Origin: Candidatus Poribacteria bacterium
Lineage (GTDB): Bacteria > Poribacteria > WGA-4E > JAJDTR01
Direction of reading: 5' to 3'
Assembly: GCA_965222225.1 (NCBI GenBank)
Contig: CBDCTK010000002.1
Location: 2,848,001-2,912,000, forward strand
DNA length: 64,000 nucleotides
The position numbers and the translations under genes were made by a program. The notes under the pieces are model-generated. The model was not told the origin of the DNA and did no database searches. It saw nothing but the letters and a program-made list of their open reading frames with translations. Positions 1 to 64,000 of the stretch are shown piece after piece; positions within the stretch are counted from its first letter, which is position 1, and each line of letters starts with the position of its first letter.

Positions 1-2
1 GG

Positions 3-386
3 GTTCACTCAGCAAGAGAGACTGCCCGCGTACGCTTCAGGATCGAGTATACCAACGATGATGAACAGATGATTTGCCAGATTTGCCAGAAGGAAATGCC
101 GTTCAAAAAACGTGACGGCGAGCACTACTTTGAAGCGGTAGAGGCTATGAACGAGGAACATGTCACAAAGGAACTCGAAGCCCAGTTTCTAGCCCTGTGT
201 CCAGAGTGTGCCGCCAGGTACCAAGAATTCATAAAGAAGGACGAAGTCGCTATGCAGTAAATGATAGACCGATTGATGGCATCAAAAAATTTTCAAGTTC
301 AATTGCAGCTCGGTGAACTGAATACAAATCTCCGTTTTGTAGAAAAACATTGGCGGGACATCAAGCAGATTTTGGAATCCGCTTAG
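3..386 (+). pseudogene. 3' end of a gene entering from the left edge; HNH-like/Zn-binding C-terminal domain, interrupted by an in-frame TAA at 258-260
   Basis: Open frame from base 3 (YTNDDEQMICQICQKEMPF...EAVE...ALCPECAARY) has two CxxC pairs. The same frame resumes after the TAA (MIDRLM...HWRDIKQILESA*) to 386. Confidence 0.5.
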
Positions 387-519
387 AACCCGATTAATAT
401 GTGGCAAAGACATTTCGCTTGATTTGAGAAAGTGTGCACTTTAATGCAAGTGCAAAGATTAAAAGGGGAACCGGAAATTTGATTAGCAGCAATCGTGCCC
501 TACTGGATTGTGTAAGAAA

Positions 520-551
520 GAAACCGAGTTTTGAGGAAAAAACTCGGTTTC
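520..551. terminator. Hairpin GAAACCGAGTTTT-GAGGAA-AAAACTCGGTTTC between convergent genes
   Basis: 13-bp inverted repeat downstream of both flanking genes; could be a terminator or REP-like hairpin. Confidence 0.5.
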
Positions 552-576
552 AGCCTTTTAGTATCGTTCTCCATCG

Positions 577-1821
577 CTAACTTTTTGCTGACAGGTCTAC
601 GCAGACCAGCTCTTTTTGGTTTCGCAGGTAGAGTTTGCCGCCGACAAACGTTGGCGGCGTGAAGCAGCGGCCCTCCAGAAGCTGAGTCTCGGCAACTCCT
701 TTGTATTCCGACGGATTTGCCTCGGCAATCCCCAAATTGCCGCCCTCTCCAAGAATGATGAGATGACCGTCGGCGAGGAGCAGCGTGCCTCTGTCGAACC
801 CGCGATGCGCCCACTTTTGTTCGCCGGTCTTCGCCTCAATGCACTTCAAGATAATTTCGTCGAACCCGTACAAGTACTCGCCGAGAAGCACGGACGAACT
901 CATCCAGTTCTCCATCACGTCGTGGCTCCGCCATACCTCCTCAACGCTCATTTCGTCGCCATCGGATTTCATTTGCAGGAGTACCGACCCCTTATCGTAG
1001 GCGGCGGAGACGAAAATCCGGTCGCCGGGCAAAAGAATTGGCACTGCGGCGTTGATGTCGTTTCCGGAGGGCCACGGGACGTGCTTCCAGTAAATGGTCC
1101 CGTCCGCCGGTGAAACGGAGACGAGTGATTTCCCTGTCAGAAAGATTGCCTGCCGAACGCCGTTGGAGTCGATGACGATGGGCGATGAGTACCCTGCTCC
1201 GTCCGTGTGAGATGTCCAGAGTATAGCTCCGGTCCCCTTGTCAAAGGCGACGATGGATTTCCCATCCTTGCCCCCCGCTTCGATGAGGAGCGAATCGCCT
1301 TCTATGATGGGCGATGTCGAAAATCCGAAACCGGGGATACCGCTCTCAAACTCTGTGACGAAATCGTGTCCCCACACCTTCTCGCCGTTGCCGGCATCCA
1401 AGCCGTAAAGCTTGCCTTTAGCACTGAGCACATAAACCCTATCGCCGTCAACTGCCGGCGTCGAACGGGGCCCACTCCCTTCGCCGGATTGATAGTTGTC
1501 ATCGGTTCGAGAGCGCCAAATTTCCGCCCCGTCCGATGCATCCAGGCAGACGGCGAACTCATCCTCACCCTCCGAGTGCATGGTGTAGATGCGTCCATCG
1601 ACGATCGAGATTCCAGAGTAACCTTCGCCGATTGGGATTCGCCATACGATGTCTGGACCGCCTTCGGGCCAATTCTTGAGCCAACCGGTTTCTTGGGAAA
1701 TGTTGTCGCGGGTGGGGCCCTGCCATTGCGGCCATTCTGCTCCCACCCTGCCGCAGCCTGCGAGTAGAACTGCAACTCCCAACAGTGTGATGAGTAATGC
1801 AAATTGATGGTGTCTGTTCAT
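577..1821 (-). CDS. PQQ-binding-like beta-propeller lipoprotein (BamB-like)
   Basis: LLAGC lipobox, WPQWQGP, STPAV and repeated G.xxW blades. ATG at 1821 follows the SD GAGGGAGG. Confidence 0.9.
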
Positions 1822-2081
1822 GCGTGATTCCTCCCTCTTGATTGAAGAGATTTGTATTGTGTTAGTTGTTGAATTCAAGATGATTAACCTCGTTAAAAGT
1901 TTTGATTATATCAGTGATTCAAAAACCGCGAAAATGTTTAGCGTGTGCAACTATTTTAACCGTTTTTGTGAGGGTTTATCAATCTTTAATTAAACATTTC
2001 GATAACGTTGGCACGAGCGCTAAGGAACGCTGGACGGGATTCCCCGTCAAGGTTGACTTCTTGGGGGCTGTGAATTCCGGA

Positions 2082-2450
2082 TTAATGGTGGGGCGTGAAC
2101 GTTGGACTAACCGGTTTTTTGCGTTCCAATCGTCTTGCTTTCCTCTCCAACGCCTTGGCTTCGGATCTCCACTTTTTCCATGCCTTGCGTCTGGCTGCCG
2201 CCTCCTCTGATGTCATCAAGTTGAGCCTGCCCATGAGTTTTTCAACGGTGGTGGTATCTTCCATCCCTTCAATAAGCAAAGCCGATTCCCGGAACAATTT
2301 GTCGTACTCCGCATCAAGTGCGAGGCGTTTTGCCCAATACTCGTCGTATTCAAGGGGTTGGTTAACGCTGTGTATGGTGAGGCTAACCACCAAGACGGAA
2401 AACGTGATGAAAATAATTGCCGAGGGCCAATTTTTCTTCAAGAAGTTCAT
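2082..2450 (-). CDS. Hypothetical protein with one N-terminal TM helix and a basic coiled-coil tail
   Basis: MNFLKKNW followed by a hydrophobic stretch; start is uncertain (ORF extends to 2537). Confidence 0.55.
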   Translation of the reverse strand: MNFLKKNWPSAIIFITFSVLVVSLTIHSVNQPLEYDEYWAKRLALDAEYDKLFRESALLIEGMEDTTTVEKLMGRLNLMTSEEAAARRKAWKKWRSEAKALERKARRLERKKPVSPTFTPHH

Positions 2451-2630
2451 CGGGCGGTCCGATAATTCAGGGTGGGAACGGGAAATCTCGACTCTGCCGC
2501 TCAGGGTGAGGTTAGCATTAGTCCGGTTGATTGTCAACGATTATCAGTCTATTTGAGGAAGATGCAAGAAGGGCACGCCAAATCCGGTCGAATAATGGTA
2601 ATTCGATCGTGGATATCTACAAAGGCTGGT

Positions 2631-2667
2631 GAGAACTCTATCGCGCGCGCTATTCGCTTGCTTGATC
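2631..2667 (-). repeat. 37-nt micro-element copy inside the REP GTAGGGTGCGCACTGCGCACC
   Basis: Reverse complement GATCAAGCAAGCGAATAGCGCGCGCGATAGAGTTCTC, flanked by tggt / gcagtgcgcaccctac. Confidence 0.85.
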
Positions 2668-2755
2668 GCAGTGCGCACCCTACAATATGTCGTGGGCGGT
2701 AAGAGAAGAAGGGAATCGGGAATTTATGATTGTCGATCGATTTCCGATAGGGTTG

Positions 2756-4852
2756 TTAGTCGGTGTATTGGATTATGCGGGCATCTAACACGGATAGACC
2801 GCGCTCATGAACCTTGACTGGGTTCAGATCGAGTTGGGCGATACTGGGATTTTCTATGAGGAACGTAGAGACGTTTAGCAGCGCGGCGCGGAGAGATTCG
2901 AGGTTCACCGGTTTGCCTCCTCGAATGCCGGTGAGCAACGGAAAGCCTTGAAGCTCCCGAATCATCTGATCCGCGTCATCCGGGTTGATGGGGCAGACCC
3001 TGAAAGAGACATCTCGCATCACCTCGACATAGACACCGCCAAGTCCAAACATCAGCGTTGGTCCGAACGTAGGATCGTTTAAGCCGCCGATAATGACTTC
3101 AACGCCATCGCATTCCTCCATTTTGCTCAGCAGTGCGCCGGTGATTCGAGCGTCCCGCTTGAACTTTCGTGCGTTGGCGATGACTTCGTCAAAGTCTCTA
3201 GCCACAGCGTCGGGAGCATTTAACCCTAACTTCACGCATCCGATGTCCGACTTGTGCAGCACGTCCTCGGAGATTATCTTCAGCGCGACCGGATAGCCGA
3301 TTTCCTCGGCAGCGTCGATTGCGCCCCGCGCTGTTGTGACGTGGCGGTACACCGGGAAGGGCAATCCGGCGGCTCCGAGCATTCGGTTTGCCTGATGTTC
3401 GAGGAGCGGTTTTGTGCGGTCGCTTCCGGGGTTGGGGCACGTTGTGGTCAAACCATCAAAGCATCGTTCAATCTTCGTTGCTCTGTATCGGGCGTACCGA
3501 ACTAACCCCGCCATCGTATTTACGGCGTCGTGGTGATCCATGAATAGCGGTACCCGGTTTTCTCGAAGCGTGTCGAAGGACTTGGAGTCCGCATAGGAGT
3601 AGTAGGTATAGATTAGGAGGGGCTTATCGGTTTTTGCGATGAGAGCAGCCATCTTCTTCGCCGACGATTCCACCTCGGGCGCGACATTCGGATTCAGGAA
3701 ATCCCACCCGGCGAACCCGCCGACAACGATCAATCCGTCAATCTCATCCCCTTCAAGCATAATCTCCGCGACTTCGGGAATCTTCTCCCACATCGCCAAA
3801 TCGACCGGATTGGTCACCTGCCCTATTTCGGGTACAATCTCCTTTATCCGCTCTTGATGTTTGAGGGAGAACGTCGGCAAATCCAGTCCTTTCAAGGTGC
3901 ATGCATCGGCGGTTAAGGCGCAATCGCCGCCGCCCTCGGACAGGATTCCGACGCGGTTCCCTTTCGGCAGTTTGCCGTGACTCAGCGCCAGCAGGAGAGA
4001 GCTGAACTCTATCGCGCTCTCGACCCGCAAAGCGCCGCACTGTTTGAAGGCAGCCTCATAAACCTCGTCTTGCCCCGCGAGGGAGGCGGTGTGACTTGAG
4101 ATGACACGCGCGCCCTGCTCGGTGCGACCGGTTTTCATCACAATGACCGGTTTGACTTTGGTCGTCTCCGCCACCTCATCCAAGAACGTTCTGCCATCGT
4201 TTATCCCTTCAATATGCAGACCGATCGCGTTGACATCGTCATCCTCTCTCAGGAATCGGATAACCTCATGAAATTGAACGTCCGCCTGATTCCCCAAGCC
4301 GATGATGTAGCGGAATCCCAAGCCTCGCTTAATTCCGGGGAACGCAAGCGATCGCGTGAGATTCCCGCTCTGGCCGACCAATCCGACGCCCCCCACCCGG
4401 ATATAGCCCGACAGCAGCCCGTCAAACTTTGCGGGAGCGCTGAAAAAGCCGAGGGTGTTGGGGCCAATGACGCGAATCCCCTTCTCCTTTGCTTGATGGA
4501 CGAATTCGTCTTGGGCAGCTTTGCCAGCTTCGCCGAGCTCCGCAAATCCGCCCGTGAGGAGCATGATGCCTCTGACGCCCTTCTCGACGCACTCTTCAAC
4601 CGAGGTGGCGGCAATCTGTCGGGCGGTCACCACGATTGCCAAGTCGATTTCATCGAGAACATCAAGGATGCTGGGATAGCATTTCAGGTCGAGGATTGAG
4701 TCTGCTCTCGGGTTTATCGGATGAATACGGCCTTGATAGCCGTAGTTTTTCATGATGGAGAGGTAAGTATAACTGAAACTGGTGGGGTTGCGTGAGGCGC
4801 CGATGAGTGCAACGGATTTGGGATTGAGAATATTGCTTAGCGGGTTTGACAT
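2756..4852 (-). CDS. Acetate/acyl-CoA ligase (ADP-forming), fused alpha-beta with ATP-grasp domain
   Basis: P.SVALIGAS, GPNTLG, SHTASLAG (phospho-His), GYPVALKI, HKSDIG, FGPTLMFGLGG, LDLNPV. Confidence 0.92.
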   Translation of the reverse strand: MSNPLSNILNPKSVALIGASRNPTSFSYTYLSIMKNYGYQGRIHPINPRADSILDLKCYPSILDVLDEIDLAIVVTARQIAATSVEECVEKGVRGIMLLTGGFAELGEAGKAAQDEFVHQAKEKGIRVIGPNTLGFFSAPAKFDGLLSGYIRVGGVGLVGQSGNLTRSLAFPGIKRGLGFRYIIGLGNQADVQFHEVIRFLREDDDVNAIGLHIEGINDGRTFLDEVAETTKVKPVIVMKTGRTEQGARVISSHTASLAGQDEVYEAAFKQCGALRVESAIEFSSLLLALSHGKLPKGNRVGILSEGGGDCALTADACTLKGLDLPTFSLKHQERIKEIVPEIGQVTNPVDLAMWEKIPEVAEIMLEGDEIDGLIVVGGFAGWDFLNPNVAPEVESSAKKMAALIAKTDKPLLIYTYYSYADSKSFDTLRENRVPLFMDHHDAVNTMAGLVRYARYRATKIERCFDGLTTTCPNPGSDRTKPLLEHQANRMLGAAGLPFPVYRHVTTARGAIDAAEEIGYPVALKIISEDVLHKSDIGCVKLGLNAPDAVARDFDEVIANARKFKRDARITGALLSKMEECDGVEVIIGGLNDPTFGPTLMFGLGGVYVEVMRDVSFRVCPINPDDADQMIRELQGFPLLTGIRGGKPVNLESLRAALLNVSTFLIENPSIAQLDLNPVKVHERGLSVLDARIIQYTD

Positions 4853-4865
4853 GCGATTCCGTTAT

Positions 4866-6014
4866 TCATCTTTGCTGGACGGGTGTCTCGTTAGGAATAA
4901 TGTCCACGGGGTATTTCGACAGATTTTCCGCTCCGGACTCCGTGATGAGGTAGGTGTTCTCAATGCGTGCGCCGAGTCGAGCCTCCGGCGTGTATCCACC
5001 GGGTTCGACGCAGACCACATCGCCGACGCGCAAAATGCCTTCGCGGTCACGGTTGAGGTCGGGAGGTTCGTGCATACGGATTCCGATGCCGTGTCCGGCG
5101 TGATGCACCAAGCCGGAATCCGCAAGCGCCGGGTGCTCCCGAATCTGCTCATCAAGCGCACGCCATATTTCAGTGCCCCGCGCGCCGGGCTTGAGCAGCG
5201 ATGGCACGGAATCCTGCACCGCTGCGATGTGGTCAAAGATGGACTGTTGCAGATCGGTCGGCTCACTATCGACAATGAAGGTGCGCGCCAAATCCGACCA
5301 GTACCCTCGGCAGCACGTGTGACCGTCGAGGATATAGAGTTCTCCTCGCTCAATTCGTCGGTTGCGTGCGGGACCGTGTCGTTCTCCGCACTGGTAATCA
5401 CCGTCGTGAAACACTCGCTCCCCTGCCTTGAGCATCGCGCCGCGTTGGCTTTCAGCCAGGACCTCCAACTCGTTCACGCCCGACCTCAGGATAGCCTGTG
5501 CCGCATCATAGGAGGCGAGATTCACTTGCACACTCCACCGGAGCATCTCTAGCTCATCGGGATCTTTGCGGCGCTGCACCTCCGAGATGATACCGTCAAT
5601 TGGAATAGACTCGTTCGGCTGCAGTGCGCTATCTACAGTTTGCCGGAGTAAACTGGAGACGGATTCGATCTGGATTCCAAGCTGTTGAACACGCGCCGTA
5701 TCTTGGAGTTTCAGCTTGACGACGGAATTCAGTTGGCGCATAAGATCGAAGTTCAGCGTATCCAGCTGATGCCATTCGTAGGCGATCCAGTCATCGACGC
5801 ATGAGACCCCGTCATCTGTGTGGGCGACGACCCAACAATCTCCGTCTGCCTCCAGTAACATGAAAACCGGGAAGGTGTCTGGCAGTAGTTTTCCCGTAAA
5901 GTAGTAGACATCGCGGAAATCCATGAACACGGCGGCATCAATGCGCTGCTCGGCGAGTCGTGCTCGAAATCGGTTTTGTCGGTCTAGGCAGCCGTTTTCA
6001 GTTAGTGTAGGCAT
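4866..6014 (-). CDS. Xaa-Pro peptidase family (M24)
   Basis: GYWSDLART, HHAGHGIG..HEPP, VEPGGY, RIENT. Confidence 0.9.
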   Translation of the reverse strand: MPTLTENGCLDRQNRFRARLAEQRIDAAVFMDFRDVYYFTGKLLPDTFPVFMLLEADGDCWVVAHTDDGVSCVDDWIAYEWHQLDTLNFDLMRQLNSVVKLKLQDTARVQQLGIQIESVSSLLRQTVDSALQPNESIPIDGIISEVQRRKDPDELEMLRWSVQVNLASYDAAQAILRSGVNELEVLAESQRGAMLKAGERVFHDGDYQCGERHGPARNRRIERGELYILDGHTCCRGYWSDLARTFIVDSEPTDLQQSIFDHIAAVQDSVPSLLKPGARGTEIWRALDEQIREHPALADSGLVHHAGHGIGIRMHEPPDLNRDREGILRVGDVVCVEPGGYTPEARLGARIENTYLITESGAENLSKYPVDIIPNETPVQQR

Positions 6015-6057
6015 CAGTCTATCCTTGGGCGAAATGGCAAGCAAATAGTCTTTATGA

Positions 6058-6266
6058 TAGGGCTTACACAGTTAAACATCTAAGGTTCGCAGTAGGGAAT
6101 TTACTGCCCGTTTCTACACAAAACATTATGGCTGACGGCTTGAAGGCAAGTGAACGACAGATGGACGCGGAATGAATTTCGCTACTACAAGCCTACTGTA
6201 GGAGCGATCTCCCGCGGCAGATGCGCAGTGAATAGCACTATTACGAGCCGAACTGCGTAAGTCCTA
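6058..6266. mobile_element. MITE-like element with 16-bp imperfect TIRs that contains REP-like hairpins
   Basis: TAGGGCTTACACAGTT (6058-6073) vs AACTGCGTAAGTCCTA (6251-6266) is 14/16 complementary. Similar ends occur at ~16683-16697 and 22116-22131. Confidence 0.65.
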
Positions 6267-6411
6267 AAAAAGTCGAGTCAGAGTGGACTGAAAGGAAAGT
6301 GCCCTAATTTGTATATTGACAGAGAATCTTGCTAAATCATACTATCAAGGGCACATAAGATTTAGTCATCAAATATTCTGCTTAGCATCAACCAAGTTGA
6401 AAGGAGTGCCA

Positions 6412-6918
6412 ATGGGTACTATAACATATTTTGCATACGGTTCAAACATGTCCGTAAAGAGACTCCAGCAAAGAGTTCGCTCTGCCGAGCCGAAAGAAAG
6501 GGGAGTTCTTCGTTGCCACCGTCTCGCATTTCACAAGGTCAGTAAGGATAAATCCGGCAAGTGCGATATAGTGTCTTCAAAAGAATCCGACGTGGTATGG
6601 GGGCGCTTGTATTACATCAACGGCAAAGAGGAGAAACGCCTAGATCGTCATGAGGGATTGGGAAGCGGTTACGATAAAAAATTCGTTACGGTCGAATTGG
6701 ATTGTGGCTGCACGGTTTGTGCCATGACTTACTATGTTGAGGATGATACGAAGAAAAATCCAAGCTTGAAGCCTTATACCTGGTATAAAAAGCACGTGCT
6801 GGTGGGTGCAAAGGAAGCATGCCTGCCTCCAGACTATATCAAGAAGATAGAAAGAGTTGAAGCCAAAAAGGATTGCGACAAAAAACGTGAGTGGGATGAA
6901 CTTGCGATATACTGCTAG
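6412..6918 (+). CDS. Gamma-glutamylcyclotransferase family protein
   Basis: YFAYGSNM, VWGRLY, LDRHEG; SD AAGGAG before ATG 6412; AT-richer than neighbours. Confidence 0.9.
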   Translation: MGTITYFAYGSNMSVKRLQQRVRSAEPKERGVLRCHRLAFHKVSKDKSGKCDIVSSKESDVVWGRLYYINGKEEKRLDRHEGLGSGYDKKFVTVELDCGCTVCAMTYYVEDDTKKNPSLKPYTWYKKHVLVGAKEACLPPDYIKKIERVEAKKDCDKKREWDELAIYC

Positions 6919-7006
6919 AGAATTCTCCTTTTGATGCACTTCCCGTTTGCCCAAGCCACGGACGATTTTACCGTCCACAGAGTGCGAGCGGTCATGTACT
7001 GCTAAT

Positions 7007-7200
7007 GTAGGGAATAAAGATCAAGTGACTGAACAGGATTAACTGAGTGGTTAACGAAGGCGATAGAAGATCCCGTGCGATAGAAATCCTCTCCGAATCG
7101 CGACCTATTGTCGGGAATCGGAATTCCCTTCTACAGGCGACGCACGTAGGAACGATCGCCGGGGGGCGACCTTCCATCGCGAACAGAGCTCGCTCCTACA
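7007..7200. repeat. Cluster of GTAG-type REP hairpins with a nested pair of 37-nt micro-elements (7019-7090)
   Basis: Outer copy GATCAAGTGACTGAACAG|GTGCGATAGAAATCCT is split by inner copy 7037-7074. REPs gtcgggaatcggaattcccttctac, gtaggaacgatcgcc and tcgcgaacagagctcgctcctac. Confidence 0.8.
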
Positions 7201-7243
7201 GAAAGTGCACAATATACAATTATTCCCGGTATATGAATTGGCA

Positions 7244-7666
7244 TCAGCTCATAGGCTCAAATTTCGGGATGCTGATTTCAGGCGTAACATCGTCAAAGGT
7301 TACTTGGACGCGCATACCGACTTCCACCGCCGAGGGGTCGATGTTGACGACGTTGGAGATCATGCGTGCGCCGTCATCCAGATCGATAATCGCGTAGACG
7401 TAGGGCACCTCGGACTCGAAACCCTGATGTGCAACTTGGCGGATAATCGTGAAGGAGTAGACGGTGCCAAGTCCGGTTGACTTGATCCAGCCGAGATCCT
7501 CGGATAGACACCGATAGCACATCACGCGCGGGAAGTGGATGACCTCTTCGCAGGCGTTGCATCGCTGCAGAAAAAGTTCGTGCCGCTTCGTCGCTTTCCA
7601 GAACTCTTCCGTCTCGGGCTCGATTGTGGGTAACGGCTTGGTATATTCGACTTCTGTGGACATCAT
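7244..7666 (-). CDS. Zn-ribbon OB-fold protein (DUF35, ChsH2-like)
   Basis: QRCNAC...CYRC, GTVYSFT, PYVYAII.LDDGARMISN. Confidence 0.92.
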   Translation of the reverse strand: MMSTEVEYTKPLPTIEPETEEFWKATKRHELFLQRCNACEEVIHFPRVMCYRCLSEDLGWIKSTGLGTVYSFTIIRQVAHQGFESEVPYVYAIIDLDDGARMISNVVNIDPSAVEVGMRVQVTFDDVTPEISIPKFEPMS

Positions 7667-7680
7667 GCTATCTCCTGCCT

Positions 7681-8871
7681 CTACGGGATTTCATTGCCAA
7701 AAACGAGCGTGCATTGGTCCGCCATGGAGCCGCCGTTGCCGTTGGACAAACCGAATGTGGCGTCCTCAACTTGGAGTTCACCGGCTCTGCCCATCAGTTG
7801 GCGGGCGGCTTCGATCGAATGCAGTAAGTGGATGCCGGGGTTCGGCTGACCTCTGCCGAGTTGACCGCCATCGGTATTGAGCGGCATTTCTCCCTTGTAG
7901 GTCAGATCGGTCTCTTCGACATACGCCGCTCCCTCTCCCTTTTCGCAACAGCCGATATCCTCAAGCGAAATCACGACGGTAATGGTATAGCAATCGTAGA
8001 GTTCGACGAAATCCATATCCTTTATTCCCAATCCCGACATTTCAAATGCATACTTTGCTGCAAGCTTGACCGGGGAGGTGGTGAGAGAGCGCTCGTAACC
8101 GTAGGCTGGATTCCACAGTCCTCTGTCAAACTGCTGCCCTCCGCCCAACAGATAGGCAGGGGGATTTTTGGTGTCTTTTGCCCGTTCTGCCTTCGTCATG
8201 ATCAGTGCGCAGCCGCCGACACACGGCATGACAATCTCGAACAGGTGGAGCGGATCGCAGATGAGCCGTGAATTTAGCACATCATCTACGCTGACCTGCT
8301 TTTTCAGCAAGGCATTCGAGAACTTCGAGGCATGATACCGCGCGTTGATGACCACATGCGCGAACTGGTCATCTGTCGCGTTGAATTCGTGCATATAGCG
8401 CCGCTTAATCATGGCGTATGCGGAGTTGTTGAACATTGGCCCGTAAATGCTGTCGAAATCCCGTTCAAACGCCGTGCCGGTCTCCAGTCCGAATTCGTAG
8501 ATGCGCTTGGGATCCATGACGCTTCCGGCGACAATCAGGATATTGTTGCACAGGCCTCCCGCCAGCGCCGCGGCTGCGTAGAGGATTGCGGCATTCCCCG
8601 ATGCGCCGCCGCGATAGACATTGTCAAGAAACCGCGGGTGGAGCTGAAGGTATTCCTGCAAGTCTTCCGTCCAAGTCGGTTCCTCGTCGAGCGGACATAT
8701 TGAAATTAAGCCGTCAATGTCGTCCTTCGTCAGTCCGGCATCCTCAATGGCGAGCTTTGCCGCCCGGCAATATTCGGTGTAATTCGATCGGTCTCCGGGA
8801 TTGCGCTTGAGAAATTCGGTTTCGCCGTAGCCGACGATTGCTGCTTTGCCTTTTATGCTCATCTGTGGCAA
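7681..8871 (-). CDS. Thiolase-family protein (SCP-x/Ltp2-like)
   Basis: AAIVGYGET, ELYDCYT, P.NTDGGQL, EAARQLMG.AG..QV; adjacent to its DUF35 partner. Confidence 0.92.
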   Translation of the reverse strand: MPQMSIKGKAAIVGYGETEFLKRNPGDRSNYTEYCRAAKLAIEDAGLTKDDIDGLISICPLDEEPTWTEDLQEYLQLHPRFLDNVYRGGASGNAAILYAAAALAGGLCNNILIVAGSVMDPKRIYEFGLETGTAFERDFDSIYGPMFNNSAYAMIKRRYMHEFNATDDQFAHVVINARYHASKFSNALLKKQVSVDDVLNSRLICDPLHLFEIVMPCVGGCALIMTKAERAKDTKNPPAYLLGGGQQFDRGLWNPAYGYERSLTTSPVKLAAKYAFEMSGLGIKDMDFVELYDCYTITVVISLEDIGCCEKGEGAAYVEETDLTYKGEMPLNTDGGQLGRGQPNPGIHLLHSIEAARQLMGRAGELQVEDATFGLSNGNGGSMADQCTLVFGNEIP

Positions 8872-8884
8872 TACCTCCTAAAAG

Positions 8885-8916
8885 CAGTGGCCAGTTTCCA
8901 GTGGTCAGTGATCAGT
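8885..8916 (+). repeat. Heptamer tandem repeat (CAGTNNN)x4-5
   Basis: cagtggc cagtttc cagtggt cagtgat cagt. Confidence 0.7.
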
Positions 8917-8949
8917 AAAAACGGTAGTGTCCTGCCTCAATAAACTCGC

Positions 8950-9909
8950 CTAATAGGGTTGGGGGCGGTTCTTCACGAGGAAGACCGGCGCCGGTGGCAA
9001 GCCTTCCCAACCGCGAGAGCCGTCCGAATGCTTACGGATGGTGAATCGGTCGAAAACATCTCCCGCCAGATTGTTCGCCTCGGCGTTCAGCCTATCTTCC
9101 GTCAATTTTATCTTGAGATAGTGCATCTGATGAACCGACACCACCGCATCGAACCAGTGTGGCACCGCATCCATCGGATCTACCGGGCGGTAGGCGTCGC
9201 AGCCGCCGCCCAGCGTGATGAATGCCGTGCCTCGAGAGTCGTCGCGTACCCGGCTGACGGGGTTCACCGGGTAGGTACGCTCGTAGAAGTGTTGATGACC
9301 TCGAAAAACTAGATCGACGCCCTCGCGCCACGCAAGGGGCTCCACCGACTCGGAGATTTCGGCTAGACCGGGACCGTCGTTAGGCGCGTCCAAGCGGCAG
9401 AAGGCTGTGCCGGGTTCGTGGTGAAAAACGAATCGCCAGCGCGCATCCCGAGAACGTTCGAGATCTCGGACAAACCATTCAAGTTGGGTCATTCTGCTTT
9501 CGGGCAGGTCAAACTCCTCGCGCAGCACGCTGTGGGAGAGCGGGGTAACGCATAAGCCGGTGAAATGCGCCGGACCGGCATCGAACGAGTAGAAAAACCC
9601 CGGGACGTATCGCTCCAATCTCTCAAGCCATTGTCGACGTGCGGCGTTGAGATCGCCGTCGAAATCGTGGTTTCCCGGAATCGGACGGAGCGGTATCCCC
9701 GCCTCGGTCAGCGGGCGGATGCGTTCGAAAAAGGCGTCCCACGGCGCCGGATTCGCGCCGTTCGCCATGACGAGGTCGCCGGGTATGACGACGAACTCGG
9801 GGTTTTCGGCGACGAGGCGTTCAGCTAGATGTGTCAAGTTGTCGTCGGGGATTTGCCAATCCGCAACGACGCAGAAGGTGAGTTCGGTGGAGTCGAGAGT
9901 GTTTTTCAT
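8950..9909 (-). CDS. Calcineurin-like metallophosphoesterase (purple acid phosphatase-like)
   Basis: VADWQ, GDLV, GNHD, HHEP, GHQHFYER. Confidence 0.9.
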   Translation of the reverse strand: MKNTLDSTELTFCVVADWQIPDDNLTHLAERLVAENPEFVVIPGDLVMANGANPAPWDAFFERIRPLTEAGIPLRPIPGNHDFDGDLNAARRQWLERLERYVPGFFYSFDAGPAHFTGLCVTPLSHSVLREEFDLPESRMTQLEWFVRDLERSRDARWRFVFHHEPGTAFCRLDAPNDGPGLAEISESVEPLAWREGVDLVFRGHQHFYERTYPVNPVSRVRDDSRGTAFITLGGGCDAYRPVDPMDAVPHWFDAVVSVHQMHYLKIKLTEDRLNAEANNLAGDVFDRFTIRKHSDGSRGWEGLPPAPVFLVKNRPQPY

Positions 9910-10359
9910 GGTTTTTTAAGCTTGTATGCTGATTTGGAGTAACCCGCGGGTTCGTCTTAAGGTTGTACTATTACAAGCATTTTCTCCGAGATGCTTCATC
10001 GAAGTAAATCAGCAATACAGCTTTACGACCCTGTAACAATTGCCCCGCGAATCCCATATCAATTATTCCGATTATACCGCCAGTTCTCTATGTTTTCAAT
10101 AGTGTCTACTTCTACCTCTGCCAAGCTGTAGGACAATGGCTAGGAAAAACGCCCAACATGGTACCGGCGCGCCCAATCACATCATGGATACGGGAGCATA
10201 CACAAGAACGCCCACAGCGACAATAAGCAACAAAAGCAGTGGTAGTAGCACTTGCAAGAGTCCTTGATGAGTCTTCGAAGTCATTGAAGTCCATTCCTTT
10301 CCAATCCGAGTTAGAAATTCAGTGCATGCAAACGGGAAGGCGTTACGCAACCGTTTATG

Positions 10360-10911
10360 TTAAATATCTTCCCCTCCGATGGTGTTAATTACATCAAGCA
10401 ACACAGGCGCGAAGATATTTCTCTGTGCTTCTATCAAGTGAGGGAGATTTACACATTTGGACTGCTTGGGGCTACCGTCAGCGTAGGTGGTTCCTAGCTC
10501 AAACCCTAGATTTCCAATACTGTCACGCGTTATAAAGTTAAACGTCTTACCTGAATCTCTACCCTGATCTGTAGGATGTCCAGCACTATGGTTTCGAACC
10601 TCACGAATCTCCTTTAGGCATGGATTGCAGGTATAATCTTTTTTGAGAGTGCATGTGAAATGTTTTACGGCGTCTTGTTGCAAAATAAGGGCTTGCAATG
10701 CACCATAGACGTACATATATTTGTTGCCAACATCAAGACTATCAATGTTAGTCGTACGGGAAGCTTCCAAACAAAGTACTGTGTCCTTGATAACATCTAA
10801 ACAACTACATAGTTGCATTCTTGTGCGGCGATCTTCCAAAACAGCATGACTGCCTTCCCATTTGTCAATTATGTCACGGACTTCATCAATAAGTGGTTCG
10901 AGATTGTACAT
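10360..10911 (-). CDS. Hypothetical low-GC helical protein, possible HEPN-like
   Basis: SD GAGGAG; IREVRNHSAGHP gives an RX5H motif. Confidence 0.65.
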   Translation of the reverse strand: MYNLEPLIDEVRDIIDKWEGSHAVLEDRRTRMQLCSCLDVIKDTVLCLEASRTTNIDSLDVGNKYMYVYGALQALILQQDAVKHFTCTLKKDYTCNPCLKEIREVRNHSAGHPTDQGRDSGKTFNFITRDSIGNLGFELGTTYADGSPKQSKCVNLPHLIEAQRNIFAPVLLDVINTIGGEDI

Positions 10912-11052
10912 CCTGGTCTCCTCTGAGTGAATTGTTATGAACTCGCGTCCCGCGCGATCCGTTCACGTATGGTATATCGGCAGACACTCTAGGGATGGGT
11001 GCGTGCATCAGGTCATCTGCCATATTCGATGGAATTTAAGTTCATGTCATGG

Positions 11053-13017
11053 TTAACGTTCTGTTCCGACAGAATCCCTAGAGGCTAAGTCCCACAACAG
11101 AATAGCATCGTCACCACTTCCACTGGCGAGCGTAGTCCCATCAGGAGAGAATGCAACGGAATTCACTACTCCCTTGTGTCCGGCAAGGGTCTTCTTGTGT
11201 TGTCCAGTACGCGTATCCCACAAGCGGATGGTCCAGTCCCTACTTCCACTGGCAAGTGTTCCTCCGTCAGGGGAGAACGCAACAGAGTTGATATCACGCG
11301 TATGACCTATTAGCGTTTGTCTGGGTGAACCTGTAAGCGCGTCCCACAATTTAAGTGAGCTCTTAGAGCCCCATTCTGCAGTGGCGATGGATGCCCCATC
11401 GGGAGAGAAAGCAATGGAGTACACAAGAGCGATGTCACCTATAAGAGTTTGCTTATGTTCCCCAGTGTACACGTTCCATAAGCGAATCTCGCTCGATGCC
11501 CCAGAGGCAATTGTAGCCCCGTCGGGGGAAAAGGCGACACATTTGATTTCATTCGTATGTCCCAAGGTTTGCTTGTGTATCCCGGTATGCGCGTCCCACA
11601 AACGAACCGTCTTGTCCGAACTCCCGCTGGCAAGAGTAAGTCCACCAGGAGAAAATGCAACTGACGTAACTAGACCTGTATGTCCTGCAAGAGTTCGAAT
11701 GTGTTTTCCAGTGTACGCATCCCACAGACGAATCGTATTATCCGCACTTCCACTAGCAAGAATATTCCTACCGGGGGAAAAGGCAGTAGATGTAACGTAC
11801 TCTCTGTGCCCCAATAGCATCCGAATGTGTTCACCGGTACGGGCATTCCACAAGCGAATGGCGGGTTGAGAACTCTCCTCACCACTAGTAAGTATGAAGC
11901 CCGTTGGGGAAAACGCCAAGCAGGTGACATGCCCTAAGGTAGGCTCTACCAGAGTGTGCAGGTGTCTGCCCGAGCGCACATCCCATAATCGAATTGACAT
12001 GTCCTTAAACCTTCTAAAAAAACTGTATCCTCCACCACTTGTAAGGGTAAGTCCGTCAGTAGAAAACGCAACGGAACTAACTTGACCCGTATGACCTTCA
12101 AGGGTATGGAGGTGTCTTCCCGAGCGTACATCCCACAAACGAATAGTCTTGTCCTCATAGTCACCGCCACTGGCAAGCGTAAACCCATCGGGGGAGAATG
12201 TTACGCTACTGACCCAATCCGTGTGCCCAACAAGGGTTTGTTTGTGCTGCCCTGTATGCGTGTCCCACAAACGAATAGTCTTGTCCTTATACCCTCCACC
12301 GCTGGCAAGCATAAGCCCATCGGGAGAAAACGCGATGGAGCAAATTCCACCCATATGACCGACAAGAGTATGCTTGTGTTGTCCCGTGCGCACATCCCAC
12401 AAACGAATAGTCTTGTCCTCATCAGCCTCGTCTTTTAGCAAGTCACTGAGCACGTGGTAACTTCCGCTGGCAAGTGTAAGTCCGTCGGGGGAAAATGTAA
12501 CAGTGCTAGTCGTACCCGTATGGCCGGGAAGAACCTTGAGTTGTGTTCCGCAGCGAACATCCCACAAACGAATTGTTCTATCATCGTCGCCTGAACTGCT
12601 GGCTAGCGTTTTCCCATCGGGGGAAAAGGCGACCGAAGTCACGACACCCCTATGCCCAATGAGAAGTTGCTTGAGTTCCCCAGTGCGAGCATCCCACAAG
12701 CGAACTTCCCAACTCCCACTGGCAAGCGTGAGTCCATCCGGAGAGAATGCAACGCAACGGACAACTCCCCTATGGCCCGTGAGCAGAGAGATTTCGGAAC
12801 CGCTGTGTGCATCATACAACCAGACGCCGATAGAACTCGCCACCGCGATTCGATCTCCGCTTGGAGAACACGCGATTTCAGATATCCAACCTTTGCCGAT
12901 ACGGAACTTTGCACCTTCGGGCAAACCCCATTGCGTATAATCATGGGCGACAACATCCTGTAGAAACCAGAAGTAAACAAACAAAACACAGAGCTTGAAG
13001 AACCGAATTTCTTTCAT
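11053..13017 (-). CDS. Secreted WD40-repeat protein (~13-14 repeats)
   Basis: Signal peptide, DYTQWGLPEGAKFRIGKG, repeated GH..V.SVAFSPDG.TLASGS.D.TIRLWD. Confidence 0.95.
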   Translation of the reverse strand: MKEIRFFKLCVLFVYFWFLQDVVAHDYTQWGLPEGAKFRIGKGWISEIACSPSGDRIAVASSIGVWLYDAHSGSEISLLTGHRGVVRCVAFSPDGLTLASGSWEVRLWDARTGELKQLLIGHRGVVTSVAFSPDGKTLASSSGDDDRTIRLWDVRCGTQLKVLPGHTGTTSTVTFSPDGLTLASGSYHVLSDLLKDEADEDKTIRLWDVRTGQHKHTLVGHMGGICSIAFSPDGLMLASGGGYKDKTIRLWDTHTGQHKQTLVGHTDWVSSVTFSPDGFTLASGGDYEDKTIRLWDVRSGRHLHTLEGHTGQVSSVAFSTDGLTLTSGGGYSFFRRFKDMSIRLWDVRSGRHLHTLVEPTLGHVTCLAFSPTGFILTSGEESSQPAIRLWNARTGEHIRMLLGHREYVTSTAFSPGRNILASGSADNTIRLWDAYTGKHIRTLAGHTGLVTSVAFSPGGLTLASGSSDKTVRLWDAHTGIHKQTLGHTNEIKCVAFSPDGATIASGASSEIRLWNVYTGEHKQTLIGDIALVYSIAFSPDGASIATAEWGSKSSLKLWDALTGSPRQTLIGHTRDINSVAFSPDGGTLASGSRDWTIRLWDTRTGQHKKTLAGHKGVVNSVAFSPDGTTLASGSGDDAILLWDLASRDSVGTER

Positions 13018-13192
13018 GGATAATCCTCTTTGGTGTGGTTGGGTGCACATGTCCAAAGCTGATTAATGCATTGGTAACGCACCTCGTTAGTCGAAAAACC
13101 TAACCCAATGTTTCTTTCGAGTAGGTGTTGGTGCAACCCATGACGATGATATTTCCAGAGTAACTGTTTGGGGTAATCACGTACCATCTCCT

Positions 13193-13237
13193 AATCCGTG
13201 TAATCTGGGTAATCCGTTTAATCCGCGATTCAGACAA
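13193..13237. repeat. AATCCG-type short tandem repeat ending in GCGATTCAGACAA
   Basis: Same family at 62924-62957 (inverted) and 63138-63182. Confidence 0.7.
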
Positions 13238-13351
13238 TTGTCAAAATGCCTCGGATAAAACCTTCAAAGTGTATAGCAATTCCGCTCTTCCATCCTTCCT
13301 CACGCTCCACTTACCACCAAAATTACATGCGATTGCCCTGCGAGCTGACTC

Positions 13352-14098
13352 TTATTGCGCGGTGTAGCCGCCATCTACAAACAGGGAGGTGCCTGTGACC
13401 CAAGCGGACTCGTCGGAGGCGAGGTACAGCGCGGCGGAGGCAACGTCCTCGGGCGTCCCCACCCTACCGATGGGGTGCATGGCAGCGATTTCGTTGCCGC
13501 GTTGCTTCAGGTCCTCTCGGTTGAAGTCTATCTCTATCCAGGCGGGGCAGACCGTATTCACGCGGATCTTGTGCTCGGCAAAGTCCAGCGCCATACACTT
13601 CGTCAGCAGTTCGATACCGCCCTTGGCGGCGTTATAGGCGCCCTGTTTCCGCTGGCCGACGTGACCCGAGATTGAGGAGCAGTTGACAATGGCGCCGCCG
13701 TTCTCAATCATGTGGGGAAGGGCGTATTTGGAGCACAGGAAATAACCGCGCAGGTTTATCCCCATAAGACTATCCCACTCCTCTTCGGTCAACTCCATAA
13801 TGGTTTTCCCGATACCGATGAACACACCGGCGTTATTGACAAGGATATCAAGCTTTCCGTACTTCGACATGGTTTGGTCAATCATGTGTTGCACCTGATC
13901 TGTCTTCGACACATCAATAGAGAGGTAGCTTGCCTCTCCGCCTTCCGACTTAATCTGATTCACGGTGTCTTCGATTGGTTTCGATCTTCTGCCGGTAATC
14001 ATGACCTTTGCACCCTCTCGGGCAAAGCGTACCGCCGTACCGCGACCTATTCCGGTTCCGCCGCCAGTGATAATGGTGACCTTGTTCTGTAATCTCAT
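13352..14098 (-). CDS. SDR family oxidoreductase
   Basis: [22 protein letters not shown]. Confidence 0.95.
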
Positions 14099-14168
14099 TG
14101 GTTGCCTACTCCTAAGGTTAAACACGTTTTCATTCTAAAACCAAATGGAAAATTGTGGAAGTGGTGGG

Positions 14169-14247
14169 AAGTGGCCAGTCGCCAGTGACCTGTGACCAGT
14201 GAATGAAACGGATTTTCTGACCGCTAGCCAATGACCACTGGACACTG
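14169..14247. repeat. Inverted heptamer repeat array (CAGTGAC... / ...CTGACCA) forming a long imperfect hairpin
   Basis: Five CAGTNNN-like units followed by four reverse units. Confidence 0.65.
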
Positions 14248-14250
14248 CTT

Positions 14251-15207
14251 TCAAGATGGCTTGACAACTCCAAGCGGTTGTTTTCCCTCGAAGACCTTCA
14301 CCACATTTTCGGCTGCACCGCGCGCCATGCGGTACCACGCCTCCTCGGTTGATGAAGCCGCGTGCGGTCCAAGCACCACGTTTTCGATTGATAGCAAGGG
14401 ATTGTTCGTGGGAGGCTCCTGAGAGAACACATCGAGTCCCGCCCCCGCAATCCAACCCGCCTGGAGCGCTTTGACAAGGCTCGCTTCGTGGACAATAGGT
14501 CCGCGGGCGGTATTGATGAGATAGGCTGTCGGTTTCATCAATTTCAGTTGGGTTTCGCCAATCAAGCCTGACGTTTCCGGGCTTAGAGGCGAGTGGATGC
14601 TGACGAAATCGGCGCGCGCCAGGAGTCCATTCAATGGGAGGTAGCTTACGCCGTACTCCGCCGCGAACGCCTCATCTTGATAGAGGTCATACGCCAGAAT
14701 CGTCATGTCGAATCCGCGCGCCCGCTTCGCTAGGCGCTTGCCAATTTTGCCCAGTCCGATAATTCCCAGCGTCTTTTGAAATAGCTCGACGCCGATGTGA
14801 GGCGACCAACCGCCGTTGCGAACGTTCCTATCTCCCTGTGGTATGTGCCGGGCGACGCCCAGCATCAATCCCATCGCCAACTCGGCGACACTTTCGCTAT
14901 TGGCTTCCGGCGTAGTCGTCACGATGATGCCGCGTTCCGACGCCGCCTGAAGGTCAATCGTGTCGAATCCGGCGCCGGTGCGAGAAATAATCTTCAGATT
15001 GTCCGCAGCGGAAATCACGCGTCTAGTGAAGTGGTGACTCCCCGAGATTATTCCATCTACGCCTTCAATGAGCGAGATAAGATCGTCCTCGGTCAATGTG
15101 TTTTCGCGATAATGCACGGAAACCGTGCAATTACGGGCTTCCAAGAAAGAGAGAATCTCGCTCGCATCCCATTCGCGCGGAAAGGTGGTAATCAATACGT
15201 TTCGCAT
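14251..15207 (-). CDS. D-isomer 2-hydroxyacid dehydrogenase (phosphoglycerate dehydrogenase-like)
   Basis: GLGKIG, INTARG, DVFSQEP, PHAAS. Confidence 0.93.
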   Translation of the reverse strand: MRNVLITTFPREWDASEILSFLEARNCTVSVHYRENTLTEDDLISLIEGVDGIISGSHHFTRRVISAADNLKIISRTGAGFDTIDLQAASERGIIVTTTPEANSESVAELAMGLMLGVARHIPQGDRNVRNGGWSPHIGVELFQKTLGIIGLGKIGKRLAKRARGFDMTILAYDLYQDEAFAAEYGVSYLPLNGLLARADFVSIHSPLSPETSGLIGETQLKLMKPTAYLINTARGPIVHEASLVKALQAGWIAGAGLDVFSQEPPTNNPLLSIENVVLGPHAASSTEEAWYRMARGAAENVVKVFEGKQPLGVVKPS

Positions 15208-15237
15208 TTGTTGCCTCTTGCTATATTTTGCGTTCCC

Positions 15238-15363
15238 GTAGGAGCGATCTCCGAATTGCGACCTATCGGGAATCGGAGCCGCGATCGGGGAGAAGATCCT
15301 TATGGGATCTCTATCGCACTCACTAATCGCTCGCTTGATCTATTCGCTCAGTTGATCTCCTAC
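15238..15363. repeat. REP pair with nested micro-elements (full copy 15304-15340, split copy 15293-15303 + 15341-15357)
   Basis: gtaggagcgatctccgaattgcgacct ... gggatctctatcgcactcactaatcgctcgcttgatc ... ctcctac. Confidence 0.8.
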
Positions 15364-15479
15364 AGTGGGTAGCGGATAGGTGTTAAGGGGGGAAGAGAGG
15401 AGGGCTGGCACTAGCCGCTGCCGGCGTCTTTGCCAATCTTAAACCCGGTACTTTTGAATGTTCCAATACCATCGTTAGC

Positions 15480-16637
15480 CTACGGCACGACAACCACCTT
15501 CATGCACTCCTCGGGCTCCATCGACTGCAGCATCGCCGATTCCGTCTGGAGGAGAGGGTATTCGTGCGACACAAACTTTTCGAACGGGAAGGAATCGGCA
15601 TACCTTTGCATGAGTTCCATGCTAGGGGTATAACCCGTGAAGGGGTGGTTGGTCATGCCGATGAGACGAATGTTCTTTGAACAGAAGTGGCGGTGCGGGC
15701 TGAGCGATACCTCTCCGGTCTCGGCGAAGTTCCCCGGCTCAAGGTAAATGCCTCCTTTGCGCGTCATGTCCAGTCCTTCGGGCACGACCTCGGCGATTCC
15801 CGCGCACTCGACAACAATGTCGGCGCCGCGTCCGTGTGTCAGAGAGCGAACAAACTCGATACGCTCCTCCGACGTGGTTTCGGCGGCGTTGACGGTGTGG
15901 TCGGCGCCAAACTCCTCCGCCAGTCCCAAACGATATTCGGAACGGTCAATGGCGATGATGTTGCCGGCACCCATCACGCGCGCCTTGATGAGGTGGCAGA
16001 TCCCCATAGGACCGACGCCCTGAATGACAACGGTGCTGCCGGTGGCGAAACCGTCGCCCGTGAGGGTAAATAGCTCCTTCGTCTTGTCCAAGTTATAGCT
16101 GACCGCCATCAACTCCGCCATGACCGCGACGCGCAAGGGTATGCCTTCGGGCACTTTGTACAGGAACGCGTTGGGCAGGATGTACATGTATTCCGCCCAA
16201 CCGCCGAACAGATGGGGTGATTCGGCGGAGGTGAAGGCGTTGCCGTAACCGCGCAGGTTTTCGCACCACGGAAAAGCAAACGTGTGCCGACACTCGTAGC
16301 ATTCCCCGCACACGACATCCGGACACAATGCGACCCGATTTCCGACGCGCAGGGGTTCGCCGTTGAAATCGAGACGTGGACGCACCCTGTCGTTAATCTC
16401 GGCGACGACGCCAATGATTTCGTGCCCCGGAATGATTGGAAACGGCGTATCGGATTCGGCATCGGTACCGGCGTACTGCTTCGTCTCGCCGCGCCATGTG
16501 TGTTTGTCCGTGCCGCAGATGCCGCACATTTCGACCTTGAGGAGCACCGCGCCGTCTTCCAATTTCGGAAGGGGGAATTCCTGAATTTCAATCTTTCCCG
16601 GATGAACCATTACTGCCGCGCGTACCTTGTCGCTCAT
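15480..16637 (-). CDS. Zinc-dependent alcohol dehydrogenase (MDR)
   Basis: CGICGTD, GHE, CGECYEC, GVGPMG. Confidence 0.95.
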   Translation of the reverse strand: MSDKVRAAVMVHPGKIEIQEFPLPKLEDGAVLLKVEMCGICGTDKHTWRGETKQYAGTDAESDTPFPIIPGHEIIGVVAEINDRVRPRLDFNGEPLRVGNRVALCPDVVCGECYECRHTFAFPWCENLRGYGNAFTSAESPHLFGGWAEYMYILPNAFLYKVPEGIPLRVAVMAELMAVSYNLDKTKELFTLTGDGFATGSTVVIQGVGPMGICHLIKARVMGAGNIIAIDRSEYRLGLAEEFGADHTVNAAETTSEERIEFVRSLTHGRGADIVVECAGIAEVVPEGLDMTRKGGIYLEPGNFAETGEVSLSPHRHFCSKNIRLIGMTNHPFTGYTPSMELMQRYADSFPFEKFVSHEYPLLQTESAMLQSMEPEECMKVVVVP

Positions 16638-16726
16638 ATGCCTTCCTCTGATGATTTGCGGTGTGCTATTTGTGTTACCTACAGGACTACGCAGTTCGGT
16701 TTGTGGTAACGATTTTCGGTTCTTCT

Positions 16727-16767
16727 GTAGGAGCGAGCTTTGCTCGCGACCGGGAGATCTCTCCTAC
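16727..16767. repeat. GTAG REP doublet without insertion
   Basis: gtaggagcgagctttgctcgcgac-cgggagatctctcctac. Confidence 0.7.
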
Positions 16768-16859
16768 AAACCCCCGGTTTCTGTGTCCTGCTGATTGCAC
16801 GATTCAAGCGCGTTTCCCGGGATTGCACATCGCGGTATCCAGATCTCCGTAAAAAAGGC

Positions 16860-18665
16860 TTACCAGATAATGTCCTTGATTTCGGGAATAAAGCGAGTTT
16901 TTTGGATTGGTTTGCCACTGGAACGATTCTCATAGAGCGGGAGCGCGACGCCCTTGGGGTCAATGGCGACAACATCTGACCCGCGCATCGTCAATTTGTA
17001 CGGAATTTCACCAATCACCCGATGCACGTCCCGCTCAGGTACGGGGAAGGTTATGGTGACTTGGTCGCCCGGATTCAGCAAGCTAATCTTCACGTAACGG
17101 CCATCAGTTATATAGCGACAGGGTTGATTGCCAACGCTGACCTTCACGTCGTCGAGCGAGCACCATTCCGCCATTCTGACGGCTACTTTCGAGGCGTCCT
17201 TAATGTGCAGGACAACTTTGCCCTCCACCGGCAGATAGCTATCCACATCCAGCCAGGTTGAAGCCCGGTTCAGGAGAAGATTGACGCGCACCTCGTCCGA
17301 CTCCTTCGTTACAATGCTGTCCCAGACATAGTAAAAGGTTCTTGCCCCATTCGCCGTGCAACAGTGCATGATAGAATGACCCGTTAGTTTTGGGCCCTGA
17401 TCCGTTTGTTCAACATGAAGCCCATCGTTGGCGCGCATCCAGCCAAGGAACGACCCCACGGAGCGTTCCGGGATGTTCCGTGTGTCCGGGTGCGAGTGTC
17501 CACCGGGTCCAGTAGAGAAGTAGCTGTCCGGTATGCCGTCGAGGAAATCGGCATCGCACATCTGACCTTCGGCATACACATTTCGCACCCATCGATCGAC
17601 ATCATCCCAGTAATCGCCCAGTCCGGCACGGGTCAAATAGAGCGCAAGGAGCACCATGTCCGCGACCTCGCAAATCTCTGTGGTGTTGCCCGCTCTGCCA
17701 AGATACCAGTCCGACCCCGGCATGGCTTCCGGGAAGAAGCCGATTAACGGATCGCCCATTTCGCGTGCCCAGCGGTAACAGGCATCCACACGCTCCAGAA
17801 TCTTGCGGTCGTTTATGGCGTAACCGTATTCACACACCGCTATGAGCGCGTATAAACTGTGATGAAAATGCCAGAAGGTGTATCGCCCATCGTCGTTGTT
17901 GAACATGCGCGCCAGGGCCCACCGCGCCAAGCCACCAGCCAGTTCGAGCGCGGGTTCGTAGCCGGTTACGCGATAGAACAGTGCAGAGCCGTGGCCGAGT
18001 GCGCCCACCGAGTATATCATGCTGAAAATCGGGTCGTTATCCGCGAGGGAACCGTCTTCAATGCCCACGGTTGGCTCGTCGGCATCGGGTGGAACCGTCT
18101 CGCCCGGGCGAAATCGTCCTTTCCACAAGAATCGGAATCCGTCCTTCTCGCGCGTGAGTGCCAGCAGCCGGTCAACCTTTCGCTTGCCAGCTTCAATCCA
18201 ACGCGAATCGTCGTCAACCTGTGCCAACATTGAAAGCGCTAACAGCAGCCTTCCCTCCGCCCAAACCTCAGAGAACGGACGGGGTTCGGTAAACTGTTCC
18301 AGCGTATCCGTTGGGCAATAGGTCAAACCGTCCTCACCCAGCAGATCGAGTTGCACGCGGAGTACCTCCAGATCCGCGTCCAGTCCGTCGGTGTTGCCCG
18401 ACGCCAACCGGCAGACGGTTAGCGCTTCAAGGAACTTGGCTGGGATATTCAGGTAGGCGTCGGTGATATGGCTTGGATAGAGTTCGGTCGGACGCTGGCA
18501 GAAATCCACGATGAATCCCAAAGCCCACTTTTCGTCGGGATACCATACCTCGGTAAGTGCATTCACCGCAAGCCCCATTCGATCCGCCAAATCGAGGGTA
18601 TCAGGCACCGTGGCTTCGTAACGCTCGCCGACAGTACATTTCGACATTGGGTTGTTGTTGAGCAT
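16860..18665 (-). CDS. GH127/beta-L-arabinofuranosidase-like (alpha/alpha)6 glycoside hydrolase
   Basis: TTEICEVAD and HCCTANG Zn/catalytic motifs; C-terminal beta-sandwich. Confidence 0.75.
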   Translation of the reverse strand: MLNNNPMSKCTVGERYEATVPDTLDLADRMGLAVNALTEVWYPDEKWALGFIVDFCQRPTELYPSHITDAYLNIPAKFLEALTVCRLASGNTDGLDADLEVLRVQLDLLGEDGLTYCPTDTLEQFTEPRPFSEVWAEGRLLLALSMLAQVDDDSRWIEAGKRKVDRLLALTREKDGFRFLWKGRFRPGETVPPDADEPTVGIEDGSLADNDPIFSMIYSVGALGHGSALFYRVTGYEPALELAGGLARWALARMFNNDDGRYTFWHFHHSLYALIAVCEYGYAINDRKILERVDACYRWAREMGDPLIGFFPEAMPGSDWYLGRAGNTTEICEVADMVLLALYLTRAGLGDYWDDVDRWVRNVYAEGQMCDADFLDGIPDSYFSTGPGGHSHPDTRNIPERSVGSFLGWMRANDGLHVEQTDQGPKLTGHSIMHCCTANGARTFYYVWDSIVTKESDEVRVNLLLNRASTWLDVDSYLPVEGKVVLHIKDASKVAVRMAEWCSLDDVKVSVGNQPCRYITDGRYVKISLLNPGDQVTITFPVPERDVHRVIGEIPYKLTMRGSDVVAIDPKGVALPLYENRSSGKPIQKTRFIPEIKDIIW

Positions 18666-18805
18666 CTGATTTCCTTTCTTTCCGTGTATTCTGAAGCATG
18701 TTGACATCAACGCTTTGGCTGGAACTTCCGTGCAATACCTGACCTGTTGCAGTGGCTAGCTGACAGTTATGTGAGGCGTGTGCGAATCCGAGGCACCGCA
18801 CCGAA

Positions 18806-18829
18806 CGGGTTGGGAGACCCAACCCCTAC
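18806..18829 (-). repeat. GTAG REP hairpin
   Basis: cgggttgggagacccaacccctac. Confidence 0.7.
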
Positions 18830-18845
18830 GGATTAAGACTGCTTT

Positions 18846-19526
18846 TCATCCCTTGTGCGCTTCGCGCAGGGATTCAAATTGTTCGTCCAAGTTGTAGATT
18901 TCGACTTGCGAAACACCGCTGGCAACTCTACTGCGCAGCACCTTCTCGTGCTCCACAATCGACTGAGCGCGTGACAAGACCGCTGCTGCCTTCCGCAACG
19001 GAACCACAACGACGCCATCGGCATCGCCCACGATAATGTCGCCGGGGTGAACCACTGTTCCGCCGCATCGAACTGTAACGTTGACTTCGCCAAGGGATCC
19101 TCGACCTGCCACTCTCGGTGTTGTACCACGCGCAAAAACGGGAAAACCCAACTCGCGTATCTCTGCAATATCCCTGGCCAAGCCGTCCAAGACGAGTCCG
19201 GCAAGCCCTTTCAATTTTGCCTCTGTGCTTGTGATTTCTCCCCATAGCGCCGTGTCGGGGTTTCCCTGGTTGTCAACCACGAGAACGTCGCCGCGCTCGG
19301 CGGCGCGTAAGGCTTTCAGGACGGGCAGAAAGTCGCCGGTCGTGGTGACGGCGGTGCAGGCGGGACCGCAAATGCGAGAGCCGGTCAGCAGGGCTTGAAT
19401 TCCCGAATCCATGGTGCTGAGATTCGCCATTGCGTCGCTGATGTTAGCCACGGCGATTTGGGAGAGCGCATCCACCAACGCCGTGTCGGGCCGTTCAATT
19501 GATTGATTGACTTCAAATAGACTCAT
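18846..19526 (-). CDS. RraA/HMG aldolase family protein
   Basis: ISDAM, ALWGE, DGLARD, PGDIIVGDADGVVVVP. Confidence 0.92.
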   Translation of the reverse strand: MSLFEVNQSIERPDTALVDALSQIAVANISDAMANLSTMDSGIQALLTGSRICGPACTAVTTTGDFLPVLKALRAAERGDVLVVDNQGNPDTALWGEITSTEAKLKGLAGLVLDGLARDIAEIRELGFPVFARGTTPRVAGRGSLGEVNVTVRCGGTVVHPGDIIVGDADGVVVVPLRKAAAVLSRAQSIVEHEKVLRSRVASGVSQVEIYNLDEQFESLREAHKG

Positions 19527-19734
19527 AGATGTTTTTTCCTTCGTGATATTTCGCGCTGTAAAAGATTCTAGTCGCTACTCCTGTCGATTTGGATTGGATC
19601 TGAGAATTTCCGGTGGTTTCACGGATGCCAGCGTCGATGGCGGGTAGTAAGATGGGAAATCGGCGACTTTATAATCGCTAATCTCACCCAATAACAAATC
19701 CTGCCATGCCGCAGGAGCCGCGTCGAATACGAAT

Positions 19735-20442
19735 TTAGATTTCGGCGGAGCGCGCCGTCAGCTCTTGCAAGCGCGGGGAGAATGTCTCGTAGACTTCACG
19801 CTTGACCAGAGGCCAAGCCGTGGGTCCCCGGTACAACACCGCCGGCATGTAATATGCGTTCGCAAGCATGCGGTGTTGGTCGGTTGTCGTGTTTGCGCCG
19901 GATCGATGCCAAAGTCCGTTGTGATAGACAAACACCGTACCCTTCTTTCCCGTGACCGGCATCTCCTGTGGGTAGCTGTCTCGGCTGGGACCCCGCTTCG
20001 TGAGATGGCTGAAAGGCACAATTCGCGTGGCGCCATTCTCCGGTGTGCTGTCGGTGAGCATCCAGAAGACTTGAAGTCCGTTCCAAGGCGGGATAAGGGA
20101 GCTAGGATCGGCCGCTAACGCGCCGCGTGTTGGCCAATCGGCGTGCAGGCTGCCAGCGGGAGTTCCGGGCTTGCACCACTTTAGCGCCGCGTTGTTTGCC
20201 AAGAAATACCCGTCACCAAGCACCGCTTCGGCAATCTCAAGAATCAGCGGATGGGTGCATAACGGCGCCAGGTCCGGAATCTCGTTCAACGACCCTTCAA
20301 GGCTAATGTACGCCGACCCCATCGACTCCATAATCGACCGCGCCATGCCATCGAGCCGTTCCGCCTCTTGCGGGTTCAGCAACCCCTCGAAAATACAATA
20401 ACCTTCTTCTGCCAATCTATCCTTGATTTCGTTGATTTCCAT
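19735..20442 (-). CDS. Phytanoyl-CoA dioxygenase (PhyH) family
   Basis: LHADW, NGATRIVPFSH, WHRSGAN. Confidence 0.92.
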   Translation of the reverse strand: MEINEIKDRLAEEGYCIFEGLLNPQEAERLDGMARSIMESMGSAYISLEGSLNEIPDLAPLCTHPLILEIAEAVLGDGYFLANNAALKWCKPGTPAGSLHADWPTRGALAADPSSLIPPWNGLQVFWMLTDSTPENGATRIVPFSHLTKRGPSRDSYPQEMPVTGKKGTVFVYHNGLWHRSGANTTTDQHRMLANAYYMPAVLYRGPTAWPLVKREVYETFSPRLQELTARSAEI

Positions 20443-20634
20443 CTTATTCCCTCTGTACCTACATGGAAGCTGCTACGCCGATTGGTGATTGAGATGAAAC
20501 CCAATCATATATGATGTGCACGTAGATTTGGACATTGCATGTATCCTCCTCTCGGAAGGAATACACTATAGCCGATTTGGTTTCGGTTGGCAACAGAAAT
20601 CAGGGGTGTTCCTTCGCTACACCTTTGGAATGAT

Positions 20635-21843
20635 TTATCTTCTGTACCGTGACGAAGGCCCCTCTTCACGGTAGGTCGGGGGCGGCGGATCCAACCATTT
20701 CACGAAGCTATCCTTTATTGCGAAGGCGAAAAAGTGGTTACCTCCGGGGGTGTAGTGACCGGTGTAGTAACGCCGAGCATATTCCTCCGGCGAGCAGTTG
20801 AACAGTTTGAACTCCTCAAAGTGCGCCCGGAGAGAATCGTAAAACAGAAATCCCTGTTCGTTCAGGTAGTCAACAAAGATCCGGTCGAATCGCGGACGGT
20901 TATGGCAAGCGTGAATGACGTCATTCGACGGATAACTGAGAAGAACCATCAACTCCTTTCTTTCCTCTATTGCGAATCTCCGTACCTTGTCTACTATGTA
21001 CATGCTCGACCGCAGTGCGCAGGTTTGCAGTAAGTTCTGTGCAGTTTTGGCAATGGCTTCCGGCGAGCTGAAGTCCGCGGTCATTCCTAGCGCATCCGCC
21101 GTTGCCCTCAATACTCCGAGATTGAGGTCCTTCACGCCTAGCTGAGCGAGGCGGGCTTGGACGTCAAAGTCGTCTTTGAAGGTTTCATACAGGTGCGCGC
21201 TATCACAGAGTTGATACAGCAAATCGGGCGTCGAATAGGGGTTTTCATGTTCCTCAAACTCGGTGGTTTCCGGGTTGAGACGAACATGCGCCCAAGGGTT
21301 GGCATTGAACATAAACGCCGAAATCTCCGATAAGGCGCTCGATTTGAAAAGCCGAGGATCTCCCGGCAGATGAAGCAGTCGCCAGGTGTAGATGCTTCGG
21401 AAATGATCGTCCGAGAAGATGTTGAGCACGATGTATTTGGCGGATACTTCGGTCTTTTCCTCTCGAAGCATCCGTCTGTAGGCTTGATAGACGCCGTGAC
21501 CGCCGACTCCAAAGTTGCGAATCGGCTCGCCAAAGTGGGCGGCGAGGTACTCTTGCCAGGATTCACCGTCATTAACCTGATCGCACTGCGTGAAACTGTT
21601 TCCGTATGTATTTATTCGGCAGGGTCGATCCGCAAAGTTTGACATCAGCCGCTCGACGAATGTACCGTAACGAGAGATTGTATAGCTTTCGTCGAGGCCG
21701 TCCTTAAGCACGGAGTTCTTACGGATATACCCCAAATCGGAATCGAAAACGGCGTAGTTGTGGGCGTTCGAATCGAAAAACCTATCAACGTGTTCTCGCT
21801 TCAGCGTCAACGCTTCAAAAAATTCTCGTGTCGTAATGCTCAT
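20635..21843 (-). CDS. SGNH-hydrolase-like hypothetical protein
   Basis: YGNSFT, NFGVGGHG, GHYTPGGN blocks. Confidence 0.7.
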   Translation of the reverse strand: MSITTREFFEALTLKREHVDRFFDSNAHNYAVFDSDLGYIRKNSVLKDGLDESYTISRYGTFVERLMSNFADRPCRINTYGNSFTQCDQVNDGESWQEYLAAHFGEPIRNFGVGGHGVYQAYRRMLREEKTEVSAKYIVLNIFSDDHFRSIYTWRLLHLPGDPRLFKSSALSEISAFMFNANPWAHVRLNPETTEFEEHENPYSTPDLLYQLCDSAHLYETFKDDFDVQARLAQLGVKDLNLGVLRATADALGMTADFSSPEAIAKTAQNLLQTCALRSSMYIVDKVRRFAIEERKELMVLLSYPSNDVIHACHNRPRFDRIFVDYLNEQGFLFYDSLRAHFEEFKLFNCSPEEYARRYYTGHYTPGGNHFFAFAIKDSFVKWLDPPPPTYREEGPSSRYRR

Positions 21844-21867
21844 TTTGGATGTTTTCCCTCCATAGCT

Positions 21868-22160
21868 ATAGTCATCACATTCATATTTACACGTACTTAA
21901 AGAGAGACATTGGCGATTTGAAGATTGTTACGACAAGCCTACCGTAGGAGTTCAAGCGAACGGATAGTGAGTGCAATAGAAAGTCCCGTGCGATAGAGAT
22001 TCCTCTCCCGGTCGCGACCTCTTGTCGCGAGTAAAACTCGCTCCTACAGAAGACGTGCAATAAAGGGATCTCTATCGTCCTCGCTATTCGCTCCCTTGAT
22101 CGCCACTCCAAACAGAACTGCGTAAATCCTATATGTGTAATTCTTAGTTGCAATGACTAT
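21868..22160. mobile_element. MITE-like composite with REPs and three micro-element copies (21950-21987 +, tail 21988-22003, 22065-22101 -)
   Basis: Ends ATAGTCAT...TTACAC and GTGTAA...ATGACTAT are imperfectly complementary; internal AACTGCGTAAATCCTA end at 22116-22131. Confidence 0.6.
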
Positions 22161-22224
22161 GAAGCGAACGCAACGATACCGGAAATATCCACTTCAGATC
22201 GTGGTAGTGCAACTCATCCTCTCG

Positions 22225-24156
22225 TTACCAACCCCACTCGGTGAAATAGGGGAAGATTCGATAGACATGCTGCCCGCGAATTTCGCCGAAGATTGTCCAT
22301 AAGCTGCCGATGACGTGTTGTCCCAAGATGATTCCGATGAAGAACGGCACCATGCGCCGATAGAGTTGAATGCCGCCGAACTTCAGAATCGCCCATTTAA
22401 TTAGCCACGCCACGAAGATTGAAAACCAGATGCCGCCCATCATCCAGCCGCAAGCCACGGCAAAGCCAACGGGATGGAAGGGGAATCCGATGAACCGTTG
22501 ATGCAGCAGACGTAGAACTACCGTAATCCCTGCACCTATGCCAACGTCGCGGAGCATCGGAAAATCTTGGCTGCGCGGGTGTTGAATCCACGTATCCAAC
22601 ATGCGGAAACCGTTGTCGCCGATATTGTGATAGACGTTGTCCGCGCCGAAATGATACATGTTGTGCAGCAGCGCCCAAAAGCCGGCGAACGTACCCACAA
22701 TGGAGGCGACAATCATGGCAATCAGGAAATGACGGCTGGGTGCGTTAAGCAGTTGCGCCATTTTGAAGCCTTCAATCTGATGACCGACCGGATGCGAGCG
22801 ATATGCACGGCACATCCAGAACAAGTGGCTGAACATAGCGATATTCGTGACACCGATACGACGTGTGCCAAACACGTTCAAGAGCATCTGATCCGGTCCC
22901 ATAAACTCGGCATCGTGAGCAGGAGGTCCAATCTCCGCGCGAATACGGGCGATAGCGATTGCATAGAGAATGTATACGAGGAGAAAAAGAAGGACGACCC
23001 AAGCCGACATTCCAGCATATCCGAGGAACGCGACCAGAGCGACGATACCCAGGACGATGCCGGCGAGCGCCGATCGGTAACTCATTGGCTCGTTGGCGGC
23101 GGTTTCGGGACTCTTCCCACGGACGATTTCTCTCAACACCTGCTTCAGGTGCAGTCGAGCGGACCACAACGGTAAAATCGCCAAGATTATCCACGCGCCC
23201 GCCGTTTGATAGCTTCGGAACGGGCCCGGCGTTGCCCAGATTCCCATCCCATTTCGGTACACAAGGTCTGCCTTCCAGATAAGATGGAAGAACCATGCCG
23301 AAAACGCTAAATTCAGCGGCAAGAAATAAGCCATCCCGACGACGAAGGGATAGACCGCCAACGGCAACCATCCGACGGCGTTCCACGGTTTTTCTGTAAA
23401 GAACCTGCCGAGATTATAGATTGGCGCGAAGTTGGGAGCCACAGGCCACAACCCATGGATTCCGTTCATAAGGTCAAATGTGCCCGCAATCCCGAATCCG
23501 AGCCACAACATGCGGTTGGAAAGCAGCCCGGTCCCACCCTTCGCCATCTCCATCGGTAGTTGGATAACAGGGTAGGCTAATTTTTCATTTTCCGTCCACT
23601 GTTTCCGAATGATAACATTGATGCAAGCGATTACGAAGAAGAGTACAATCAGGAAGCCGCCCCAACCCAAAGCCGGGATTAACCAAGGTGTGAAATGTTC
23701 TGAAATATAAAGTGTAGTCTCCCCTTTGTGGTAACCTTGCAGTGCTGTCGAGTCGTAGACGGTTATCCACTCCGGCACGTGTCTGCCAAAAAGAGCCATC
23801 CATTCGTTTTCCGGCGTCACGAACCAGAAACTCGTGAGGTGTTGAACCATGACGAGCAACAGGTCATGTCCAAAAATGCCGGTGGCAATGGCTGTCATCA
23901 CATAGATAATGAGGAGTTCGATGGGCTGAAGGACAGCGTTGGGGGCGTATTTGTTGAGGAAGGCATTGAGCAACACCAGTAAGAAGAGGGTAAAGGTGAC
24001 GTTGTAAAAGAGGGTGAAGAGTGTCGAAAAGACCGGTTGGTAAATAGTTTCGGCGAGCGTCAGCCAATAGAGATTGATTGGGATAAGGAGCCCGCCAATA
24101 ATCAGCGCACGGTAGGATATAGTGGTAGAATTATAATGAGATGATCCGTCTTTCAA
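22225..24156 (-). CDS. Polytopic membrane protein, DUF6785/DUF6784 (OPT-like peptide transporter family)
   Basis: ~16 TM segments; RKQW.ENEKLAYP..QLP, FPFHPVGF, GGIQLYR. Confidence 0.8.
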   Translation of the reverse strand: MKDGSSHYNSTTISYRALIIGGLLIPINLYWLTLAETIYQPVFSTLFTLFYNVTFTLFLLVLLNAFLNKYAPNAVLQPIELLIIYVMTAIATGIFGHDLLLVMVQHLTSFWFVTPENEWMALFGRHVPEWITVYDSTALQGYHKGETTLYISEHFTPWLIPALGWGGFLIVLFFVIACINVIIRKQWTENEKLAYPVIQLPMEMAKGGTGLLSNRMLWLGFGIAGTFDLMNGIHGLWPVAPNFAPIYNLGRFFTEKPWNAVGWLPLAVYPFVVGMAYFLPLNLAFSAWFFHLIWKADLVYRNGMGIWATPGPFRSYQTAGAWIILAILPLWSARLHLKQVLREIVRGKSPETAANEPMSYRSALAGIVLGIVALVAFLGYAGMSAWVVLLFLLVYILYAIAIARIRAEIGPPAHDAEFMGPDQMLLNVFGTRRIGVTNIAMFSHLFWMCRAYRSHPVGHQIEGFKMAQLLNAPSRHFLIAMIVASIVGTFAGFWALLHNMYHFGADNVYHNIGDNGFRMLDTWIQHPRSQDFPMLRDVGIGAGITVVLRLLHQRFIGFPFHPVGFAVACGWMMGGIWFSIFVAWLIKWAILKFGGIQLYRRMVPFFIGIILGQHVIGSLWTIFGEIRGQHVYRIFPYFTEWGW

Positions 24157-24359
24157 ACATACACCGCCACGAAGGTTGTCAATTGCTTGTGCAGGAATCG
24201 GGATAATCCTTGAACGGCAGGATTGCTACTGACCTTCCAGTTTGGGAGGGCGGATAGATTTTTCATAAAGCCCGGTTGGTCGAGTCCGGGCTCAAGGCAG
24301 AACGCGGGTAAATGCGTCGGTTGAACGGAATACCTGGGGCGCGGCAGTTACTGTAACGC

Positions 24360-25130
24360 TTATCTTAACCGTTTGATTGCGCCCCACGTCGTCGCTAACG
24401 AATTAAGATGGGATACGGATTGGGGTCTGCCCGGCTCGAATTCGAATAATTCTTGCACCTCCTTGGCGTCCATTCCGCGGTTGTAGATGCGCAGGTCGTC
24501 CATGACACCTACGAAAGTGTTTAACCCCATGAAGCCGATTTGAATCCGTGAGTCCGTTTGTTGAATCTTGCCAAGACCACCGGCGTTCCCCATTGCGTCT
24601 GCGTTCGTGTAGTAGGTTGCTGTTCCCTTTAGGAACGTCCCGACAATATGATTCCATTCATCCATAATCAGTTTCTGCCCGGGCCCCGTTCCCTTCCATG
24701 CCCCACCGGTACGAATCTCGATCCGACCGGCACCGCTAAGAATATCAATGTTGTATTGACCATCCTTGTAGATGGCGCGGTTTTCTCCGGCGTGGTCAAG
24801 TTTCTTCGGCTTGACCCAGAAAGAAACGGCGAATTCCTTTTCGACCAACAAGTGTTCCGTCTTGTGAATTACAGCGCTATGGGATTGGTCGTCAAAGAGC
24901 AAGCCATCGCCGAATTTGCCGTCCCCAGTCCGCTTGGCAGTGATAATCTGACCGTCATTTCCGTTGCCGGTTTCGTCTCTTAGCACTTTGTCCTTGCCCT
25001 CCATCGGGTAATAACCGATGAGGCCGTCTTCTAGATCGGCGGACACTGACAACGGCGATACCAAAAAAGTTACAAGAATAACTAATGAAATGCCGAACGG
25101 TAATTGACCTGTCACTAGAGTTCCCTCCAT
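24360..25130 (-). CDS. Secreted LamG (concanavalin A-like) protein with C-terminal TTWGAIK motif
   Basis: GLIGYYP, WNHIVGT, MDDLRIYNR. Confidence 0.85.
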   Translation of the reverse strand: MEGTLVTGQLPFGISLVILVTFLVSPLSVSADLEDGLIGYYPMEGKDKVLRDETGNGNDGQIITAKRTGDGKFGDGLLFDDQSHSAVIHKTEHLLVEKEFAVSFWVKPKKLDHAGENRAIYKDGQYNIDILSGAGRIEIRTGGAWKGTGPGQKLIMDEWNHIVGTFLKGTATYYTNADAMGNAGGLGKIQQTDSRIQIGFMGLNTFVGVMDDLRIYNRGMDAKEVQELFEFEPGRPQSVSHLNSLATTWGAIKRLR

Positions 25131-25215
25131 TTCAAAGTAAATTCTCAATCTTCGCGGCGCGGAAGTGCCAAAATCCGGAGTGTCCACCTATCCCCCGTGT
25201 TTCAATGTACTGCTT

Positions 25216-25962
25216 TCAGATCCCCCATGTGGTCGACAACGAACCAACGGGAGCAACCGAGAACGCACCGGGATTGTGTCCAAAGAGTTGCTCAATCTCT
25301 TTGTCGTCAAGCGCGCGGTCATAAATTCGCAACTCGTCGAGTACTCCCACAAAGCCCGCTAACCCGCAGCATGAGCCTAATCTCAGCGGCGACTGAATCT
25401 GGGTAAGTTGATTCGAGGCGGTTTTTCCGTTGCTGACGAGTTTGCCGTCGACGTAAAATGCCCCGGTCTTTTCCTGTGACTCAAACGTTCCGGCAATGTG
25501 GTGCCAAGTTCCTAATTCCAGCGCCGGTCCAACACCGGTACCTTGCCAGCCTCCGCCCGAGAAGAGATCCAGCCTGCCGCCGCGCAGCAAATCCAAGTTG
25601 TACTGATCGGTAAAGACCACGCGATTTTCGCCAGCGAAGTCGAGTTTCGTCGGAAAAACCCACACAGCAACACAAAAGTCCTTTTTGACAACGAGGACGG
25701 GCGATTTCGGGACTTGCGCCTGCGCGTTCTTGTTGGCGAACAGCAGTCCTTTCCCAAATCGTCCATTTCTCTCTCGCTTGGCAGTTTGGAGGTTGCCGTC
25801 GAGGCTATTCGCGCTCGCGTCCTCAAACTGCTGACTGTTTCCTTCAAACGGGTAGTAGGCAACGAGCCCGTCATCGAATTCGGCGCCGCTTAGTAAGGCG
25901 TGCCAACAGATGTGTAGAATAACACCCCAAGACAAACAACGCGTTAGGTGATGACTTGTCAA
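25216..25962 (-). CDS. Secreted LamG protein; extreme C-terminus probably frameshifted (TTWG-DLK)
   Basis: GLVAYYPF, WHHIAGT, LDELRIYDRAL. Ends TGG GGG ATC TGA AAG; one extra G would give WGDLK. Confidence 0.85.
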   Translation of the reverse strand: MTSHHLTRCLSWGVILHICWHALLSGAEFDDGLVAYYPFEGNSQQFEDASANSLDGNLQTAKRERNGRFGKGLLFANKNAQAQVPKSPVLVVKKDFCVAVWVFPTKLDFAGENRVVFTDQYNLDLLRGGRLDLFSGGGWQGTGVGPALELGTWHHIAGTFESQEKTGAFYVDGKLVSNGKTASNQLTQIQSPLRLGSCCGLAGFVGVLDELRIYDRALDDKEIEQLFGHNPGAFSVAPVGSLSTTWGI

Positions 25963-26153
25963 GATTATCCTCCACCCAATACCGCTACGCGAGTCTCGGG
26001 TTTGGCAAGCAGGGACGGGCGATTGGCAGGTGTCCGGTTAAGTCTTCGGCATAAGCGTGACGTACGGAGATTAAGGCAAAGTCTAGTTGCGTCTTTACAC
26101 CCCAGCCGCACATCTACCTTCGTCCGTAACCCCCTTGAAAGCCGGCTGAAAGG

Positions 26154-26941
26154 TCACTTCCGATCCGATTTGATGTTACCCCATGTGGTAACGAGCGAGC
26201 CGTTGGGAGAGACTGATACGGTCGGATTCAACTGAAACAACGCCTGTACATCGTCTTCGCTGAAGGCACGCTCATGAAGCCGCACGTCGTCTAGGCTGCC
26301 AACCATGCATTGAATACCCATGTGGCCAAATCGAAGGTTGGATTGCACCACTTGGATAGCCGGAGGGCCTGCCGTGCCTACTAACTCGCCGTTAACATAG
26401 TGTGATGCCAATTGCGCGTTAACGTCATAAGTTCCCAAAATGTGGTGCCATTCTCCCAACCCCAGTTCGCCTCCCACCGCAGGTGTTCCGATCCAAGGCG
26501 GGTCATCCGCATTTTTTTAATCTCAAAGTGTCCTTTGGCGTGAAGGACATCAAGATTGAGTTGGTCGGTGAAGATGACTCTATTTTCAAAGTCTGGCCAC
26601 GTGTCACCTGTCGAAAGCGCCTCTGGATGAATCCAAGCCGCGACTGTTAAGTCGCCTTCGAACGTCAGACTTTCGGAACCCGGCGCCGATGCGCTATCGG
26701 TATTGTTGGCAAACCGGATGGCTTTGCCGAATTTACCGTCATCAACTCTTTGGGCAGACCCGATGTCGCCGTTGTTTCCCATTCCGCTTGCATCTTCCAG
26801 GGTATTGTCACTTCCCTCGAACGGATAATGCGCTACAAGCCCATCGTCTAGTGCGGCGGACGCCGTCGAAACAGCCCCTGTTAGAATCAAAGCGAGTCCC
26901 GCAAATAGTGAGACGATACCAAAAAACAATTGTTTTTTCAT
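26154..26941 (-). pseudogene. LamG protein split by a frameshift at an A7 run (26512-26518)
   Basis: ORF 26381-26983 (signal peptide, GLVAHYPF) continues in ORF 26154-26477 (WHHILGT, DDVRLH, TTWGNIK). One more A restores FEIKKNADDPPWIG. Confidence 0.8.
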
Positions 26942-27067
26942 TGAGTCGTCCTCCATGCCAGGTTTGTATGAGGATTGAAGCATAAGGAATTTGGTTCAAA
27001 CACTATTGTTGGCGCTACAAGAGTGCCCGATGCCAACAATCATATAGGAAACGCCAAAGAAGTTCAA

Positions 27068-29210
27068 CTACTTTCCATCAATGCGAAGAATCAATGGATA
27101 ATCCCGTATCAATAGATTCGGAATAACCAAATTGCCGTGCTTGCGGTGCGACTGAAGGGGCTGTTGAAGTCCGTTTAGGCTATCTATACCTGTGACGCTA
27201 TCGGGAGAGAGGCCCTCAAGGGTTAGCGTGGTATTCACACCGGGATGATAATCGGCTGCCGCGGTGTCAATCCATAATGCCACCAATCGGCTTCCGTCGG
27301 GCAGGACGAAGCTACAACTTTCCAGTTCCTCGGATTGACTATCTATTTGGATTTTCCAAGGGATTGGCTCGGCGCCTGCCATGACCGTGCATAGAGTACC
27401 TCGGGAGCAACTGAACGACGCTCGGCATGAGGATTTGATTGCTTACCATTTTGAAGCCTAGGCTACGGTGCATGAGGATTGCCCTCGCGGCATACTTGGC
27501 GGCTTCAATGTCCGTGTAATGTGGTGATTCGTGTGGAACGAAGTCTTGATGGGTGTGCCAGACCATCTCCTCAACCATATATTCACCTTCAAAACCCAAG
27601 CCGAATGCCTCCTTCTCGAAGGCTTGTACAGAAGACGGATAATCCTGCCAATACGTGGTCCCCCTTGCTTGGTCGTTGAGCGGCGATTCTCCGTAGAAGG
27701 GGTGCCACGATACGGCGTCGACTAACCCTCCAGTCTCCGAACTCAGAACCCGCTTAAGCCAATCTCTTTCCCACTGATTGAATCGCCCCAGCGCCCCCAC
27801 GACAATTTTTGCGGTAGGATCGATGTCTTGAATAATCGGCGCGACTTGACTGACGACCTCCAGATAGTCGCTCAGCGCAATTGGTGCGCGTGGGTCGCCT
27901 CCCGGATTCTCAGTGGGTTCGTTCCAAATTTCATAGTATTTTACTCGACCGTTGAAGTGTTGAGCCATAAACCGTGCGTAGTCGGCAAACTGCTCCTGCT
28001 GCGCCGGCGTTTTGAACCACCATGCCGGCTCCTGTTGACCCAGTAATCCGTGTCCCGGGGTACCCCACCACCGATGCTCACTACCATCCAAACCGGCGCC
28101 TGCGCTCAGCGTAAGCACGATGTTAACCCCACGATCTGCGAGAGCAGTGATAAAGTTGTCACAGTCGGGAGGAATTCGATGGCCCCCCGGTGCAACGAGG
28201 ACTTCCTGCCAGTTGAGCGGGTTTGGCGACCAGAAGTTCGTTCGCACCCACTTGAGTCCGAGATCGTCAATATGGTGAAGGAGGTCGCGGTACACTCCGG
28301 TGCCGACTTCCCAGTTCCCAATGTCGCCTCCGATGCCGTTGTCCTCTAGTTGGCTTGATTTCTTGGGTTGAATCTTGGTCTGAGGATGGGTGTTCCCTTC
28401 TTGGAGAACGACATCTGCGAAATAATCTGGGCATGTGGGATAAAGAAATGACGTCGGTATCAGGTCGGTATTAGGCTTGGGGTGTTTCATTGCATGAAGA
28501 CCATGCTTGGCTGCGGCGTGTAATGTGCCTGGCTGCTCAAGTCGATATAGCGTTTGCACTTGGTTTGGGCTTAGTGCGCGATTGTAGATTCGAACCTCGT
28601 CAATGTCCCCCACCATTGCGTTGAGTCCAGTGTACCCGAGCCGAAGGGATGAGGCGATAACGTTCAATAGACCAGGCGTTTTGACGGTACTGACAAGGGC
28701 GCCATTGACATAAAATGCACCGATAGTCCCGTCTGTCGTAAAGGTGCCGACAATATGATGCCACACGCCTAGCTTCAGCGGTTCCGTCCCAGTAGATGTA
28801 CCGTGCCATTCCCCACCGGAAAAGAGATCCAATCGACCCCGTCCGCAAAGAAGATCGAGGTTAAACTGATCGGTAAAAACGAGCCGATTTTCGCCGTGGA
28901 GATTCACCGATTCCGGTCGAACCCAAGCGGAAACTGTCAGATCGCCCTTGATTTTCAGGTCTTCAGATAACCGGACAATAGCATGGCTGGTAATTGAGGG
29001 GAACCGAATGCCTCCGCCGAATCTACCTTCAGCCCGTTCTGCCGATAGAAGTAGTCCGTCGTGCCCATTGCCGCTGGCATCCTCAAAAACGTGACCGCTA
29101 CCCTCGAACGGATAATAGGCGATAAGTCCATCGTTCGGCTCTGCGAAGGTGGGCAGTACCAAGATAAACCACAAGAACGCAAGGAGTATCATTTGTAGCC
29201 CCATCACCAA
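27068..29210 (-). pseudogene. LamG plus clan GH-A (GH39/GH5-like) glycoside hydrolase, frameshifted near 27395
   Basis: N-terminal LamG, YEIWNEP, DAVSWHP, YMVEE. The C-terminal beta domain is in another frame (TLCTVMAGAEP...RDYPLILRI). Confidence 0.75.
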
Positions 29211-29217
29211 ACCTAGA

Positions 29218-30952
29218 TTAAACTACGACAATCTTAATCAATCCGTCTACGTTGATACAAAACCACTCCACAACGCTCAGCACGGCGGCAAGGAAAACGA
29301 GGTACACCCAAGGTGGGTATCGCAAGAGTGACGAACCGCTCAGCGTGACACTTTCTGTTAACAGGTTTTCAACTAACGTATTGACACCGATATGCGATTC
29401 CGGTTCGTCCGCGAGGTTGACCGCCCACATTTTTTCGTTATCACCAATTTTCAGCGTGTAAAAACCGGCAATCTCTGTCTGACCAAAGAGTATCTCACCT
29501 CGCTCGACAGCGGTTTCCCACGTCCGATCTCCAGGTCCGGTGATTGTCATGCTCGTAGGCAAATCCGTCCCATCGCCATCGGCTTTCCACGTCAACACCT
29601 CGCCGGTGTGTAGGTGATATTCCTCAATTCCCGAACTTCCTTGAAACCACTGAATTGTATTGGCAATAATCACTGGAAAGGCAATGCGCAGCGGGAGGTC
29701 AGATTGCAGAATGTCAATCGCCGCAAAGACAACCTTTCGGTTTGGCGTAACATCAACAAACAGCACGGGATCTTCAAATGAACGGGCTAACACCTCGGCC
29801 GTGGCTGGCGGCGTGACGTGGTACGCCTCGCCAATTTGCACGTTCTCCAAATGAACGTGACGCAGAATCGGGTGCGTCCGTTCCCAATCGGTGATAATTG
29901 GTGTTTCGAGTGGTGCCCCGATTTTCCAACTCGCCGGAGCGTCGCTGTTTTTGGGAGGATAGATGATCACATAATTCCCGTCGCCGAGCGTCGGCGGGTT
30001 GAATCGATCGAAGATGACGATGTGATACCCGGTCGCATTGGCATCATAGTCCTCCGGCGTAGTGACGCTGAGGTCCAGATTTTCGTCAACGGAGAGCGCT
30101 TTTTCGAGGAACGGATTCTCTTCGGTCACAAGCAAAACCGGGATATGTTCACGTTTGGGTAACGCGGCGTAGGCGACGTTGTCGGTGCGAAGTGCATCCG
30201 CGACATCCAAAACCGCCTTGAGTTGTCCGCCTTCAAAAGTAAAATTGCTGAAAATTTCGGATTTGCTTTCACCGGGCGCGAGCGTATAGGGTCGCACATC
30301 AAAGAGGTCTTCGTTGAAATAGAGTTCAACGTTGCACTTTTTCTCCTCTTCCGAAGCGTTGATAACGGTCAACAACGTTTGGTAATCGAACGCATTGACG
30401 AGACTCTTCCGTACGCGAAATTGAGTGATGCCAACATTGTCACTCGCCGCACCAACCTGAAGCAGATGAAGTTCGACCTCTTCACCCGGGTTTTGTAGCC
30501 GTGTCAACATGTCTTCGGAAACTGGCTGAAAATCGCTGAAGATGACGATTTCGGCGCTCGGCTTTGTTTGGGCAACGGCATACGCCAAATCCAGTGCGGG
30601 TTCAAGATTGGTGTTAATGTCGGTTGGCTGTATTGATTGAATTGCCTGTCGCAGTGACTTCTGGTGGTTGGTGAACGGACTATGGATTGTTGGCTTTGCA
30701 TGGCAACTAATCACCATCATTTCGTCCATGAATCGCAGTCCTTCTACCATTCGCAGGCCGCGCTGTTTGGCAGACTCCAACCGTGAGCTTGATGCGACAC
30801 GATTAGACTCTCGCTCTTCATCGGAAGACTCAAGAGCATTCATGCTTGCCGAATGGTCGATTATCAGGATGATACGCCGGGCGGCTTTGGTAATAAATGC
30901 AAACTGCGGTCGGGCGATCGCGAGCACCAAAAGTGTCAGAAATAGAAGCTGA
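29218..30952 (-). pseudogene. BatA/vWA domain membrane protein, 5'-truncated, with a frameshifted C-terminus
   Basis: DHSASM MIDAS motif. Only the tail of the BatA domain (QLLFLTLLVLAIARP) is present, with an in-frame stop upstream. One more T near 29262 restores EWFLYQRRRID*. Confidence 0.7.
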
Positions 30953-31283
30953 AAGTCTATGGCATTTGAAAAGAATGTTCCACTATATCAAGGACAGTGT
31001 CAGCGGAGCCGAAACGGTTAGGGGAACTCATGGATGTACAATTTGGAGGCTTACCGAAGGCTTTATCCGCCAGAATACACGAGACAGATGGTAGAGAATA
31101 AAACGCATGAATTCCAAAATGTCGCGGTGCAATATTCAAGCCTTTTGGGAATGCCATGAAGATATCAGGCTATGCAACCGTTCTCTATTTCCGCATCTTT
31201 TTTGCGTCAAGGTGTAAACGCGGGCTAACCAATTGACGTCATATGGCATCGAATCGAAAAGCACCCGAGGAAAATAGCGCCAC

Positions 31284-33527
31284 GTGAGACAGTTTTGCAC
31301 TGATTTTCTATTCGTATTATGCCTCTGCCCCTGTATTGCCTTTGGACAACAGTCTTCAAGCCAGTCCGGAGAAATCTACGGCACAGTCTATCAACAAACT
31401 CTTAAACCGCCTATCGAATCGGCACAGGTTCGCATCGTTGAAACTAATCAACGCGTGCTAACTAATGCGAATGGCGAGTTTCAGTTTCGTAGCCTGCCCC
31501 CCGGAAAATATACTCTCACCGCAAACGCTTCAGGGTATTCTCCTTCAACAGATGTCGTAGTTACCGTTACGTCGGCGGAAGCCGCCCGTGTTGAAATTTA
31601 TCTTGAGCCGGTTGTCGTCTCGCTTGACGAAGTAGAGGTGACGGCGGATCGTCCTTTGCCCTCGGTTGGCAGACAGAGTTTGGGCGGCACGGAGATTCAG
31701 CGCCTCCCCGGCACCGCAGGGGACGCCCTGCGCGCCCTGCAATCCTTGCCTGCCGTCGGTGTGGCAAACGATTTCAGCGGCGCCCTGTATATCCGCGGCG
31801 GCTCCGATGAAGATAATCTCTTTTACTTTGACCGGGTACCGATCGGTTACCCCTATCATTTCGGCGGAATCGTCTCGTCCCTCAGTTCGGAAATCATTGA
31901 GCGGATTGATGTCTACGCCGGCGGTTACGGCGCCGAATTTGGCGTCGATTCTCAAGCGGTTATCGACATCTATTCCCGGAACAAAAACACGGGCGGTTTC
32001 GGTGCAAAATTCAACCTTAACCTGCTCTACTCCGAAGGGTTATTAGAGGGAAAGATTGGCGATAAAGGGTTTTGGTATGCTGCCGGACGGAGGAGTTACA
32101 TCGATCTGTTTCTTAGGTCGTTGTCGTTTGATAGCGGACAAATCACCGCTTTTCCCCGGTTCTGGGATTATCAGGTGAAAGGAGGATATGACCTCTCTGA
32201 AAAGCATCAACTCTCTCTCAACCTGTTCGCTTCAGGCGACAGCTTCGCGCTCAAGCTAGATGGCGAGGATGTGGACGAGGATGTAAGAGGCAACATTAGC
32301 TTTGGCAGCGGTTTCGAGGGAACTGGCATTCACCTGCGTTCACTTCTCACTGACCGGCTGAAATCCTATCTATCCTTGACCCGTTCCTATTTCGCGTTCG
32401 ATGTTAATATAGGCGCTGAACTTTCCCTCAAAGTTGACGCTCCACAGTACGTGATTCGCGAGGACCTCACCTACACGCTAACGCCGAAACATCAAATTGA
32501 ATCCGGTTTTATACTTGGGCTTGAACCGGGCAACGCTACCGGCACATTTCTGCGTCCGCCCGACGAGGGCGAAGTCGATTACGATCCGCGGTTTCTCGAC
32601 AAGCAGACGATTGACGAATCCTCACTTGGCAAGCGAATTGAAATCTACCTGCAAGATCGATACACGCTATTGCCATTTCTGTCCGTTGTGCTCGGTCTAC
32701 GAACGGATTACTTGAATCTTATTGATGAACTTTCCATCCAACCGCGCGGCAGCCTCTTGTTTGAAATTTCGGGAGGCACTCAAGTCCAATTCTCTTACGG
32801 CAACTATCAGCAAGTGCCAGGCCCACCGCGGCTTACCCGGAGCGTCGGGAACCCGGAGTTGAACACAAGCCAAGCCAGCCACTACGTTGTGGAGTTTACG
32901 CGTGAACTCTCGGAGGCGACTGAAATCAAAGTCGCCGGCTACTACAAGAACCTTGTTGGCCTTGTGACAAACGACGACGATGTGAGGTATCTCAATCAAG
33001 GCGTTGGATTCGCGCAGGGGACCGAGGTGTTCCTACGTCATCAAACCGGGGAGCGATTCCTGGGCTGGGGTTCTTATGCCTATGGACTCTCCAAACGGCG
33101 TGACCGCCCCGGCGAACCGTATCGCTACTATTCCTTCGATCAAACGCATGTGGCTACCTTTGCGGCGACTTACAGTCCGACTCCAACGTGGGAGATTGGC
33201 GCAAAATGGCAGTACCGAACCGGCAATCCCTATACTCCGGTGTTAGGCGCAAACTTGCAATCCGATCCCCGCAACGGGGAATCTATTTATGTCCCAATTT
33301 ACGCGGAGACAAATTCGGCACGGTTGCCGGCATATCATCGGCTTGATGCGAAGGTCAGTAAAGCCTTTCGCTTTGAAAATTGGCAGATGCGCGTCTTTCT
33401 CGAACTGTTGAACGTCTATAACCGCAAGAACCTTCTCGACTTCAGCTACAGCGACGATTATACGGAAAAGGACGACATCTACCAATTTCCGATTATCCCG
33501 TACTTGGGCATAATCGCCGAGTTATAA
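31284..33527 (+). CDS. TonB-dependent receptor with N-terminal carboxypeptidase-regulatory-like domain
   Basis: Plug LYIRGG..DN.FYFD, GGYGAEFG; barrel ending RLPAYHRLD, NVYNRKN, GIIAEL. Confidence 0.92.
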   Translation: MRQFCTDFLFVLCLCPCIAFGQQSSSQSGEIYGTVYQQTLKPPIESAQVRIVETNQRVLTNANGEFQFRSLPPGKYTLTANASGYSPSTDVVVTVTSAEAARVEIYLEPVVVSLDEVEVTADRPLPSVGRQSLGGTEIQRLPGTAGDALRALQSLPAVGVANDFSGALYIRGGSDEDNLFYFDRVPIGYPYHFGGIVSSLSSEIIERIDVYAGGYGAEFGVDSQAVIDIYSRNKNTGGFGAKFNLNLLYSEGLLEGKIGDKGFWYAAGRRSYIDLFLRSLSFDSGQITAFPRFWDYQVKGGYDLSEKHQLSLNLFASGDSFALKLDGEDVDEDVRGNISFGSGFEGTGIHLRSLLTDRLKSYLSLTRSYFAFDVNIGAELSLKVDAPQYVIREDLTYTLTPKHQIESGFILGLEPGNATGTFLRPPDEGEVDYDPRFLDKQTIDESSLGKRIEIYLQDRYTLLPFLSVVLGLRTDYLNLIDELSIQPRGSLLFEISGGTQVQFSYGNYQQVPGPPRLTRSVGNPELNTSQASHYVVEFTRELSEATEIKVAGYYKNLVGLVTNDDDVRYLNQGVGFAQGTEVFLRHQTGERFLGWGSYAYGLSKRRDRPGEPYRYYSFDQTHVATFAATYSPTPTWEIGAKWQYRTGNPYTPVLGANLQSDPRNGESIYVPIYAETNSARLPAYHRLDAKVSKAFRFENWQMRVFLELLNVYNRKNLLDFSYSDDYTEKDDIYQFPIIPYLGIIAEL

Positions 33528-33770
33528 TGGTTTCTGGGCGTAGAAGCGCCTTAATGTTCCAAGTCTATGCCCATTCTCGGGAGGGCGGAGTCTTCAAAAA
33601 CAGCGATTCTGTCCCTCGTCGTCTTGTTGTCCTTTCCTTGTAAAGTGGAATTTTCGGTAATCAAATCACCAATTTTCCCTCCCTGCACCGATCCTTTTAA
33701 TCGTATTCTACAGGGGCCTCTGTTCCTCCTTTGAGTTTCATCTCCCGTTTCACAATCCTCAATAACAAAT

Positions 33771-33794
33771 GGGATACGATCTTTGCATCCCTAC
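33771..33794 (-). repeat. GTAG REP-like hairpin
   Basis: gggatacgatctttgcatccctac. Confidence 0.55.
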
Positions 33795-33804
33795 GATATC
33801 TTGG

Positions 33805-33833
33805 TTGATAAACCTGGCAATTTATGATATAAT
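33805..33833 (+). promoter_or_regulatory. Sigma70 promoter of the rpsF operon
   Basis: TTGATA-N17-TATAAT with extended TGn. Confidence 0.75.
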
Positions 33834-33842
33834 TGGGCGAAT

Positions 33843-33912
33843 CTCTGCTCCGCCTTGTTTTCTAATTGAAAACCTCAATACCGATGCGGAGCCACATGTC
33901 CAAAGGGAGGAT
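33843..33912 (+). promoter_or_regulatory. Candidate S6:S18 ribosomal leader
   Basis: GCTCCGC...GCGGAGC stem followed by CCA...GTCCAAAGGGAGG, just before rpsF. Confidence 0.5.
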
Positions 33913-33920
33913 TAGCAATA

Positions 33921-34394
33921 TTGCGAGAATATGAATTAGTTCTGATCATCAACCCGGAACTTGACGACACCGAGACCGAGTCGCTCATTGAAGGAGTCAA
34001 GAGTAATATCGAATCCAATGGCGGCGAAGTGCTCAAGGTTGATCCATGGGGAAAGAAACGACTTGCTTTTCCCATCAAGAAACATAACGACGGCTACTAT
34101 GTTCTACTCATCTTTAGAAGCGAACCGGCTTTTGTTCCCCAACTCAGCAATTCGTTTCGGGTGATAGAATCTATCATTCGTGACATGGTGGTGCTGTTTG
34201 AAGGCGATCTTGACAAAGTTATCTCTCTGAGGGAAGCACGCCCGCCACGCGAGACGGACACGTCACTTCCGTTGAAAGAGGAAAACGAGCAGGTTGCCCT
34301 GGATACAGAATCGGAAGACGAGGATAACGTATCGGAAGTTGATAGTGAAGGTGAAGATCAGGTCGGAGAAGAAGCAGCCCCTGATAACTCCTAG
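33921..34394 (+). CDS. rpsF: 30S ribosomal protein S6 with acidic C-terminal extension
   Basis: MREYELVLIINP, WGKKRLAFPI; TTG start after GGGAGG. Confidence 0.97.
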   Translation: MREYELVLIINPELDDTETESLIEGVKSNIESNGGEVLKVDPWGKKRLAFPIKKHNDGYYVLLIFRSEPAFVPQLSNSFRVIESIIRDMVVLFEGDLDKVISLREARPPRETDTSLPLKEENEQVALDTESEDEDNVSEVDSEGEDQVGEEAAPDNS

Positions 34395-34428
34395 CATGGA
34401 TAAGCGCTAAATATAAGGAGATGATACT

Positions 34429-34866
34429 ATGGCAAGTTATAACAAAGTCATACTCATGGGTAACTTGACCCGCGATCCGGAACTGAAATATCTTCCGAGC
34501 GGATCGGCTGTGACAAATGTCGGGTTAGCCACGAATCGCGTTTGGACTGATCGCGAGTCTGGTGAAAAAAGGGAAGAGGTCTGTTTTGTTGATCTGGAGG
34601 CGTTTGGAAGAACGGCTGAAACCATGAACGAATACCTTCAAAAAGGTAGGCCAGTATTTATCGAAGGACGCCTTAGATTTCGAACTTGGGAACAAGACGA
34701 TGGGCAGAAGCGAAGTAAGCACGATGTCCTTGTAGAGCGATTTCAGTTTCTAGGTGGTCGTCAAGACGGTAGTGAGCAAGGCGGGTATAGCCGGCCGGGC
34801 GACGGGGCGCCTCAGGCTTCCGCATCTGACGCCGGCCCAGCCACTGACGACGATATCCCCTTCTAG
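34429..34866 (+). CDS. ssb: Single-stranded DNA-binding protein
   Basis: NKVILMGNLTRDPE, DDDIPF tail. Confidence 0.98.
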   Translation: MASYNKVILMGNLTRDPELKYLPSGSAVTNVGLATNRVWTDRESGEKREEVCFVDLEAFGRTAETMNEYLQKGRPVFIEGRLRFRTWEQDDGQKRSKHDVLVERFQFLGGRQDGSEQGGYSRPGDGAPQASASDAGPATDDDIPF

Positions 34867-34903
34867 CGGCATCTGTTGTCCCTACGGCAAGTTTATTAAT
34901 CTG

Positions 34904-34931
34904 AAAGCGGGCAAAATTGTGCCCGCTTTTT
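34904..34931 (+). terminator. Intrinsic terminator-like hairpin between ssb and rpsR
   Basis: AAAGCGGGCA-AAATTG-TGCCCGCTTT-TT. Confidence 0.55.
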
Positions 34932-34964
34932 CCACGTAAATAGGAGAGTAAGAGGAATCTGATT

Positions 34965-35174
34965 ATGGCTGTACGCAAACGTTGTCGCCTGTGTACCGGA
35001 AAAATCACGGCGGTAGATTATAAAGATGTTTCTATGCTCAAGAATTTTACTAGCGAGCGTGGCAAAATCATCACGCGGCGAGCTTCGGCGAATTGTGCGA
35101 GACATCAGAAGTTAGTTACTCGCGCTGTCAAACGTGCCCGCATCGTTGCTTTATTGCCATTCAGCAAACAGTAA
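34965..35174 (+). CDS. rpsR: 30S ribosomal protein S18 (Zn-binding C+ type)
   Basis: CRLC, VDYKD, ERGKI, CARHQ, KRAR..ALLPF. Confidence 0.97.
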
Positions 35175-35215
35175 GTTCGTGAGCGAACTTTTGTAATAGC
35201 GTAGCGAGGAGTCTG

Positions 35216-35662
35216 ATGGAAATCATTCTTAAAAAAACAGTGGATGGTCTTGGGAGCGGAGGAGACGTAGTCAAAGTAGCTAACGGCTATGCGCGCAACT
35301 ATCTCATTCCCATGCAACTCGCCATCCAAGCGACGGAGCAGAATCGTCGCCTGTTCGAACAGGATAAGCATATCCTAGAGAATCTCGAAACCAAAGAGAA
35401 GGCGCGCGCCGAACAGATTGCCGCGAGTATTGCCGAGGTTACGTGTACGATCCAGAGACGTTCCGGCGAAAATGACCGGCTTTTCGGGTCTGTTACGTCA
35501 ATGGACATTGCGGAAGTGCTATCCGCCCAGTCCATTGAGATTGATCGGCGTCAAATCGAATTGGACGATCCGATTAGAGAGCTGGGTGTTTTCACGGTGC
35601 CAATCCGTCTACATACCGAGGTAGTGGCGGATTTACGGGTTGTCGTCGAACGCGAAAAGTAG
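35216..35662 (+). CDS. rplI: 50S ribosomal protein L9
   Basis: LGSGGDVVKVANGYARNYLIP, LFGSVT. Confidence 0.98.
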   Translation: MEIILKKTVDGLGSGGDVVKVANGYARNYLIPMQLAIQATEQNRRLFEQDKHILENLETKEKARAEQIAASIAEVTCTIQRRSGENDRLFGSVTSMDIAEVLSAQSIEIDRRQIELDDPIRELGVFTVPIRLHTEVVADLRVVVEREK

Positions 35663-35760
35663 CCTCAATGTCGGATCGGATGGTAGGTGTCAAAGGTCTT
35701 GCCCAGTTTTTTTGAGGCATCAATTATCCACGGAGTTTAAGCCCGAGAAGGTAATCTTCA

Positions 35761-37101
35761 ATGGCGTCGCCTGAACCAGTTGAACCCCTTCATGATAGAG
35801 AAGCAGAACGGGCAGTGCTAGGCGCAATGCTAATGGATACGGATGTTATCCCGCGCGTCATGCCGATTTTGGGTGAAACCCCCGAAGCCTTTTTTACGAC
35901 GGATCACCGAATCATTTATTCCGCCGCCGTGGATGTCTACGATCAGCATAGCAAGGCGGATATAATTCTTGTCGCTGACCATCTCAAGAAGACGGATCAG
36001 TTGAAGCGCGTCGGTGGCACAATCTACCTGTACGACCTTCAAGCCAGGATTGTTGAAACCGAGAACACCGAGTTTCACGCGCAGATTGTCCGGGACAAGT
36101 GGATGCGCCGCCAACTCATCCAAGCGAGTGCGACGATTCGAGAGATTGCCCAAGACGGAGAGAAGGACCTCGTTGATGTACTAGACGAGTCTCAGGAAGA
36201 AATCTTCCGATTGAATAGTCTGAACACCCATCGTGGATTTATACCGCTTGGATCGCTCATAAATCAAAGCCTCAAAGACATTGAGGAACTATATCACAAG
36301 AAAGAACAGTATGTCGGCATACCGAGTGGGTTCACGGACCTGGATATATTGACCTCGGGGTTACAACGTGGGGATTTAATCATTATCGCCGCCCGGCCCA
36401 GTATGGGAAAAACCACTCTTGTGCTAAACATCGCTCAAAACATTGCGCTCGATCAGGAACTTCCCGTTGCCGTATTCAGTCTTGAGATGCCGGCGCGCCA
36501 GGTGGCAATGCGGATGCTTGCCGCCGAAGCTCAGATAGATTTCGCGAAGCTTCGGATAGGAAATATCACAGATCAGAATTGGTCAAATCTCACTCAAGGC
36601 GCAACTACCTTGATGGAAGCGGGCAACCGAATTTCTATCCATGAGGCCCGCGGAATCACCATACAGACAGTGCGCGCGGAGGCTAGGCGGCTCAAGTCTC
36701 AACAGGAAAACTTGGCGTTGATCATAGTTGATTATTTGCAACTGCTGAGAGGGACGGGCCAATATACGGGACGAGAACAGGAGATAGCCGAAATTTCCCG
36801 CGCGCTCAAGGCGCTTGCTTGGGAGTTGGATGTACCAATTATTGCCTGTTCACAACTCAACCGCGAGCTGGAGAGACGTCCTGACAAACGCCCCCAACTG
36901 GCGGATCTGAGGGAATCAGGCGCAATTGAACAGGATGCCGACTTGGTGGTTTTCTTGCATCGGGATGATTATTACGACGAACAGTCCGAGGCGGCAGGTA
37001 TGGCAGACCTGATTATTCGAAAACAACGCAACGGCGCTACCGGTACCGTCCAACTGGAGTTCATTAAAGAGCAAATGCGGTTTGCCAATCTCCAGGTCTA
37101 A
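35761..37101 (+). CDS. dnaB: Replicative DNA helicase
   Basis: AARPSMGKT, FSLEM, VDYLQL, DLRESGAIEQDAD, KQRNG. Confidence 0.98.
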   Translation: MASPEPVEPLHDREAERAVLGAMLMDTDVIPRVMPILGETPEAFFTTDHRIIYSAAVDVYDQHSKADIILVADHLKKTDQLKRVGGTIYLYDLQARIVETENTEFHAQIVRDKWMRRQLIQASATIREIAQDGEKDLVDVLDESQEEIFRLNSLNTHRGFIPLGSLINQSLKDIEELYHKKEQYVGIPSGFTDLDILTSGLQRGDLIIIAARPSMGKTTLVLNIAQNIALDQELPVAVFSLEMPARQVAMRMLAAEAQIDFAKLRIGNITDQNWSNLTQGATTLMEAGNRISIHEARGITIQTVRAEARRLKSQQENLALIIVDYLQLLRGTGQYTGREQEIAEISRALKALAWELDVPIIACSQLNRELERRPDKRPQLADLRESGAIEQDADLVVFLHRDDYYDEQSEAAGMADLIIRKQRNGATGTVQLEFIKEQMRFANLQV

Positions 37102-37212
37102 GGAGAGAAGGTCGGCGCTGGAACGGAAGCATTTTACTGCTAGAACCGGCGCAATATCATCGCCGCGCAACTTGCACCCCGGATTTTTTGTACTCCGCCT
37201 CTGGTATTCTAA

Positions 37213-38043
37213 ATGGCAGACCAACCTTCTGTCCCACAGCAAAAAACGGTCTCGTTACTTCGATTCGCTGATTTCGCCGGTAGACGAATTCTCTGCCGGC
37301 TTTCAGGCGTTGGTCGTGCGTCCATCTTCGTATTTCGAACCCTCGCGCTTCTTTTCAAACCTCCCTTCCAACTCAATTTACTCGTCCGGCAATTACGTCT
37401 AATCGGGGTTGATTCGCTGTCAGTTGTATTGGTATCAGGGGTTTTCACGGGCATGGTGTTAGCCACCCAAGGGTACATTCAACTAAGCGATCTGTCCGCG
37501 GAGGGGCAAATTGGCGGGTTTGTTTGTGTGTCGCTGATTAAGGAGTTGGGCCCGATGGTCACGGGGTTTGTACTCGCAGGCCGGATCGGCGCTTCAATTA
37601 CCGCCGAACTCGGAACCATGAAGGTGACGGAACAAATCGACGCACTTTCAGTCATGGGAACCGATCCAGTAAAATACCTCGTCGTTCCTCGATTCTTGGC
37701 TTGCGCGTATATGCTCCCAATTTTGACGGTTTTTTCGACCTTCTCCGGTATTGCGGGCGGATATTTTGTTGCTGTTTACCTATTCAGTATGAACGGCGTT
37801 TTCTTTATGAAGCAAGTACAGAGCTACTTGTTCATGAGCAGCATTTGTATTAGCCTCATCAAAGCGACTTCGTTCGGGATGGCGATTGCGTTAGTCGGCT
37901 GCTACAAAGGGTTCACTATCTCTGTAGCCGGTGGTGCGGAAGGCGTTGGCAAGGCAACCACAGGATCTGCGGTTGTTTCTCTAATGCTTATTCTGGTTCT
38001 GGATGTGCTACTGAACCATCTGCATTTACTCTTCTTCAACTGA
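37213..38043 (+). CDS. mlaE: MlaE-family ABC permease
   Basis: KELGP, AGRIGASITAELGTMKVTEQIDAL. Confidence 0.95.
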   Translation: MADQPSVPQQKTVSLLRFADFAGRRILCRLSGVGRASIFVFRTLALLFKPPFQLNLLVRQLRLIGVDSLSVVLVSGVFTGMVLATQGYIQLSDLSAEGQIGGFVCVSLIKELGPMVTGFVLAGRIGASITAELGTMKVTEQIDALSVMGTDPVKYLVVPRFLACAYMLPILTVFSTFSGIAGGYFVAVYLFSMNGVFFMKQVQSYLFMSSICISLIKATSFGMAIALVGCYKGFTISVAGGAEGVGKATTGSAVVSLMLILVLDVLLNHLHLLFFN

Positions 38044-38094
38044 AATAGGCGGTCACCGAGGGGCAATCCCGCGAGGGCCTATTATTCTTGGCTT

Positions 38095-38886
38095 ATGATT
38101 CAAATCAAAAATCTTTGGAAGAGTTTCGAAGGTAAGCAAGTATTAAAGGGGCTGGATCTGTGTATCCCTCGCAGTGAAACATTGGTCATTATGGGGCGCA
38201 GCGGATGCGGGAAGAGCCTGCTTTTGAAACTTATTACCGGTTTGATGCAGCCCGATGCCGGCGAAATCTTTGCAGACGGGGAAGAGATTTCGGGGCTGAA
38301 GTTCAGAGAACTGAATCACATGCGGCGCAAAATTGGAATGCTGTTCCAATCGGCGGCGCTGTTTGATTCGATGACTGTCGAGGAGAATGTCGGGTTTATG
38401 CTTGCCCAGCATACGAAACTGTCTAGGGCAGAGATTAGAGAGATTGTTATCGAGAAACTTCATCTGGTAGATTTGGATGGAACCGAGCACTTGAGACCTG
38501 CGGAACTCAGCGGTGGAATGCGGAAACGGGTTGGTCTTGCGCGTGCTATCGCTTTTGATCCCGAGGTGATTTTATATGACGAGCCCACAACGGGATTGGA
38601 TCCGGTTACCTGCGTCGAAATCAACAGATTGATTCAAAGCCTGCATATGAAACTTGATGTGACTTCTGTCGTCGTGACGCACGACATGGATAGTGCATTC
38701 ACCGTTGCTACGTACATGGCGATGATACATAACGGTAAGATTGTTGCTTTTGGTCGCCCAAACGAGATGCTTGAGAACGATGATCCGATTCTACAGCAGT
38801 TTATTCTTCTCGGCGCCCCAGAGCAGATTCTGAATGTTAACAATCCAGTATTGCGAGAGTTTATCCATAATTTACGGGAAGATTAA
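38095..38886 (+). CDS. mlaF: MlaF-family ABC ATPase
   Basis: GRSGCGKS, LSGGMRKRV, YDEPTTGLDP. Confidence 0.93.
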   Translation: MIQIKNLWKSFEGKQVLKGLDLCIPRSETLVIMGRSGCGKSLLLKLITGLMQPDAGEIFADGEEISGLKFRELNHMRRKIGMLFQSAALFDSMTVEENVGFMLAQHTKLSRAEIREIVIEKLHLVDLDGTEHLRPAELSGGMRKRVGLARAIAFDPEVILYDEPTTGLDPVTCVEINRLIQSLHMKLDVTSVVVTHDMDSAFTVATYMAMIHNGKIVAFGRPNEMLENDDPILQQFILLGAPEQILNVNNPVLREFIHNLRED

Positions 38887-38968
38887 TCTGCAGGTAAGTG
38901 CACCCATTACGGTTTATAGTGTTGTAAATCATGGCGCATTTTTCCGCCAAAATCGAAAAAAGAGGTAA

Positions 38969-40537
38969 TTGATGAATTCATGGACAACCCAGGCAAAAGT
39001 GGGTATTGTCGTTATAGTTGGGCTTGTATTACTTGCTGTTCTACTTGTTATGGCAACTGATTCGCCATTCGCCGCAAGCGGCGATCAGCTCACTGTTCAC
39101 TTTGAGCGTGTCAACGATCTTCAACGAGGCGCTGGCGTCTACCTTTCGGGAGTTGAGATTGGCAAAGTAACCGCCGTTGCATTGAAGACAACCGATGACA
39201 TCGTTGAAATTCGTATGCGCGTGAAAAACGCGTTTCAACTTCTCAGGCAGGGCTGTATAGTTAAGATTGGAATCATCGGTTTTGTGGGCGAAGCTTACAT
39301 TGATTTCGTCAATGGGCCGGTAGGCAACCCGCTCTTGAAACCTACGGATCTTCCACTAACCGGTCAAGCGCCCGTGGGCATACAGGACTTCCTTCAACAA
39401 TCGAATCAAGCTATCTTGGAGACAATACAACTCGCTCAATCGGCAGATGAATTGATTAAGTTGAATCAAGAGAACATACAGCAGGGCATCGCGGATGTGC
39501 GGCAGCTAGTGGCTCAGACAGGAGAAGCTGTAGAAAGAGCAAGCAAAAACGCGCAAGAAACGGTTGAAACCGTTAAGCGATTAGCCACCGAGAACGATCG
39601 GCGTTTCGAACAAACGCTTGAACGCGGGAATCAGTTGTTGGAACAACTGATGGGAGACTCCCGGCTTCTCGGTGAACGTGCGGATGCCATCACAAGTTCG
39701 GTTCTTGACCTCGTGAATCGAAATTCCGCTTCGATTGATCGGACTGTCACGGACTTGAATGCGGGATCTTCCGATTTTCGCCAACTTTTCCAACAGCTAC
39801 GTAAAGATCTTGGGGAGCTAAATGCTGAACTTTCGGGTTTGGTGGCTGAAAGTCGAAACCTCATTGAATCTGATGCGCCGAAATTGAACCAGATTCTGGC
39901 GAATATTGCGGATATGACCGCTGATCTGGAGGAGCTTCCCGAGAACCTCAATCAGATTCTAGACAAAGTCCAACACGGCGATGGAAGTTTAGCCCAATTG
40001 TTGAACAAACCCGACACGGTCCATGAGGCGCGCGAAATATTAAAAACAATTAAGGACGCCGTAGGGGAGATACACAGTTTTTCGGGGAAGGTGGACGAGC
40101 GGTTTGCCGACCTCAAAACCCCGGAGTTGGCATGGGATTATGAGCTCCGTTATCTCAGTCTTGAGGAGAGCCTTCATAATGAACTCGCACTACTGTTGTT
40201 GCCGTCGCTTACGCAGCGTTACCGATTTGGTTTTGGGGTGCGAGATAAAGATGTAAAATTTGAGTTCCAGTATGCTCAAGATTTCTTCGACGGACGCCTA
40301 CGTGGACGACTCGGGTTCATGCGTTCAAGGGCAGGGCTGGGGATGGATGTCTGGTTGTTGTCTCGACGGCTTGGGTTGACCCTTGAAGGGTTTCATCTAA
40401 CTAGCAAAAACCCCGAACTCAATGCGGAGGTGGCGTGGAGGTTCTTCCGCTATGGACATCTGATTATCGGCGCCGAAAATCTCACTGATGATATCCGCTA
40501 CACGGCGGGTATTCGACTGGTTGGTAGAAATTGGTAA
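38969..40537 (+). CDS. mlaD: Long MlaD/MCE protein with coiled coil and C-terminal beta-strand domain
   Basis: TM anchor, GAGVYLSGVEIGKV MCE motif, ~250-aa helical region, amphipathic beta C-terminus. Confidence 0.88.
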   Translation: MMNSWTTQAKVGIVVIVGLVLLAVLLVMATDSPFAASGDQLTVHFERVNDLQRGAGVYLSGVEIGKVTAVALKTTDDIVEIRMRVKNAFQLLRQGCIVKIGIIGFVGEAYIDFVNGPVGNPLLKPTDLPLTGQAPVGIQDFLQQSNQAILETIQLAQSADELIKLNQENIQQGIADVRQLVAQTGEAVERASKNAQETVETVKRLATENDRRFEQTLERGNQLLEQLMGDSRLLGERADAITSSVLDLVNRNSASIDRTVTDLNAGSSDFRQLFQQLRKDLGELNAELSGLVAESRNLIESDAPKLNQILANIADMTADLEELPENLNQILDKVQHGDGSLAQLLNKPDTVHEAREILKTIKDAVGEIHSFSGKVDERFADLKTPELAWDYELRYLSLEESLHNELALLLLPSLTQRYRFGFGVRDKDVKFEFQYAQDFFDGRLRGRLGFMRSRAGLGMDVWLLSRRLGLTLEGFHLTSKNPELNAEVAWRFFRYGHLIIGAENLTDDIRYTAGIRLVGRNW

Positions 40538-40572
40538 ACCGGTTCATAGCCTGAATTCCCAAGTCGAAATCA

Positions 40573-41934
40573 ATGGCAAAAGAACGTCGGCAGTTTGTCT
40601 GTCAGGAATGCGGATACGTTTCTCTCAAATGGCTAGGCAGGTGTCCCGAGTGCCAAAAGTGGAACAGTCTTACCGAAGAAATTGAGTTTGAAACATCGCC
40701 ACCGACGCATCGCACAATTGGAAAGCCTGCGCGTCAGCCAGAGCCAATTATGGAGATTGCCGCAAGTGAAGAAGATCGGCGCTTCACCGGCATTCGTGAA
40801 TTCGATCGAGTGCTTGGCGATGGGATTGTTCCCGGATCCGTCATACTGATTGGCGGCGATCCGGGCATCGGTAAATCGACGCTGCTACTGCAAGCCAGTG
40901 ACGCCGTAAGTCGGGTTTACGGCACGGTGCTATACGTTACCGGCGAAGAATCTGCCGCCCAGACCAAGCTCCGCGCGAACCGCCTCGGACTCTCATCAGA
41001 GGCGTTGCTCGTGTTGTGCGAAAACGACCTTGAAAAAATTGAGACACATATTGTGGCGATTCAGCCAAGCATGGTGGTCATCGATTCAATTCAAGCGGTC
41101 TATTTGCCGGCGTTGCAGTCGGCGCCCGGCAGCGTAACTCAGATACGCGAATGTGCGGGACAGTTGCTCATCCTCGCGAAGAGCAAGGATATACCGGTTG
41201 TGCTTGTGGGCCACGTTACCAAGGATGGAGCGTTGGCGGGACCACGAATGTTAGAGCACATTGTGGATACCGTGCTCTATTTTGAAGGTGAACAGCAGCA
41301 TATCTATCGAGTATTGCGTGCCGTCAAGAATCGATTCGGATCAACCAACGAAATCGGGATTTTTGAAATGCTGAGCCGAGGGTTGGTGGATGTAGAGAAC
41401 CCGTCCGAGCTATTCCTTGGCGATAGGCAGGAAAACATTTCGGGCTCTGTTGTTGTGTCAAGTATTGAGGGCACGCGCCCTCTTCTCTTGGAACTTCAGG
41501 CGCTCGTTTCGCCATCAAACTTCGCTTTCCCGCGCAACACAACCGCCGGGGTGGATCGCCAGAGAATTGCGATTCTGGTCGCTGTGTTGCATAAACGTAT
41601 CGGGATGAACATTGGCGATTCGGACGTGTTCGTCAATATCACCGGGGGCGTTCGTGTAGATGAGCCCGGGATCGACCTCGGGATTGTCATAGCGATTATA
41701 TCCAACCACCGCGACATTACGATTGACCCTTATACCGTCCTAATTGGCGAGGTTGGATTAGGTGGTGAGGTCCGCTCGGTAGCGCATATCGACAAGCGGC
41801 TACGCGAAGCGGCAAAACTTGGTTTCAAACGCGCAATACTGCCGGAAACTAATCGCAAGGGACTGGACTTGACCGAGGACATTGAGTTGTTTGGAGCGAA
41901 GAATCTCCATGATGTATTAGGCATTTTGTTTTAG
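40573..41934 (+). CDS. radA: DNA repair protein RadA/Sms
   Basis: CQECG..KWLGRCPEC, GDPGIGKST, KNRFG. Confidence 0.98.
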   Translation: MAKERRQFVCQECGYVSLKWLGRCPECQKWNSLTEEIEFETSPPTHRTIGKPARQPEPIMEIAASEEDRRFTGIREFDRVLGDGIVPGSVILIGGDPGIGKSTLLLQASDAVSRVYGTVLYVTGEESAAQTKLRANRLGLSSEALLVLCENDLEKIETHIVAIQPSMVVIDSIQAVYLPALQSAPGSVTQIRECAGQLLILAKSKDIPVVLVGHVTKDGALAGPRMLEHIVDTVLYFEGEQQHIYRVLRAVKNRFGSTNEIGIFEMLSRGLVDVENPSELFLGDRQENISGSVVVSSIEGTRPLLLELQALVSPSNFAFPRNTTAGVDRQRIAILVAVLHKRIGMNIGDSDVFVNITGGVRVDEPGIDLGIVIAIISNHRDITIDPYTVLIGEVGLGGEVRSVAHIDKRLREAAKLGFKRAILPETNRKGLDLTEDIELFGAKNLHDVLGILF

Positions 41935-42053
41935 ATACGGAATCATATTGTCCTATTTATCTCTGTTGTGTGTAATCTTACGAGTCAATCCGTTGGCCAA
42001 ACCTAATCCTTACCAACGTGTCTAACTTATCAAAAACGTGAAAGAAAAAGAAG

Positions 42054-43070
42054 GTGACTGATATGCAGATCTGGATTATACGCGCATTCTTTATGATCTT
42101 GAGCGCTGCCTTCGGTTATGGCATAGATGGTATCTATGGAGGAGCTGTAGCGTTAATCGTCGCTATCATTGCGATTGGGCTTGAATCATCCGTCCCGCGT
42201 CCGCTACTTCGAGATTTCTTTGCTTGTCTAGTTGGGTTGACCTTTGGTCTTATTACTGCAGGTGTAGTCATTTACATTATGTCTCAAACGACCACAGTAA
42301 ACCCGATGGCAAAGATGGGCACAGTTCTCGTGATGAGTTATGCCGGAATGATGATTATCTATCGCAGACGAAAAAACTTTGGACTTTTCTCTCGACCTAC
42401 GCAAGGCGGGTCCTCCTCGTCACCAAGCTACAAGATTCTGGATACCAGTGTTATTATTGACGGCAGAATTCTTGAGATTTGCCAATCGGGATTTCTCACG
42501 GGCATCATCGTGATACCAAGATTTGTCCTGAACGAGTTACAGCACATCGCGGATTCCACGGAACAGCTCCGGCGAAACAAGGGACGACGTGGTTTTAAGA
42601 TTTTGCGTGATTTGCAGAATGACCCGGACATGGAGGTCGATATCACCGAGGAGGATTTTCCGGACATCGCCGAGGTTGACGCAAAGCTGGTTCGTCTTGC
42701 CCAAGAGCTGGATGCGAAGGTCGTGACAAACGACTTCAACTTGAGCAAAGTTGCGGAGCTGCAGGGCGTGACTGTTTTGAACATCAATGCACTTGCCAAT
42801 GCGGTCCGTCCCGTTGTGGTGGCTGGTGAGGTCATTCAGGTTCATGTTCTCAAAGAGGGCAAGGAGCTGAATCAAGGTGTTGGCTATCTTGATGATGGAA
42901 CGATGGTTATTGTCGAGGGTGGAAAGTCTCATGTCGGGCAGATAATTGATGTTGTGGTCACGCAAATGTTGAGGACGAGCGCGGGACAGATGATTTTCAC
43001 CCGTAGAAAAGCCGATGAAGTGGACGCAAACGAATCAGAAGATATGCGCTCTTATCCCCGCGGCTGGTAG
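42054..43070 (+). CDS. PIN/TRAM domain membrane protein (YacL-like)
   Basis: ILDTSVIIDGRI, TNDFNL.KVA, QGVGYLDDGTM. Confidence 0.93.
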   Translation: MTDMQIWIIRAFFMILSAAFGYGIDGIYGGAVALIVAIIAIGLESSVPRPLLRDFFACLVGLTFGLITAGVVIYIMSQTTTVNPMAKMGTVLVMSYAGMMIIYRRRKNFGLFSRPTQGGSSSSPSYKILDTSVIIDGRILEICQSGFLTGIIVIPRFVLNELQHIADSTEQLRRNKGRRGFKILRDLQNDPDMEVDITEEDFPDIAEVDAKLVRLAQELDAKVVTNDFNLSKVAELQGVTVLNINALANAVRPVVVAGEVIQVHVLKEGKELNQGVGYLDDGTMVIVEGGKSHVGQIIDVVVTQMLRTSAGQMIFTRRKADEVDANESEDMRSYPRGW

Positions 43071-43728
43071 TGGTAGCCGGATGCGGAACTCGGCGAAGAA
43101 GCCGTACCTCAATCTAGGTGATAAACCGATTCTCGTACATACAATTGGCGTATTTGATCGAAATCCGGTCATTGATACAATCTCCGTAATTGTTGATGCC
43201 GCCGATCTGGAGATGTGCCAATCGACGGTTATCGCTCCGAATGCTTTCCAAAAGGTGGGAGACTTGGTTGTCGGTGGAGAAACACGCCAAGCGTCTGTGT
43301 TCAATGGCCTTCAATCTCTACCGACCGATGTAGATTGTGTCATCGTTCATGACGGGGTTCGTCCGTTTGTGACAGATGAGGTTATCTTTGCCTGTATTGA
43401 GGCGGCTGACGAGTGGGGAGCGGCTGTAGCAGCCGTTCCGGTTAAGGATACAATCAAGGTTGCAAGCGCGGACGGATTTATCGTGGACACACCGGATCGA
43501 GATAAATTGTGGTCAGTGCAGACGCCTCAAGCCTTCCGCGCAACGGTGCTATTAGACTCACATGCGTATGCACAACGGCAGCGGATAACAGCAACCGACG
43601 ACGCTATGCTTGTCGAGCAACTCGGCTTCAAGGTTAAGATAGTCTCGGGAAGCGATTCCAACTTGAAGATTACAACTCCCGGCGATCTGATAATTGCCGA
43701 GGCGCTGAAGAGGGGGGCATGCGCGTAG
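43015..43728 (+). CDS. ispD: 2-C-methyl-D-erythritol 4-phosphate cytidylyltransferase
   Basis: [32 protein letters not shown]. Confidence 0.97.
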
Positions 43729-44198
43729 GAATTGGTTACGACCTTCACCGACTCGTGCCAAACCGCAAGTTGATTCTGGGCGGTGTTGAAATTCCACACA
43801 CGCTAGGGTTGCTAGGACACTCGGATGCGGATGTACTGACCCATGCTATCAGTGATGCGATATTGGGCGCCGCGGCGTTGGGAGACATCGGTTCGCATTT
43901 TCCGGATACCGACCCCGCGTACGAAGGGATAAACAGTCTCATTCTGCTCCGAAAGGTGAAAGCCAAAGTCGAGAATCTGGGTTTCGTCGTTCAGAATGTG
44001 GACAGTACAGTCATCGCTCAACGACCAAAGTTAGCGCCTCATATTCCCGAAATGCGGGGGCGTCTTGCTGCAACCTTAGGACTTTCCGCAAATGAGGTTA
44101 ACGTCAAAGCCACAACGTGGGAAGGCGTAGGCGTCGTTGGCAAGGAGGAGGCAATCGTAGCTCAAGCGATTGTCTGTCTGGTTGAGCATCGGGACTAA
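43719..44198 (+). CDS. ispF: MECDP synthase
   Basis: [20 protein letters not shown]. Confidence 0.98.
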
Positions 44199-44249
44199 GA
44201 TTAAGGATTGTGCTACAGGGGTCAATCATCATTTTCCAGAGGCAAATAG

Positions 44250-45707
44250 ATGGCGTTGCATATTTATAATTCGCTCAACCGACAACTAGAAGAATTTATT
44301 CCGCTTCAAGATGGAAAAGTGTTAATGTATAGTTGCGGTCCCACGGTCTATGATTTCTTTCACATCGGCAATGCCCGTACATTCTTGGTTTCCGATATTG
44401 TTCGCCGCTACCTTGAATACAAAGGGTATTCGGTCACATTAGTACAAAACCTTACGGACATTGATGATAAGATTATCAACCGTGCATCAGAGATGGGAAT
44501 AGACGTACCGTTGCTCGCCAAGAACAATGCGGAGGCGTATTTTGAGGATTCGGAGTGTCTTGGCATTCGCGCGGCAGACGTTCATCCGAGAGCAACCGAA
44601 CATATTCCGGAGATTATTGAATTAATCCGTATCCTGATGGATAAAGGGGCTGCGTATGCCGTGGATGGCGATGTGTACTACCGCGTGGACTGCTTTGATG
44701 GATACGGTAAGCTCTCCCATCGCCGTCCCGAAGATTTGCTTGCCGGAGCGAGAGTTGAAGTCAATGAGCGAAAAGAGGACGCGCGAGATTTTGACCTGTG
44801 GAAGAAAGCCAAGCCGGGAGAGCCTTGGTGGGACAGCCCTTGGGGAAAGGGGCGCCCCGGGTGGCATATCGAATGTTCCGCAATGGCGATGAAGCACCTT
44901 GGTGAGACGATTGACATTCATGCTGGCGGACAAGATCTCCAATTCCCGCATCATGAAAATGAGATTGCCCAGAGCGAGTTGGCAACGGGAAAACCGTTTG
45001 CGCGATACTGGCTGCACGTCGCATTCTTGCGGGTTAATGGGCAGCGCATGGGAAAGTCGGAACGGAATTTCATCTTTGTGCGCGATGCTCTAAAGGATTA
45101 TTCTGCCGAAGCGATTCGCCACTTCCTAATCTCGGCACACTACCGTCATCCATTGGACTATAGTTCATCAAGCCTAAAGGAGTCGAGCAGCGCGATACGA
45201 CGTTTGAATAATTGTCTAGATGCCTTGAAACCGTACCAAAGTATGACCGACACGAGTCTTCTAGACAGCGATACTTTTAGCGAAGTTGATACTTCAATTC
45301 TTGAGGCGATTCAATCCATGCGAGATGGATTTGAAGAGGCTATGGATGCCGACTTCAATACGGCTAGGGCGATAGGGGAAATTTTCAAATTTGTCGGCGA
45401 AGTCAACCAAACACTTGCGGAAACTGGCGAGAATCTTGCCGACACCACAAAAGCGGCGTTGGGTAGAGGATATGGTAGCCTTAAAGAGATGTGTGAAGTA
45501 CTTGGAATTTACAGTGAATTGACCGAATCCGGCGATGGGAACATGGAGTTGCTGAATCAGTTAATGAATCTCATTATAGAAATACGTCAAACGGCGAGGC
45601 TGCACAAAGATTGGGAAACCGCGGATAAAATTCGTGATAGGCTAAAACAACTCAATATCGAGTTGCAAGATACTCGACACGATGTAACTTGGAAAATCAC
45701 CGATTAA
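44250..45707 (+). CDS. cysS: Cysteine--tRNA ligase
   Basis: CGPTVY, HIGN, GRPGWHIECS, FPHHENE, RMGKS. Confidence 0.98.
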   Translation: MALHIYNSLNRQLEEFIPLQDGKVLMYSCGPTVYDFFHIGNARTFLVSDIVRRYLEYKGYSVTLVQNLTDIDDKIINRASEMGIDVPLLAKNNAEAYFEDSECLGIRAADVHPRATEHIPEIIELIRILMDKGAAYAVDGDVYYRVDCFDGYGKLSHRRPEDLLAGARVEVNERKEDARDFDLWKKAKPGEPWWDSPWGKGRPGWHIECSAMAMKHLGETIDIHAGGQDLQFPHHENEIAQSELATGKPFARYWLHVAFLRVNGQRMGKSERNFIFVRDALKDYSAEAIRHFLISAHYRHPLDYSSSSLKESSSAIRRLNNCLDALKPYQSMTDTSLLDSDTFSEVDTSILEAIQSMRDGFEEAMDADFNTARAIGEIFKFVGEVNQTLAETGENLADTTKAALGRGYGSLKEMCEVLGIYSELTESGDGNMELLNQLMNLIIEIRQTARLHKDWETADKIRDRLKQLNIELQDTRHDVTWKITD

Positions 45708-45830
45708 GGTTCTGCACCACGCGAAAATTACTAAAGAAAAACGCATTTTATTTTGGGATCTTGGGTTCAACGACTATTCAGCCAAAGGGGGAACCTACTA
45801 CCCCGATTCTCAATATACAAGGAGTTCAAA

Positions 45831-46469
45831 ATGTCTCGTTTAACTGTTTCCTTATTGCTGTTTATCTGCCTTTTGGGCATTCCTTCCTGTTCTAAAGTCA
45901 TCTCAAAACAGGAATGGAGTGAAAATTACGCGCTTATGGATGGGGTGAAGTCTACAAGCCCTGAAATGATTGATGGGAACCTGAAAACTCTCGGCAAAAC
46001 ACTATTCCCTGTTGAACAAAACCTCTACGGCGGAAGCCCCGCTTCCGATGTGGTTATCACGTTGCCGAAAAAACGAAAGATTAGCCGAATAGTCATTCAT
46101 TCGCAAAATTTGAAGACATTCGACGTGTTAGCCGATAAAGGGGGAGGCACCGGTGACCGGATAGATTGGAAACTGGTCGGAGAGGTTAAGAGCGTTCAGA
46201 AAAACCTCGTAGATCTGTCCTTAGGCGGCACATTTCCTACTGATAGAATTAGGGTCCGCGTACTGTCGACGAGCGACGATGCGGAACTCCGACGTAGACA
46301 CAGAGCACGTACCGGTGGCGGCCGAGGACACGGCGCCCACCGTCGTGCCGCCGGGGAAATCTTTGAGGTCGAATTGTACGGCTATCAATCGGCAGGGGAA
46401 ATCGCGGAAAAGGAGGCGGAAGAAATACTTGATTCCCGCGAGAAGGAACTCGATGACTTGTTGAAGTAA
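45831..46469 (+). CDS. Hypothetical lipoprotein, discoidin-like beta-sandwich
   Basis: SD AAGGAG; LGIPSC lipobox; WSENYAL, ISRIVIH. Confidence 0.75.
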   Translation: MSRLTVSLLLFICLLGIPSCSKVISKQEWSENYALMDGVKSTSPEMIDGNLKTLGKTLFPVEQNLYGGSPASDVVITLPKKRKISRIVIHSQNLKTFDVLADKGGGTGDRIDWKLVGEVKSVQKNLVDLSLGGTFPTDRIRVRVLSTSDDAELRRRHRARTGGGRGHGAHRRAAGEIFEVELYGYQSAGEIAEKEAEEILDSREKELDDLLK

Positions 46470-46786
46470 CACGTGTCTTCCATTTTAAGATACGCAAGAG
46501 CTACAACCAATATAGAACTTACGTACTTTACCTTGAGGTAGCCCGACTCATTGGGCTTTATGAAGTTGTGTTCTGTGGCGGCGAATCGCGGAGCAAAGCA
46601 TTCTTGGAGTTTTAACTGCATGAGTCAACGTAAGGATATTTTGATCGCCGGGATTCTGTCAGCTTGCATTTGCTTGAAATCTTTTATATAATGAATCGGC
46701 CACGTTAGCGGAAAGTTCTAGCCCGAGGGCAAATGTCTAGGGTTAGGGCATTGCGCTCGAATCTCTAATACCGAAGGAGGAAAAAA

Positions 46787-47383
46787 ATGCGTTCTACGGC
46801 ATTAACGTTTACACTTGTTATCATAGTCTCAGCCTTACTCGCGAGTTGTGTGAGTACCGGCCCCAAGGTCCAATGGAGTAAAAATCTCGCCATCGAAGCC
46901 ACTAGTCGGGATCCCAATTCCAGGTTCCACGACGACAATCTATATACAGAGGGAGAAACCGGCCCCATTGTTGAGGATGAAAAGGATAAGGAATCGCAAT
47001 TGGAAGCCGACAAATACAGCGAAGCCGTCCTTGAGTGGCTTAACCCTCAGAAGATACAGCGAGTTGTCATCAAAGCCGACATCGGCGAGATGGAATATTT
47101 CAGGATTCAGTATTTGGACGATCAGAAGGAATGGCTGACCCTTCGCGAGGTCAAGGATCATGTCCGAGAAGTATACCAGACCAAGTTTAAGGAACCGGTG
47201 ATGTCTCGCAAGCTACGCCTGTTGGTTCCGCGCTCTTGGGAGTCGCGTCGCGTTGGTGGCGGGAAGCGAACACAGAGAAGTGATGGCGGAGCGCCTGTTC
47301 TGACTTATAAGAAGATTCGAGAAATTGAAGTTTACTACGCTCTGCCGCCAGAGGAGCCGGTAGCACCGGTAGCAAGCGAGTGA
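46787..47383 (+). CDS. Hypothetical lipoprotein, distant paralogue of the upstream gene
   Basis: SD AAGGAGG; LLASC lipobox; WSKNLAI, IQRVVIK, IREIEVY. Confidence 0.75.
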   Translation: MRSTALTFTLVIIVSALLASCVSTGPKVQWSKNLAIEATSRDPNSRFHDDNLYTEGETGPIVEDEKDKESQLEADKYSEAVLEWLNPQKIQRVVIKADIGEMEYFRIQYLDDQKEWLTLREVKDHVREVYQTKFKEPVMSRKLRLLVPRSWESRRVGGGKRTQRSDGGAPVLTYKKIREIEVYYALPPEEPVAPVASE

Positions 47384-47386
47384 GCG

Positions 47387-48619
47387 GTGCCAATGATATT
47401 CTCCGAGGAGACGAAGAGTTTAGTCCATCTCAGTATCATTCCCGGAGTGGGTTATCAAACCATACAACGTCTGTTGGTTGCCTTTGGCTCCGCGCAGAGA
47501 GCTTTAGACGCGACACTGGAAGAGCTAACTCAAGTTGAAGGGCTCTCCCCAAATGTTGGCCAACGGTTGATTCGTGGTAAATCCCGTGTTTTCGTAGACC
47601 AAGAATTGGAACTTATCGAGGCACACAATTGCCACTTGGTCGCCATCAATGACAGCGCCTACCCAATGCTCCTCAAGGAGATTGCCGATCCCCCACATTT
47701 GCTCTACGTGCGGGGTGAACTCGGTCAACCGGATGCGCCGAGCATAACTGTTGTCGGGACTCGAAGTCCGACGAACTACGGTAAGACAATTAGTCGCCAA
47801 TTAAGCCAACAACTCGCGGAAAACGGTGTTACCGTCATCAGCGGTTTTGCTAGAGGGATTGATACGTGCGCACACCAGGGGGCACTTCAGGCAAACGGGC
47901 GAACAATTGCTGTCCTCGGCAATGGCTTGAGTCAAATATACCCGGACGAAAACAAAGATCTCGCGGATGAAATCGTGAAATCCGGAGCGCTAATTTCGGA
48001 ATTTTCGATGTCGGTGCCGCCCTTTCCAAAGAACTTCCCGCGTCGCAACCGGTTGGTAAGCGGTATGAGTTCCGGAACGGTGGTGGTTGAAGCATCGGTT
48101 CGCAGCGGATCGTTGATTACCGCGCGCCACGCCGCGGAGCAGGGACGGGAAGTGTTCGCCGTACCAGGTCAAATTTTCTCCAATCAATCACGAGGCTCGC
48201 ACCAACTAATTAACCAAGGGGCGAAGTTGATAAACGCTATCGACGACATTTGGGAAGCCTTCCCGGATCGGCGTTTGACTCCAACCCTCACTTCTTCACT
48301 AGCTCAGCTCCCTTTAGATAGTAGCGCCGCTTCTCGGGGACGGGCGAACTCCAATCTCTTCGCCGAAGTGCTTGACCGAGATACATCTATCGGGAGTATG
48401 GGAACGCCTGCGGTAAAACCGACAATACAATCGACACCCGAGCTTAGCGCCGATGAACGAACTGTTCTTGAGGCAATTGATGTCCCATGTTCGCACATCG
48501 ACCAGATCGCTCGGACGGCATCGCTTCCTATGAACAAAGTCTCCAGTACGCTCGTTATGCTTGAACTCAAGGGAATCGTCCAGCAAATGCCGGGCAAGCA
48601 GTTTGCCCGACAATCGTAA
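47387..48619 (+). CDS. dprA: DNA-processing protein DprA
   Basis: VVGTR, SGFARGID, NFPRRNR, SGSLITA, C-terminal wHTH (LELKG). Confidence 0.96.
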   Translation: MPMIFSEETKSLVHLSIIPGVGYQTIQRLLVAFGSAQRALDATLEELTQVEGLSPNVGQRLIRGKSRVFVDQELELIEAHNCHLVAINDSAYPMLLKEIADPPHLLYVRGELGQPDAPSITVVGTRSPTNYGKTISRQLSQQLAENGVTVISGFARGIDTCAHQGALQANGRTIAVLGNGLSQIYPDENKDLADEIVKSGALISEFSMSVPPFPKNFPRRNRLVSGMSSGTVVVEASVRSGSLITARHAAEQGREVFAVPGQIFSNQSRGSHQLINQGAKLINAIDDIWEAFPDRRLTPTLTSSLAQLPLDSSAASRGRANSNLFAEVLDRDTSIGSMGTPAVKPTIQSTPELSADERTVLEAIDVPCSHIDQIARTASLPMNKVSSTLVMLELKGIVQQMPGKQFARQS

Positions 48620-48641
48620 TTGACAGACGGAGATTATAGAC

Positions 48642-49607
48642 GTGCAGTCAAAACCGCTGAGTTTTGAAAAACCGCTAAACGAACTCAATCAGCATATCGC
48701 GCAACTCAAAGGCTTTGCCGAAGCCAATCCCGAACTGGACCTAGCCCCGGGAATCGGAGCGCTTGAGAAAAACCTTGCCAACCTCACGAAGCAGGCGTTT
48801 CAAAAATTGACCCGCTGGGATAAGGTGTGGCTGGCGCGACACGAGCAGCGTCCGCAGGCGTCGACTTATATCCGAGCATTCTTCGATGATTCTATTGAGT
48901 TACGGGGGGATCGGTTACATGCGGATGACCGCGCGCTAATAGCCGGGTTGGCGCAGTTCGATGGACACCCCATCGCGTACTTGGCGCAGCAGAAGGGCAC
49001 AAATCTTGAAGAGCGGCAAGAAATGAATTTCGGGTACACGCACCCGGAGGGTTACCGCAAAGCACGGCGCGTGATGAAATTGGCGGAAAAGTTTGGTTTG
49101 CCTTTAATTTGCCTTGTCGATACCCCGGGCGCCCACTTCGATCGACGCTCGGAGGAATATGGGCAAGCCATGGCGATTGCCGAGAATCTCGCCGAGATGG
49201 CGTCGTTGCGCGTACCGATTATTGTTGTCTTGATTGGCGAAGGAGGCAGCGGGGGCGCGTTAGCCATTGCGGTTGGAGATCGAGTGCTTATGATGGAGCA
49301 CGCGGTGTACTGTGTCGCGCCTCCCGAGGCGTGCAGCGGCATTGTGTGGAAGGATCAGGGACAACACGCCCCCGAAGCGGCGGAAGGGCTCAAACCAACT
49401 GCGGACGATTTGTTGAAGCTGGGAATCATTGATGAAATCATCCCCGAGCCCCTCGGCGGAGCACACCGAGATGTCTCGCTTGCCACCAGACGGGTCAAGA
49501 TGGCTATTCGAAAACATCTCAACGCATTGCTGGAGATTGATGCGGAGCAACTCGTCCAAGATCGATATGAGCGGTATCGAAAGATTGGCGTCTATGGTGA
49601 GGAGTGA
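48642..49607 (+). CDS. accA: Acetyl-CoA carboxylase carboxyltransferase alpha
   Basis: PEGYRKA, VDTPGA, GEGGSGGALA, PEPLGGAHR. Confidence 0.97.
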   Translation: MQSKPLSFEKPLNELNQHIAQLKGFAEANPELDLAPGIGALEKNLANLTKQAFQKLTRWDKVWLARHEQRPQASTYIRAFFDDSIELRGDRLHADDRALIAGLAQFDGHPIAYLAQQKGTNLEERQEMNFGYTHPEGYRKARRVMKLAEKFGLPLICLVDTPGAHFDRRSEEYGQAMAIAENLAEMASLRVPIIVVLIGEGGSGGALAIAVGDRVLMMEHAVYCVAPPEACSGIVWKDQGQHAPEAAEGLKPTADDLLKLGIIDEIIPEPLGGAHRDVSLATRRVKMAIRKHLNALLEIDAEQLVQDRYERYRKIGVYGEE

Positions 49608-49712
49608 AGATTGTCTAAATTCAGCGTTAAAAGCCTGTCTGAAAATAGATCTGTTGTTGGGAACGCAAATCTGTGTTCCCTACTTGCCTGATTCATAGAA
49701 ATAGACAAAGAC

Positions 49713-49740
49713 GTAGAGAATAACGATCGTTATTCTCTAC
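49713..49740. repeat. Perfect 28-bp palindrome GTAGAGAATAACGATCGTTATTCTCTAC within a REP/MITE-like intergenic region
   Basis: Exact self-complementarity with GTAG/CTAC ends. Confidence 0.85.
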
Positions 49741-49911
49741 AACAGCCCTACATCATGTGGTTATCGTGGAAAACTACCATTTCTGCTTTTTGCGCAAGTC
49801 CTGTCTATTCCATCCTACCAATCTTCCCGCCTTCCATAAACGGGTTTTCCATCTAGATTAAACAGGCGCTAAAACAACTCGCTCGACTATGATGTTTCCC
49901 CTGCCTTCGCT

Positions 49912-51072
49912 TTACTCTACAATTTCGGTTACGACGCCCATCCCAATCCGCGCTCCCATCTTCTTGATTTCAAAGCGTGTGCAGACCTGAAGCGCCATCG
50001 GGACATCAAGGGCAATAGACACATGCGCGTGCTCCCCGGGGTTGACCATCGGAACATCGGGAGGCAGGTGAAGGTGTCCGGTGACATCAATTGCCCAAAG
50101 ATGGATTTCGGGTTTATCGTTGCCAACAAGCGGCACGTGCGTCTTGCACTCCTCCGGCGTCATGACATAGACCGCCGCTTCAAAGACGGTATGGGATTTT
50201 ATGCTTTTCGGTTCCGACACCACCTGTCCCGGCGATATCCAACCGGGCTCGGCATCGACCTGCACCTCGCCATCTCGCAATGCGATCAAGCGCGTCTTGA
50301 CCCGCTCTCCCTTCCCTACAATGTCAACGGCGTGTCCGACAGCGAGCCCGCCTTGGATAACTTCGCCGCGTAGCGTTGAGATTCCCTTCGGATCGTCAGT
50401 CACTTCACGAATCGGCATCAACATCGGCAAATCTATAGGTTTAATCGGTTGGGGCATGCACCTGCCCATCGCAAGAATCAGATCGACAATCGGCTTCCAG
50501 TGCTCAGAGTCTAGATTGTGTCCCTTATATCTCAGCGCTTTCAGGGCGTCGCCAATGATAATCGATGAATTCTCCTCCTCGTAACCGTAATCCGTGAGAA
50601 GTTCGCGAATCTCCACCGCGCAAATCTCAATCAACTCCGGATCCTCAACCCTTTCGGTTTGATTGAGGAATGTAATAATGACGGGAACGTGAGTTTGGCG
50701 TGCAAGCCGAATCTGCGTCTCGGACGATTCGGTGACTCCATCGACCGCGCTCACCACCCAAATTGCTCCTCGGACTTCTGGCGAACCGCTAACCAGCATC
50801 TTGATGGTATCCGCATGGCTTAGGCAGTCGATTTGCGAGTAGTGTCTGCCACTCGTTTCATAGTCGACCGCGCGGTAATCAAGTCCCACGCCCTCACTAA
50901 TTGGGTGGTGACTCGCCTGTTGCGATTCGATGTCCTCCGAGTCTACCGGAGTCGATCCAATTCGAGACACCACTTTTGTCATCGCCGCGGTAAGTGAGGT
51001 TTTGCCCGCCTGCGCTCCCCCAAGCGTGCAAACTATCAGTGCTTCATGCCGGTAACCTCTTTTGTCGTCCAT
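49912..51072 (-). CDS. Degenerate elongation factor Tu paralogue
   Basis: GKTSLTAAMTKV, YETSGRHYSQIDCLSHAD, EIRELLTDYGY, FEAAVYVM, PMALQV..RFEI...GARIGMGVVTEI align to EF-Tu domains 1-3. Confidence 0.85.
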   Translation of the reverse strand: MDDKRGYRHEALIVCTLGGAQAGKTSLTAAMTKVVSRIGSTPVDSEDIESQQASHHPISEGVGLDYRAVDYETSGRHYSQIDCLSHADTIKMLVSGSPEVRGAIWVVSAVDGVTESSETQIRLARQTHVPVIITFLNQTERVEDPELIEICAVEIRELLTDYGYEEENSSIIIGDALKALRYKGHNLDSEHWKPIVDLILAMGRCMPQPIKPIDLPMLMPIREVTDDPKGISTLRGEVIQGGLAVGHAVDIVGKGERVKTRLIALRDGEVQVDAEPGWISPGQVVSEPKSIKSHTVFEAAVYVMTPEECKTHVPLVGNDKPEIHLWAIDVTGHLHLPPDVPMVNPGEHAHVSIALDVPMALQVCTRFEIKKMGARIGMGVVTEIVE

Positions 51073-51261
51073 GATTTCACCCTTCTATCCAAGATATTAT
51101 CTATAGTACCATGTTATCATATCATGACAGAAGGAAACAACAGCGACGTGATGCCCTGTGGCTCACGACGGGTTGTTTTCCGTTGACACGTGCTGCAACG
51201 AAACCTATAATTGGCACGGCGTCCGCCATCCGAACCAAGCCCGCTAACTCTGGAGATGCAC

Positions 51262-52149
51262 ATGATTCTTACGATGAACAAACACCCGTTGGAGTTGAAC
51301 GGAAAATATCTGGGAATGCTGCGCGAAGCCAACGACCTTCTCAGCGACTCCGAGGCGCTAAATGCGCGACTCGAAGAGGACGGTTACCTGCTTATCCGCA
51401 CGCTTCACAACCGCAAGAAGGTCGAGACAGCCCGCCGATTTCTTCTTGAAAAGCTTGATGAGAATGGACAACTCGACACATCCTGTCCACTGTTACAGGG
51501 AGTTCCGGCGGTGGGCAAACGTGGCACATTCCTCGGAGGAAACAAGGCGGTGACCCACGATTCGGCTTTCCTAGACGTGGTCGAGTCTCCGGAGATTATG
51601 AGTTTCTGCGAAGGGTATTTCGACGCCCCCGTGATTACGTACGATTATAAGTGGCTGCGCGTGATTCAGCCGGGAGGATATTCGGGGGCGCACTACGACA
51701 TCGTTTATATGGGGCGCGGCACCAAGCGCGTTCTCACCTGCTGGACGCCGCTTGGCGATGTCCCCCTCGAAATGGGCCCGTTGATGCTTTTGGTCGGTTC
51801 GCATCGGTTTGAGGCGATTAGAAGAACCTACGCGGAAATGGATGTTGACAGGGATCACGTTACCGGTTCGTTTTCGTATGACCCGATTGAATTGGTCGAT
51901 CGCTATGGCGGAAGGTGGGGAACGAGTTCATTCGAGATGGGAGATGTGCTAATCTTCGGCATGTACACAATGCACGCTTCACTGGATAACACCACCAATC
52001 GCTTTCGGCTAAGCACCGACACTCGCTATCAACGCGCCGACGAACCGGTGGATGAACGTTGGATTGGTGATAACCCCATCGCTCATTATGCGTGGACAAA
52101 GGGCGAAACAGTACCGATGGAGGAGATGCGGAAACGGTGGGGAGTGTAA
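51262..52149 (+). CDS. PhyH-family dioxygenase
   Basis: AHYDIVYMGRGT, HASLDN, STDTRYQ. Confidence 0.9.
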   Translation: MILTMNKHPLELNGKYLGMLREANDLLSDSEALNARLEEDGYLLIRTLHNRKKVETARRFLLEKLDENGQLDTSCPLLQGVPAVGKRGTFLGGNKAVTHDSAFLDVVESPEIMSFCEGYFDAPVITYDYKWLRVIQPGGYSGAHYDIVYMGRGTKRVLTCWTPLGDVPLEMGPLMLLVGSHRFEAIRRTYAEMDVDRDHVTGSFSYDPIELVDRYGGRWGTSSFEMGDVLIFGMYTMHASLDNTTNRFRLSTDTRYQRADEPVDERWIGDNPIAHYAWTKGETVPMEEMRKRWGV

Positions 52150-52150
52150 A

Positions 52151-52187
52151 AAGGCTGGAAGATGGGAAGGGCGGAAGACGGGAAGAC
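52151..52187 (+). repeat. Octamer purine-rich tandem repeat (GGAAGNNN)
   Basis: ggctggaa gatgggaa gggcggaa gacgggaa; reverse-sense relatives near 13286 and 49805-49836. Confidence 0.55.
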
Positions 52188-52380
52188 AACTGGCGGTTTG
52201 GGAAATACCAATCCCGAAACTCAAAGCGGAGCCAAACCCACGAAGATTACGCGTACAAAAACGGGGTAAACGGTTGTTAACCGGTTTCGCCAAAAGACGG
52301 ATTCGATTGTTCCAAATTCGCTATTGAAATCAATAGGCTGAATACCTGCAAACTCCTGTTTCGTAGATTGTGTTGTGGGT

Positions 52381-53229
52381 TTAGTCACGCCTCAAGGCGG
52401 GGAGCACTTCACTGGTGGCGATCGCAACTAAAATAAGCACAGCCCCGCCAACCTGAATCCATGACAACCGATCGCCGGCTAACAGGTAGCCGAATAACAC
52501 GGCAAAAACCGGCTCCATCGTCAGGATAATAGCAGTTCTGGATGCAGACAAGCGTTGCTGAACGTATGTCTGTAGGGTGAAAGCGGCGGCGGAAGCGAGT
52601 ACGCCAGTGATAAGCAGAGCGAACCATACATGTACGGGTGGGAACGAGGGGCTTTCAAAGAGCAACCATGGTAGTCCGCATAGCAACGCGATTGCAACCA
52701 TCTGCGCCAGCGCCAAAGCGGTTGCATCGTGACGATGGGCGTAATGAGATAGCAGGGCGATGTGTAACCCAAAGCAAGCGGCGCAACCGAGGGTAAGTCC
52801 GTCCCCGATTCGTATCGATTCCGGGCTATCTCCCACGAGCAGGAGTGTTCCTACCAAACATGTTCCCAACGGTAACAGAAGAACGCGATCAATACGGACT
52901 CTAAACAGAATGTAGCTGGCAACTGGTGCGAAGACGACAAACAGCCCGGTAATGAGACCGGAGTTCGTTGGTGTTGTATGGCGTAGACCGTAGGTTTGAA
53001 GCAGGTAACCGCCCGCCAAGCATATACCGATTCCGGCACCGGGGACAAATGTCCCGCGCGTCAGCCGCTTGAATGAAAAAGGACCCAGACACAGCGAGGC
53101 TATAGTGAACCGAAGGGCAAGAAACCCAAGCACGGAGTAAGCCGTGACCGCGTCTCGAACCACGACAAACGTCCACCCCCAAACCACGGTAACGAGAAGG
53201 AGCGATCCCGACAGGAAAAAATTCCCCAT
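52381..53229 (-). CDS. DMT/EamA family transporter
   Basis: WGWTF, RFTIA, QTYGL, EPVFA; 10 TM segments. Confidence 0.93.
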   Translation of the reverse strand: MGNFFLSGSLLLVTVVWGWTFVVVRDAVTAYSVLGFLALRFTIASLCLGPFSFKRLTRGTFVPGAGIGICLAGGYLLQTYGLRHTTPTNSGLITGLFVVFAPVASYILFRVRIDRVLLLPLGTCLVGTLLLVGDSPESIRIGDGLTLGCAACFGLHIALLSHYAHRHDATALALAQMVAIALLCGLPWLLFESPSFPPVHVWFALLITGVLASAAAFTLQTYVQQRLSASRTAIILTMEPVFAVLFGYLLAGDRLSWIQVGGAVLILVAIATSEVLPALRRD

Positions 53230-53440
53230 TATTCAGTCACACATTACCTTTGTTCTTGTGTTCTTGTGGATTCGCGTTTGGAGGCTATCTGCCGAGAACG
53301 TGTTGCAATCTCGTTTGCGCGTTAGTGAGCATGTTTTATTGATACTTCAATACATCAGACAGTTTCGAGACTCCCGCTTTTATAGCAATTTTGGTAGGGG
53401 GATGTCAAACTTATAGTGAGGCCCCAGAGCCTTGACGTGC

Positions 53441-53469
53441 TTGCATCTACTTGGAGATGTGGATATAAT
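53441..53469 (+). promoter_or_regulatory. Sigma70 promoter
   Basis: TTGCAT-N17-TATAAT. Confidence 0.65.
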
Positions 53470-53686
53470 ATCTGAGTGATGTTGCGTTTCAAGTAGACGA
53501 GCACTACACCAGCTTTAAGGGGGAGAAAAGTGGGTTACTTCCTTTCCCGATCTTGGCGTGGAAGTTACTTCCGAATTGGCTAACCAAGATATAGGTTTTT
53601 CCTGTATGTTTTTATGAGATGAAGGTATGAGCTAGATTAATGGGAAATGGTATTACCATCAATTACAATCCGCAAGGAGAGATTCA

Positions 53687-54904
53687 TTGACATATCAAGT
53701 AGAACGAAAGTCTTTAAGAAGTTGGAACAAGATTGACAGATTCCTTCTGCATTCTGTTGGTTGTTTAATCTTGGTCGCGGCAATCTTGACACTGTGTAGC
53801 GGGTGTGAGGAGGTTCAACGTGTCCTCACATCGTTGCCGGATGGAGACGAAGATGCCATCAAAATCGGCTTTATTTATAGTAGCGCGAACCGGAGCCACA
53901 GCCTGAACGGCGCGGAACTGGCGGAACGAAAACTGAATGCAGAGGGCGGCGTGCACGGCACCTCAATCAAAGTAATAGCGCGCGGCAACATAACCGGCAA
54001 TGAGCATGCCGCGGAGATAGCTGAAGCATTGATTACCGAGGAGGGAGTATCAGCCATCATTGGTCCCAATCTATCGCGTTATGCCGTGCCCATCGGGGAG
54101 GTTGCCCAACAGCACGGAATACCGATGGTGACCACCACTGCCACCAACCCAACCGTCACTGCTGCGGGCGATTTCGTGTTTATGTCGGCGTTCACGGACG
54201 ACTTTCAGGGAAAGGTCATGGCTCAGTTCGCCTCGCAAGACCTAAAAGCAAAGACAGCGGCAGCCCTCACACGCAGAGAATCGCTTTATTCGGAGGGATT
54301 ATCCCAAACCTTTATTGACAACTTTGCAGCTTTCGGCGGCGAAGTCGTGCATGCGGAATTTTACGCGAGGGGAGACACCGATTTTACGACGCAATTGACG
54401 GCAATCGCTGAATCGGCGCCGGATGTCGTTTTTCTGCCGGGGTTCTCCGCCGAAATCCCGATAGTAGTTGAACAGGCGCGAACGCTCGGCATTACGGGAA
54501 TCCTCCTCGGCGGCGACAGTTGGGACAGTGCGGCGTTGATTGCCCAAAGTGGAGAGATTCTTGAGGGAAGTTATTTTTCTACGTTCTTCTGGGCGGACGT
54601 TCCACCGGGGTCGTTGAGCAAGGACGCTCACCAGTTTATCGATACCTATACCTTAATCTTTGGCGTCCCGCCCGGTGGCGGGGCTGCGCTCGGATATGAT
54701 GCCCTTAGGCTGACGGTTCAGGCGATGCGTCGAGCGCCCGAATTGACACCTACGGAGATCCGCGACCAGATTGCAGCCACCAAGAACTACAGCGGCGCGA
54801 CATTTATCTCCGGCTACGATCGGAACCGGCACGCGGCGAAAAGCGCTTTCATCAACCGCATTATTAACGGCGAAGCGAAGTTCCATAAACTGATTCAGCC
54901 GTAA
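53687..54904 (+). CDS. LivJ/LivK-like ABC substrate-binding lipoprotein (paralogue 1)
   Basis: LCSGC, IPMVTTTATNPTVT..GDFVF, DDFQG, GGDSWD, ALGYDA. Confidence 0.9.
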   Translation: MTYQVERKSLRSWNKIDRFLLHSVGCLILVAAILTLCSGCEEVQRVLTSLPDGDEDAIKIGFIYSSANRSHSLNGAELAERKLNAEGGVHGTSIKVIARGNITGNEHAAEIAEALITEEGVSAIIGPNLSRYAVPIGEVAQQHGIPMVTTTATNPTVTAAGDFVFMSAFTDDFQGKVMAQFASQDLKAKTAAALTRRESLYSEGLSQTFIDNFAAFGGEVVHAEFYARGDTDFTTQLTAIAESAPDVVFLPGFSAEIPIVVEQARTLGITGILLGGDSWDSAALIAQSGEILEGSYFSTFFWADVPPGSLSKDAHQFIDTYTLIFGVPPGGGAALGYDALRLTVQAMRRAPELTPTEIRDQIAATKNYSGATFISGYDRNRHAAKSAFINRIINGEAKFHKLIQP

Positions 54905-55007
54905 TTACAATCCCGATTATTATTGTTTGAGGAATACTCTGTTAATTCTTGAGTTTTGAACAATCCTGTTTGACTTCATCATTCATTCGGAAGGAGAAAT
55001 AATCGAC

Positions 55008-55844
55008 GTGAGTGAGCAAAAAAACGATGCGACATATACGATGGGACGCACCAAAGAGGAGACAGATCGGCTAATACAGCAGTCAGGACTGTACGACGAC
55101 GTGACGAAACGTTTTCTCGGGGAAGCCGGTCTGTTCAGCGGGATGAAAGTCCTTGATATTGGGAGCGGCGCCGGAGATGTTGCGATGGCTGCGGCTGAAC
55201 TCGTTGGCGATGACGGGGAAGTTATCGGCGTGGATATGAACGCCGAGATTCTCGAAACTGCCCGAGCACGGGCGCAGGGCGCGGGATTCGCAAACATCCA
55301 GTTCCTGGCAGGTGACTCGCGAACGCTAGACCTTCCCAACGACTTCGACGCCCTTATCGGACGTCTCGTCCTGATGTATATGGCGGATCCTGCAGATGCC
55401 TTGAGAGAGCTTAAAACGCGCCTGCGCCCCGGGGCTATCGTTGCTTTTCAGGAGGTTGATTTCACATCCATCTCGGCGTTTTATGCAGATCATACCCCCT
55501 TGATGAACAACCTAGCCTCGTGGGCTGTTGAGGTCTTTAAGCGTTCAGGGGCGCATACCGGAATGGGTTTGGACCTCTACGGTACTTTTATGGATGCCGG
55601 TTTGCCGGAACCTGCTCTACAATATACAGCGCCGATGGGCGGCCCGGAGGCGTGGGGCGGTTACCAATTCGTCGCCAACAGTTTCCGCAGTATTCTCCCG
55701 CTTATGGAAGCCTACGGGATTGTGACCGCGGAAGAGGTCGATATAGAGACACTTCCCCAGCGACTTCGAGGCGAGGTTGTTTCGTCGAAGCGCCCGATTC
55801 TCTTGCCGCCGCATGTGACGGCTTGGGCACAACTTCCATCGTAG
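55008..55844 (+). CDS. Class I SAM-dependent methyltransferase
   Basis: VLDIGSGAGD, FDALIGRLVL. Confidence 0.93.
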   Translation: MSEQKNDATYTMGRTKEETDRLIQQSGLYDDVTKRFLGEAGLFSGMKVLDIGSGAGDVAMAAAELVGDDGEVIGVDMNAEILETARARAQGAGFANIQFLAGDSRTLDLPNDFDALIGRLVLMYMADPADALRELKTRLRPGAIVAFQEVDFTSISAFYADHTPLMNNLASWAVEVFKRSGAHTGMGLDLYGTFMDAGLPEPALQYTAPMGGPEAWGGYQFVANSFRSILPLMEAYGIVTAEEVDIETLPQRLRGEVVSSKRPILLPPHVTAWAQLPS

Positions 55845-55905
55845 AATGAATGGTTAATTTACGGATTGAAACGACATGAAAAAATTGAGGGAGAAGGAAC
55901 TCTAA

Positions 55906-57126
55906 ATGACAAATCAACGTATTCGACTGAACGAACACGGATTCATCGGCTGGTTTTGGATACCGCTATTACTTTTGGGTTTCGTGTTTGCAGGGTGTGA
56001 CCAACTCCAACAGTTGCTCGCTCCATTGCTGAGCGAAGATGATGAAACGATTAAAATCGGCTTTATCTATACAACACCGAACCGAATCAACAGCCGTTAC
56101 GGCGCGGAATTGGCGACGAACGAGTTGAACGAAGAGGGAGGAGTACGGGGTACGCCGATAGAGCTCATCGCTCACGGCATACCAACACAGCGCCTTATCA
56201 GCGAGAACATCAGCGATACCGAGTACGTCGCGGGAATAGCAGAAGAGTTGATTACCGGGGAAGGAGTAACGGCAATCGCAGGGCCCAACCGTTCGACCCA
56301 TGCCGTTATCGTTGGGGAGATTGCTCAACGCCACGGGATACCGATGATAACCACAGGTGCGACCAACCCGTCCGTTACCGCCGCCGGTGACTTCGTATTC
56401 ATGGCAGCTTTCACCGACGACTTTCAGGGCAAAGTGATGGCTCAGTTTGCCGTCCAAGATTTGGAAGCCAAATTCGCAGCGGTTCTCACGCATGCGGGAG
56501 ATGTCTATTCGGAGGGCTTATCAAAGACCTTCATCGCCAACTTTACCGCTTATGGCGGCGAGGTCGTGGCTGAACAGTTTTACATGGCGGGCGACACCGA
56601 TTTCACCGCCCAGTTAACCGCAATTGCCGAAGCTGTGCCGGACGTAATCTTTAGCACCGGTTTCATCCCCGAAGTCCCGCTGGCGGTTCGGCAGGCGAGG
56701 GATGAGATTGGCATTACAGCAACCTTCCTCGGCGGCGATAGTTGGGATAACCCGGCGTTGCTTCCCGAAGGCGGGGCGGCGGTCGACGGGAGTTTCTTTA
56801 GTAGTCCCTTCTCTGTCAAAGCTGATCCGGGCGACTTGGGTGAAGATGCCCATCAATTTGTTAGCGCCTACACCGGGATGTTTAATGAAGTGCCCGATGG
56901 CGGGGCTGCGCTGGGATATGACGCCATACGGCTGCTGGTTCAGGCAATGCGCCGAGCGTCCGACTTGACGCCAACAGCGATTCGCGACCAGATTGCAGCG
57001 ACCGACAACTACAGCGGAGCAACCCTCATCCTGGGCTATGATAAGAACCGCCACACCGCCAAGAGTGCGGCAATCAACCGTGTCGTTGATGGCGAAGTTC
57101 AGTTCTACAAACTAATCCAGCCGTAG
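55906..57126 (+). CDS. LivJ/LivK-like ABC substrate-binding lipoprotein (paralogue 2)
   Basis: VFAGC; collinear with and highly similar to paralogue 1. Confidence 0.9.
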   Translation: MTNQRIRLNEHGFIGWFWIPLLLLGFVFAGCDQLQQLLAPLLSEDDETIKIGFIYTTPNRINSRYGAELATNELNEEGGVRGTPIELIAHGIPTQRLISENISDTEYVAGIAEELITGEGVTAIAGPNRSTHAVIVGEIAQRHGIPMITTGATNPSVTAAGDFVFMAAFTDDFQGKVMAQFAVQDLEAKFAAVLTHAGDVYSEGLSKTFIANFTAYGGEVVAEQFYMAGDTDFTAQLTAIAEAVPDVIFSTGFIPEVPLAVRQARDEIGITATFLGGDSWDNPALLPEGGAAVDGSFFSSPFSVKADPGDLGEDAHQFVSAYTGMFNEVPDGGAALGYDAIRLLVQAMRRASDLTPTAIRDQIAATDNYSGATLILGYDKNRHTAKSAAINRVVDGEVQFYKLIQP

Positions 57127-57148
57127 CTAATGCACAGACTACGTAGCG

Positions 57149-57176
57149 TTCAGGGGTTCTGGTACGAACCCCTGAA
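57149..57176. terminator. Hairpin TTCAGGGGTTC-TGGTAC-GAACCCCTGAA after the binding-protein gene
   Basis: 11-bp stem preceded by GTAG; could be a REP or a terminator. Confidence 0.5.
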
Positions 57177-57232
57177 TCCGGCGAAATCGGAATCAAAGCG
57201 CCCGTAACGAATCAAGTAGTAAACGTGGGCGA

Positions 57233-57269
57233 GGGATCTCTATCGCCCTCCCTATCCGGTCGGTGGATC
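57233..57269 (-). repeat. 37-nt micro-element copy
   Basis: Reverse complement GATCCACCGACCGGATAGGGAGGGCGATAGAGATCCC. Confidence 0.75.
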
Positions 57270-57463
57270 CTCCGGTTTTATCCAATCCGCCGTGCCATTA
57301 ATCAAACTACCCTCCCAACGAACCAAGCCAAGACTCCAACCTCCGAACTCGTCATTTCAAATTCTTTCTACATTTTTTTCTTTCGAGCATAACCTCCAAC
57401 CTATACAGGGTGTCTAATTAGTAGTTTCACCGATGCTTTCATTCTTTGGATCTGGTGGGTGCT

Positions 57464-59221
57464 ATGTATTCAGCCGACGAAAAGTTAGTGTCCCAAACAC
57501 TCGCGGGCGATCGTGATGCCTTCGGCGTGCTGATGCACAAATATCAGGAAATGGTCTACGCCTACGCCTTTCAGAAGGTGAGGAATGAGGCTGATGCCCA
57601 GGACATCACGCAAGAAATCTTCCTGCAAGCATACCGTCATCTTTATCAACTCCGGCACCCGCATCTCTTCCGAAGCTGGCTGTATACAGTCATGTCCAAC
57701 GAGTGCAAGCGCTGGTTGGTGCGAGTCACGAAAAGACGTCGACGCGAGATTGTCTTGGAGGAGGCTGGGGACGAAACGTCACTCATTGAACCTGCCCATG
57801 ACGTACCCGTAGAAGGCTGGCAGGTAGATCTTGAGCAGGCAATCTCCGCGCTCTCTGACGAAAATCGGGTCGCCGTGTCGATGTTCTATATGGGTGATTG
57901 TACGCTGAAGGAAATCTCCGAATTCCTCGGTGTCTCCGTGAACACCGTCAAGGGTAAGTTGCATCGTGCCCGTCAGCAACTTGGGGCTGCTATGTCCCAA
58001 CACTACGGCAGGCTGTTGAAAAGCCACAAACTCAAAGGAGGTTTTCTCATGCAAATCATGGAACAGATTCGCTATATACCCGCGCCAGCAACGGGATTCG
58101 CGTGGAGTGGTGCAACTATCGGCAAGACCGTCTTTTCGCTGATTGCGGCACTGTGCATATTAATTGAACTTATTGGCGGACGAAACGATTCGCTGACAGA
58201 GTTGCCACTGAATCAAACCGAGGTAGCGCCAGCAGGCACAAGCAGATGGCCGATCGAGGTCGCCCTTCTTGCGTCCGTTCCTTACTCCACGCGCTCATCC
58301 ATTACGGGCATTCCGGAGCCGACGGGAAAGCGACCACTGGCTGCCTCCAACCGTGCCTCAACAGTGCCGAGGCGCAACTCGACTAACGGAGCGCCAATGC
58401 CACACGGTGGAGGTGCAGAAAACCCTAACGCACAATTCTCGGCTGCCATGGCAGAATACGCCGCCGAAAAGCTAACCTATTCCGGTCGTGTTGTCAACGT
58501 TGACGGTGAGCCGGTCGAGGGGGCGGAGATTCTATACGCCGTAAATTGGAGGCGCACCAAACTCGGTACACGCACGACGGCGGATGGTGCATTCCGTTTT
58601 GAGGTGCCGCGTCCGCAGCCTAGGAAGTGGGAGGGCCGCTTAGATATCGTTGTTACCCACTCTGATTACGCGAACTTGTGGAGGAAGCTGTCCCTCAAAG
58701 ACACGGAGAATGTTGAAATTCAACTCGACGCGCCGGGAACCATCGCCGGGAGAGTTATGAACGAATTAGGCGAACCAATACCGAGCGCGGAAGCCACGAT
58801 CCAGTTCACGGTAGGTGGAGATGCTTTGTCGCCCCGAATTGGGGACTACGAGGATTATACGATGTTGGAGATCTTTCATCGCACGCCTCCCGCCAAGACC
58901 GATGAAAACGGTGAATTTGCGTTCCGCAATCTGCCAACACGAGCGACCACGGTGCTTTATGTGCAAGGTCCCGGATACGCCAAGACGAAACGCATCTTTG
59001 TGCCGGTCGGCAGGCAAGACCTTGAGTTCCGGTTAAAGCACGAGGCACGCATTGAGGGACGCCTCAGTTACGCCGAAACAGGTGAACCTGTGGCGAACGC
59101 GAAGGTGGACGACCGGAGCGCCGCTCCGCATGATGACTGGTGGAGGGCAAGTGTTGATGAGAACGGGGATTTCGTCGTGAAGAATCTCGATCCCGGTACT
59201 TATACCATTTCGCTTGAATAA
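57464..59221 (+). CDS. ECF sigma-70 factor fused to a TM segment and carboxypeptidase-regulatory-like repeats; possibly 3'-truncated
   Basis: DAQDITQEIF, FRSWLY, LKEISEFLGVSVNTVKGKLHRAR; then SGRVVNVDGEPVEGA, AGRVMNELGEPI, DENGEF. Confidence 0.88.
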   Translation: MYSADEKLVSQTLAGDRDAFGVLMHKYQEMVYAYAFQKVRNEADAQDITQEIFLQAYRHLYQLRHPHLFRSWLYTVMSNECKRWLVRVTKRRRREIVLEEAGDETSLIEPAHDVPVEGWQVDLEQAISALSDENRVAVSMFYMGDCTLKEISEFLGVSVNTVKGKLHRARQQLGAAMSQHYGRLLKSHKLKGGFLMQIMEQIRYIPAPATGFAWSGATIGKTVFSLIAALCILIELIGGRNDSLTELPLNQTEVAPAGTSRWPIEVALLASVPYSTRSSITGIPEPTGKRPLAASNRASTVPRRNSTNGAPMPHGGGAENPNAQFSAAMAEYAAEKLTYSGRVVNVDGEPVEGAEILYAVNWRRTKLGTRTTADGAFRFEVPRPQPRKWEGRLDIVVTHSDYANLWRKLSLKDTENVEIQLDAPGTIAGRVMNELGEPIPSAEATIQFTVGGDALSPRIGDYEDYTMLEIFHRTPPAKTDENGEFAFRNLPTRATTVLYVQGPGYAKTKRIFVPVGRQDLEFRLKHEARIEGRLSYAETGEPVANAKVDDRSAAPHDDWWRASVDENGDFVVKNLDPGTYTISLE

Positions 59222-59261
59222 TAGTGCATATGATGTCTCAATTATATCGTCCATTTTCTCT

Positions 59262-59637
59262 GTAGGAGGGAATCAAGCGAGTGAATACCGAATGATCAAC
59301 TGAGCGATTAGCGAAGGCGATAAAGATCCCCTTGCCCCGCCGAATTTGCACGGAGACAAGGTTGATTATTTCGCTCCAAGCAAGTCTCTTCACTTAATCC
59401 ACGTAATCAATGCACTTCCATTTTATAGAAAAGGTATTATTATCTATTCGCTTGCTCCCACCCCTGTGCAGGTAGGAGCGATCTCCGAATCGCGACCTGT
59501 CGGGAATCGGAAGGGATTTCTATCGCACTCGCTATCCACTCGCTTGATTCCTCCTACCAAATACACACGCCGTAAGGCATCTCTATCGGGATTAGCTATC
59601 TCCCTTGCTGCTCACTCTGTTGATCGTTCGGTTGATT
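59262..59637. repeat. REP cluster with five micro-element copies (59271-59330 nested +, 59513-59549 -, 59576-59637 nested -)
   Basis: gtaggaggg-aatcaagcga...; gtaggagcgatctccgaatcgcgacct; gtcgggaatcggaa[module]cctcctac. Confidence 0.8.
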
Positions 59638-59750
59638 CTCAACGGTTGACACCACCGCGGGTTCGTGTTATTTTTGGAGACGTGATTCGCAAACAATCCG
59701 ACAGATAGAAAGTCGCGTCCGCAGACTGCGGCAAGCCCGGAGCGTGGAAA

Positions 59751-60041
59751 ATGAGAGACGAAGATAAATCCCAAGTGCAACTCATCAAGGAATTGCAACT
59801 CATTCGTCAGTGCGTGGCGGAATTAGAGCAGGACAAAGTCGAATACCAGCGGCTAATGAAGCAGCTATTGCTCGAAAACGATGAGTCGGTTAGGGAGTAT
59901 TTCGACATTTACTTCCATGCCCAAGATATCATTGTCTCGGTTGATGTGGAGACGGAAAAAGTGCTCAAGTGCAATATGGCTATGATGGAAGTACTGGGCT
60001 ACAGCAGAGCGGAGATTGTTGGACATCCGATCTTTAAGTTA
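59751..60041 (+). pseudogene. 5' fragment of a PAS-domain sensor protein, truncated at the IS end
   Basis: DEDKSQ.QLI.EL coiled coil, then PAS (CN.AM.EVLGYSRAEIVG) cut at 60041. Confidence 0.8.
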
Positions 60042-61290
60042 GGGACTTAGTAGTTAACTGCTTTTTGGTCGATTTGCTTGCTTTTCTCTTCTTAATGTAC
60101 AATAACTTTAGACAGTGTTCGGAATCTTGATTCACACTAAAATACATCTCTATAAGAGAGAAATGGAGGCATATCATGTTGACCAAGCGTTTGTACATGC
60201 TCGCGGGAGCATTGCGGGTTATCTGCGGGATTTTAATTTCCAACACTATGGGATTTTCAGCACACCATGATGTTGTCGTTGACAGAATATACCGATAGCC
60301 AAACAATTCATGTGGCTCAGGTGAAGCATTCATCAAAAAATCTTATGAAAATCTCATCATCTTTTCTGCGATTATATTTCCAGCAAGACTCCATGATATA
60401 CAGTGGCAGCCACTTCTTGCTGTAGTGATGATGCGTTCCGTAGAATGACCTCTTGACACAAGCCCAAAACGACTCGATGGTGTTGGTGTGAGTTACGCCG
60501 TCCTCAGAAACATATCTCTCTTGGTGATGGATAACATGTCTTTCGATATCTTCGTCCAGACTATTGTAAGAGCGAAATTCATCAGTCATAAGAATAGACT
60601 CATCGGGTGAGACATTGCTAAGGATGAATTCTCTGATATTTTCACCAGATAGAACCTTCATGAATTTAGCAACCACCCGACCGCCTCTCTCGACTACGCC
60701 GATGACGGGAGATTTATTTGTGCCTCTACCTCTCTTAGATTTTGCTCTGGGTTTGCCGCCGACATAGGTTTCGTCCGCTTCAACTATCCCTTTCAGCAAT
60801 TCATCACTATCACTCATTTTCTCACGGAGGCGCATTGCCATATACCAAGCGGACTTTTGATTCATGTCCAAGTCACGAGCAAGCTGACAACTCGATATGC
60901 TTTTCTTGGCATTGGAAAGAATTGAGATAGCCAAAAACCATTTCTGGAGAGGTATCTTGGTACCATGGAAGATGGTTCCTGCTGTAGCCGAAAAGCTAGA
61001 TTCACAATCGTAGCAATTCCAACCAGTAGTAATGTCGTTTTTGTTCTTGCGTCCAACTTTTTCACTGCCACAGTGGATACAGCAAACACCGTCCTTCCAA
61101 CGTTTTTCCTCTATAAATCTGAGACAAGATTCTTGATTTGGAAACTCTTTCATAAGATTCAAAATGTCCATAGCAAACTCCTACGAGAAGAATAGTCACT
61201 ATGGACATCTACGTGTGACGAAAAGATTTACGACAGGGTACCAAGTTTTATGTTTGTCGTCAGTCTAAAAGCTACAAGCTACTAATTCCG
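60042..61290 (-). mobile_element. IS1595-family insertion sequence
   Basis: Imperfect TIRs GGGACTTAGTAGTTAACTGCTTTT vs rc CGGAATTAGTAGCTTGTAGCTTTT (17/24); low GC; no target duplication. Confidence 0.8.
60317..61171 (-). CDS. IS1595 (ISXO2-like) DDE transposase
   Basis: Zn ribbon CIHC..CYDC, EADETYVGG, TDEF, HTNTIESFW. Confidence 0.95.
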   Translation of the reverse strand: MDILNLMKEFPNQESCLRFIEEKRWKDGVCCIHCGSEKVGRKNKNDITTGWNCYDCESSFSATAGTIFHGTKIPLQKWFLAISILSNAKKSISSCQLARDLDMNQKSAWYMAMRLREKMSDSDELLKGIVEADETYVGGKPRAKSKRGRGTNKSPVIGVVERGGRVVAKFMKVLSGENIREFILSNVSPDESILMTDEFRSYNSLDEDIERHVIHHQERYVSEDGVTHTNTIESFWACVKRSFYGTHHHYSKKWLPLYIMESCWKYNRRKDDEIFIRFFDECFT

Positions 61291-62929
61291 TTGATTATTC
61301 TGGATAATCATATTACCGATCTCCGTCCGCTTTCTAACCTTACAGAACTTGTTGAACTCAATGCACGAGATAATCCCATATCCGATGTGTCTCCCGTATC
61401 CAACTTGCGTAAACTGAAGTACCTCGATTTGAGCCGATGTAATATCGTTGATTTGCAACCACTTGCAGACCTCACACAGTTACACGTGTTGCAACTAAAT
61501 CACAACAACATTGTGGATATACGACCGCTTGCTTCGCTGACGAGGCCCTATAAACTTGAATTACAGCACAACATTATCACCGATTTTAGTCCGGTTTCCC
61601 ATCTCGCACTCGACACATTCTATTTCGATCAATATTGCATTTTACCGCGTCTGCCGCTCTTACCCCGTTTAACCGGGATGACCTTCTCTACCGTATTTAT
61701 GCCTACGTGGTTCATGCCTCACGATTCCGGCAGCCATATGCCTTTTAGTCCCGCAGACCAGTTTTTTGACATGGCCTATCGTTCTGCCGACAGTCAATTA
61801 GTTTCAGATAATCTCTATAATTCTATTGCAATCCGTGACGCCATCATCGCAAATAATCCTACTACAGTTTTTCTCGCCTACCTCCCTTGGCACAAAGCAT
61901 ATTTTACCCAATTACCCAAACATTCCATGTTATGGGCTCGCAACATCAGCGGCGAATTGCTCCTTCAAGATTTCGCCACCGGCGCCTATCTCGATTACAC
62001 CAACCCACTCGCGCGAGCCCTTGTCGTTAAAATGGCATCTGACATCGATAAATGCGGACTATACGACGGCATTGTACTCGACGCCTGGGGCTACGATTTG
62101 TTGCCGACGGATGTTTACAGTTCCGAATCGCAAACAGCCGCCCGCCTCGCTCTCGTAAAAGAAATTCGTGCCGCCACACGCCCAAATTTTTTAATACAAG
62201 TCAATTCGAATAGAAATCGTATCCCCGACACAGCACTGTATATCAACGGTCTCTCAATGGAAACCGGCATTCCCGGTTGGTTTGATGAGACCGACGTGCA
62301 TCTCGCCCTGCGTGAAACTGCACACGCACTACTTTGGGCTGAATCTAACCTTCGTTATCCACAAATAAACGGTGTGGTTGGTTGGGCTATACTCAGTCAA
62401 TCTCCCCACAGCCTCGAAAATCAACGTTGGATGCGTCTTCTTACAGCTTTAACGCTTACTCATTCTAACGGCTTTACGTTGTACCAGCACGGTCCAAATA
62501 CCTGGTATGACTTTTGGGATGCGGACTTAGGGCGTCCAGTGGGGGAGAAGGCACAGGTGTACGAGGGGCGATCAAGCGAGGGGACAGCGAGTGCGATAGA
62601 GATCCCAGGGCTTTATTCGCGAGTACACGAATGGATGGGCAGTGTACAATCATAGCGGGGCGCCACAGGTCATCACATTGCCGGAGGAGGTGCAGGGGGT
62701 AGCCAGCGGACTAGTAAACGTAGAGCATGCGCTGCCGAACCTCGACGGCGAGATGTATTTGCGGGTGACGCCGAAGAATCCGGCGGATGTGAACGGGGAC
62801 GGGGTGGTGAATATTTTGGACTTAACGCTGGTGGCGCAGGGATTTGGGACGGATAGTTTGAAGGGGGATGTGAATGGGGATGGGGTGGTGAATGTGTTTG
62901 ATTTGGTGTTTGTGGCGAACCAGTTCTGA
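61291..62929 (+). pseudogene. LRR + GH-like domain + dockerin/EF-hand protein; 5'-truncated by the IS and frameshifted near 62607-62618
   Basis: Internalin-like LRRs (N.ITDLRPLSNLTEL), CGLYDGIVLD, WDADLGRPVGEK, REYTNGWAVYN, two DVNGDGVVN repeats. Confidence 0.85.
62570..62606 (+). repeat. 37-nt micro-element inside the LRR-dockerin CDS
   Basis: GATCAAGCGAGGGGACAGCGAGTGCGATAGAGATCCC, 3 mismatches to consensus. Confidence 0.85.
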
Positions 62930-63070
62930 ATCACGGATTAAACGGATTACGCGGATTAGAGGCGGACAATCCTATAATCCACGACAGTTTTGAAATCCTG
63001 AAGCCAACGCATACGCATAATTAGGCAACTGACGCCGGTTGCATCGAAGACAATTGGTCGAATTCAATCA

Positions 63071-63142
63071 GATCAAGCGAACGATCAAGGAAGCGAATAG
63101 CGACCGCGATAGAGATCTTCTAGTGAGTGCGATAGCAAATCC
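63071..63142 (+). repeat. Nested micro-element pair
   Basis: GATCAAGCGAAC[GATCAAGGAAGCGAATAGCGACCGCGATAGAGATCTTC]TAGTGAGTGCGATAGCAAATCC. Confidence 0.8.
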
Positions 63143-63184
63143 GCGAAATCCTTTAATCCGCGAAAATCCGCGATTCAGACAATC

Positions 63185-63280
63185 GCGCAGGGGTTCGGGA
63201 CGGATAGTTTGAAGGGGGACGTGAATGGGGAGGGGGTTGTGAATGTGTTTGGCTTGGTGTTTGTGGCAAACCAATTCTGA
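63185..63280 (+). repeat. 96-bp diverged duplicate of the dockerin-coding 3' end (62834-62929)
   Basis: Collinear including the TGA; 9 substitutions, mostly at codon position 3. Confidence 0.85.
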
Positions 63281-63306
63281 TAACGGTGATTCTCTTGAAT
63301 AGAATC

Positions 63307-64000
63307 TCAATCCCGCCTTCTTGATGGCGCTACCGGCACGCGAATATGCGCATTCGCCTCCAATAAGCTATCCGGATCCTCCTCTAGCTGCTTGAACGCC
63401 CGCCGCGTCCACACGTCTGCCTCCACAGCCCGATCTAGCAACGGCTGCTGCACCGTGTCCTGCTCCTCCGGACAGAGATGCCGCATCAGCGGTTGCAATT
63501 CGGTTGGCAGCGCGAGATATTCCGAGTGCGACAGTGGTTGACACACAGTATTGTTTATCCCGTGCGGGGCGTAGTCATCGACAGCAAACCACCAAGGGCA
63601 CCAACGGTTCACCACCGCAATCCGCTCCCGTCCGCTCGTGTTGTGCAGCGGCGAGGCGTGCCAACTGCGCGAGTCCTGAATGTAGACAGACCCCGCCGCA
63701 GCCGTAATCTGCATATCCCCGGGAATCGGCGCCGTGCACGTGATACCGTCGGAAGCTCCGCGGGGGTTTCGTGTGTCTTTGTGAGATCCGGGAACCACCC
63801 AGGTTCCGCCCGAGTCTTCATCCACATCCGTCAGATACCAAATCAGCACCAAACACATGGCGACATCGGGGAACGGCTGGCGGATACAGCCGATGTTTCT
63901 GCCGGGATCGCCCCTGCCGTAGGCTGTCAGGTCATGAGGCCAATCCGTGTGCCATTCGCGCGTGTCGGGTCTGCCTCGGCGGTGAGCCGCACCGAAACCG
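63307..64000 (-). CDS. PhyH-family dioxygenase (runs off the right edge)
   Basis: WHTDWPHD upstream of the track start; GGTWVVPGSH, DSRSWH. Confidence 0.85.
   Translation of the reverse strand, partial: GFGAAHRRGRPDTREWHTDWPHDLTAYGRGDPGRNIGCIRQPFPDVAMCLVLIWYLTDVDEDSGGTWVVPGSHKDTRNPRGASDGITCTAPIPGDMQITAAAGSVYIQDSRSWHASPLHNTSGRERIAVVNRWCPWWFAVDDYAPHGINNTVCQPLSHSEYLALPTELQPLMRHLCPEEQDTVQQPLLDRAVEADVWTRRAFKQLEEDPDSLLEANAHIRVPVAPSRRRD

Follow-up and report, generated by a model that had tools for sequence, protein, structure and literature searches.

A 37-nt non-coding repeat inserted into REP hairpins, into its own copies and into a gene of Candidatus Poribacteria resembles the small dispersed repeats of Nostoc

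Small dispersed repeats (SDRs) are 21 to 27 nt long, and the set SDR1-8 of Nostoc punctiforme and its relatives was reportedly described by Elhai et al. (2008, Genome Res 18:1484). SDRs, especially SDR4-6, are described as fixed-length repeats of far less than 100 nt that occur in high copy number inside other repeats and inside each other and are taken as mobile (PMC4390886, PMC5861425, PMC3116915); SDR5 inserts between bases 3 and 4 of GCGATCGC (PMC4390886), and PMC5861425 reports no SDR-like repeat outside Nostocaceae among HIP1-rich cyanobacteria. REP, BIME and REPIN sequences are portrayed as short intergenic hairpins that have a conserved 5' tag and an obligatory stem mismatch, occur in many copies and are recognized strand-specifically in single-stranded form (PMC3333891, PMC3116915, PMC3733652), and the E. 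coli TnpA-REP is portrayed as an enzyme that binds single-stranded REPs, needs the stem mismatch, cuts with low sequence specificity and carries out strand transfer (PMC3333891). IS200/IS605 elements such as IS608 and ISDra2 have no terminal inverted repeats, make no target duplication, use one active strand, recognize hairpins, cut at a fixed distance on both sides of the hairpin and are coupled to replication (PMC3333891, PMC6006769).

The window analyzed here, 64,000 nt of the MAG of an uncultured Candidatus Poribacteria bacterium from sponge, contains copies of a 37-nt consensus repeat (the 37-mer) for which the original prediction knew of no named element of such behavior, yet the Nostoc SDRs are a named precedent. 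Going by description, the best reading is that the 37-mer is of the same kind as SDRs: it is dispersed at a fixed length with sharp ends in 920 copies, is inserted in two sites (A and B) of a GTAG REP (REP1), in a second host hairpin and in its own copies, differs in presence or absence at orthologous sites of relatives, and enters a short G/C-rich word precisely, its main self-target being the GCG of GCGATAG. It differs in its length (37 versus 21 to 27 nt), in its phylum and in the lack of HIP1 enrichment of its genome, where GCGATCGC occurs 117 times in 5.6 Mb.

A Hamming scan of the window with this consensus, allowing up to 12 mismatches, returned 10 matches, at 2631-, 15304-, 21950+, 22065-, 57233-, 59294+, 59513-, 59589-, 62570+ and 63083+ (start and strand), and three window matches lay within 3 mismatches of the consensus, compared with 0 in 100 shuffles. 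A covariance model trained on 147 copies, run on the window with filters off at E ≤1, also gave 10 matches, 9 of which were in the training set, the sole exception being 7037-7073 on the plus strand (39.4 bits, E 1.6e-4); the degenerate copy at 59589- was missed by this search. Ten of the 11 full copies proposed originally are solid and lie where they had been placed, while the remaining one (59589-, 12 mismatches) is decayed, and all six split or partial copies were found by eye at their proposed positions. The model search detected no copy between 22101 and 57233, in agreement with the proposed absence of copies from the 33.9-49.6 kb core block.

The minus-strand copy at 2631..2667 (scan; model, 49.2 bits) occupies site A of REP1, where the GC of the 3' arm is replaced, and its context is the 60-nt occupied REP1 form. 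On the plus strand, an outer-copy head (7019..7036, positions 1-18) is interrupted by an inner copy at 7037..7074, a 38-nt variant with one extra tail base that was also matched by the model, and is followed by the outer-copy tail (7075..7089, positions 22-36) and then a REP hairpin (all by eye). On the minus strand, an inner full copy with 2 mismatches (15304..15340; scan, model) lies between a decayed tail remnant of the outer copy (15290..15303; by eye) and the outer-copy head (15341..15357, positions 1-17; by eye) directly after a GTAGGA REP head, all three being supported by comparison with the closest relative, G005. Another GTAGGA REP head is directly followed by a full plus-strand copy with 8 mismatches (21950..21986; scan, by eye, model) and an extra tail fragment consisting of C and then positions 22-37 (21987..22003+; by eye), and full minus-strand copies lie within a 360-nt spacer (22065..22101; scan, model, G005 comparison) and, intact here, at 57233..57269 (scan, G005 comparison; model, 55.7 bits). 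Further downstream, a plus-strand head fragment (59271..59287, positions 1-17 with G1 changed to A; by eye) follows a GTAGGAGG REP head, a full plus-strand copy has the CT...AG stem haplotype (59294..59330; scan, by eye, model), and a full minus-strand copy in the right arm of an inverted REP pair adjoins a CCTCCTAC head (59513..59549; scan, by eye; model, 55.2 bits). Several genomes contain the copy-bearing stretch 59199-59439 again, in the form of a ~240-nt block. Two further nested pairs were found at 59576..59637 on the minus strand (outer tail 59576-59588, decayed inner copy 59589-59625, outer head 59626-59637; scan, by eye) and at 63071..63142 on the plus strand (outer head 63071-63082, full inner copy 63083-63119, outer tail 63120-63142; scan, by eye, model).

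A scan of the whole genome (G000) revealed 920 copies with at most 10 mismatches, compared with none in a shuffled genome even at 12. Information content is about zero outside positions 1-37, so that the flanks are uninformative; they are diverse, many of them unrelated and some unique, position 0 just before the element being C in 46% and G in 38% of copies. The element is sharply delimited on either side; truncated copies are far rarer than full-length ones, and orphan tails and head/tail mismatches also occur. By a crude gene call, 832 of the 920 copies are intergenic, as against ~20% of the genome. Some copies are found within short AATCCGCG-type tandem words, a further likeness to SDRs. 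The fixed-length, sharp-ended module foreseen by the original prediction is real and among the smallest mobile DNAs known, and since it has no coding capacity, it must be moved in trans. The regular arrays of a CRISPR repeat were not seen, as 549 of 710 clusters are single copies, the spacing is irregular and the largest cluster has mixed orientations, and Rfam gave no match in the window at the gathering score. Neighboring copies less than 400 nt apart mostly share one orientation (210 of 271 pairs), unlike BIMEs and REPINs, which typically form inverted pairs.

The anatomy of the 37-mer is simple. A conserved 6-nt tag, GATCAA (positions 1-6, 90-98% conserved), precedes an imperfect hairpin whose four Watson-Crick pairs (7:23, 8:22, 11:19 and 12:18) surround an invariant tandem mismatch (G9.A21/A10.G20), with a G-R-A-Y-A loop; the conserved 3' part is GCGATAG, followed by a 7-nt tail that varies by lineage. 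Among 147 distinct copies from Poribacteria MAGs, selected with a pattern that left the paired positions free, 95.7% of cells pair, compared with 62.7% in shuffles (0 of 500 reached 95.7%) and only 23-60% when the partners are slid; double-sided changes number 267 versus 47 in shuffles, and RNAalifold independently recovered the same four pairs. All four pairs are intact on the written strand in 751 of the 920 genomic copies, whereas folding of the other strand would give 457, and G.T cells outnumber A.C cells by 456 to 64. The four pairs covary strongly, on one strand only, and the element is non-palindromic only in part, as a short imperfect hairpin is conserved by covariation. Nearest-neighbor DNA folding did not predict this hairpin (MFE of -0.3 to -4.2 kcal/mol, nonsignificant z-scores), so the fold would need a protein or non-canonical G.A stacking. 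The short intergenic hairpin with a 5' tag and a stem mismatch, the compensatory stem changes, the high copy number and the imperfect palindrome read on one strand are REP-, BIME- and REPIN-like; the tag is GATCAA, not GTAG or CGTC, there are only four Watson-Crick pairs, and the 37-mer inserts into REPs rather than beside them.

Two host hairpins and the element itself each receive insertions at fixed points, always in one orientation. Empty REP1 exists in 92 copies of 25 nt each; the version reconstructed in the original prediction was 2 bases short of these. Site A is occupied in 16 copies, all of 60 nt and with 10 stem haplotypes at one point, and site B, at a second point, in 15 copies, all of 59 nt and with 6 haplotypes, one of which accounts for 10 of the 15. 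For the second host hairpin, occupied copies number 22 (69-71 nt) and empty ones 7 (35 nt), and the reversed element was seen in 0 of 53 occupied forms. In self-insertions, 84 copies have an outer head that stops at position 23, and in 82 the outer tail resumes at position 27, nesting at several positions being observed. An outer head lies directly upstream of 213 of the 920 copies, and GTAG lies within 17 nt upstream of 251. Insertion replaces 1-3 target bases (GC, GCA or GCG); the predicted lack of target duplication was seen at REP1, the second host hairpin and the self-insertion sites, but bases are lost there. Microhomology at the junctions is G or GA, with GA at the 5' junction of nested copies, and when the empty sites of the 920 copies were reconstructed, 450 had a paralogue that matched over the junction, most commonly with a gap of 3 columns. 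Landing in REP hairpins, in itself and in genes is supported. That the 37-mer is a passenger module of larger REP/MITE composites and not mobile by itself is highly improbable: the upstream GTAG, the dominant haplotype at site B and the recurrent ~240-nt block at 59199-59439 point that way, but the flank information near zero, the coexistence of the 92 empty REP1 copies with occupied ones, the 10 haplotypes at one point, the nesting at several positions and the in-gene and unique-flank copies all speak against it. Nor is it a fixed part of one larger MITE, considering these ten haplotypes, the diverse flanks and an occupancy that varies between species.

The orientation of the 37-mer follows local GC skew and not gene direction. 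In 622 copies versus 295, the written strand coincides with the strand that is richer in C locally (p 4e-27; p 9e-12 with one copy counted per 2 kb), while among the genomic copies no link was found to regional gene bias or to the direction of flanking genes (304 co-directional versus 273). Empty REP1 is biased likewise (67 versus 24), a further likeness between the 37-mer and the GTAG REP of its own genome. This link to replication polarity would also suit a spread without any dedicated enzyme, by replication template switching, in which the polymerase stalls in a hairpin, jumps to another occupied repeat by microhomology and returns, or by gene conversion between repeated hosts. The hairpin nature of the targets, the membership of the hosts in repeat families, the G and GA microhomology, the variable loss of 1-3 bases, the orphan tails and head/tail mismatches, and the prevalence of one haplotype at site B, as expected if a composite spreads as a unit, fit such events. 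We nevertheless consider them unlikely, because ten haplotypes share the identical site A point at an exact length of 37 nt, flanks are often unrelated and one copy lies in a gene, sharp boundaries in 920 copies are unexpected from switching on 1-2 nt of homology, and the patchy distribution described below suggests that a specific acquired factor is needed.

Within Poribacteria, the 37-mer was found in 17 of 151 genomes (2 of 20 in g6 and 0 of 100 in f2), and two families of the order share its conserved core (positions 1-30). Occupancy differs from G005 and other genomes of the same genus at 15304, 21950/22065 and 57233: the 15304..15340 copy is absent at the orthologous site of G005, which has a single different copy there; the 360-nt spacer around 22065..22101 corresponds to ~60 nt in G005; and the G005 orthologue of the 57233 copy is interrupted by another copy after position 12. 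Since the species are only ~80-90% identical, the comparison yielded no empty orthologous site that is perfectly clean. A motif used mainly by the host and kept at every site by selection, for instance because it forms transcript ends or is bound by an RNA-binding or nucleoid protein, and whose mobility is old or incidental, would account for the pairing kept in 751 copies, for the two-family core and for the 832 intergenic copies. This is quite unlikely as well, as copies favor neither orientation with respect to the genes beside them, interruption of the outer motif in the 213 copies with an outer head destroys it, copy-bearing spacers are empty or differently occupied in relatives, and the element was not found in most Poribacteria. 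Moreover, pairing is lost in old in-gene copies.

The plus-strand copy at 62570..62606 lies inside an LRR/dockerin-like gene (ORF and paralogue comparison) and is translated in frame as ~12 residues, the same site being occupied in two paralogues elsewhere in the genome. Rickettsia palindromic elements, palindromes of ~100-150 nt, are also found in frame in protein-coding genes and translated; by comparison, only 16 of the 920 copies of the 37-mer lie in ORFs of at least 300 aa.

As for the enzyme, the original prediction offered reverse transcription of a short RNA or a RAYT/HUH-coupled transfer as examples, to be checked by a search for co-distributed genes. Y1_Tnp genes are present in 9 of 9 other genomes of the genus, in 4 of 4 genomes of the second carrier genus (g4) and in every high-copy genome, a REP-like trait; they also occur in element-free genera (g6, 7 of 7; g3, 8 of 10), no Y1 subfamily tracks the 37-mer across genomes, and neither an enzyme in general nor a single-copy RAYT was found specifically tied to it in the genomes examined. 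In several genomes, an IS200-like Y1 gene (C2:3080255-3080728 and relatives) is flanked by copies, which in most g1 loci are ~50-250 nt away, but these copies lie inside REP1 units and may be there only because of the REPs, and element-free g6 genomes encode relatives of the gene that are 72-77% identical; the distributions of two other Y1 proteins tested do not match that of the 37-mer either. RVT_1 was found at E ≤1e-5 in only 3 of 9 other genomes of the genus (mostly weak matches) and 2 of 4 g4 genomes.

A route in which read-through transcripts, cut back to the hairpin unit, are reverse-transcribed and joined at nicks (target-primed reverse transcription) would explain why G.U wobble is tolerated on one strand only, and both a G-R-A-Y-A loop and a tandem G.A are well known from RNA; small target deletions and the GA microhomology at nested 5' junctions resemble untidy polymerase-based joining. 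It is very unlikely, however, since genomes lacking RVT_1 still hold 330-860 pattern matches of the 37-mer, orientation is unrelated to neighboring gene direction and strongly related to GC skew, and both ends are sharp with few truncated copies; in addition, one short RNA serving as master template is difficult to reconcile with the many coexisting stem haplotypes. The HUH/Y1 route fits better than reverse transcription, given that folding is strand-specific and that the element is tied to GC skew and to the strand of the REPs, and we infer that the element is probably moved as single-stranded DNA rather than RNA.

With slightly less than even confidence, we regard the 37-mer as a tiny mobile element of the SDR-like kind that is neither coding nor autonomous, is built like a REP or an IS200 end and is moved in trans by an HUH/Y1 enzyme. 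The written strand would fold as a single-stranded nucleic acid and be recognized by an enzyme encoded elsewhere, most likely a RAYT/IS200-type tyrosine enzyme (HUH/Y1) that works on single-stranded DNA where replication forks pass. After cleavage at the two sharp ends, this enzyme would insert the unit, on the same strand, into a further repeat able to form a hairpin (GTAG REP, second host hairpin or other copy), replacing 1-3 bases that begin with G. Sources would be the copies with intact pairing, which would explain the hundreds of coexisting stem variants that still pair. The absence of terminal inverted repeats and of target duplication and the single active strand resemble IS200/IS605 elements as described above, and hairpin recognition, cuts on both sides of the hairpin and replication coupling would extend the likeness. 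In contrast, IS200/IS605 transposition as it is known relies on two subterminal hairpins and leaves the target bases complete, whereas the 37-mer has a single hairpin, loses 1-3 target bases and has no fixed tetranucleotide upstream, the consensus there being weak. Provided that the leading strand is the G-rich one, as is usual, it is mostly the template of the leading strand that carries the folding strand, a bias opposite in sign to that described for IS608 (PMC3333891), and the G.T tolerance suits RNA as well as single-stranded DNA.

A further reading, possible but doubtful, is a minimal "swap-in" transposable unit, in which one imperfect hairpin of 27 nt, together with a 6-nt tag and a short tail, would suffice for a trans-acting single-stranded DNA enzyme, either a parasitized REP-associated Y1 or a class of enzyme not yet linked to transposition. 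At the replication fork, this enzyme would excise the unit and put it in place of a GCG-like trinucleotide of another folded hairpin. If so, the 37-mer would be a hyperparasite of the REP/RAYT system with a mechanism distinct from the "peel and paste" of IS200/IS605, and such swapping would also explain the movement of SDR-type elements in general.

The 37-nt consensus proposed in the original prediction proved to be a real repeat, matching the window three times at ≤3 mismatches (none in 100 shuffles) and 10 times at ≤12 mismatches. A covariance model run with its filters off also recovered 10 window copies, including the one at 7037-7073, which lay outside the training set of the model; the decayed copy at 59589-59625 was missed, and no copy was found by this search between 22101 and 57233. 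All six split copies in the window matched their earlier description. In the whole genome (G000; 5.70 Mb on two contigs, with the window at C2:2848001-2912000), 920 copies were found at ≤10 mismatches, representing 807 distinct 37-mers and lying on the chromosome in 917 cases, and a shuffled genome gave none even at 12 mismatches. The boundaries of the element are real, since information content was high at positions 1 to 30, moderate at positions 31 to 37, and approximately zero outside. Irregular spacings and mostly solitary copies ruled out a CRISPR array, and no known RNA family matched the window at Rfam gathering scores. In a few places of the genome, tandem arrays contain a TCTTGTAG linker, and a 930-nt cluster at C2:2705782-2706712, with 11 copies in mixed orientation and many orphan tails, resembles a ∼260-nt block that has been duplicated in tandem.

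The element carries an imperfect hairpin, in which pairs 7:23, 8:22, 11:19, and 12:18 were Watson-Crick or G.T in 865, 854, 871, and 882 of the 920 copies, respectively, with three or four pair types present at each; the intervening G9/A21 and A10/G20 were almost invariant, and the loop reads G-R-A-Y-A. Covariation was analyzed in a set of 147 distinct copies, drawn both from the window and from loci of related genomes by means of a pattern in which the paired positions were N. Results revealed that 95.7% of the cells were paired against 62.7% in shuffles (none of 500 shuffles reached 95.7%), that slid partners paired in 23 to 60%, and that double-sided changes numbered 267 against 47 in shuffles. 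RNAalifold recovered the same four pairs plus a helix ATC(2-4):GAT(26-28), which is neither supported nor refuted due to its invariance. An outer helix, GATC(1-4):GATC(32-35), was rejected, as it showed no covariation, position 32 being A in 40% and position 4 being C in 95%. The fold belongs to one strand, the written one: all four pairs were kept on this strand in 751 of the 920 copies versus 457 on the complement, and the stem cells contained 456 G.T versus 64 A.C. Stem haplotypes numbered 235 in the genome, and 41 were each represented by at least five copies. DNA nearest-neighbor folding gave −0.3 to −4.2 kcal/mol with nonsignificant z-scores and did not pick the covarying hairpin; the pairing is probably important when the element is bound by a protein.

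Most copies (832 of 920) were intergenic according to a crude gene call covering 80% of the genome. GTAG occurred within 17 nt upstream of 251 copies, and the inverse arrangement, with CTAC downstream, was found for 25. Empty and occupied units can be compared cleanly in REP1, a GTAG REP family present as 92 unoccupied copies of 25 nt. Its occupied units take a 60-nt form (16 copies, 10 stem haplotypes), with the element following base 16, and a 59-nt form (15 copies, six haplotypes, one of which accounts for 10 copies), with the element following base 9; the comparison of occupied and empty lengths therefore indicates that GC is replaced in the 60-nt form and GCA in the 59-nt form, with TGC preceding the element in each. 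A reversed element was found in none of 53 occupied REP1 forms, and filling of both points yields a 41-nt tandem period. A second host hairpin was 35 nt when empty (seven copies) and 69 to 71 nt when occupied (22 copies), with loss of GCG or CG. The element also inserts into itself: an outer head lay directly upstream of 213 of the 920 copies, and an outer tail lay directly downstream of 145. In the commonest arrangement, the outer head stops after position 23 (seen in 84 copies) and its tail picks up again at position 27 (seen in 82), corresponding to the loss of GCG at positions 24 to 26, and other self-insertions lost 1 to 3 bases at positions 18 to 21. A gapped search aligned 450 of the 920 reconstructed empty sites to a paralogue across the junction, most commonly with a gap of three columns (125 cases) and without a gap in only four; accordingly, the small yield of an exact 22-mer search (20 of 920) is attributed to the lost target bases. 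Thus, the absence of target duplication noted in the original prediction held, but the insertion is accompanied by a small target loss beginning with G.

Two further kinds of repeat were observed in the window. At 63140-63190, short words of the AATCCGCG type are repeated in tandem, and such words host copies of the element elsewhere in the genome, recalling the heptamer repeats that host the small dispersed repeats (SDRs) of Nostoc. Longer dispersed repeats of ∼240 nt (59199-59439) and ∼415 nt (59627-60041) recur at 73 to 85% identity in many places in several same-genus genomes. The ∼240-nt repeat contains copies of the 37-mer, and thus some copies may travel as passengers; that the element is a passenger module altogether is a rival reading, to be set against the coexistence of empty and occupied REP1 units and the 10 haplotypes at one REP1 point.

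Comparison with same-genus genomes, in which the flanking genes were ∼76 to 97% identical, revealed differences at individual sites. At 15304, the inner copy is missing from the closest relative (G005), in which a single copy with another haplotype occupies the REP head; in other species, this spacer holds between one and three copies, which may point either way. The spacer containing the copies at 21950 and 22065 measures 360 nt here versus ∼60 nt in G005, and the copy at 57233, intact in the window, is interrupted after position 12 in its G005 counterpart. Clearly orthologous copies in two pairs of related genomes (G001/G009 and G004/G007) had an unchanged haplotype, indicating that the haplotype diversity at a single REP point reflects separate insertions rather than rapid change in place.

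Insertion also extends to genes, with 16 of the 920 copies lying within open reading frames (ORFs) of at least 300 amino acids. The copy at 62570 adds ∼12 residues in frame to a leucine-rich repeat (LRR) protein gene (61291-62950), a member of a large family of paralogues that share a conserved dockerin-like region at the C terminus; its C-terminal 330 nt have dozens of 70 to 89% matches per genome. Removing this copy and restoring 0 or 3 bases produced an ORF of 533 to 534 amino acids with the dockerin-like repeat at its end. Two paralogues (C2:3738217 and C2:3939996) carry the element at the same site, and in the former the frame stays open across it as far as the natural stop. What shortened the window gene was not the element but an independent loss of 2 bases immediately downstream of it. 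In these old in-gene copies, the stem pairing had decayed. An IS1595-family insertion sequence occupies 60034-61300, with an ORF on the minus strand (60317-61171; DDE_Tnp_IS1595 plus zinc ribbon) and a GC content falling to 0.43, and its end at 60034-60300 is found again, 97 to 100% identical, in more than 30 places across the genome.

In spacers between codirectional genes, 304 copies were oriented with the genes and 273 against them, which speaks against the rival reading of the 37-mer as a motif of host function; regional gene bias was not linked to the orientation of the element. The written strand lay on the locally C-rich strand for 622 copies versus 295 (±50 kb; P = 4e-27), and the bias persisted at one copy per 2 kb (P = 9e-12) and among copies located neither in REPs nor in other copies (272 versus 154). 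Because the strand of the element itself is rich in G, the bias is not a composition artifact. Empty REP1 copies showed the same skew bias (67 to 24). The cumulative GC skew of contig C2 has its maximum at ∼0.85 Mb and its minimum at ∼2.51 Mb, with turns at ∼3.2, 4.3, and 4.6 Mb, reflecting either large inversions or assembly joins. The leading strand is usually G-rich, and given these several reversals, assignment to leading or lagging strand rests on local skew together with this rule.

The strict pattern of the element occurred 561 times in G000, 329 to 859 times in each of the nine other same-genus genomes, 114 to 137 times in each of four genomes of a second genus from another family (g4), and twice in a further genus (g2), and was absent from the 26 other genomes of the order that were searched. 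The reversed pattern, used as a control, had no occurrence in the genomes searched. Loci of the second genus (e.g., L043, L049, L064, L067, and L090) share the same 30-nt core, with the last 7 bases being TCTT... instead of AGATCCC. The covariance model detected the element in 17 of 151 sampled Poribacteria genomes, leaving 134 element free, and its carriers included two of 20 genomes of genus g6 and none of 100 of family f2. A scan of genomes from all species returned at least 125 stretches, and among the 80 matches listed, all were from Candidatus Poribacteria metagenome-assembled genomes (MAGs). No pattern match was found in a viral contig collection, leaving phage carriage unsupported, and literature searches found no description of such elements or SDR-like repeats in Poribacteria.

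Considering these features, the best-supported interpretation is that the 37-mer is a very small nonautonomous mobile element recognized as a folded single strand, whereby an enzyme would recognize the folded strand and the element would be exchanged for 1 to 3 bases in other hairpin repeats. Reverse transcription, one of the routes suggested in the original prediction, found little support, as RVT_1 was present in just three of the nine other same-genus genomes and two of the four g4 genomes; an RNA route is kept as a rival reading. We favor a single-stranded DNA (HUH) route because the element is tied to replication polarity, because its orientation is fixed with respect to the GTAG strand of REPs, and because of the properties of TnpA-REP, which, according to PMC3333891, binds single-stranded REPs, needs a stem mismatch, cuts with low specificity, and performs strand transfer.

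Y1_Tnp was present in all nine other same-genus genomes and the four g4 genomes and also in element-free genera. The window's genome has one IS200-like and three RAYT-like Y1 genes. The IS200-like gene (C2:3080255-3080728) is single copy, scores above the NF033573 cutoff, and is flanked by inverted REP1 units, its locus being likely the REPtron of the main GTAG REP family. Copies of the 37-mer often lie within ∼50 to 250 nt of this gene and its relatives and sit in REP1 units; because 74 genes in the genome have copies on both sides, such flanking is not special in itself, and element-free genomes carry relatives 72 to 77% identical. When three of the four Y1 proteins were compared with four g6 genomes (one element bearing and three element free) and one g4 genome, none matched the pattern of the element in the five genomes. 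The HUH route is weakened by this lack of a cognate Y1 gene tracking the element among the genomes compared, by the single hairpin, by the loss of target bases, and, if the leading strand is G-rich, by a skew sign opposite to that described for IS608; enzyme-free template switching is a rival means of spread.

To our knowledge, the SDRs of Nostoc are the sole described class of this size, and we know of no mechanism reported for them since 2008. By description, they are the closest named class: the insertion point of SDR5 lies exactly between bases 3 and 4 of GCGATCGC (PMC4390886), and PMC5861425 records no SDR-like repeats outside Nostocaceae among HIP1-rich cyanobacteria. The 37-mer is thus of a known but poorly understood kind, a variant set beside the SDR-type repeats by description. 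Its covarying G.A hairpin, replaced target trinucleotide, link to REP strand and GC skew, phylum-wide distribution, and in-frame gene copies are new here.

In size, such elements lie at the lower bound for mobile DNA, and the family provides hundreds of natural "experiments" per genome that specify the requirements of the mover (a hairpin on one strand, containing a tandem G.A mismatch, and two sharp ends) and what it does (replacement of a G-initial 1- to 3-nt target, with a strand and skew bias shared with GTAG REPs). These features are testable constraints for the biochemistry of candidate Y1 enzymes and for phylogenetic profiling of the sampled Poribacteria genomes, 17 with the element and 134 free of it. 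The element can confuse assembly and annotation of sponge-symbiont MAGs, and it reshapes intergenic DNA, disrupts REPs, and adds ∼12 in-frame residues to proteins.

Follow-up and report, generated by a model that had tools for sequence, protein, structure and literature searches.

What decides the strand on which a very small repeat enters another repeat? The question is raised by a 64,000-nucleotide stretch of a Candidatus Poribacteria genome (G000:C2:2848001-2912000, hereafter the window), where copies of a micro-element lie inside REPs and read on the strand that begins with the host's GTAG tag. A sequence-only reading of the window had called this orientation rule strict, and had proposed that insertion is strand-specific and either exploits RAYT nicking of the host or prefers the purine-rich strand.

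The element and its distribution

The micro-element is a repeat of 34-38 bases, present in ~1000 copies in G000, with the consensus GATCAA-NN-GA-NN-GRWTA-NN-GA-NN-GCGATAG followed by a tail that ends in pyrimidines; its length is 37-38 nt in g1 and 34 nt in g4. A regular expression finds 878 full copies in G000 and 3 in the reversed genome, and a profile gives 1678 matches in G000 against 23 in the control. The four variable base pairs covary, with 97.3% of 665 cells paired, and two-sided changes in the stem number 144 versus 25.5 in shuffles, the signal collapsing in slid controls; these covariation figures are inflated by related sequences. Because G-T pairs far outnumber A-C pairs (211 vs 7 and 119 vs 13), pairing is kept on the purine-rich strand, and covariation together with this asymmetry indicates a hairpin that is functional on one strand, with conserved irregularities. 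Standard energy folding did not recover the covarying hairpin, and the structure of the element therefore rests on covariation. Its foot is GATC/AATC, not the GTAG/GGAG of a REP.

The exact pattern occurs in 10/10 genomes of the genus of G000 (365-1002 copies each) and in 4/4 genomes of genus g4 (121-148 copies each), with 2 matches in g2 and 0 in 26 other genomes. A covariance model run on 81 genomes of the phylum added 2 single strong and 5 weak copies; the strong ones, in G072 and G088, were set aside as passengers inside repeats. In a GTDB pattern scan, all named records among the matches listed are Candidatus Poribacteria. Pattern scans of viral and metagenome contigs gave no match, Rfam covariance models did not match the element, and a literature search, mainly outside subscription journals, found no paper describing the repeat.

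Several observations concern its surroundings. In G000 and in g4 pieces, the 3' end of the element (TCCC, TCCT, TCTT) resembles the pyrimidine run immediately 5' of REP tags, and REPs often stand directly after the element tail. A 21-nt look-alike with head and tail and no inner hairpin occurs at one common locus (L227/L228) in G036 and G040 of the element-free genus g3; its score is weak and it may be a chance match. A larger non-coding repeat with inverted ends (many loci in G000:C2; L224) contains A- and F-type REPs and up to four filled sites, and this repeat brought one element copy into an otherwise element-free genome.

Element copies and hosts in the window

The features of the window are collected in Table 1. 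As the earlier reading had it, all seven REP-hosted copies lie on the tag strand (7/7), with the tag 2-12 nt upstream; the nested or tandem pieces are co-oriented (the chains and pairs of Table 1, and 21950/21988); and close neighbours can occupy opposite chromosome strands (21950+ and 22065-; 59294+ and 59513-). The remnant seen at 21988..22003 is the commonest 3' neighbour of element copies genome-wide. The copy at 7019 has a hybrid REP as its host, the 5' arm of which derives from a family that is normally symmetric.

Table 1. Element copies and host repeats in the window, with examples of element doublets from genus g4 (REP family letters A-L are labels made for this analysis)
Feature	Position	Strand	Basis
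Element copy in 3' arm of A-type REP, 12 nt after GTAG	2631..2667	-	
Nested chain of three co-oriented pieces (7019/7037/7075), 8 nt after GTAG	7019..7090	+	
Nested pair (15341/15304), 2 nt after GTAG	15304..15357	-	
GTAG tag and first bases of B-type REP (GTAG-GAGCGATCTCC family), split by element	21944..21949	+	sequence; de novo REP library
Element copy, hairpin strand on +, slightly decayed head (GTTCAA), 2 nt after tag	21950..21987	+	sequence; covariation
3' remnant of older co-oriented element copy	21988..22003	+	sequence
3' arm of split B-type REP	22004..22018	+	empty allele of B-type family observed
Unfilled inverted partner REP (GTAG at 22047-22044), REPIN-like pair with B-type REP	22024..22047	-	
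Element copy in H-type REP, CAA replaced, 4 nt after GGAG variant (22109-22106)	22065..22101	-	
GGAG-variant tag and 5' arm of H-type REP host	22102..22109	-	sequence
Element copy without adjoining GTAG host	57233..57269	-	
Nested pair (59271/59294), 5 nt after GTAG	59271..59330	+	
Element copy 4 nt after GTAG	59513..59549	-	
Element copy within ORF 61291-62655, no REP host	62570..62606	+	
Nested chain (63071/63083/63120) in non-GTAG TCTGAATC/AATCC repeat, strand opposite its CTGA end	63071..63136	+	
Element doublets of genus g4, examples	L359:7680-7759, 11474-11553; L368-L383		

Among contigs from public runs, one skips 22065-22100 with 3 letters between, and is possibly a paralogue; a joint that goes back 36 in one RNA run, and skips at 22064, may represent tandem copies or paralogues. 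All of these runs are contigs, and such joints and skips were excluded as evidence of circles, expression or excision. ORF 61291-62655 appears 2 bases short just downstream of its element copy, and an element copy is present at the equivalent position in its paralogues (C2:3738216, C2:3940032). Elsewhere in the window, the gene at 11053-13056 contains repeats of ~42-44 codons that are WD40-like by pattern.

The orientation rule genome-wide

Hosts were assigned with a de novo library of 21 REP families. The 828 chains of G000 divide into 158 on the tag strand, 3 on the opposite strand, 8 ambiguous or symmetric and 659 unassigned, one of the 4 chains scored opposite having been placed in a symmetric family. 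This ratio of 158:3, far from 50:50, bears out the earlier claim of strand-specific insertion. The sister genome G005, sampled over 1.6 Mb of 6.6 Mb chosen partly for carrying copies, gave 78 on the tag strand, 2 opposite, 1 ambiguous or symmetric and 206 unassigned, from 287 chains. When the flanks are compared, GTAG is found 0-12 nt upstream of 244 of the 878 full copies in G000, and CTAC 0-12 nt downstream of 17; by chain, the corresponding counts are 267 vs 13 of 705 in G000 and 112 vs 10 of 287 in the G005 pieces. Insertion distances from GTAG peak at 5, 4 and 12 nt, with 95 junctions at 5 nt and 42 at 4 nt in G000. In the A and D families, which are palindromic and have the same stem on each strand, the tag strand received 68 insertions; 0 are scored opposite and 14 are unclassified.

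Many copies ride inside larger repeats and are therefore not independent. Copying of filled REPs makes the family-by-site class the appropriate unit of counting, and 24 such classes face the tag strand, with one clearly opposite family. Independent biases of 75% would predict ~62% agreement, so the rule is real, and it is near-strict per host family.

It is not strict in the sense first claimed, since it fails outside the window in 3 REP cases and 29 nested copies. The GTAG-CACAATCT/GTAG-CGCAAACT family of REPs is filled on the untagged strand in two genomes, and 5/6 of these reversed sites lie 25-35 nt downstream of a same-strand partner REP. One insertion abuts a D-type REP from its untagged side, and another, tandem-amplified, occupies the reverse strand in an A-type derivative that has no tag. 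Nested copies are on the same strand as their host in 220 cases and on the opposite strand in 29 (29/249), most of the latter at one site; at the opposite-strand self site, 34/50 are at CTATCG. All 11 insertions into the TCTGAATC repeat (11:0) take the strand opposite its CTGA end.

Junctions and a one-strand signature

Orthologous pairs of empty and filled alleles show that filling occurs in place; at one orthologous REP, four relatives have the empty allele and a fifth the filled one. The element is joined after a G, mostly with the loss of 1-4 host bases and with no duplication, and the 5' junctions (G|C, G|A, G|G) lie within the REP arm. Only the G is conserved at the target, in place of a fixed tetra- or pentanucleotide entered without loss. 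Mismatches adjacent to the junction are elevated (0.22-0.25 vs ~0.05-0.1), in part through misaligned pairs and the choice of anchor.

At the main self-nesting site, which is also the commonest same-strand nesting offset (98), YAR stands 5 nt before the junction G in 118/133 cases. In four REP families there is no G at offset 4-5; they account for 41 empty copies and for 2 tag-strand insertions, both of which belong to a symmetric family. Some families with a G in register are barely filled (1/29, 0/18). In the non-GTAG F family, an extra T/C places YAG in the 5-nt register in 50 filled alleles of G000 and 11 of the G005 pieces, and at most one empty allele carries it; this base could go back to two or three founders. 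Among 317 hosts outside the GTAG, self and F groups, TAR is found at offset 5 in 9% against a background of 2%, and a one-mismatch GTAG in 56/317 against a background of 9%; the modest enrichment outside REPs may come from decayed REPs. Sites lacking the YAR-N4/5-G signature comprise offsets 0-2 and 12, the A2 site, the opposite-strand self site and most g4 sites. When filled alleles were pooled and examined for foreign 5' flanks, the result was null (odds ratio 0.99, p=1), and the patterns of single families were noisy; we found no homology between variable stems and host flanks, and the hairpin potential of non-REP hosts is no higher than random.

Replication polarity

In G000 the cumulative skew reaches its minimum at dnaA, and the G-rich strand carries the ribosomal protein operon; this strand was therefore taken as leading. 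The hairpin strand of the element lies on the C-rich (lagging-sense) strand by 306:170 in clean replichores and by 348:138 after clusters are collapsed (p=6e-22, ~72%). This bias is 69-73% at every smoothing width, and it recurs in single-copy hosts (49:15), in G005 pieces (160:102) and in g4 pieces (30:8). In G021, same-strand runs of 10, 11, 20 and 8 copies match the local skew and one block runs against it (100/121 copies listed, each run sampled in one to three pieces); REPs of this genome are listed unevenly by strand and were used only below 1.35 Mb. Empty GTAG REP tags of G000 also favor the C-rich strand (217:65), opposite to the polarity reported for IS200/IS605. The opposite leaning (25:13) is shown by a 47-copy repeat of the same genome, for which a single 21-letter word served as probe. 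REPs are filled equally on the two replichore strands (Fisher p=0.71 and p=0.26), each on its own tag strand. Thus the earlier statement that the rule is not a replication-strand bias stands for the local rule, which holds on both replichore strands, but not genome-wide, where a lagging-sense bias of ~72% exists.

Candidate enzymes

Pfam identifies five Y1 loci in G000, of which one contains a stop, one is frameshifted and one is a fragment. A profile search added two Y1 fragments and one intact RAYT-like gene of 240 aa (G000:C2:3836207-3836926; L396:1708-2427), which lies below the NCBIfam cut-off and was missed by the Pfam search. It is followed by two GTAG-CACAATCT/CGCAAACT repeat pairs, which belong to the rule-breaking family, and is the only intact RAYT with GTAG-REP flanks. 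At the 55 Y1 loci examined, a subset of all Y1 loci, nearby element copies are mostly inside other REPs or other copies, and no Y1 gene is bracketed by free copies. No multi-copy gene, and no gene bracketed by element copies, stood out.

As helpers of the element, the candidates were rejected on their distribution among 41 genomes. Y1_Tnp is present in 34/41, including element-free genera; the intact RAYT has matches in 14/41, unlinked to the element; and a 247-aa Y1 has close matches in 3/41 that do not track it. Reverse transcriptases (RVT_1) occur in only 16/41 and do not match its distribution, nor does the AbiA type, found in 8/41. The one reverse transcriptase of G000, of the AbiA family at L006 (G000:C2:4499563-4501572), is patchy among relatives and sits at a recurring locus.

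Proposed mechanism and alternatives

The reading that we prefer, with a probability of roughly 0.4, is that a single-stranded element recognizes YAR-N4/5-G on one strand, a signature common to the GTAG strand of REPs and to the element's own main nesting site. The element would move as a single hairpin strand, produced by an HUH (Y1-type) or similar enzyme, and its insertion site would be chosen through a short signature of the strand that receives it, YAR followed after 4-5 bases by G. A GTAG-tagged REP has this signature on the tag strand only, the stem being the same on both strands and the tag not, and in the main nesting site of the element it occupies the register that it has at the main REP site. 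It might be read by the enzyme, or by pairing with a few carried bases of the donor flank. Since only the tag side of a symmetric stem supplies YAR, the rule would be explained without the enzyme of the host REP. Filled REPs would later have been copied, inflating the counts. The one-strand structure, the junction anatomy, the orientation counts, the shared register and the lagging-sense bias are direct observations. The signature explanation is incomplete: several sites lack the signature, its enrichment elsewhere is modest (9% vs 2%), and the carried-flank test was null.

A possible but doubtful alternative is that a RAYT bound to the GTAG hairpin marks the strand, and that its nicking or strand transfer supplies the end that is joined to the element. 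TnpA-REP is reported to bind REP but not iREP and to cut at C|T on both flanks of the hairpin, with a 5'-phosphotyrosine that any 3'-OH might resolve (PMC3479197); the tag strands of REPs have the same replication polarity as the element; and the reversed family, with its sites downstream of a same-strand partner, recalls the iREP cleavage sites of the published TnpA-REP model (PMC3333891). Under the reported guide rule, by which the identity of the base 5' of the cut depends on the fourth guide base, a GTAC guide shifting cleavage to GA or GT (PMC8266576), the element's own GATC foot would predict a cut after G; it would explain the junction G but not the frequent C after it. A nick guided by the host, as the sequence-only reading proposed, is a weak fit: GTAG-guided cuts fall at C|T or C|A beside the hairpin, and the observed G|C, G|A and G|G junctions lie within the arm that the enzyme would hold. 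The C|T or C|A rule is not consistently followed at the 3' junction either (21 of 27 classes examined), insertions are also found in unrelated repeat families, in coding DNA and in the element itself, and neither Y1 nor intact RAYT genes follow the element across genomes. The REP family that lies beside the one intact RAYT, moreover, is the one filled on its untagged strand. Target-primed reverse transcription leaves one precise and one ragged junction and a small target loss, much as the element does, and a reverse transcriptase could in principle copy an RNA template into the element at host 3' ends. We regard this as scarcely probable, given the distribution of reverse transcriptases described above and the lack of any transcription bias of the element.

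Other alternatives dispense with recognition of the tag. A few founder insertions might by chance have faced the tag, filled REPs then being copied or converting empty ones by short homology, so that the rule would be mostly inherited. The host bases lost are indeed fixed per site across many stem variants in two genomes, host family and stem type are associated (p=0.002), and many copies are carried in a larger repeat. This account is nevertheless unlikely: 24 tag-facing classes against one clearly opposite family are not expected from chance founders, and most REP families hold many different stem variants. Very unlikely is replication polarity acting alone to set the strand of both REP and element, with later inversions scrambling the rest; it would account for the C-rich-strand bias and for the runs in G021, but REPs on the G-rich strand are filled as often as the others, each on the strand of its own tag, B-type inverted pairs present both strands for insertion and have zero untagged-strand insertions, tag-hosted neighbours less than 300 bp apart are on opposite strands in 6/25 pairs (G000) and 3/17 (G005), opposite nested guests lie on the G-rich strand in 19/29 cases, and one G021 block opposes the skew. 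A preference for the purine-rich strand or for the transcribed sense strand is of negligible probability. The 10 nt upstream of the element are slightly purine-rich (0.55) and all chains average 0.517, but in the flanks of filled REP hosts the purine fraction, read on the element's strand, has a mean of 0.487, with 51% under half, and between co-directional genes sense and antisense copies are nearly balanced (257:236). Purine content and transcription are thus ruled out as causes of the rule.

Significance and comparison with known systems

The spread of REPs and of repeats under 50 bases is a problem that the published TnpA-REP work itself treats as open. Each genome offers ~1000 dated footprints, with empty and filled alleles, that fix strand, register from the tag and replication polarity, and the question reduces to simple assays in which tag, register or strand is altered and insertion is scored. 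REPs, moreover, can host their own tiny parasite. If the element is a REP-like parasite that enters through the nascent lagging strand, a tentative possibility taken up below, the same polarity in the REPs of G000 would show how REPs are inserted or lost at the fork.

Compared by description only, the closest kind appears to be the set of small dispersed repeats (SDRs) of Nostocaceae, reportedly described by Elhai et al. 2008 (Genome Res 18:1484). These are said to be very small (21-27 nt), to have covarying structure and to nest in themselves and in other repeats, and we know of no enzyme for them. The element likewise shows compensatory changes, nesting and insertion into other repeats; it differs in its length of 34-38 nt, in its phylum and in its GTAG REP hosts. 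SDR5 is reported to insert between the third and fourth base of HIP1, that is, after G (PMC4390886), which parallels the junctions of the element.

With REPs, REPINs and BIMEs the element shares an imperfect hairpin that belongs to one strand and has fixed mismatches, a 5' tetranucleotide that is conserved, high copy number and mostly intergenic position, and its replication polarity equals that of the REPs of G000. It departs from these RAYT-associated repeats in its GATC foot, its insertion into REPs and into itself, and its junction after G. A further likeness is seen in genus g4, where the tail is shorter (TYTT in 37/49 copies) and where tail-to-tail element doublets of ~79 nt with recurring 10-11-base spacers occur at 24 loci in 4/4 genomes; no doublets were found in 37 other genomes, the genus of G000 included. 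At three doublet sites compared, each was absent as a unit in at least one relative, with ~10-55 other bases there. Inverted doublets that behave as units are described for REPINs (PMC3116915), and the resemblance supports the view that the element may be REP-like in behavior, though not a member of the REPs.

Like IS200/IS605 elements (IS608, ISDra2) and their non-autonomous forms, the element is strand-specific, makes no target duplication and is linked to replication. Unlike them, it has one hairpin in place of two ends, no fixed target of 4-5 bases and a loss of 1-4 host bases, and whereas IS608 and ISDra2 use the lagging-strand template (PMC3333891), the element strand reads like the nascent lagging strand, being on the C-rich strand in 72%. 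Insertion into REPs has a precedent in kilobase elements with their own recombinase, the REP-targeting insertion sequences (IS621/ISPpu10), which enter set REP positions in a fixed orientation and are said to have been treated by Tobes and Pareja 2006; the element, by comparison, is 37 nt long, non-coding and found in many host families. We therefore raise, as a tentative and rather doubtful proposal, that it may be a single-stranded parasite of a new, REP-like class, with a GATC guide of its own, a REPIN-like doublet in one genus and no dedicated enzyme, which would find its targets by pairing of a carried flank or through a tag-like signature and would enter on the nascent lagging strand.

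Follow-up and report, generated by a model that had tools for sequence, protein, structure and literature searches.

The window, a 64,000-nucleotide stretch of Candidatus Poribacteria DNA, carries on its minus strand a gene derived from that of elongation factor EF-Tu. Few proteins are as conserved or as intensively studied as EF-Tu, and in bacteria its duplicates usually either stay identical through gene conversion or continue to serve as working factors. The reading frame opens with an ATG at 51072, closes with a stop codon at 49912, and is unbroken when read from the translation. The gene and the signals around it are as follows.

49912..51072, minus strand: coding sequence of the EF-Tu-derived paralogue (P0001), stop codon included; 386 amino acids, intact ORF with three-domain EF-Tu homology
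51078..51085, minus strand: Shine-Dalgarno-like GAAGGGTG, 5 nt before the ATG, identified by eye from the sequence
51096..51125, minus strand: weak promoter-like ATGATA-18-GATAAT, with 9/12 consensus matches
49712..49741, minus strand: terminator-like hairpin with a 13-pair stem and a T-rich tail, a consensus match only

The first-pass annotation had described an intact ORF homologous to EF-Tu, preceded by an SD and standing alone outside any str or tRNA operon. All of this is borne out, the SD-like element again by reading of the sequence. Its neighbours in the window are accA, dprA, a PhyH-family gene and an EamA transporter, with accA downstream in convergent orientation and the PhyH-family gene upstream in divergent orientation. 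The canonical tuf of the genome adjoins EF-G and lies 1.85 Mb away, and the paralogue thus occupies neither a str-operon nor a tRNA-tufB-type location. Its GC and GC3 are those of the neighbouring genes. The hairpin lies ∼170 nt past the stop codon, between the paralogue and accA. Scans around the gene gave two promoter sites against 1.4 expected by chance, which is not significant, and two terminators against 1.6 expected, also not above chance. An Rfam scan of 47000-54000 returned no structured RNA. The predicted protein is acidic, with a pI of 5.2.

Several lines of evidence place the protein within the EF-Tu fold. In a PDB sequence search, residues 14-386 aligned to residues 7-391 of 5w75_A (E 7e-69), in keeping with the three-domain collinearity noted earlier. 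NCBIfam models of EF-Tu subfamilies cover residues 12-386 at 245-256 bits, compared to cut-offs of 449-522; for the equivalog model TIGR00485 the score is 245.3 bits, and the curated cut-off 522.4. When the genome was scanned with TIGR00485, the paralogue scored 238.3 bits and the true tuf 725.6. The protein matches bacterial EF-Tu best (255 bits), whereas SelB reaches 32 bits. Pfam finds GTP_EFTU and GTP_EFTU_D3, not the D2 model, and only EF-Tu domains. The AlphaFold2 model (pLDDT 92, pTM 0.90) retains the G-domain fold followed by beta-barrel domains 2 and 3, and all matches listed by Foldseek are EF-Tu, with TM scores of 0.83-0.89 to solved EF-Tu structures. The model adopts an open, GDP-like arrangement, with a TMq of 0.83-0.89 against GDP-state structures, 0.56 against 2c77 and 0.49 against 1ha3. 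We considered whether this might signify a locked 'off' shape and dropped the idea, because the canonical EF-Tu of the same genome, folded as a control, is modelled open as well (0.93-0.96 to GDP-state structures, 0.57-0.61 to GTP-analogue structures), making the open conformation uninformative.

In P-loop GTPases, the switch-I Thr and the Gly of DxxG couple the gamma-phosphate to conformation, and a pseudo-GTPase is a G-domain protein without the residues for nucleotide binding or hydrolysis. The G motifs of the paralogue are as follows.

50998..51021, minus strand: G1/P-loop GGAQAGKT, residues 18-25; Walker A intact, His19, Asp21 and His22 replaced
50881..50895, minus strand: switch-I remnant EGVGL, residues 60-64; Mg/gamma-phosphate Thr changed to Gly
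50815..50829, minus strand: G3/start of switch II, DCLSH, residues 82-86; Asp and His retained, DxxG Gly changed to Ser
50653..50664, minus strand: G4 NQTE instead of NKxD, residues 137-140, read from the translation
50542..50553, minus strand: G5 GDAL, residues 174-177; canonical Ser changed to a family-specific Asp

These motifs read exactly as first annotated, catalytic His included. We tallied them across the family in two sets of sequences, one of n = 119 and one of n = 144, the latter set against 28 canonical copies, which retain everything tallied. G1 had been called degenerate, and it is indeed changed; the Walker A motif itself is not degenerate, as GGAQAGKT fits GxxxxGK[ST] and G...GKT is present in 118/119 sequences. 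The switch-I Thr is absent from both sets (0/119 and 0/144), and the switch-I window, with an identity to canonical EF-Tu of 0.05, is the least EF-Tu-like region outside the domain-2 deletion. At G3, Asp is found in 118/119 sequences, the DxxG Gly in 2/119 and His in 96/119 (the catalytic His in 115/144 in the larger set). At G4, Asn is invariant (119/119), Lys is present in 46/119 and the NKxD Asp in 10/119, its place being taken by Glu (55), Asn (26) or Gly (21); in the larger set Glu occupies the position, giving NxxE, in 62/144, with Asn, Gly or Lys found there in other subclades. G5 has Asp in 116/119, Ala in 111/119 and Ser in 0/119. The intact set of GHVDHGKT, RGITI, DCPGH, NKxD and SAL is therefore not present: Walker A, the G3 Asp and the G4 Asn survive, and switch and catalytic residues are gone from several G motifs across the orthologues, as in a pseudo-GTPase. 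The P-loop Asp (E. coli D21), which holds the catalytic monovalent cation (PMC4342817, in part), is retained in only 7/144.

The surfaces that face aminoacyl-tRNA (aa-tRNA) are changed as well, and one further element, helix D, is well kept.

50248..50253, minus strand: junction of a 14-residue domain-2 deletion, codons 274-275, placed by alignment; the GDN hairpin is gone
49960..49962, minus strand: Lys371 at the T-stem contact E390 (Thermus numbering), an invariant charge reversal
50590..50640, minus strand: helix D, residues 145-161 of the AlphaFold2 model, unusually well retained

The domain-2 gap, which accounts for the shortened domain 2 of the first-pass annotation, spans the canonical 'GRAGDNVGVLIRGV' stretch including pocket residue N285 (Thermus numbering), a position gapped in 144/144 family sequences. 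Some members of family f2 have insertions at this site instead. The charge reversal is equally uniform: the E390 position is Lys in 144/144 paralogues and Glu in 28/28 canonical copies. At two sites with what we take to be a role in 5'-phosphate contact, Lys89 (E. coli numbering) is present in 143/144 paralogues and Arg at E. coli 288 in none of the 144. An excerpt of PMC3239215 lists eight aa-tRNA contacts, namely H67, E226, D227, T239, N285, Q341, T350 and E390 in Thermus numbering. All eight are present in 28/28 canonical copies, and seven of the eight are replaced or deleted in 144/144 paralogues. H67, E226, D227, T239 and Q341 each score 0/144, and the sole survivor, T350, is found in 66/144. 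A tRNA-binding regulator had been offered earlier as one example of what the protein might be; for the canonical binding mode at least, these losses speak against it.

The profile of retention along the protein is uneven. Identity to canonical EF-Tu is highest in the P-loop and helix A (0.77), the core strands (0.55-0.64) and helix D (0.49, placing it 33rd among 387 windows; the value for the whole protein is 0.32). It is lowest in the deleted GDN hairpin, switch I, the pocket strands (0.07) and the domain-3 T-stem strip (0.14). Within helix D, E146 is found in 143/144 sequences, E154 in 144/144, R156 in 124/144 and position 157 as E or D in 143/144. His118, presumably a contact to EF-Ts, is present in 58/144. 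Helix D of EF-Tu forms the face that contacts EF-Ts and ribosomal protein bL12, as described in a portion of PMC5574714.

To see how widely the paralogue occurs, we searched the genomes of the window's order. Poribacteria are best known from marine sponges, and all 13 named paralogue loci (13/13) belong to 'Candidatus Poribacteria'. A paralogue-level match (E ≤ 1e-109) is present beside canonical tuf in 92/94 sampled genomes of the order, across families f1-f4; in the two exceptions, G080 and G091 (91% and 86% complete), canonical tuf alone was seen. The frame is unbroken in every listed copy and no match has an internal stop, at identities down to 46% relative to the window's protein. For 15 pairs within the window's genus, mean NG86 dN/dS is 0.098 (0.079-0.123), compared to 0.019 for canonical tuf in the same pairs. 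A further 43 close pairs gave 0.057-0.180, and per-domain values of 0.06-0.12 indicate that all three domains are constrained. The gene is thus maintained by selection. Absence of orthologues or a dN/dS near 1 had been named at the outset as signs of a decaying copy; orthologues turn out to be abundant, with dN/dS at ∼0.1.

Phylogenetic analysis recovered the paralogues as one clade (36/36, SH-aLRT 100), as did a second tree (20/20, support 100/100). The groupings f4, f1+f2 and f3 agree between the paralogue tree and the tuf tree. Taken together, these data indicate that the paralogue has one origin and has descended vertically. An AU test did not reject a tree in which the paralogues and the tuf copies of the phylum itself form a clade (p = 0.132), a comparison in which long branches are involved. 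Nor did the family group with a working EF-Tu-like subfamily from the literature, where Atkinson 2015 names only actEF-Tu. The earlier proposal, a neofunctionalised protein without GTP cycling, gains support from this pattern of conservation, vertical descent and purifying selection, combined with family-wide loss of the gamma-phosphate sensors and the specificity Asp. Because the switch and the carriage of charged tRNA appear to be lost yet the gene is preserved, the paralogue presumably has a new job.

A less degenerate sister form (P0122 group; genomes G104 and G101), new in this analysis, occurs in the same class outside the order, in families f9 and f11. The family as a whole was thus seen in f1-f4, f9 and f11, and was not found in f5 and f10. 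It is ∼40% identical to the window's protein and is sister to its family with support of 100/99. The two forms share a Cys in strand 1, YETSGKHY, HWKPI, PKSI, VGND..W and the Lys at the E390 position (14/15 in the sister form), and both have lost the switch-I Thr, the DxxG Gly and the P-loop Asp. Unlike the window's family, the sister form retains the NKxD Asp (14/15), the G5 SA (15/15), the P-loop His (12/12), the domain-2 hairpin, E226/D227, Q341, T350 and most of the amino-acid pocket. Since it has NKxD and G5 but is without the gamma-phosphate sensors, the comparison shows the order of losses: switch and hydrolysis residues disappeared first, guanine specificity and the amino-acid pocket later. 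The two forms are also natural proteins whose biochemistry could be compared side by side, the sister form having guanine-binding motifs without a switch and the window's form the P-loop only.

We also looked for conserved neighbours and partners. No neighbour conserved across the order was found among 11 loci plus the window, synteny being restricted to family-level clades. These clade-level neighbours are accA in f1; an M20 peptidase and an isochorismatase-family gene in genus g5 of f2; hisA and a cytidylyltransferase in f3; and NamZ and DUF3500 in f4. The PhyH-family neighbour is common to the window's genus only. Sister-form loci adjoin either anthranilate synthase, a TIM-barrel gene and an M20 peptidase, or an AAA ATPase and PAP2. 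The M20 peptidases beside the g5 and sister-form loci were ruled out as orthologues (30% identity over 125 aa). No duplicated partner was seen: the genome has a single EF-Ts and a single bL12, and 31/31 genomes gave one EF-Ts match. A complex prediction for the genome's EF-Ts (18-row alignment) with the paralogue (109 rows) scored 0.01, against a mark of 0.32, which does not bear either way on whether the two bind. Three Pfam models (eRF1_2, eRF1_3 and baeRF_family2) revealed no Balon/aeRF1 gene in the genome above cut-off; eRF1_2 had no match, eRF1_3 reached 19.1 bits in a frame that corresponds to an S49 peptidase, and baeRF_family2 reached 20.1 bits, both below cut-off. The paralogue matched no PADLOC defence or PHROGs phage model, and no defence or mobile genes were seen among the scanned neighbours.

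How does this family relate to known systems? Relative to canonical bacterial EF-Tu (TIGR00485), the paralogue is collinear in all three domains and shares the P-loop GKT, the G3 Asp, the G4 Asn, the core strands and helix D. However, it is only ∼35% identical and is without the switch-I Thr, the DxxG Gly, the P-loop Asp, the NKxD Asp and the str-operon place. The archaeal SelB-like proteins (aSelBL), whose GTPase domain is reported as disrupted (Atkinson, Hauryliuk & Tenson 2011, parts of PMC3037878), resemble it in several ways: they too belong to the EF1/SelB group of translational GTPases, are confined to one lineage, have a degenerated G domain, are kept by selection and have a function that is unsolved. 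Divergent aSelBL have P-loop deletions yet keep a conservation pattern of aa-tRNA and ribosome binding (same paper, in part). The paralogue is the converse, being bacterial and EF-Tu-derived, with an intact P-loop and a destroyed aa-tRNA interface, and so falls outside aSelBL. In the sections of Atkinson 2015 (PMC4342817) that bear on bacteria, the only distinct EF-Tu-like subfamily named is actEF-Tu/EF-Tu3 of Actinomycetales, whose members are condition-specific, antibiotic-resistant translation factors. As described there, actEF-Tu is, like the paralogue, a divergent second tuf that escapes gene conversion with the main copy. The paralogue belongs to Poribacteria, lacks the residues for a translation-factor job and is not a member. 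Finally, EF-Tu(GDP) with the hibernation factor Balon is a GTP-independent ribosome ligand held through bL12 (the helix-D face), 16S h5 and domain III (PMC10901736, in part). Helix D is well retained in the paralogue, whereas the domain-III residues shared by Balon and tRNA binding are changed.

On balance, we consider it probable that Poribacteria have here a functional pseudo-GTPase that arose from EF-Tu and has been inherited vertically, in a reading with several parts that differ in strength. Very probably it is unable to act as a GTP-driven carrier of aa-tRNA and would work as a one-state binding protein. As to ligand, it most likely still keeps a nucleotide or phosphate in place as a static, structural cofactor and has no preference for guanine, a proposal we regard as evenly poised; it is based on the near-invariance of the P-loop Lys/Thr, the G3 Asp, the G4 Asn and the new G5 Asp. 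Nucleotide binding, lost hydrolysis and lost tRNA binding are all what we infer from motifs and contact residues. Our best guess, a tentative one, is that the protein may dock to the translation machinery and present a new surface to a partner, regulating translation or serving it as an adaptor independently of GTP, because helix D is among the best retained regions and the surfaces that domains 2 and 3 turn towards tRNA have been remodelled and re-fixed (the invariant Lys at E390). The helix-D argument is weak: its conservation may be partly structural, and His118 is kept in a minority of sequences. It also counts against this guess that no partner emerged, either as a neighbour conserved across the order or as a second EF-Ts or bL12. 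Other points also sit uneasily with this pseudo-GTPase reading. If hydrolysis did not matter at all, one would not expect most of the family to retain the catalytic His, and there is possibly no single ligand, since the G4 and G5 variants differ among subclades. In a more specific and improbable version, a hard-wired one-state EF-Tu would sit on the stalk or EF-Ts via helix D, hold a new partner on its domain 2/3 face, and throttle or park ribosomes in slow-growing Poribacteria.

Other explanations account for parts of these data. Decay of a duplicate, i.e. a pseudogene in the making, would fit the loss of many canonical motifs in ways that vary between subclades, but is refuted by intact frames, presence in nearly all genomes of the order, low dN/dS in every domain and new invariant residues. 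A working, specialised elongation factor like Streptomyces EF-Tu3 or nematode mitochondrial EF-Tu2 is very unlikely. Such copies exist, as stated in part of PMC4342817, and the paralogue is a full-length three-domain homologue encoded beside a canonical copy; with G2, G3 and G4 residues and all but one of the aa-tRNA contacts lost, and a score of 245 bits against a cut-off of 522, this possibility is close to refuted by sequence. An active NTPase of altered specificity, using for example ATP as YchF/Ola1 and cycling non-canonically, would make sense of the retained P-loop, G3 Asp and, mostly, catalytic His. The window's NQTE does match the NxxE pattern, which replaces NKxD in YchF/Ola1 and is linked to altered specificity (PMC8779481, in part). 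Nevertheless, NxxE occurs in fewer than half of the family sequences, the switch-I Thr and DxxG Gly are gone family-wide, the P-loop Asp is rare, and the Obg-family architecture of YchF/Ola1 (helical plus TGS domain) is absent. We therefore regard this option as unlikely.

Two further alternatives dispense with the nucleotide cycle. The paralogue might be a decoy or sink for EF-Tu-targeting toxins, phage factors or elfamycin-type antibiotics, shielding the real EF-Tu in a dense sponge microbiome. It has kept the overall EF-Tu shape, EF-Tu is a frequent target (complexes with the toxins Tse6 and CdiA are among the structural neighbours of the model), and the gene sequence occurs in runs labelled 'sponge metagenome'. 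However, E. coli T382, which we take to be the Thr phosphorylated by Doc, is retained in 4/144; the position of A375, presumably a kirromycin site, is Glu in 134/144; and the switch-I segment is unrecognisable. As these sites are changed, several known binders would not recognise the paralogue. Defence and phage models and the scanned neighbours also gave no sign of such a role, and constraint on three domains together with re-fixed, remodelled surfaces suits a specific new partner better than mimicry, making a decoy unlikely. Alternatively, the protein could bind RNA in a new, GTP-independent mode, whether uncharged or unusual tRNA or some other RNA. Duplicates in the EF1 family tend to become specialists for tRNAs or for tRNA mimics (PMC4342817, in part), and the invariant Lys at E390 and near-invariant Lys89 would favour such binding. 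So would the sister form, where Q341, T350 and most of the pocket suggest that tRNA binding may have outlasted the switch. In the window's form, however, five contacts and Arg288 are absent throughout the family, N285 is deleted, the protein is acidic and no Rfam RNA adjoins the gene; we consider RNA binding of this kind improbable.

If the pseudo-GTPase reading holds, the paralogue is one of the rare bacterial cases in which a translational GTPase has given rise to a pseudo-GTPase, here one that purifying selection has maintained throughout an order of a phylum without cultivated members. Should contact with the translation machinery persist, the paralogue would point to a level of translational control particular to this lineage of sponge-associated bacteria. 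The throttling model would make it a functional parallel, in its own gene, to EF-Tu(GDP) on Balon-hibernated ribosomes, and its two-step loss series a natural record of a GTPase turning into a pseudo-GTPase. If there is no such contact, it shows another use of the EF-Tu fold. Our literature search found no paper that describes the family. A preprint on a sponge holobiont proteome mentions EF-Tu generically only.

The paralogue is present in sponge-associated metatranscriptome assemblies: its sequence was found in 11 RNA-labelled runs from 3 studies. One caveat here is that such libraries can contain DNA, and hence these contigs are no proof of transcription. In the 4 runs compared, contigs at least 95% alike cover the ORF, and one of them reaches across 49914-51071. 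In 3 runs from 2 studies, a contig ends at 51071-51106, in the promoter gap.

The paralogue is encoded by an intact reading frame, and the five motifs that the first-pass annotation had listed for it are re-read identically from its translation:

Window 51072 (ATG) to 49912 (stop), minus strand: EF-Tu paralogue, 386 aa
Paralogue residues 18-25: G1 (P-loop), GGAQAGKT
Paralogue residues 60-64: switch I, EGVGL
Paralogue residues 82-86: G3, DCLSH
Paralogue residues 137-140: G4, NQTE
Paralogue residues 174-177: G5, GDAL

By alignment, the protein is a full-length homologue of EF-Tu. Pfam models GTP_EFTU (2.5e-21) and GTP_EFTU_D3 (1.8e-14) match it, with no match for the Pfam D2 model. NCBIfam EF-Tu models cover residues 12-386 at 245-256 bits (cut-offs 449-522), and a PDB sequence search places residues 14-386 against EF-Tu chains of known structure (best E 7e-69), which bears out the proposed full-length collinearity. 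The shortening noted for domain 2 corresponds to a 14-residue deletion in the alignment, by which the canonical GDN hairpin is lost. As described, the ORF is solitary, flanked by accA, which converges on it, and by a PhyH-family gene that points away from it; the genome's single canonical tuf (725.6 bits) adjoins EF-G, 1.85 Mb away. With motifs and homology recovered at these positions, the original observation as a whole was confirmed. Comparison of paralogue loci revealed no neighbour conserved across the whole order, genome searches found no second EF-Ts or second bL12, PADLOC and PHROGs gave no match for the protein, and Rfam gave none in window 47000-54000.

Among 5.8 billion protein clusters searched, >120 full-length relatives of 52-99% identity were recovered, several labelled Candidatus Poribacteria and annotated as 'hypothetical', 'GTP-binding protein' or 'elongation factor Tu'. 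Every one of the 13 named genome loci comes from Candidatus Poribacteria. We then sampled 101 genomes of the phylum, 94 of them from the families of the window's order (f1-f4), and took E <= 1e-109 as a paralogue-level match. Such matches occur in 92 of the 94 f1-f4 genomes (46-92% identity), with no internal stop codon in any match listed, and nearly all of these genomes also carry a canonical tuf, seen at 35-39% identity. Two genomes, G080 (91% complete) and G091 (86% complete), gave the canonical gene only and no paralogue-level match. Pairwise Nei-Gojobori dN/dS for 15 pairs in the window's genus averaged 0.098 (range 0.079-0.123; dS 0.38-0.73), compared to 0.019 for canonical tuf in the same pairs. 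Values were 0.057-0.180 for 43 further close pairs and 0.06-0.12 in each of the three domains. Distribution and dN/dS, the check suggested in the first-pass annotation, thus indicate a gene that is not decaying. The paralogue is a real, maintained gene, and a decaying copy is effectively excluded. Its GC and GC3 resemble those of neighbouring genes.

The paralogues are monophyletic (36/36, SH-aLRT 100; in a second tree 20/20, support 100/100) on a long stem of 0.65-0.75 changes per site, and their groupings (f4, f1+f2, f3) are the same as in the canonical tuf tree. This single clade with tuf-like branching indicates, at the level of gene trees, one origin and vertical descent. An AU test did not reject a grouping of the paralogues with the phylum's own tuf copies (p = 0.132); the family may have arisen by duplication of that tuf or by transfer.

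Conservation of the motif residues was tallied across the family.

Motif residues kept in 119 full-length family representatives (fragments P0062 and P0063 left out)
Walker A G...GKT: 118/119
G3 Asp: 118/119
G4 Asn: 119/119
Switch-I Thr: 0/119
DxxG Gly: 2/119
Catalytic His: 96/119
NKxD Lys: 46/119
NKxD Asp: 10/119

The switch-I Thr and the DxxG Gly are the gamma-phosphate sensors. At G5, a family-specific Asp stands in for the Ser in 116/119. The claim of degenerate GTPase motifs holds for switch I, DxxG and NKxD, whose Thr, Gly and Asp are lost family-wide, but not for G1, which is altered yet remains a valid Walker A. The P-loop Asp, which binds a monovalent cation according to Atkinson 2015 (PMC4342817), is kept in 7 of 144 distinct paralogue sequences.

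Schrader and Uhlenbeck (PMC3239215) describe an aa-tRNA interface comprising a pocket (H67, E226, D227, T239 and N285, Thermus numbering) and T-stem contacts (Q341, T350 and E390). We placed these eight residues by sequence context and tallied them in the 144 paralogues and in 28 canonical copies. All eight are present in 28/28 canonical copies of the phylum. Among the paralogues, H67, E226, D227, T239, Q341 and E390 are each kept in 0/144, N285 is deleted in 144/144, and Lys occupies the E390 position in 144/144; T350 is the sole survivor, in 66/144. A tRNA-binding role, one of the examples originally offered, is not supported, at least in the canonical binding mode. An unbiased window scan gave an identity to the canonical consensus of 0.32 overall, lowest at the deleted GDN hairpin, switch I (0.05), the domain 2 pocket strands (0.07) and the domain 3 T-stem strip (0.14), and highest in the P-loop and helix A (0.77), the core strands (0.55-0.64) and helix D, which at 0.49 ranks 33rd of 387 windows. 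The latter helix is the contact face for EF-Ts and bL12 (PMC5574714), and its exposed acidic residues are nearly invariant in the paralogues. Domain 2 loop length is hypervariable across the family: at the deletion site some f2 members have insertions instead (proteins of 394-407 aa; for example, loci L049:7911-9218 (+) and L042:7998-9254 (-)), which split the paralogue match into residues 1-270 and 267-386.

Among 1.84 billion representatives scanned, only two clusters lie above the canonical level: P0026, the family's own representative (69%), and P0122 (42%, 294 bits), a less degenerate sister form. With P0122 as query we obtained 14 intermediate clusters, of which three carry the name Candidatus Poribacteria, followed by a sharp fall to ordinary EF-Tus of other phyla (<=44% identity). 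The genome sample was also widened to 17 genomes outside the window's order. An intermediate-level copy is present in G104 (f11; 43% identity, 285 bits), alongside a canonical tuf, and in G101 (f9). Ten genomes (seven f5, one f10, G002 and G004) yielded canonical-level matches only; five (three f6, G108 and G006) gave no EF-Tu-like match at E <= 1e-20 and are uninformative, as canonical tuf was missed too. The blank f6 genomes (G045, G103 and G106, paralogue protein as query) may reflect missing sequence or a very divergent tuf; G045 (95% complete) had no match with the EF-Tu family model either, leaving canonical tuf undetected. For families f5, f7, f8 and f10, the sample does not support a copy in every Poribacteria genome.

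Intermediates and paralogue family group together (support 100/99) and have signature residues in common, including Lys at E390 in 14/15. The intermediates lack the switch-I Thr (0/14, with Pro in its place), the DxxG Gly (0/15), the P-loop Asp (0/12) and H67 (0/15). They retain NKxD (Asp 14/15), the G5 Ser-Ala (15/15), the P-loop His (12/12), the catalytic His (15/15), the domain 2 hairpin and much of the interface (E226 11/15, D227 14/15, Q341 15/15, T350 13/15). When canonical EF-Tu serves as the outgroup state, loss proceeded in two stages: first the residues for switching and hydrolysis, then, along the stem leading to the window's order, guanine specificity together with the amino-acid pocket. 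This two-step series is the part of the finding that adds most.

The alignments show that residues which would serve GTP sensing, hydrolysis triggered by the ribosome with the usual cofactors, guanine recognition and canonical aa-tRNA binding are absent, and a working alternative EF-Tu is effectively excluded. Despite these losses, selection acts on every domain. Loss of sensor and specificity residues under such selection supports the core of the first-pass proposal, a neofunctionalised protein that would not cycle GTP, and the paralogue can be classed on sequence grounds as a pseudo-GTPase derived from a translational GTPase. An AlphaFold model (pLDDT 92, pTM 0.90) fits solved EF-Tu in the open GDP state (TMq 0.83-0.89) but not in the GTP-analogue states (0.49-0.56). 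We dismissed this conformation as evidence on the paralogue's state, since the genome's canonical EF-Tu, folded likewise (pLDDT 87.8, pTM 0.78), is equally open (0.93-0.96 versus 0.57-0.61).

The paralogue is very probably a one-state binding protein. It is an even bet whether a nucleotide or phosphate ligand remains bound to it as a static cofactor, a reading suggested by the near invariance of the P-loop Lys/Thr, G3 Asp, G4 Asn and new G5 Asp amid drifting residues. An NTPase of changed specificity is one rival reading: the window's NQTE fits the NxxE of YchF/Ola1 (PMC8779481), but Glu occupies that position in only 62/144 members. Our best guess for function, a doubtful one, is that the paralogue might still dock to EF-Ts or the bL12 stalk, within the translation machinery, and offer a new surface, because helix D is retained and the old tRNA face was remodelled and then fixed. 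The other rival readings are a decoy for EF-Tu-targeting agents and an RNA binder with a new binding mode.

Canonical EF-Tu is the closest family, but of the five defining features tested the paralogue lacks four. Among published proteins the closest in kind is aSelBL, an archaeal SelB derivative with a disrupted G domain that is reported to retain the pattern of conservation for contacts with aa-tRNA and the ribosome (PMC3037878); the Poribacteria paralogue is its converse. In the accessible text of the Atkinson 2015 survey, actEF-Tu is the only distinct bacterial EF-Tu-like subfamily named, and it is described as a working factor (PMC4342817). A GTP-independent ribosomal role for the EF-Tu fold does exist: Balon-hibernated ribosomes hold EF-Tu(GDP) (PMC10901736). 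Three models found no Balon-type gene in the window's genome, and the open-access and bioRxiv literature yielded no paper on the paralogue family.

The paralogue sequence is present in 11 RNA-labelled runs from three studies, some labelled sponge metagenome. Contigs >=95% alike cover the ORF in the four runs examined, one spanning 49914-51071, and in three runs from two studies contigs end at 51071-51106, inside the divergent promoter gap. These contigs fit transcription of the gene and are not proof of it, because they are assembled and RNA libraries can contain DNA. In two runs (X1, X4) they lack one base at window 51080, within the SD-like GAAGGGTG, probably strain variation.

Further features of the window and its genome (G000) are as follows:

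Window 51183-51211, plus strand: perfect sigma-70 consensus, TTGACA-17-TATAAT (12/12)
Window 51211-52149, plus strand: PhyH-family ORF, 312 aa
Window 53687-57126, plus strand: class-I SAM methyltransferase between two paralogous Peripla_BP_6 solute-binding proteins (405 and 406 aa)
L101:1486-2088, minus strand (contig 2, at ~495.7 kb): the only EF-Ts, short (200 aa), in the cluster rpsB-tsf-frr
L003, contig 2, 1591722-1592783, plus strand: ~659-aa frame with an EF-Tu match of 117.7 bits

The sigma-70 consensus terminates exactly on the TTG that opens the PhyH-family ORF, whose true start is probably further downstream than 51211; the candidate promoter would drive this gene divergently from the paralogue. 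The Peripla_BP_6 and methyltransferase trio is also kept in one same-genus genome. Beside the short EF-Ts, the rpsB product reaches 428 aa through a C-terminal extension that is long, repetitive, acidic and rich in lysine. Genes of ~650 aa resembling the L003 frame occur in outgroup genomes. By sequence the frame looks like SelB, which, if correct, would mean that these bacteria use selenocysteine.
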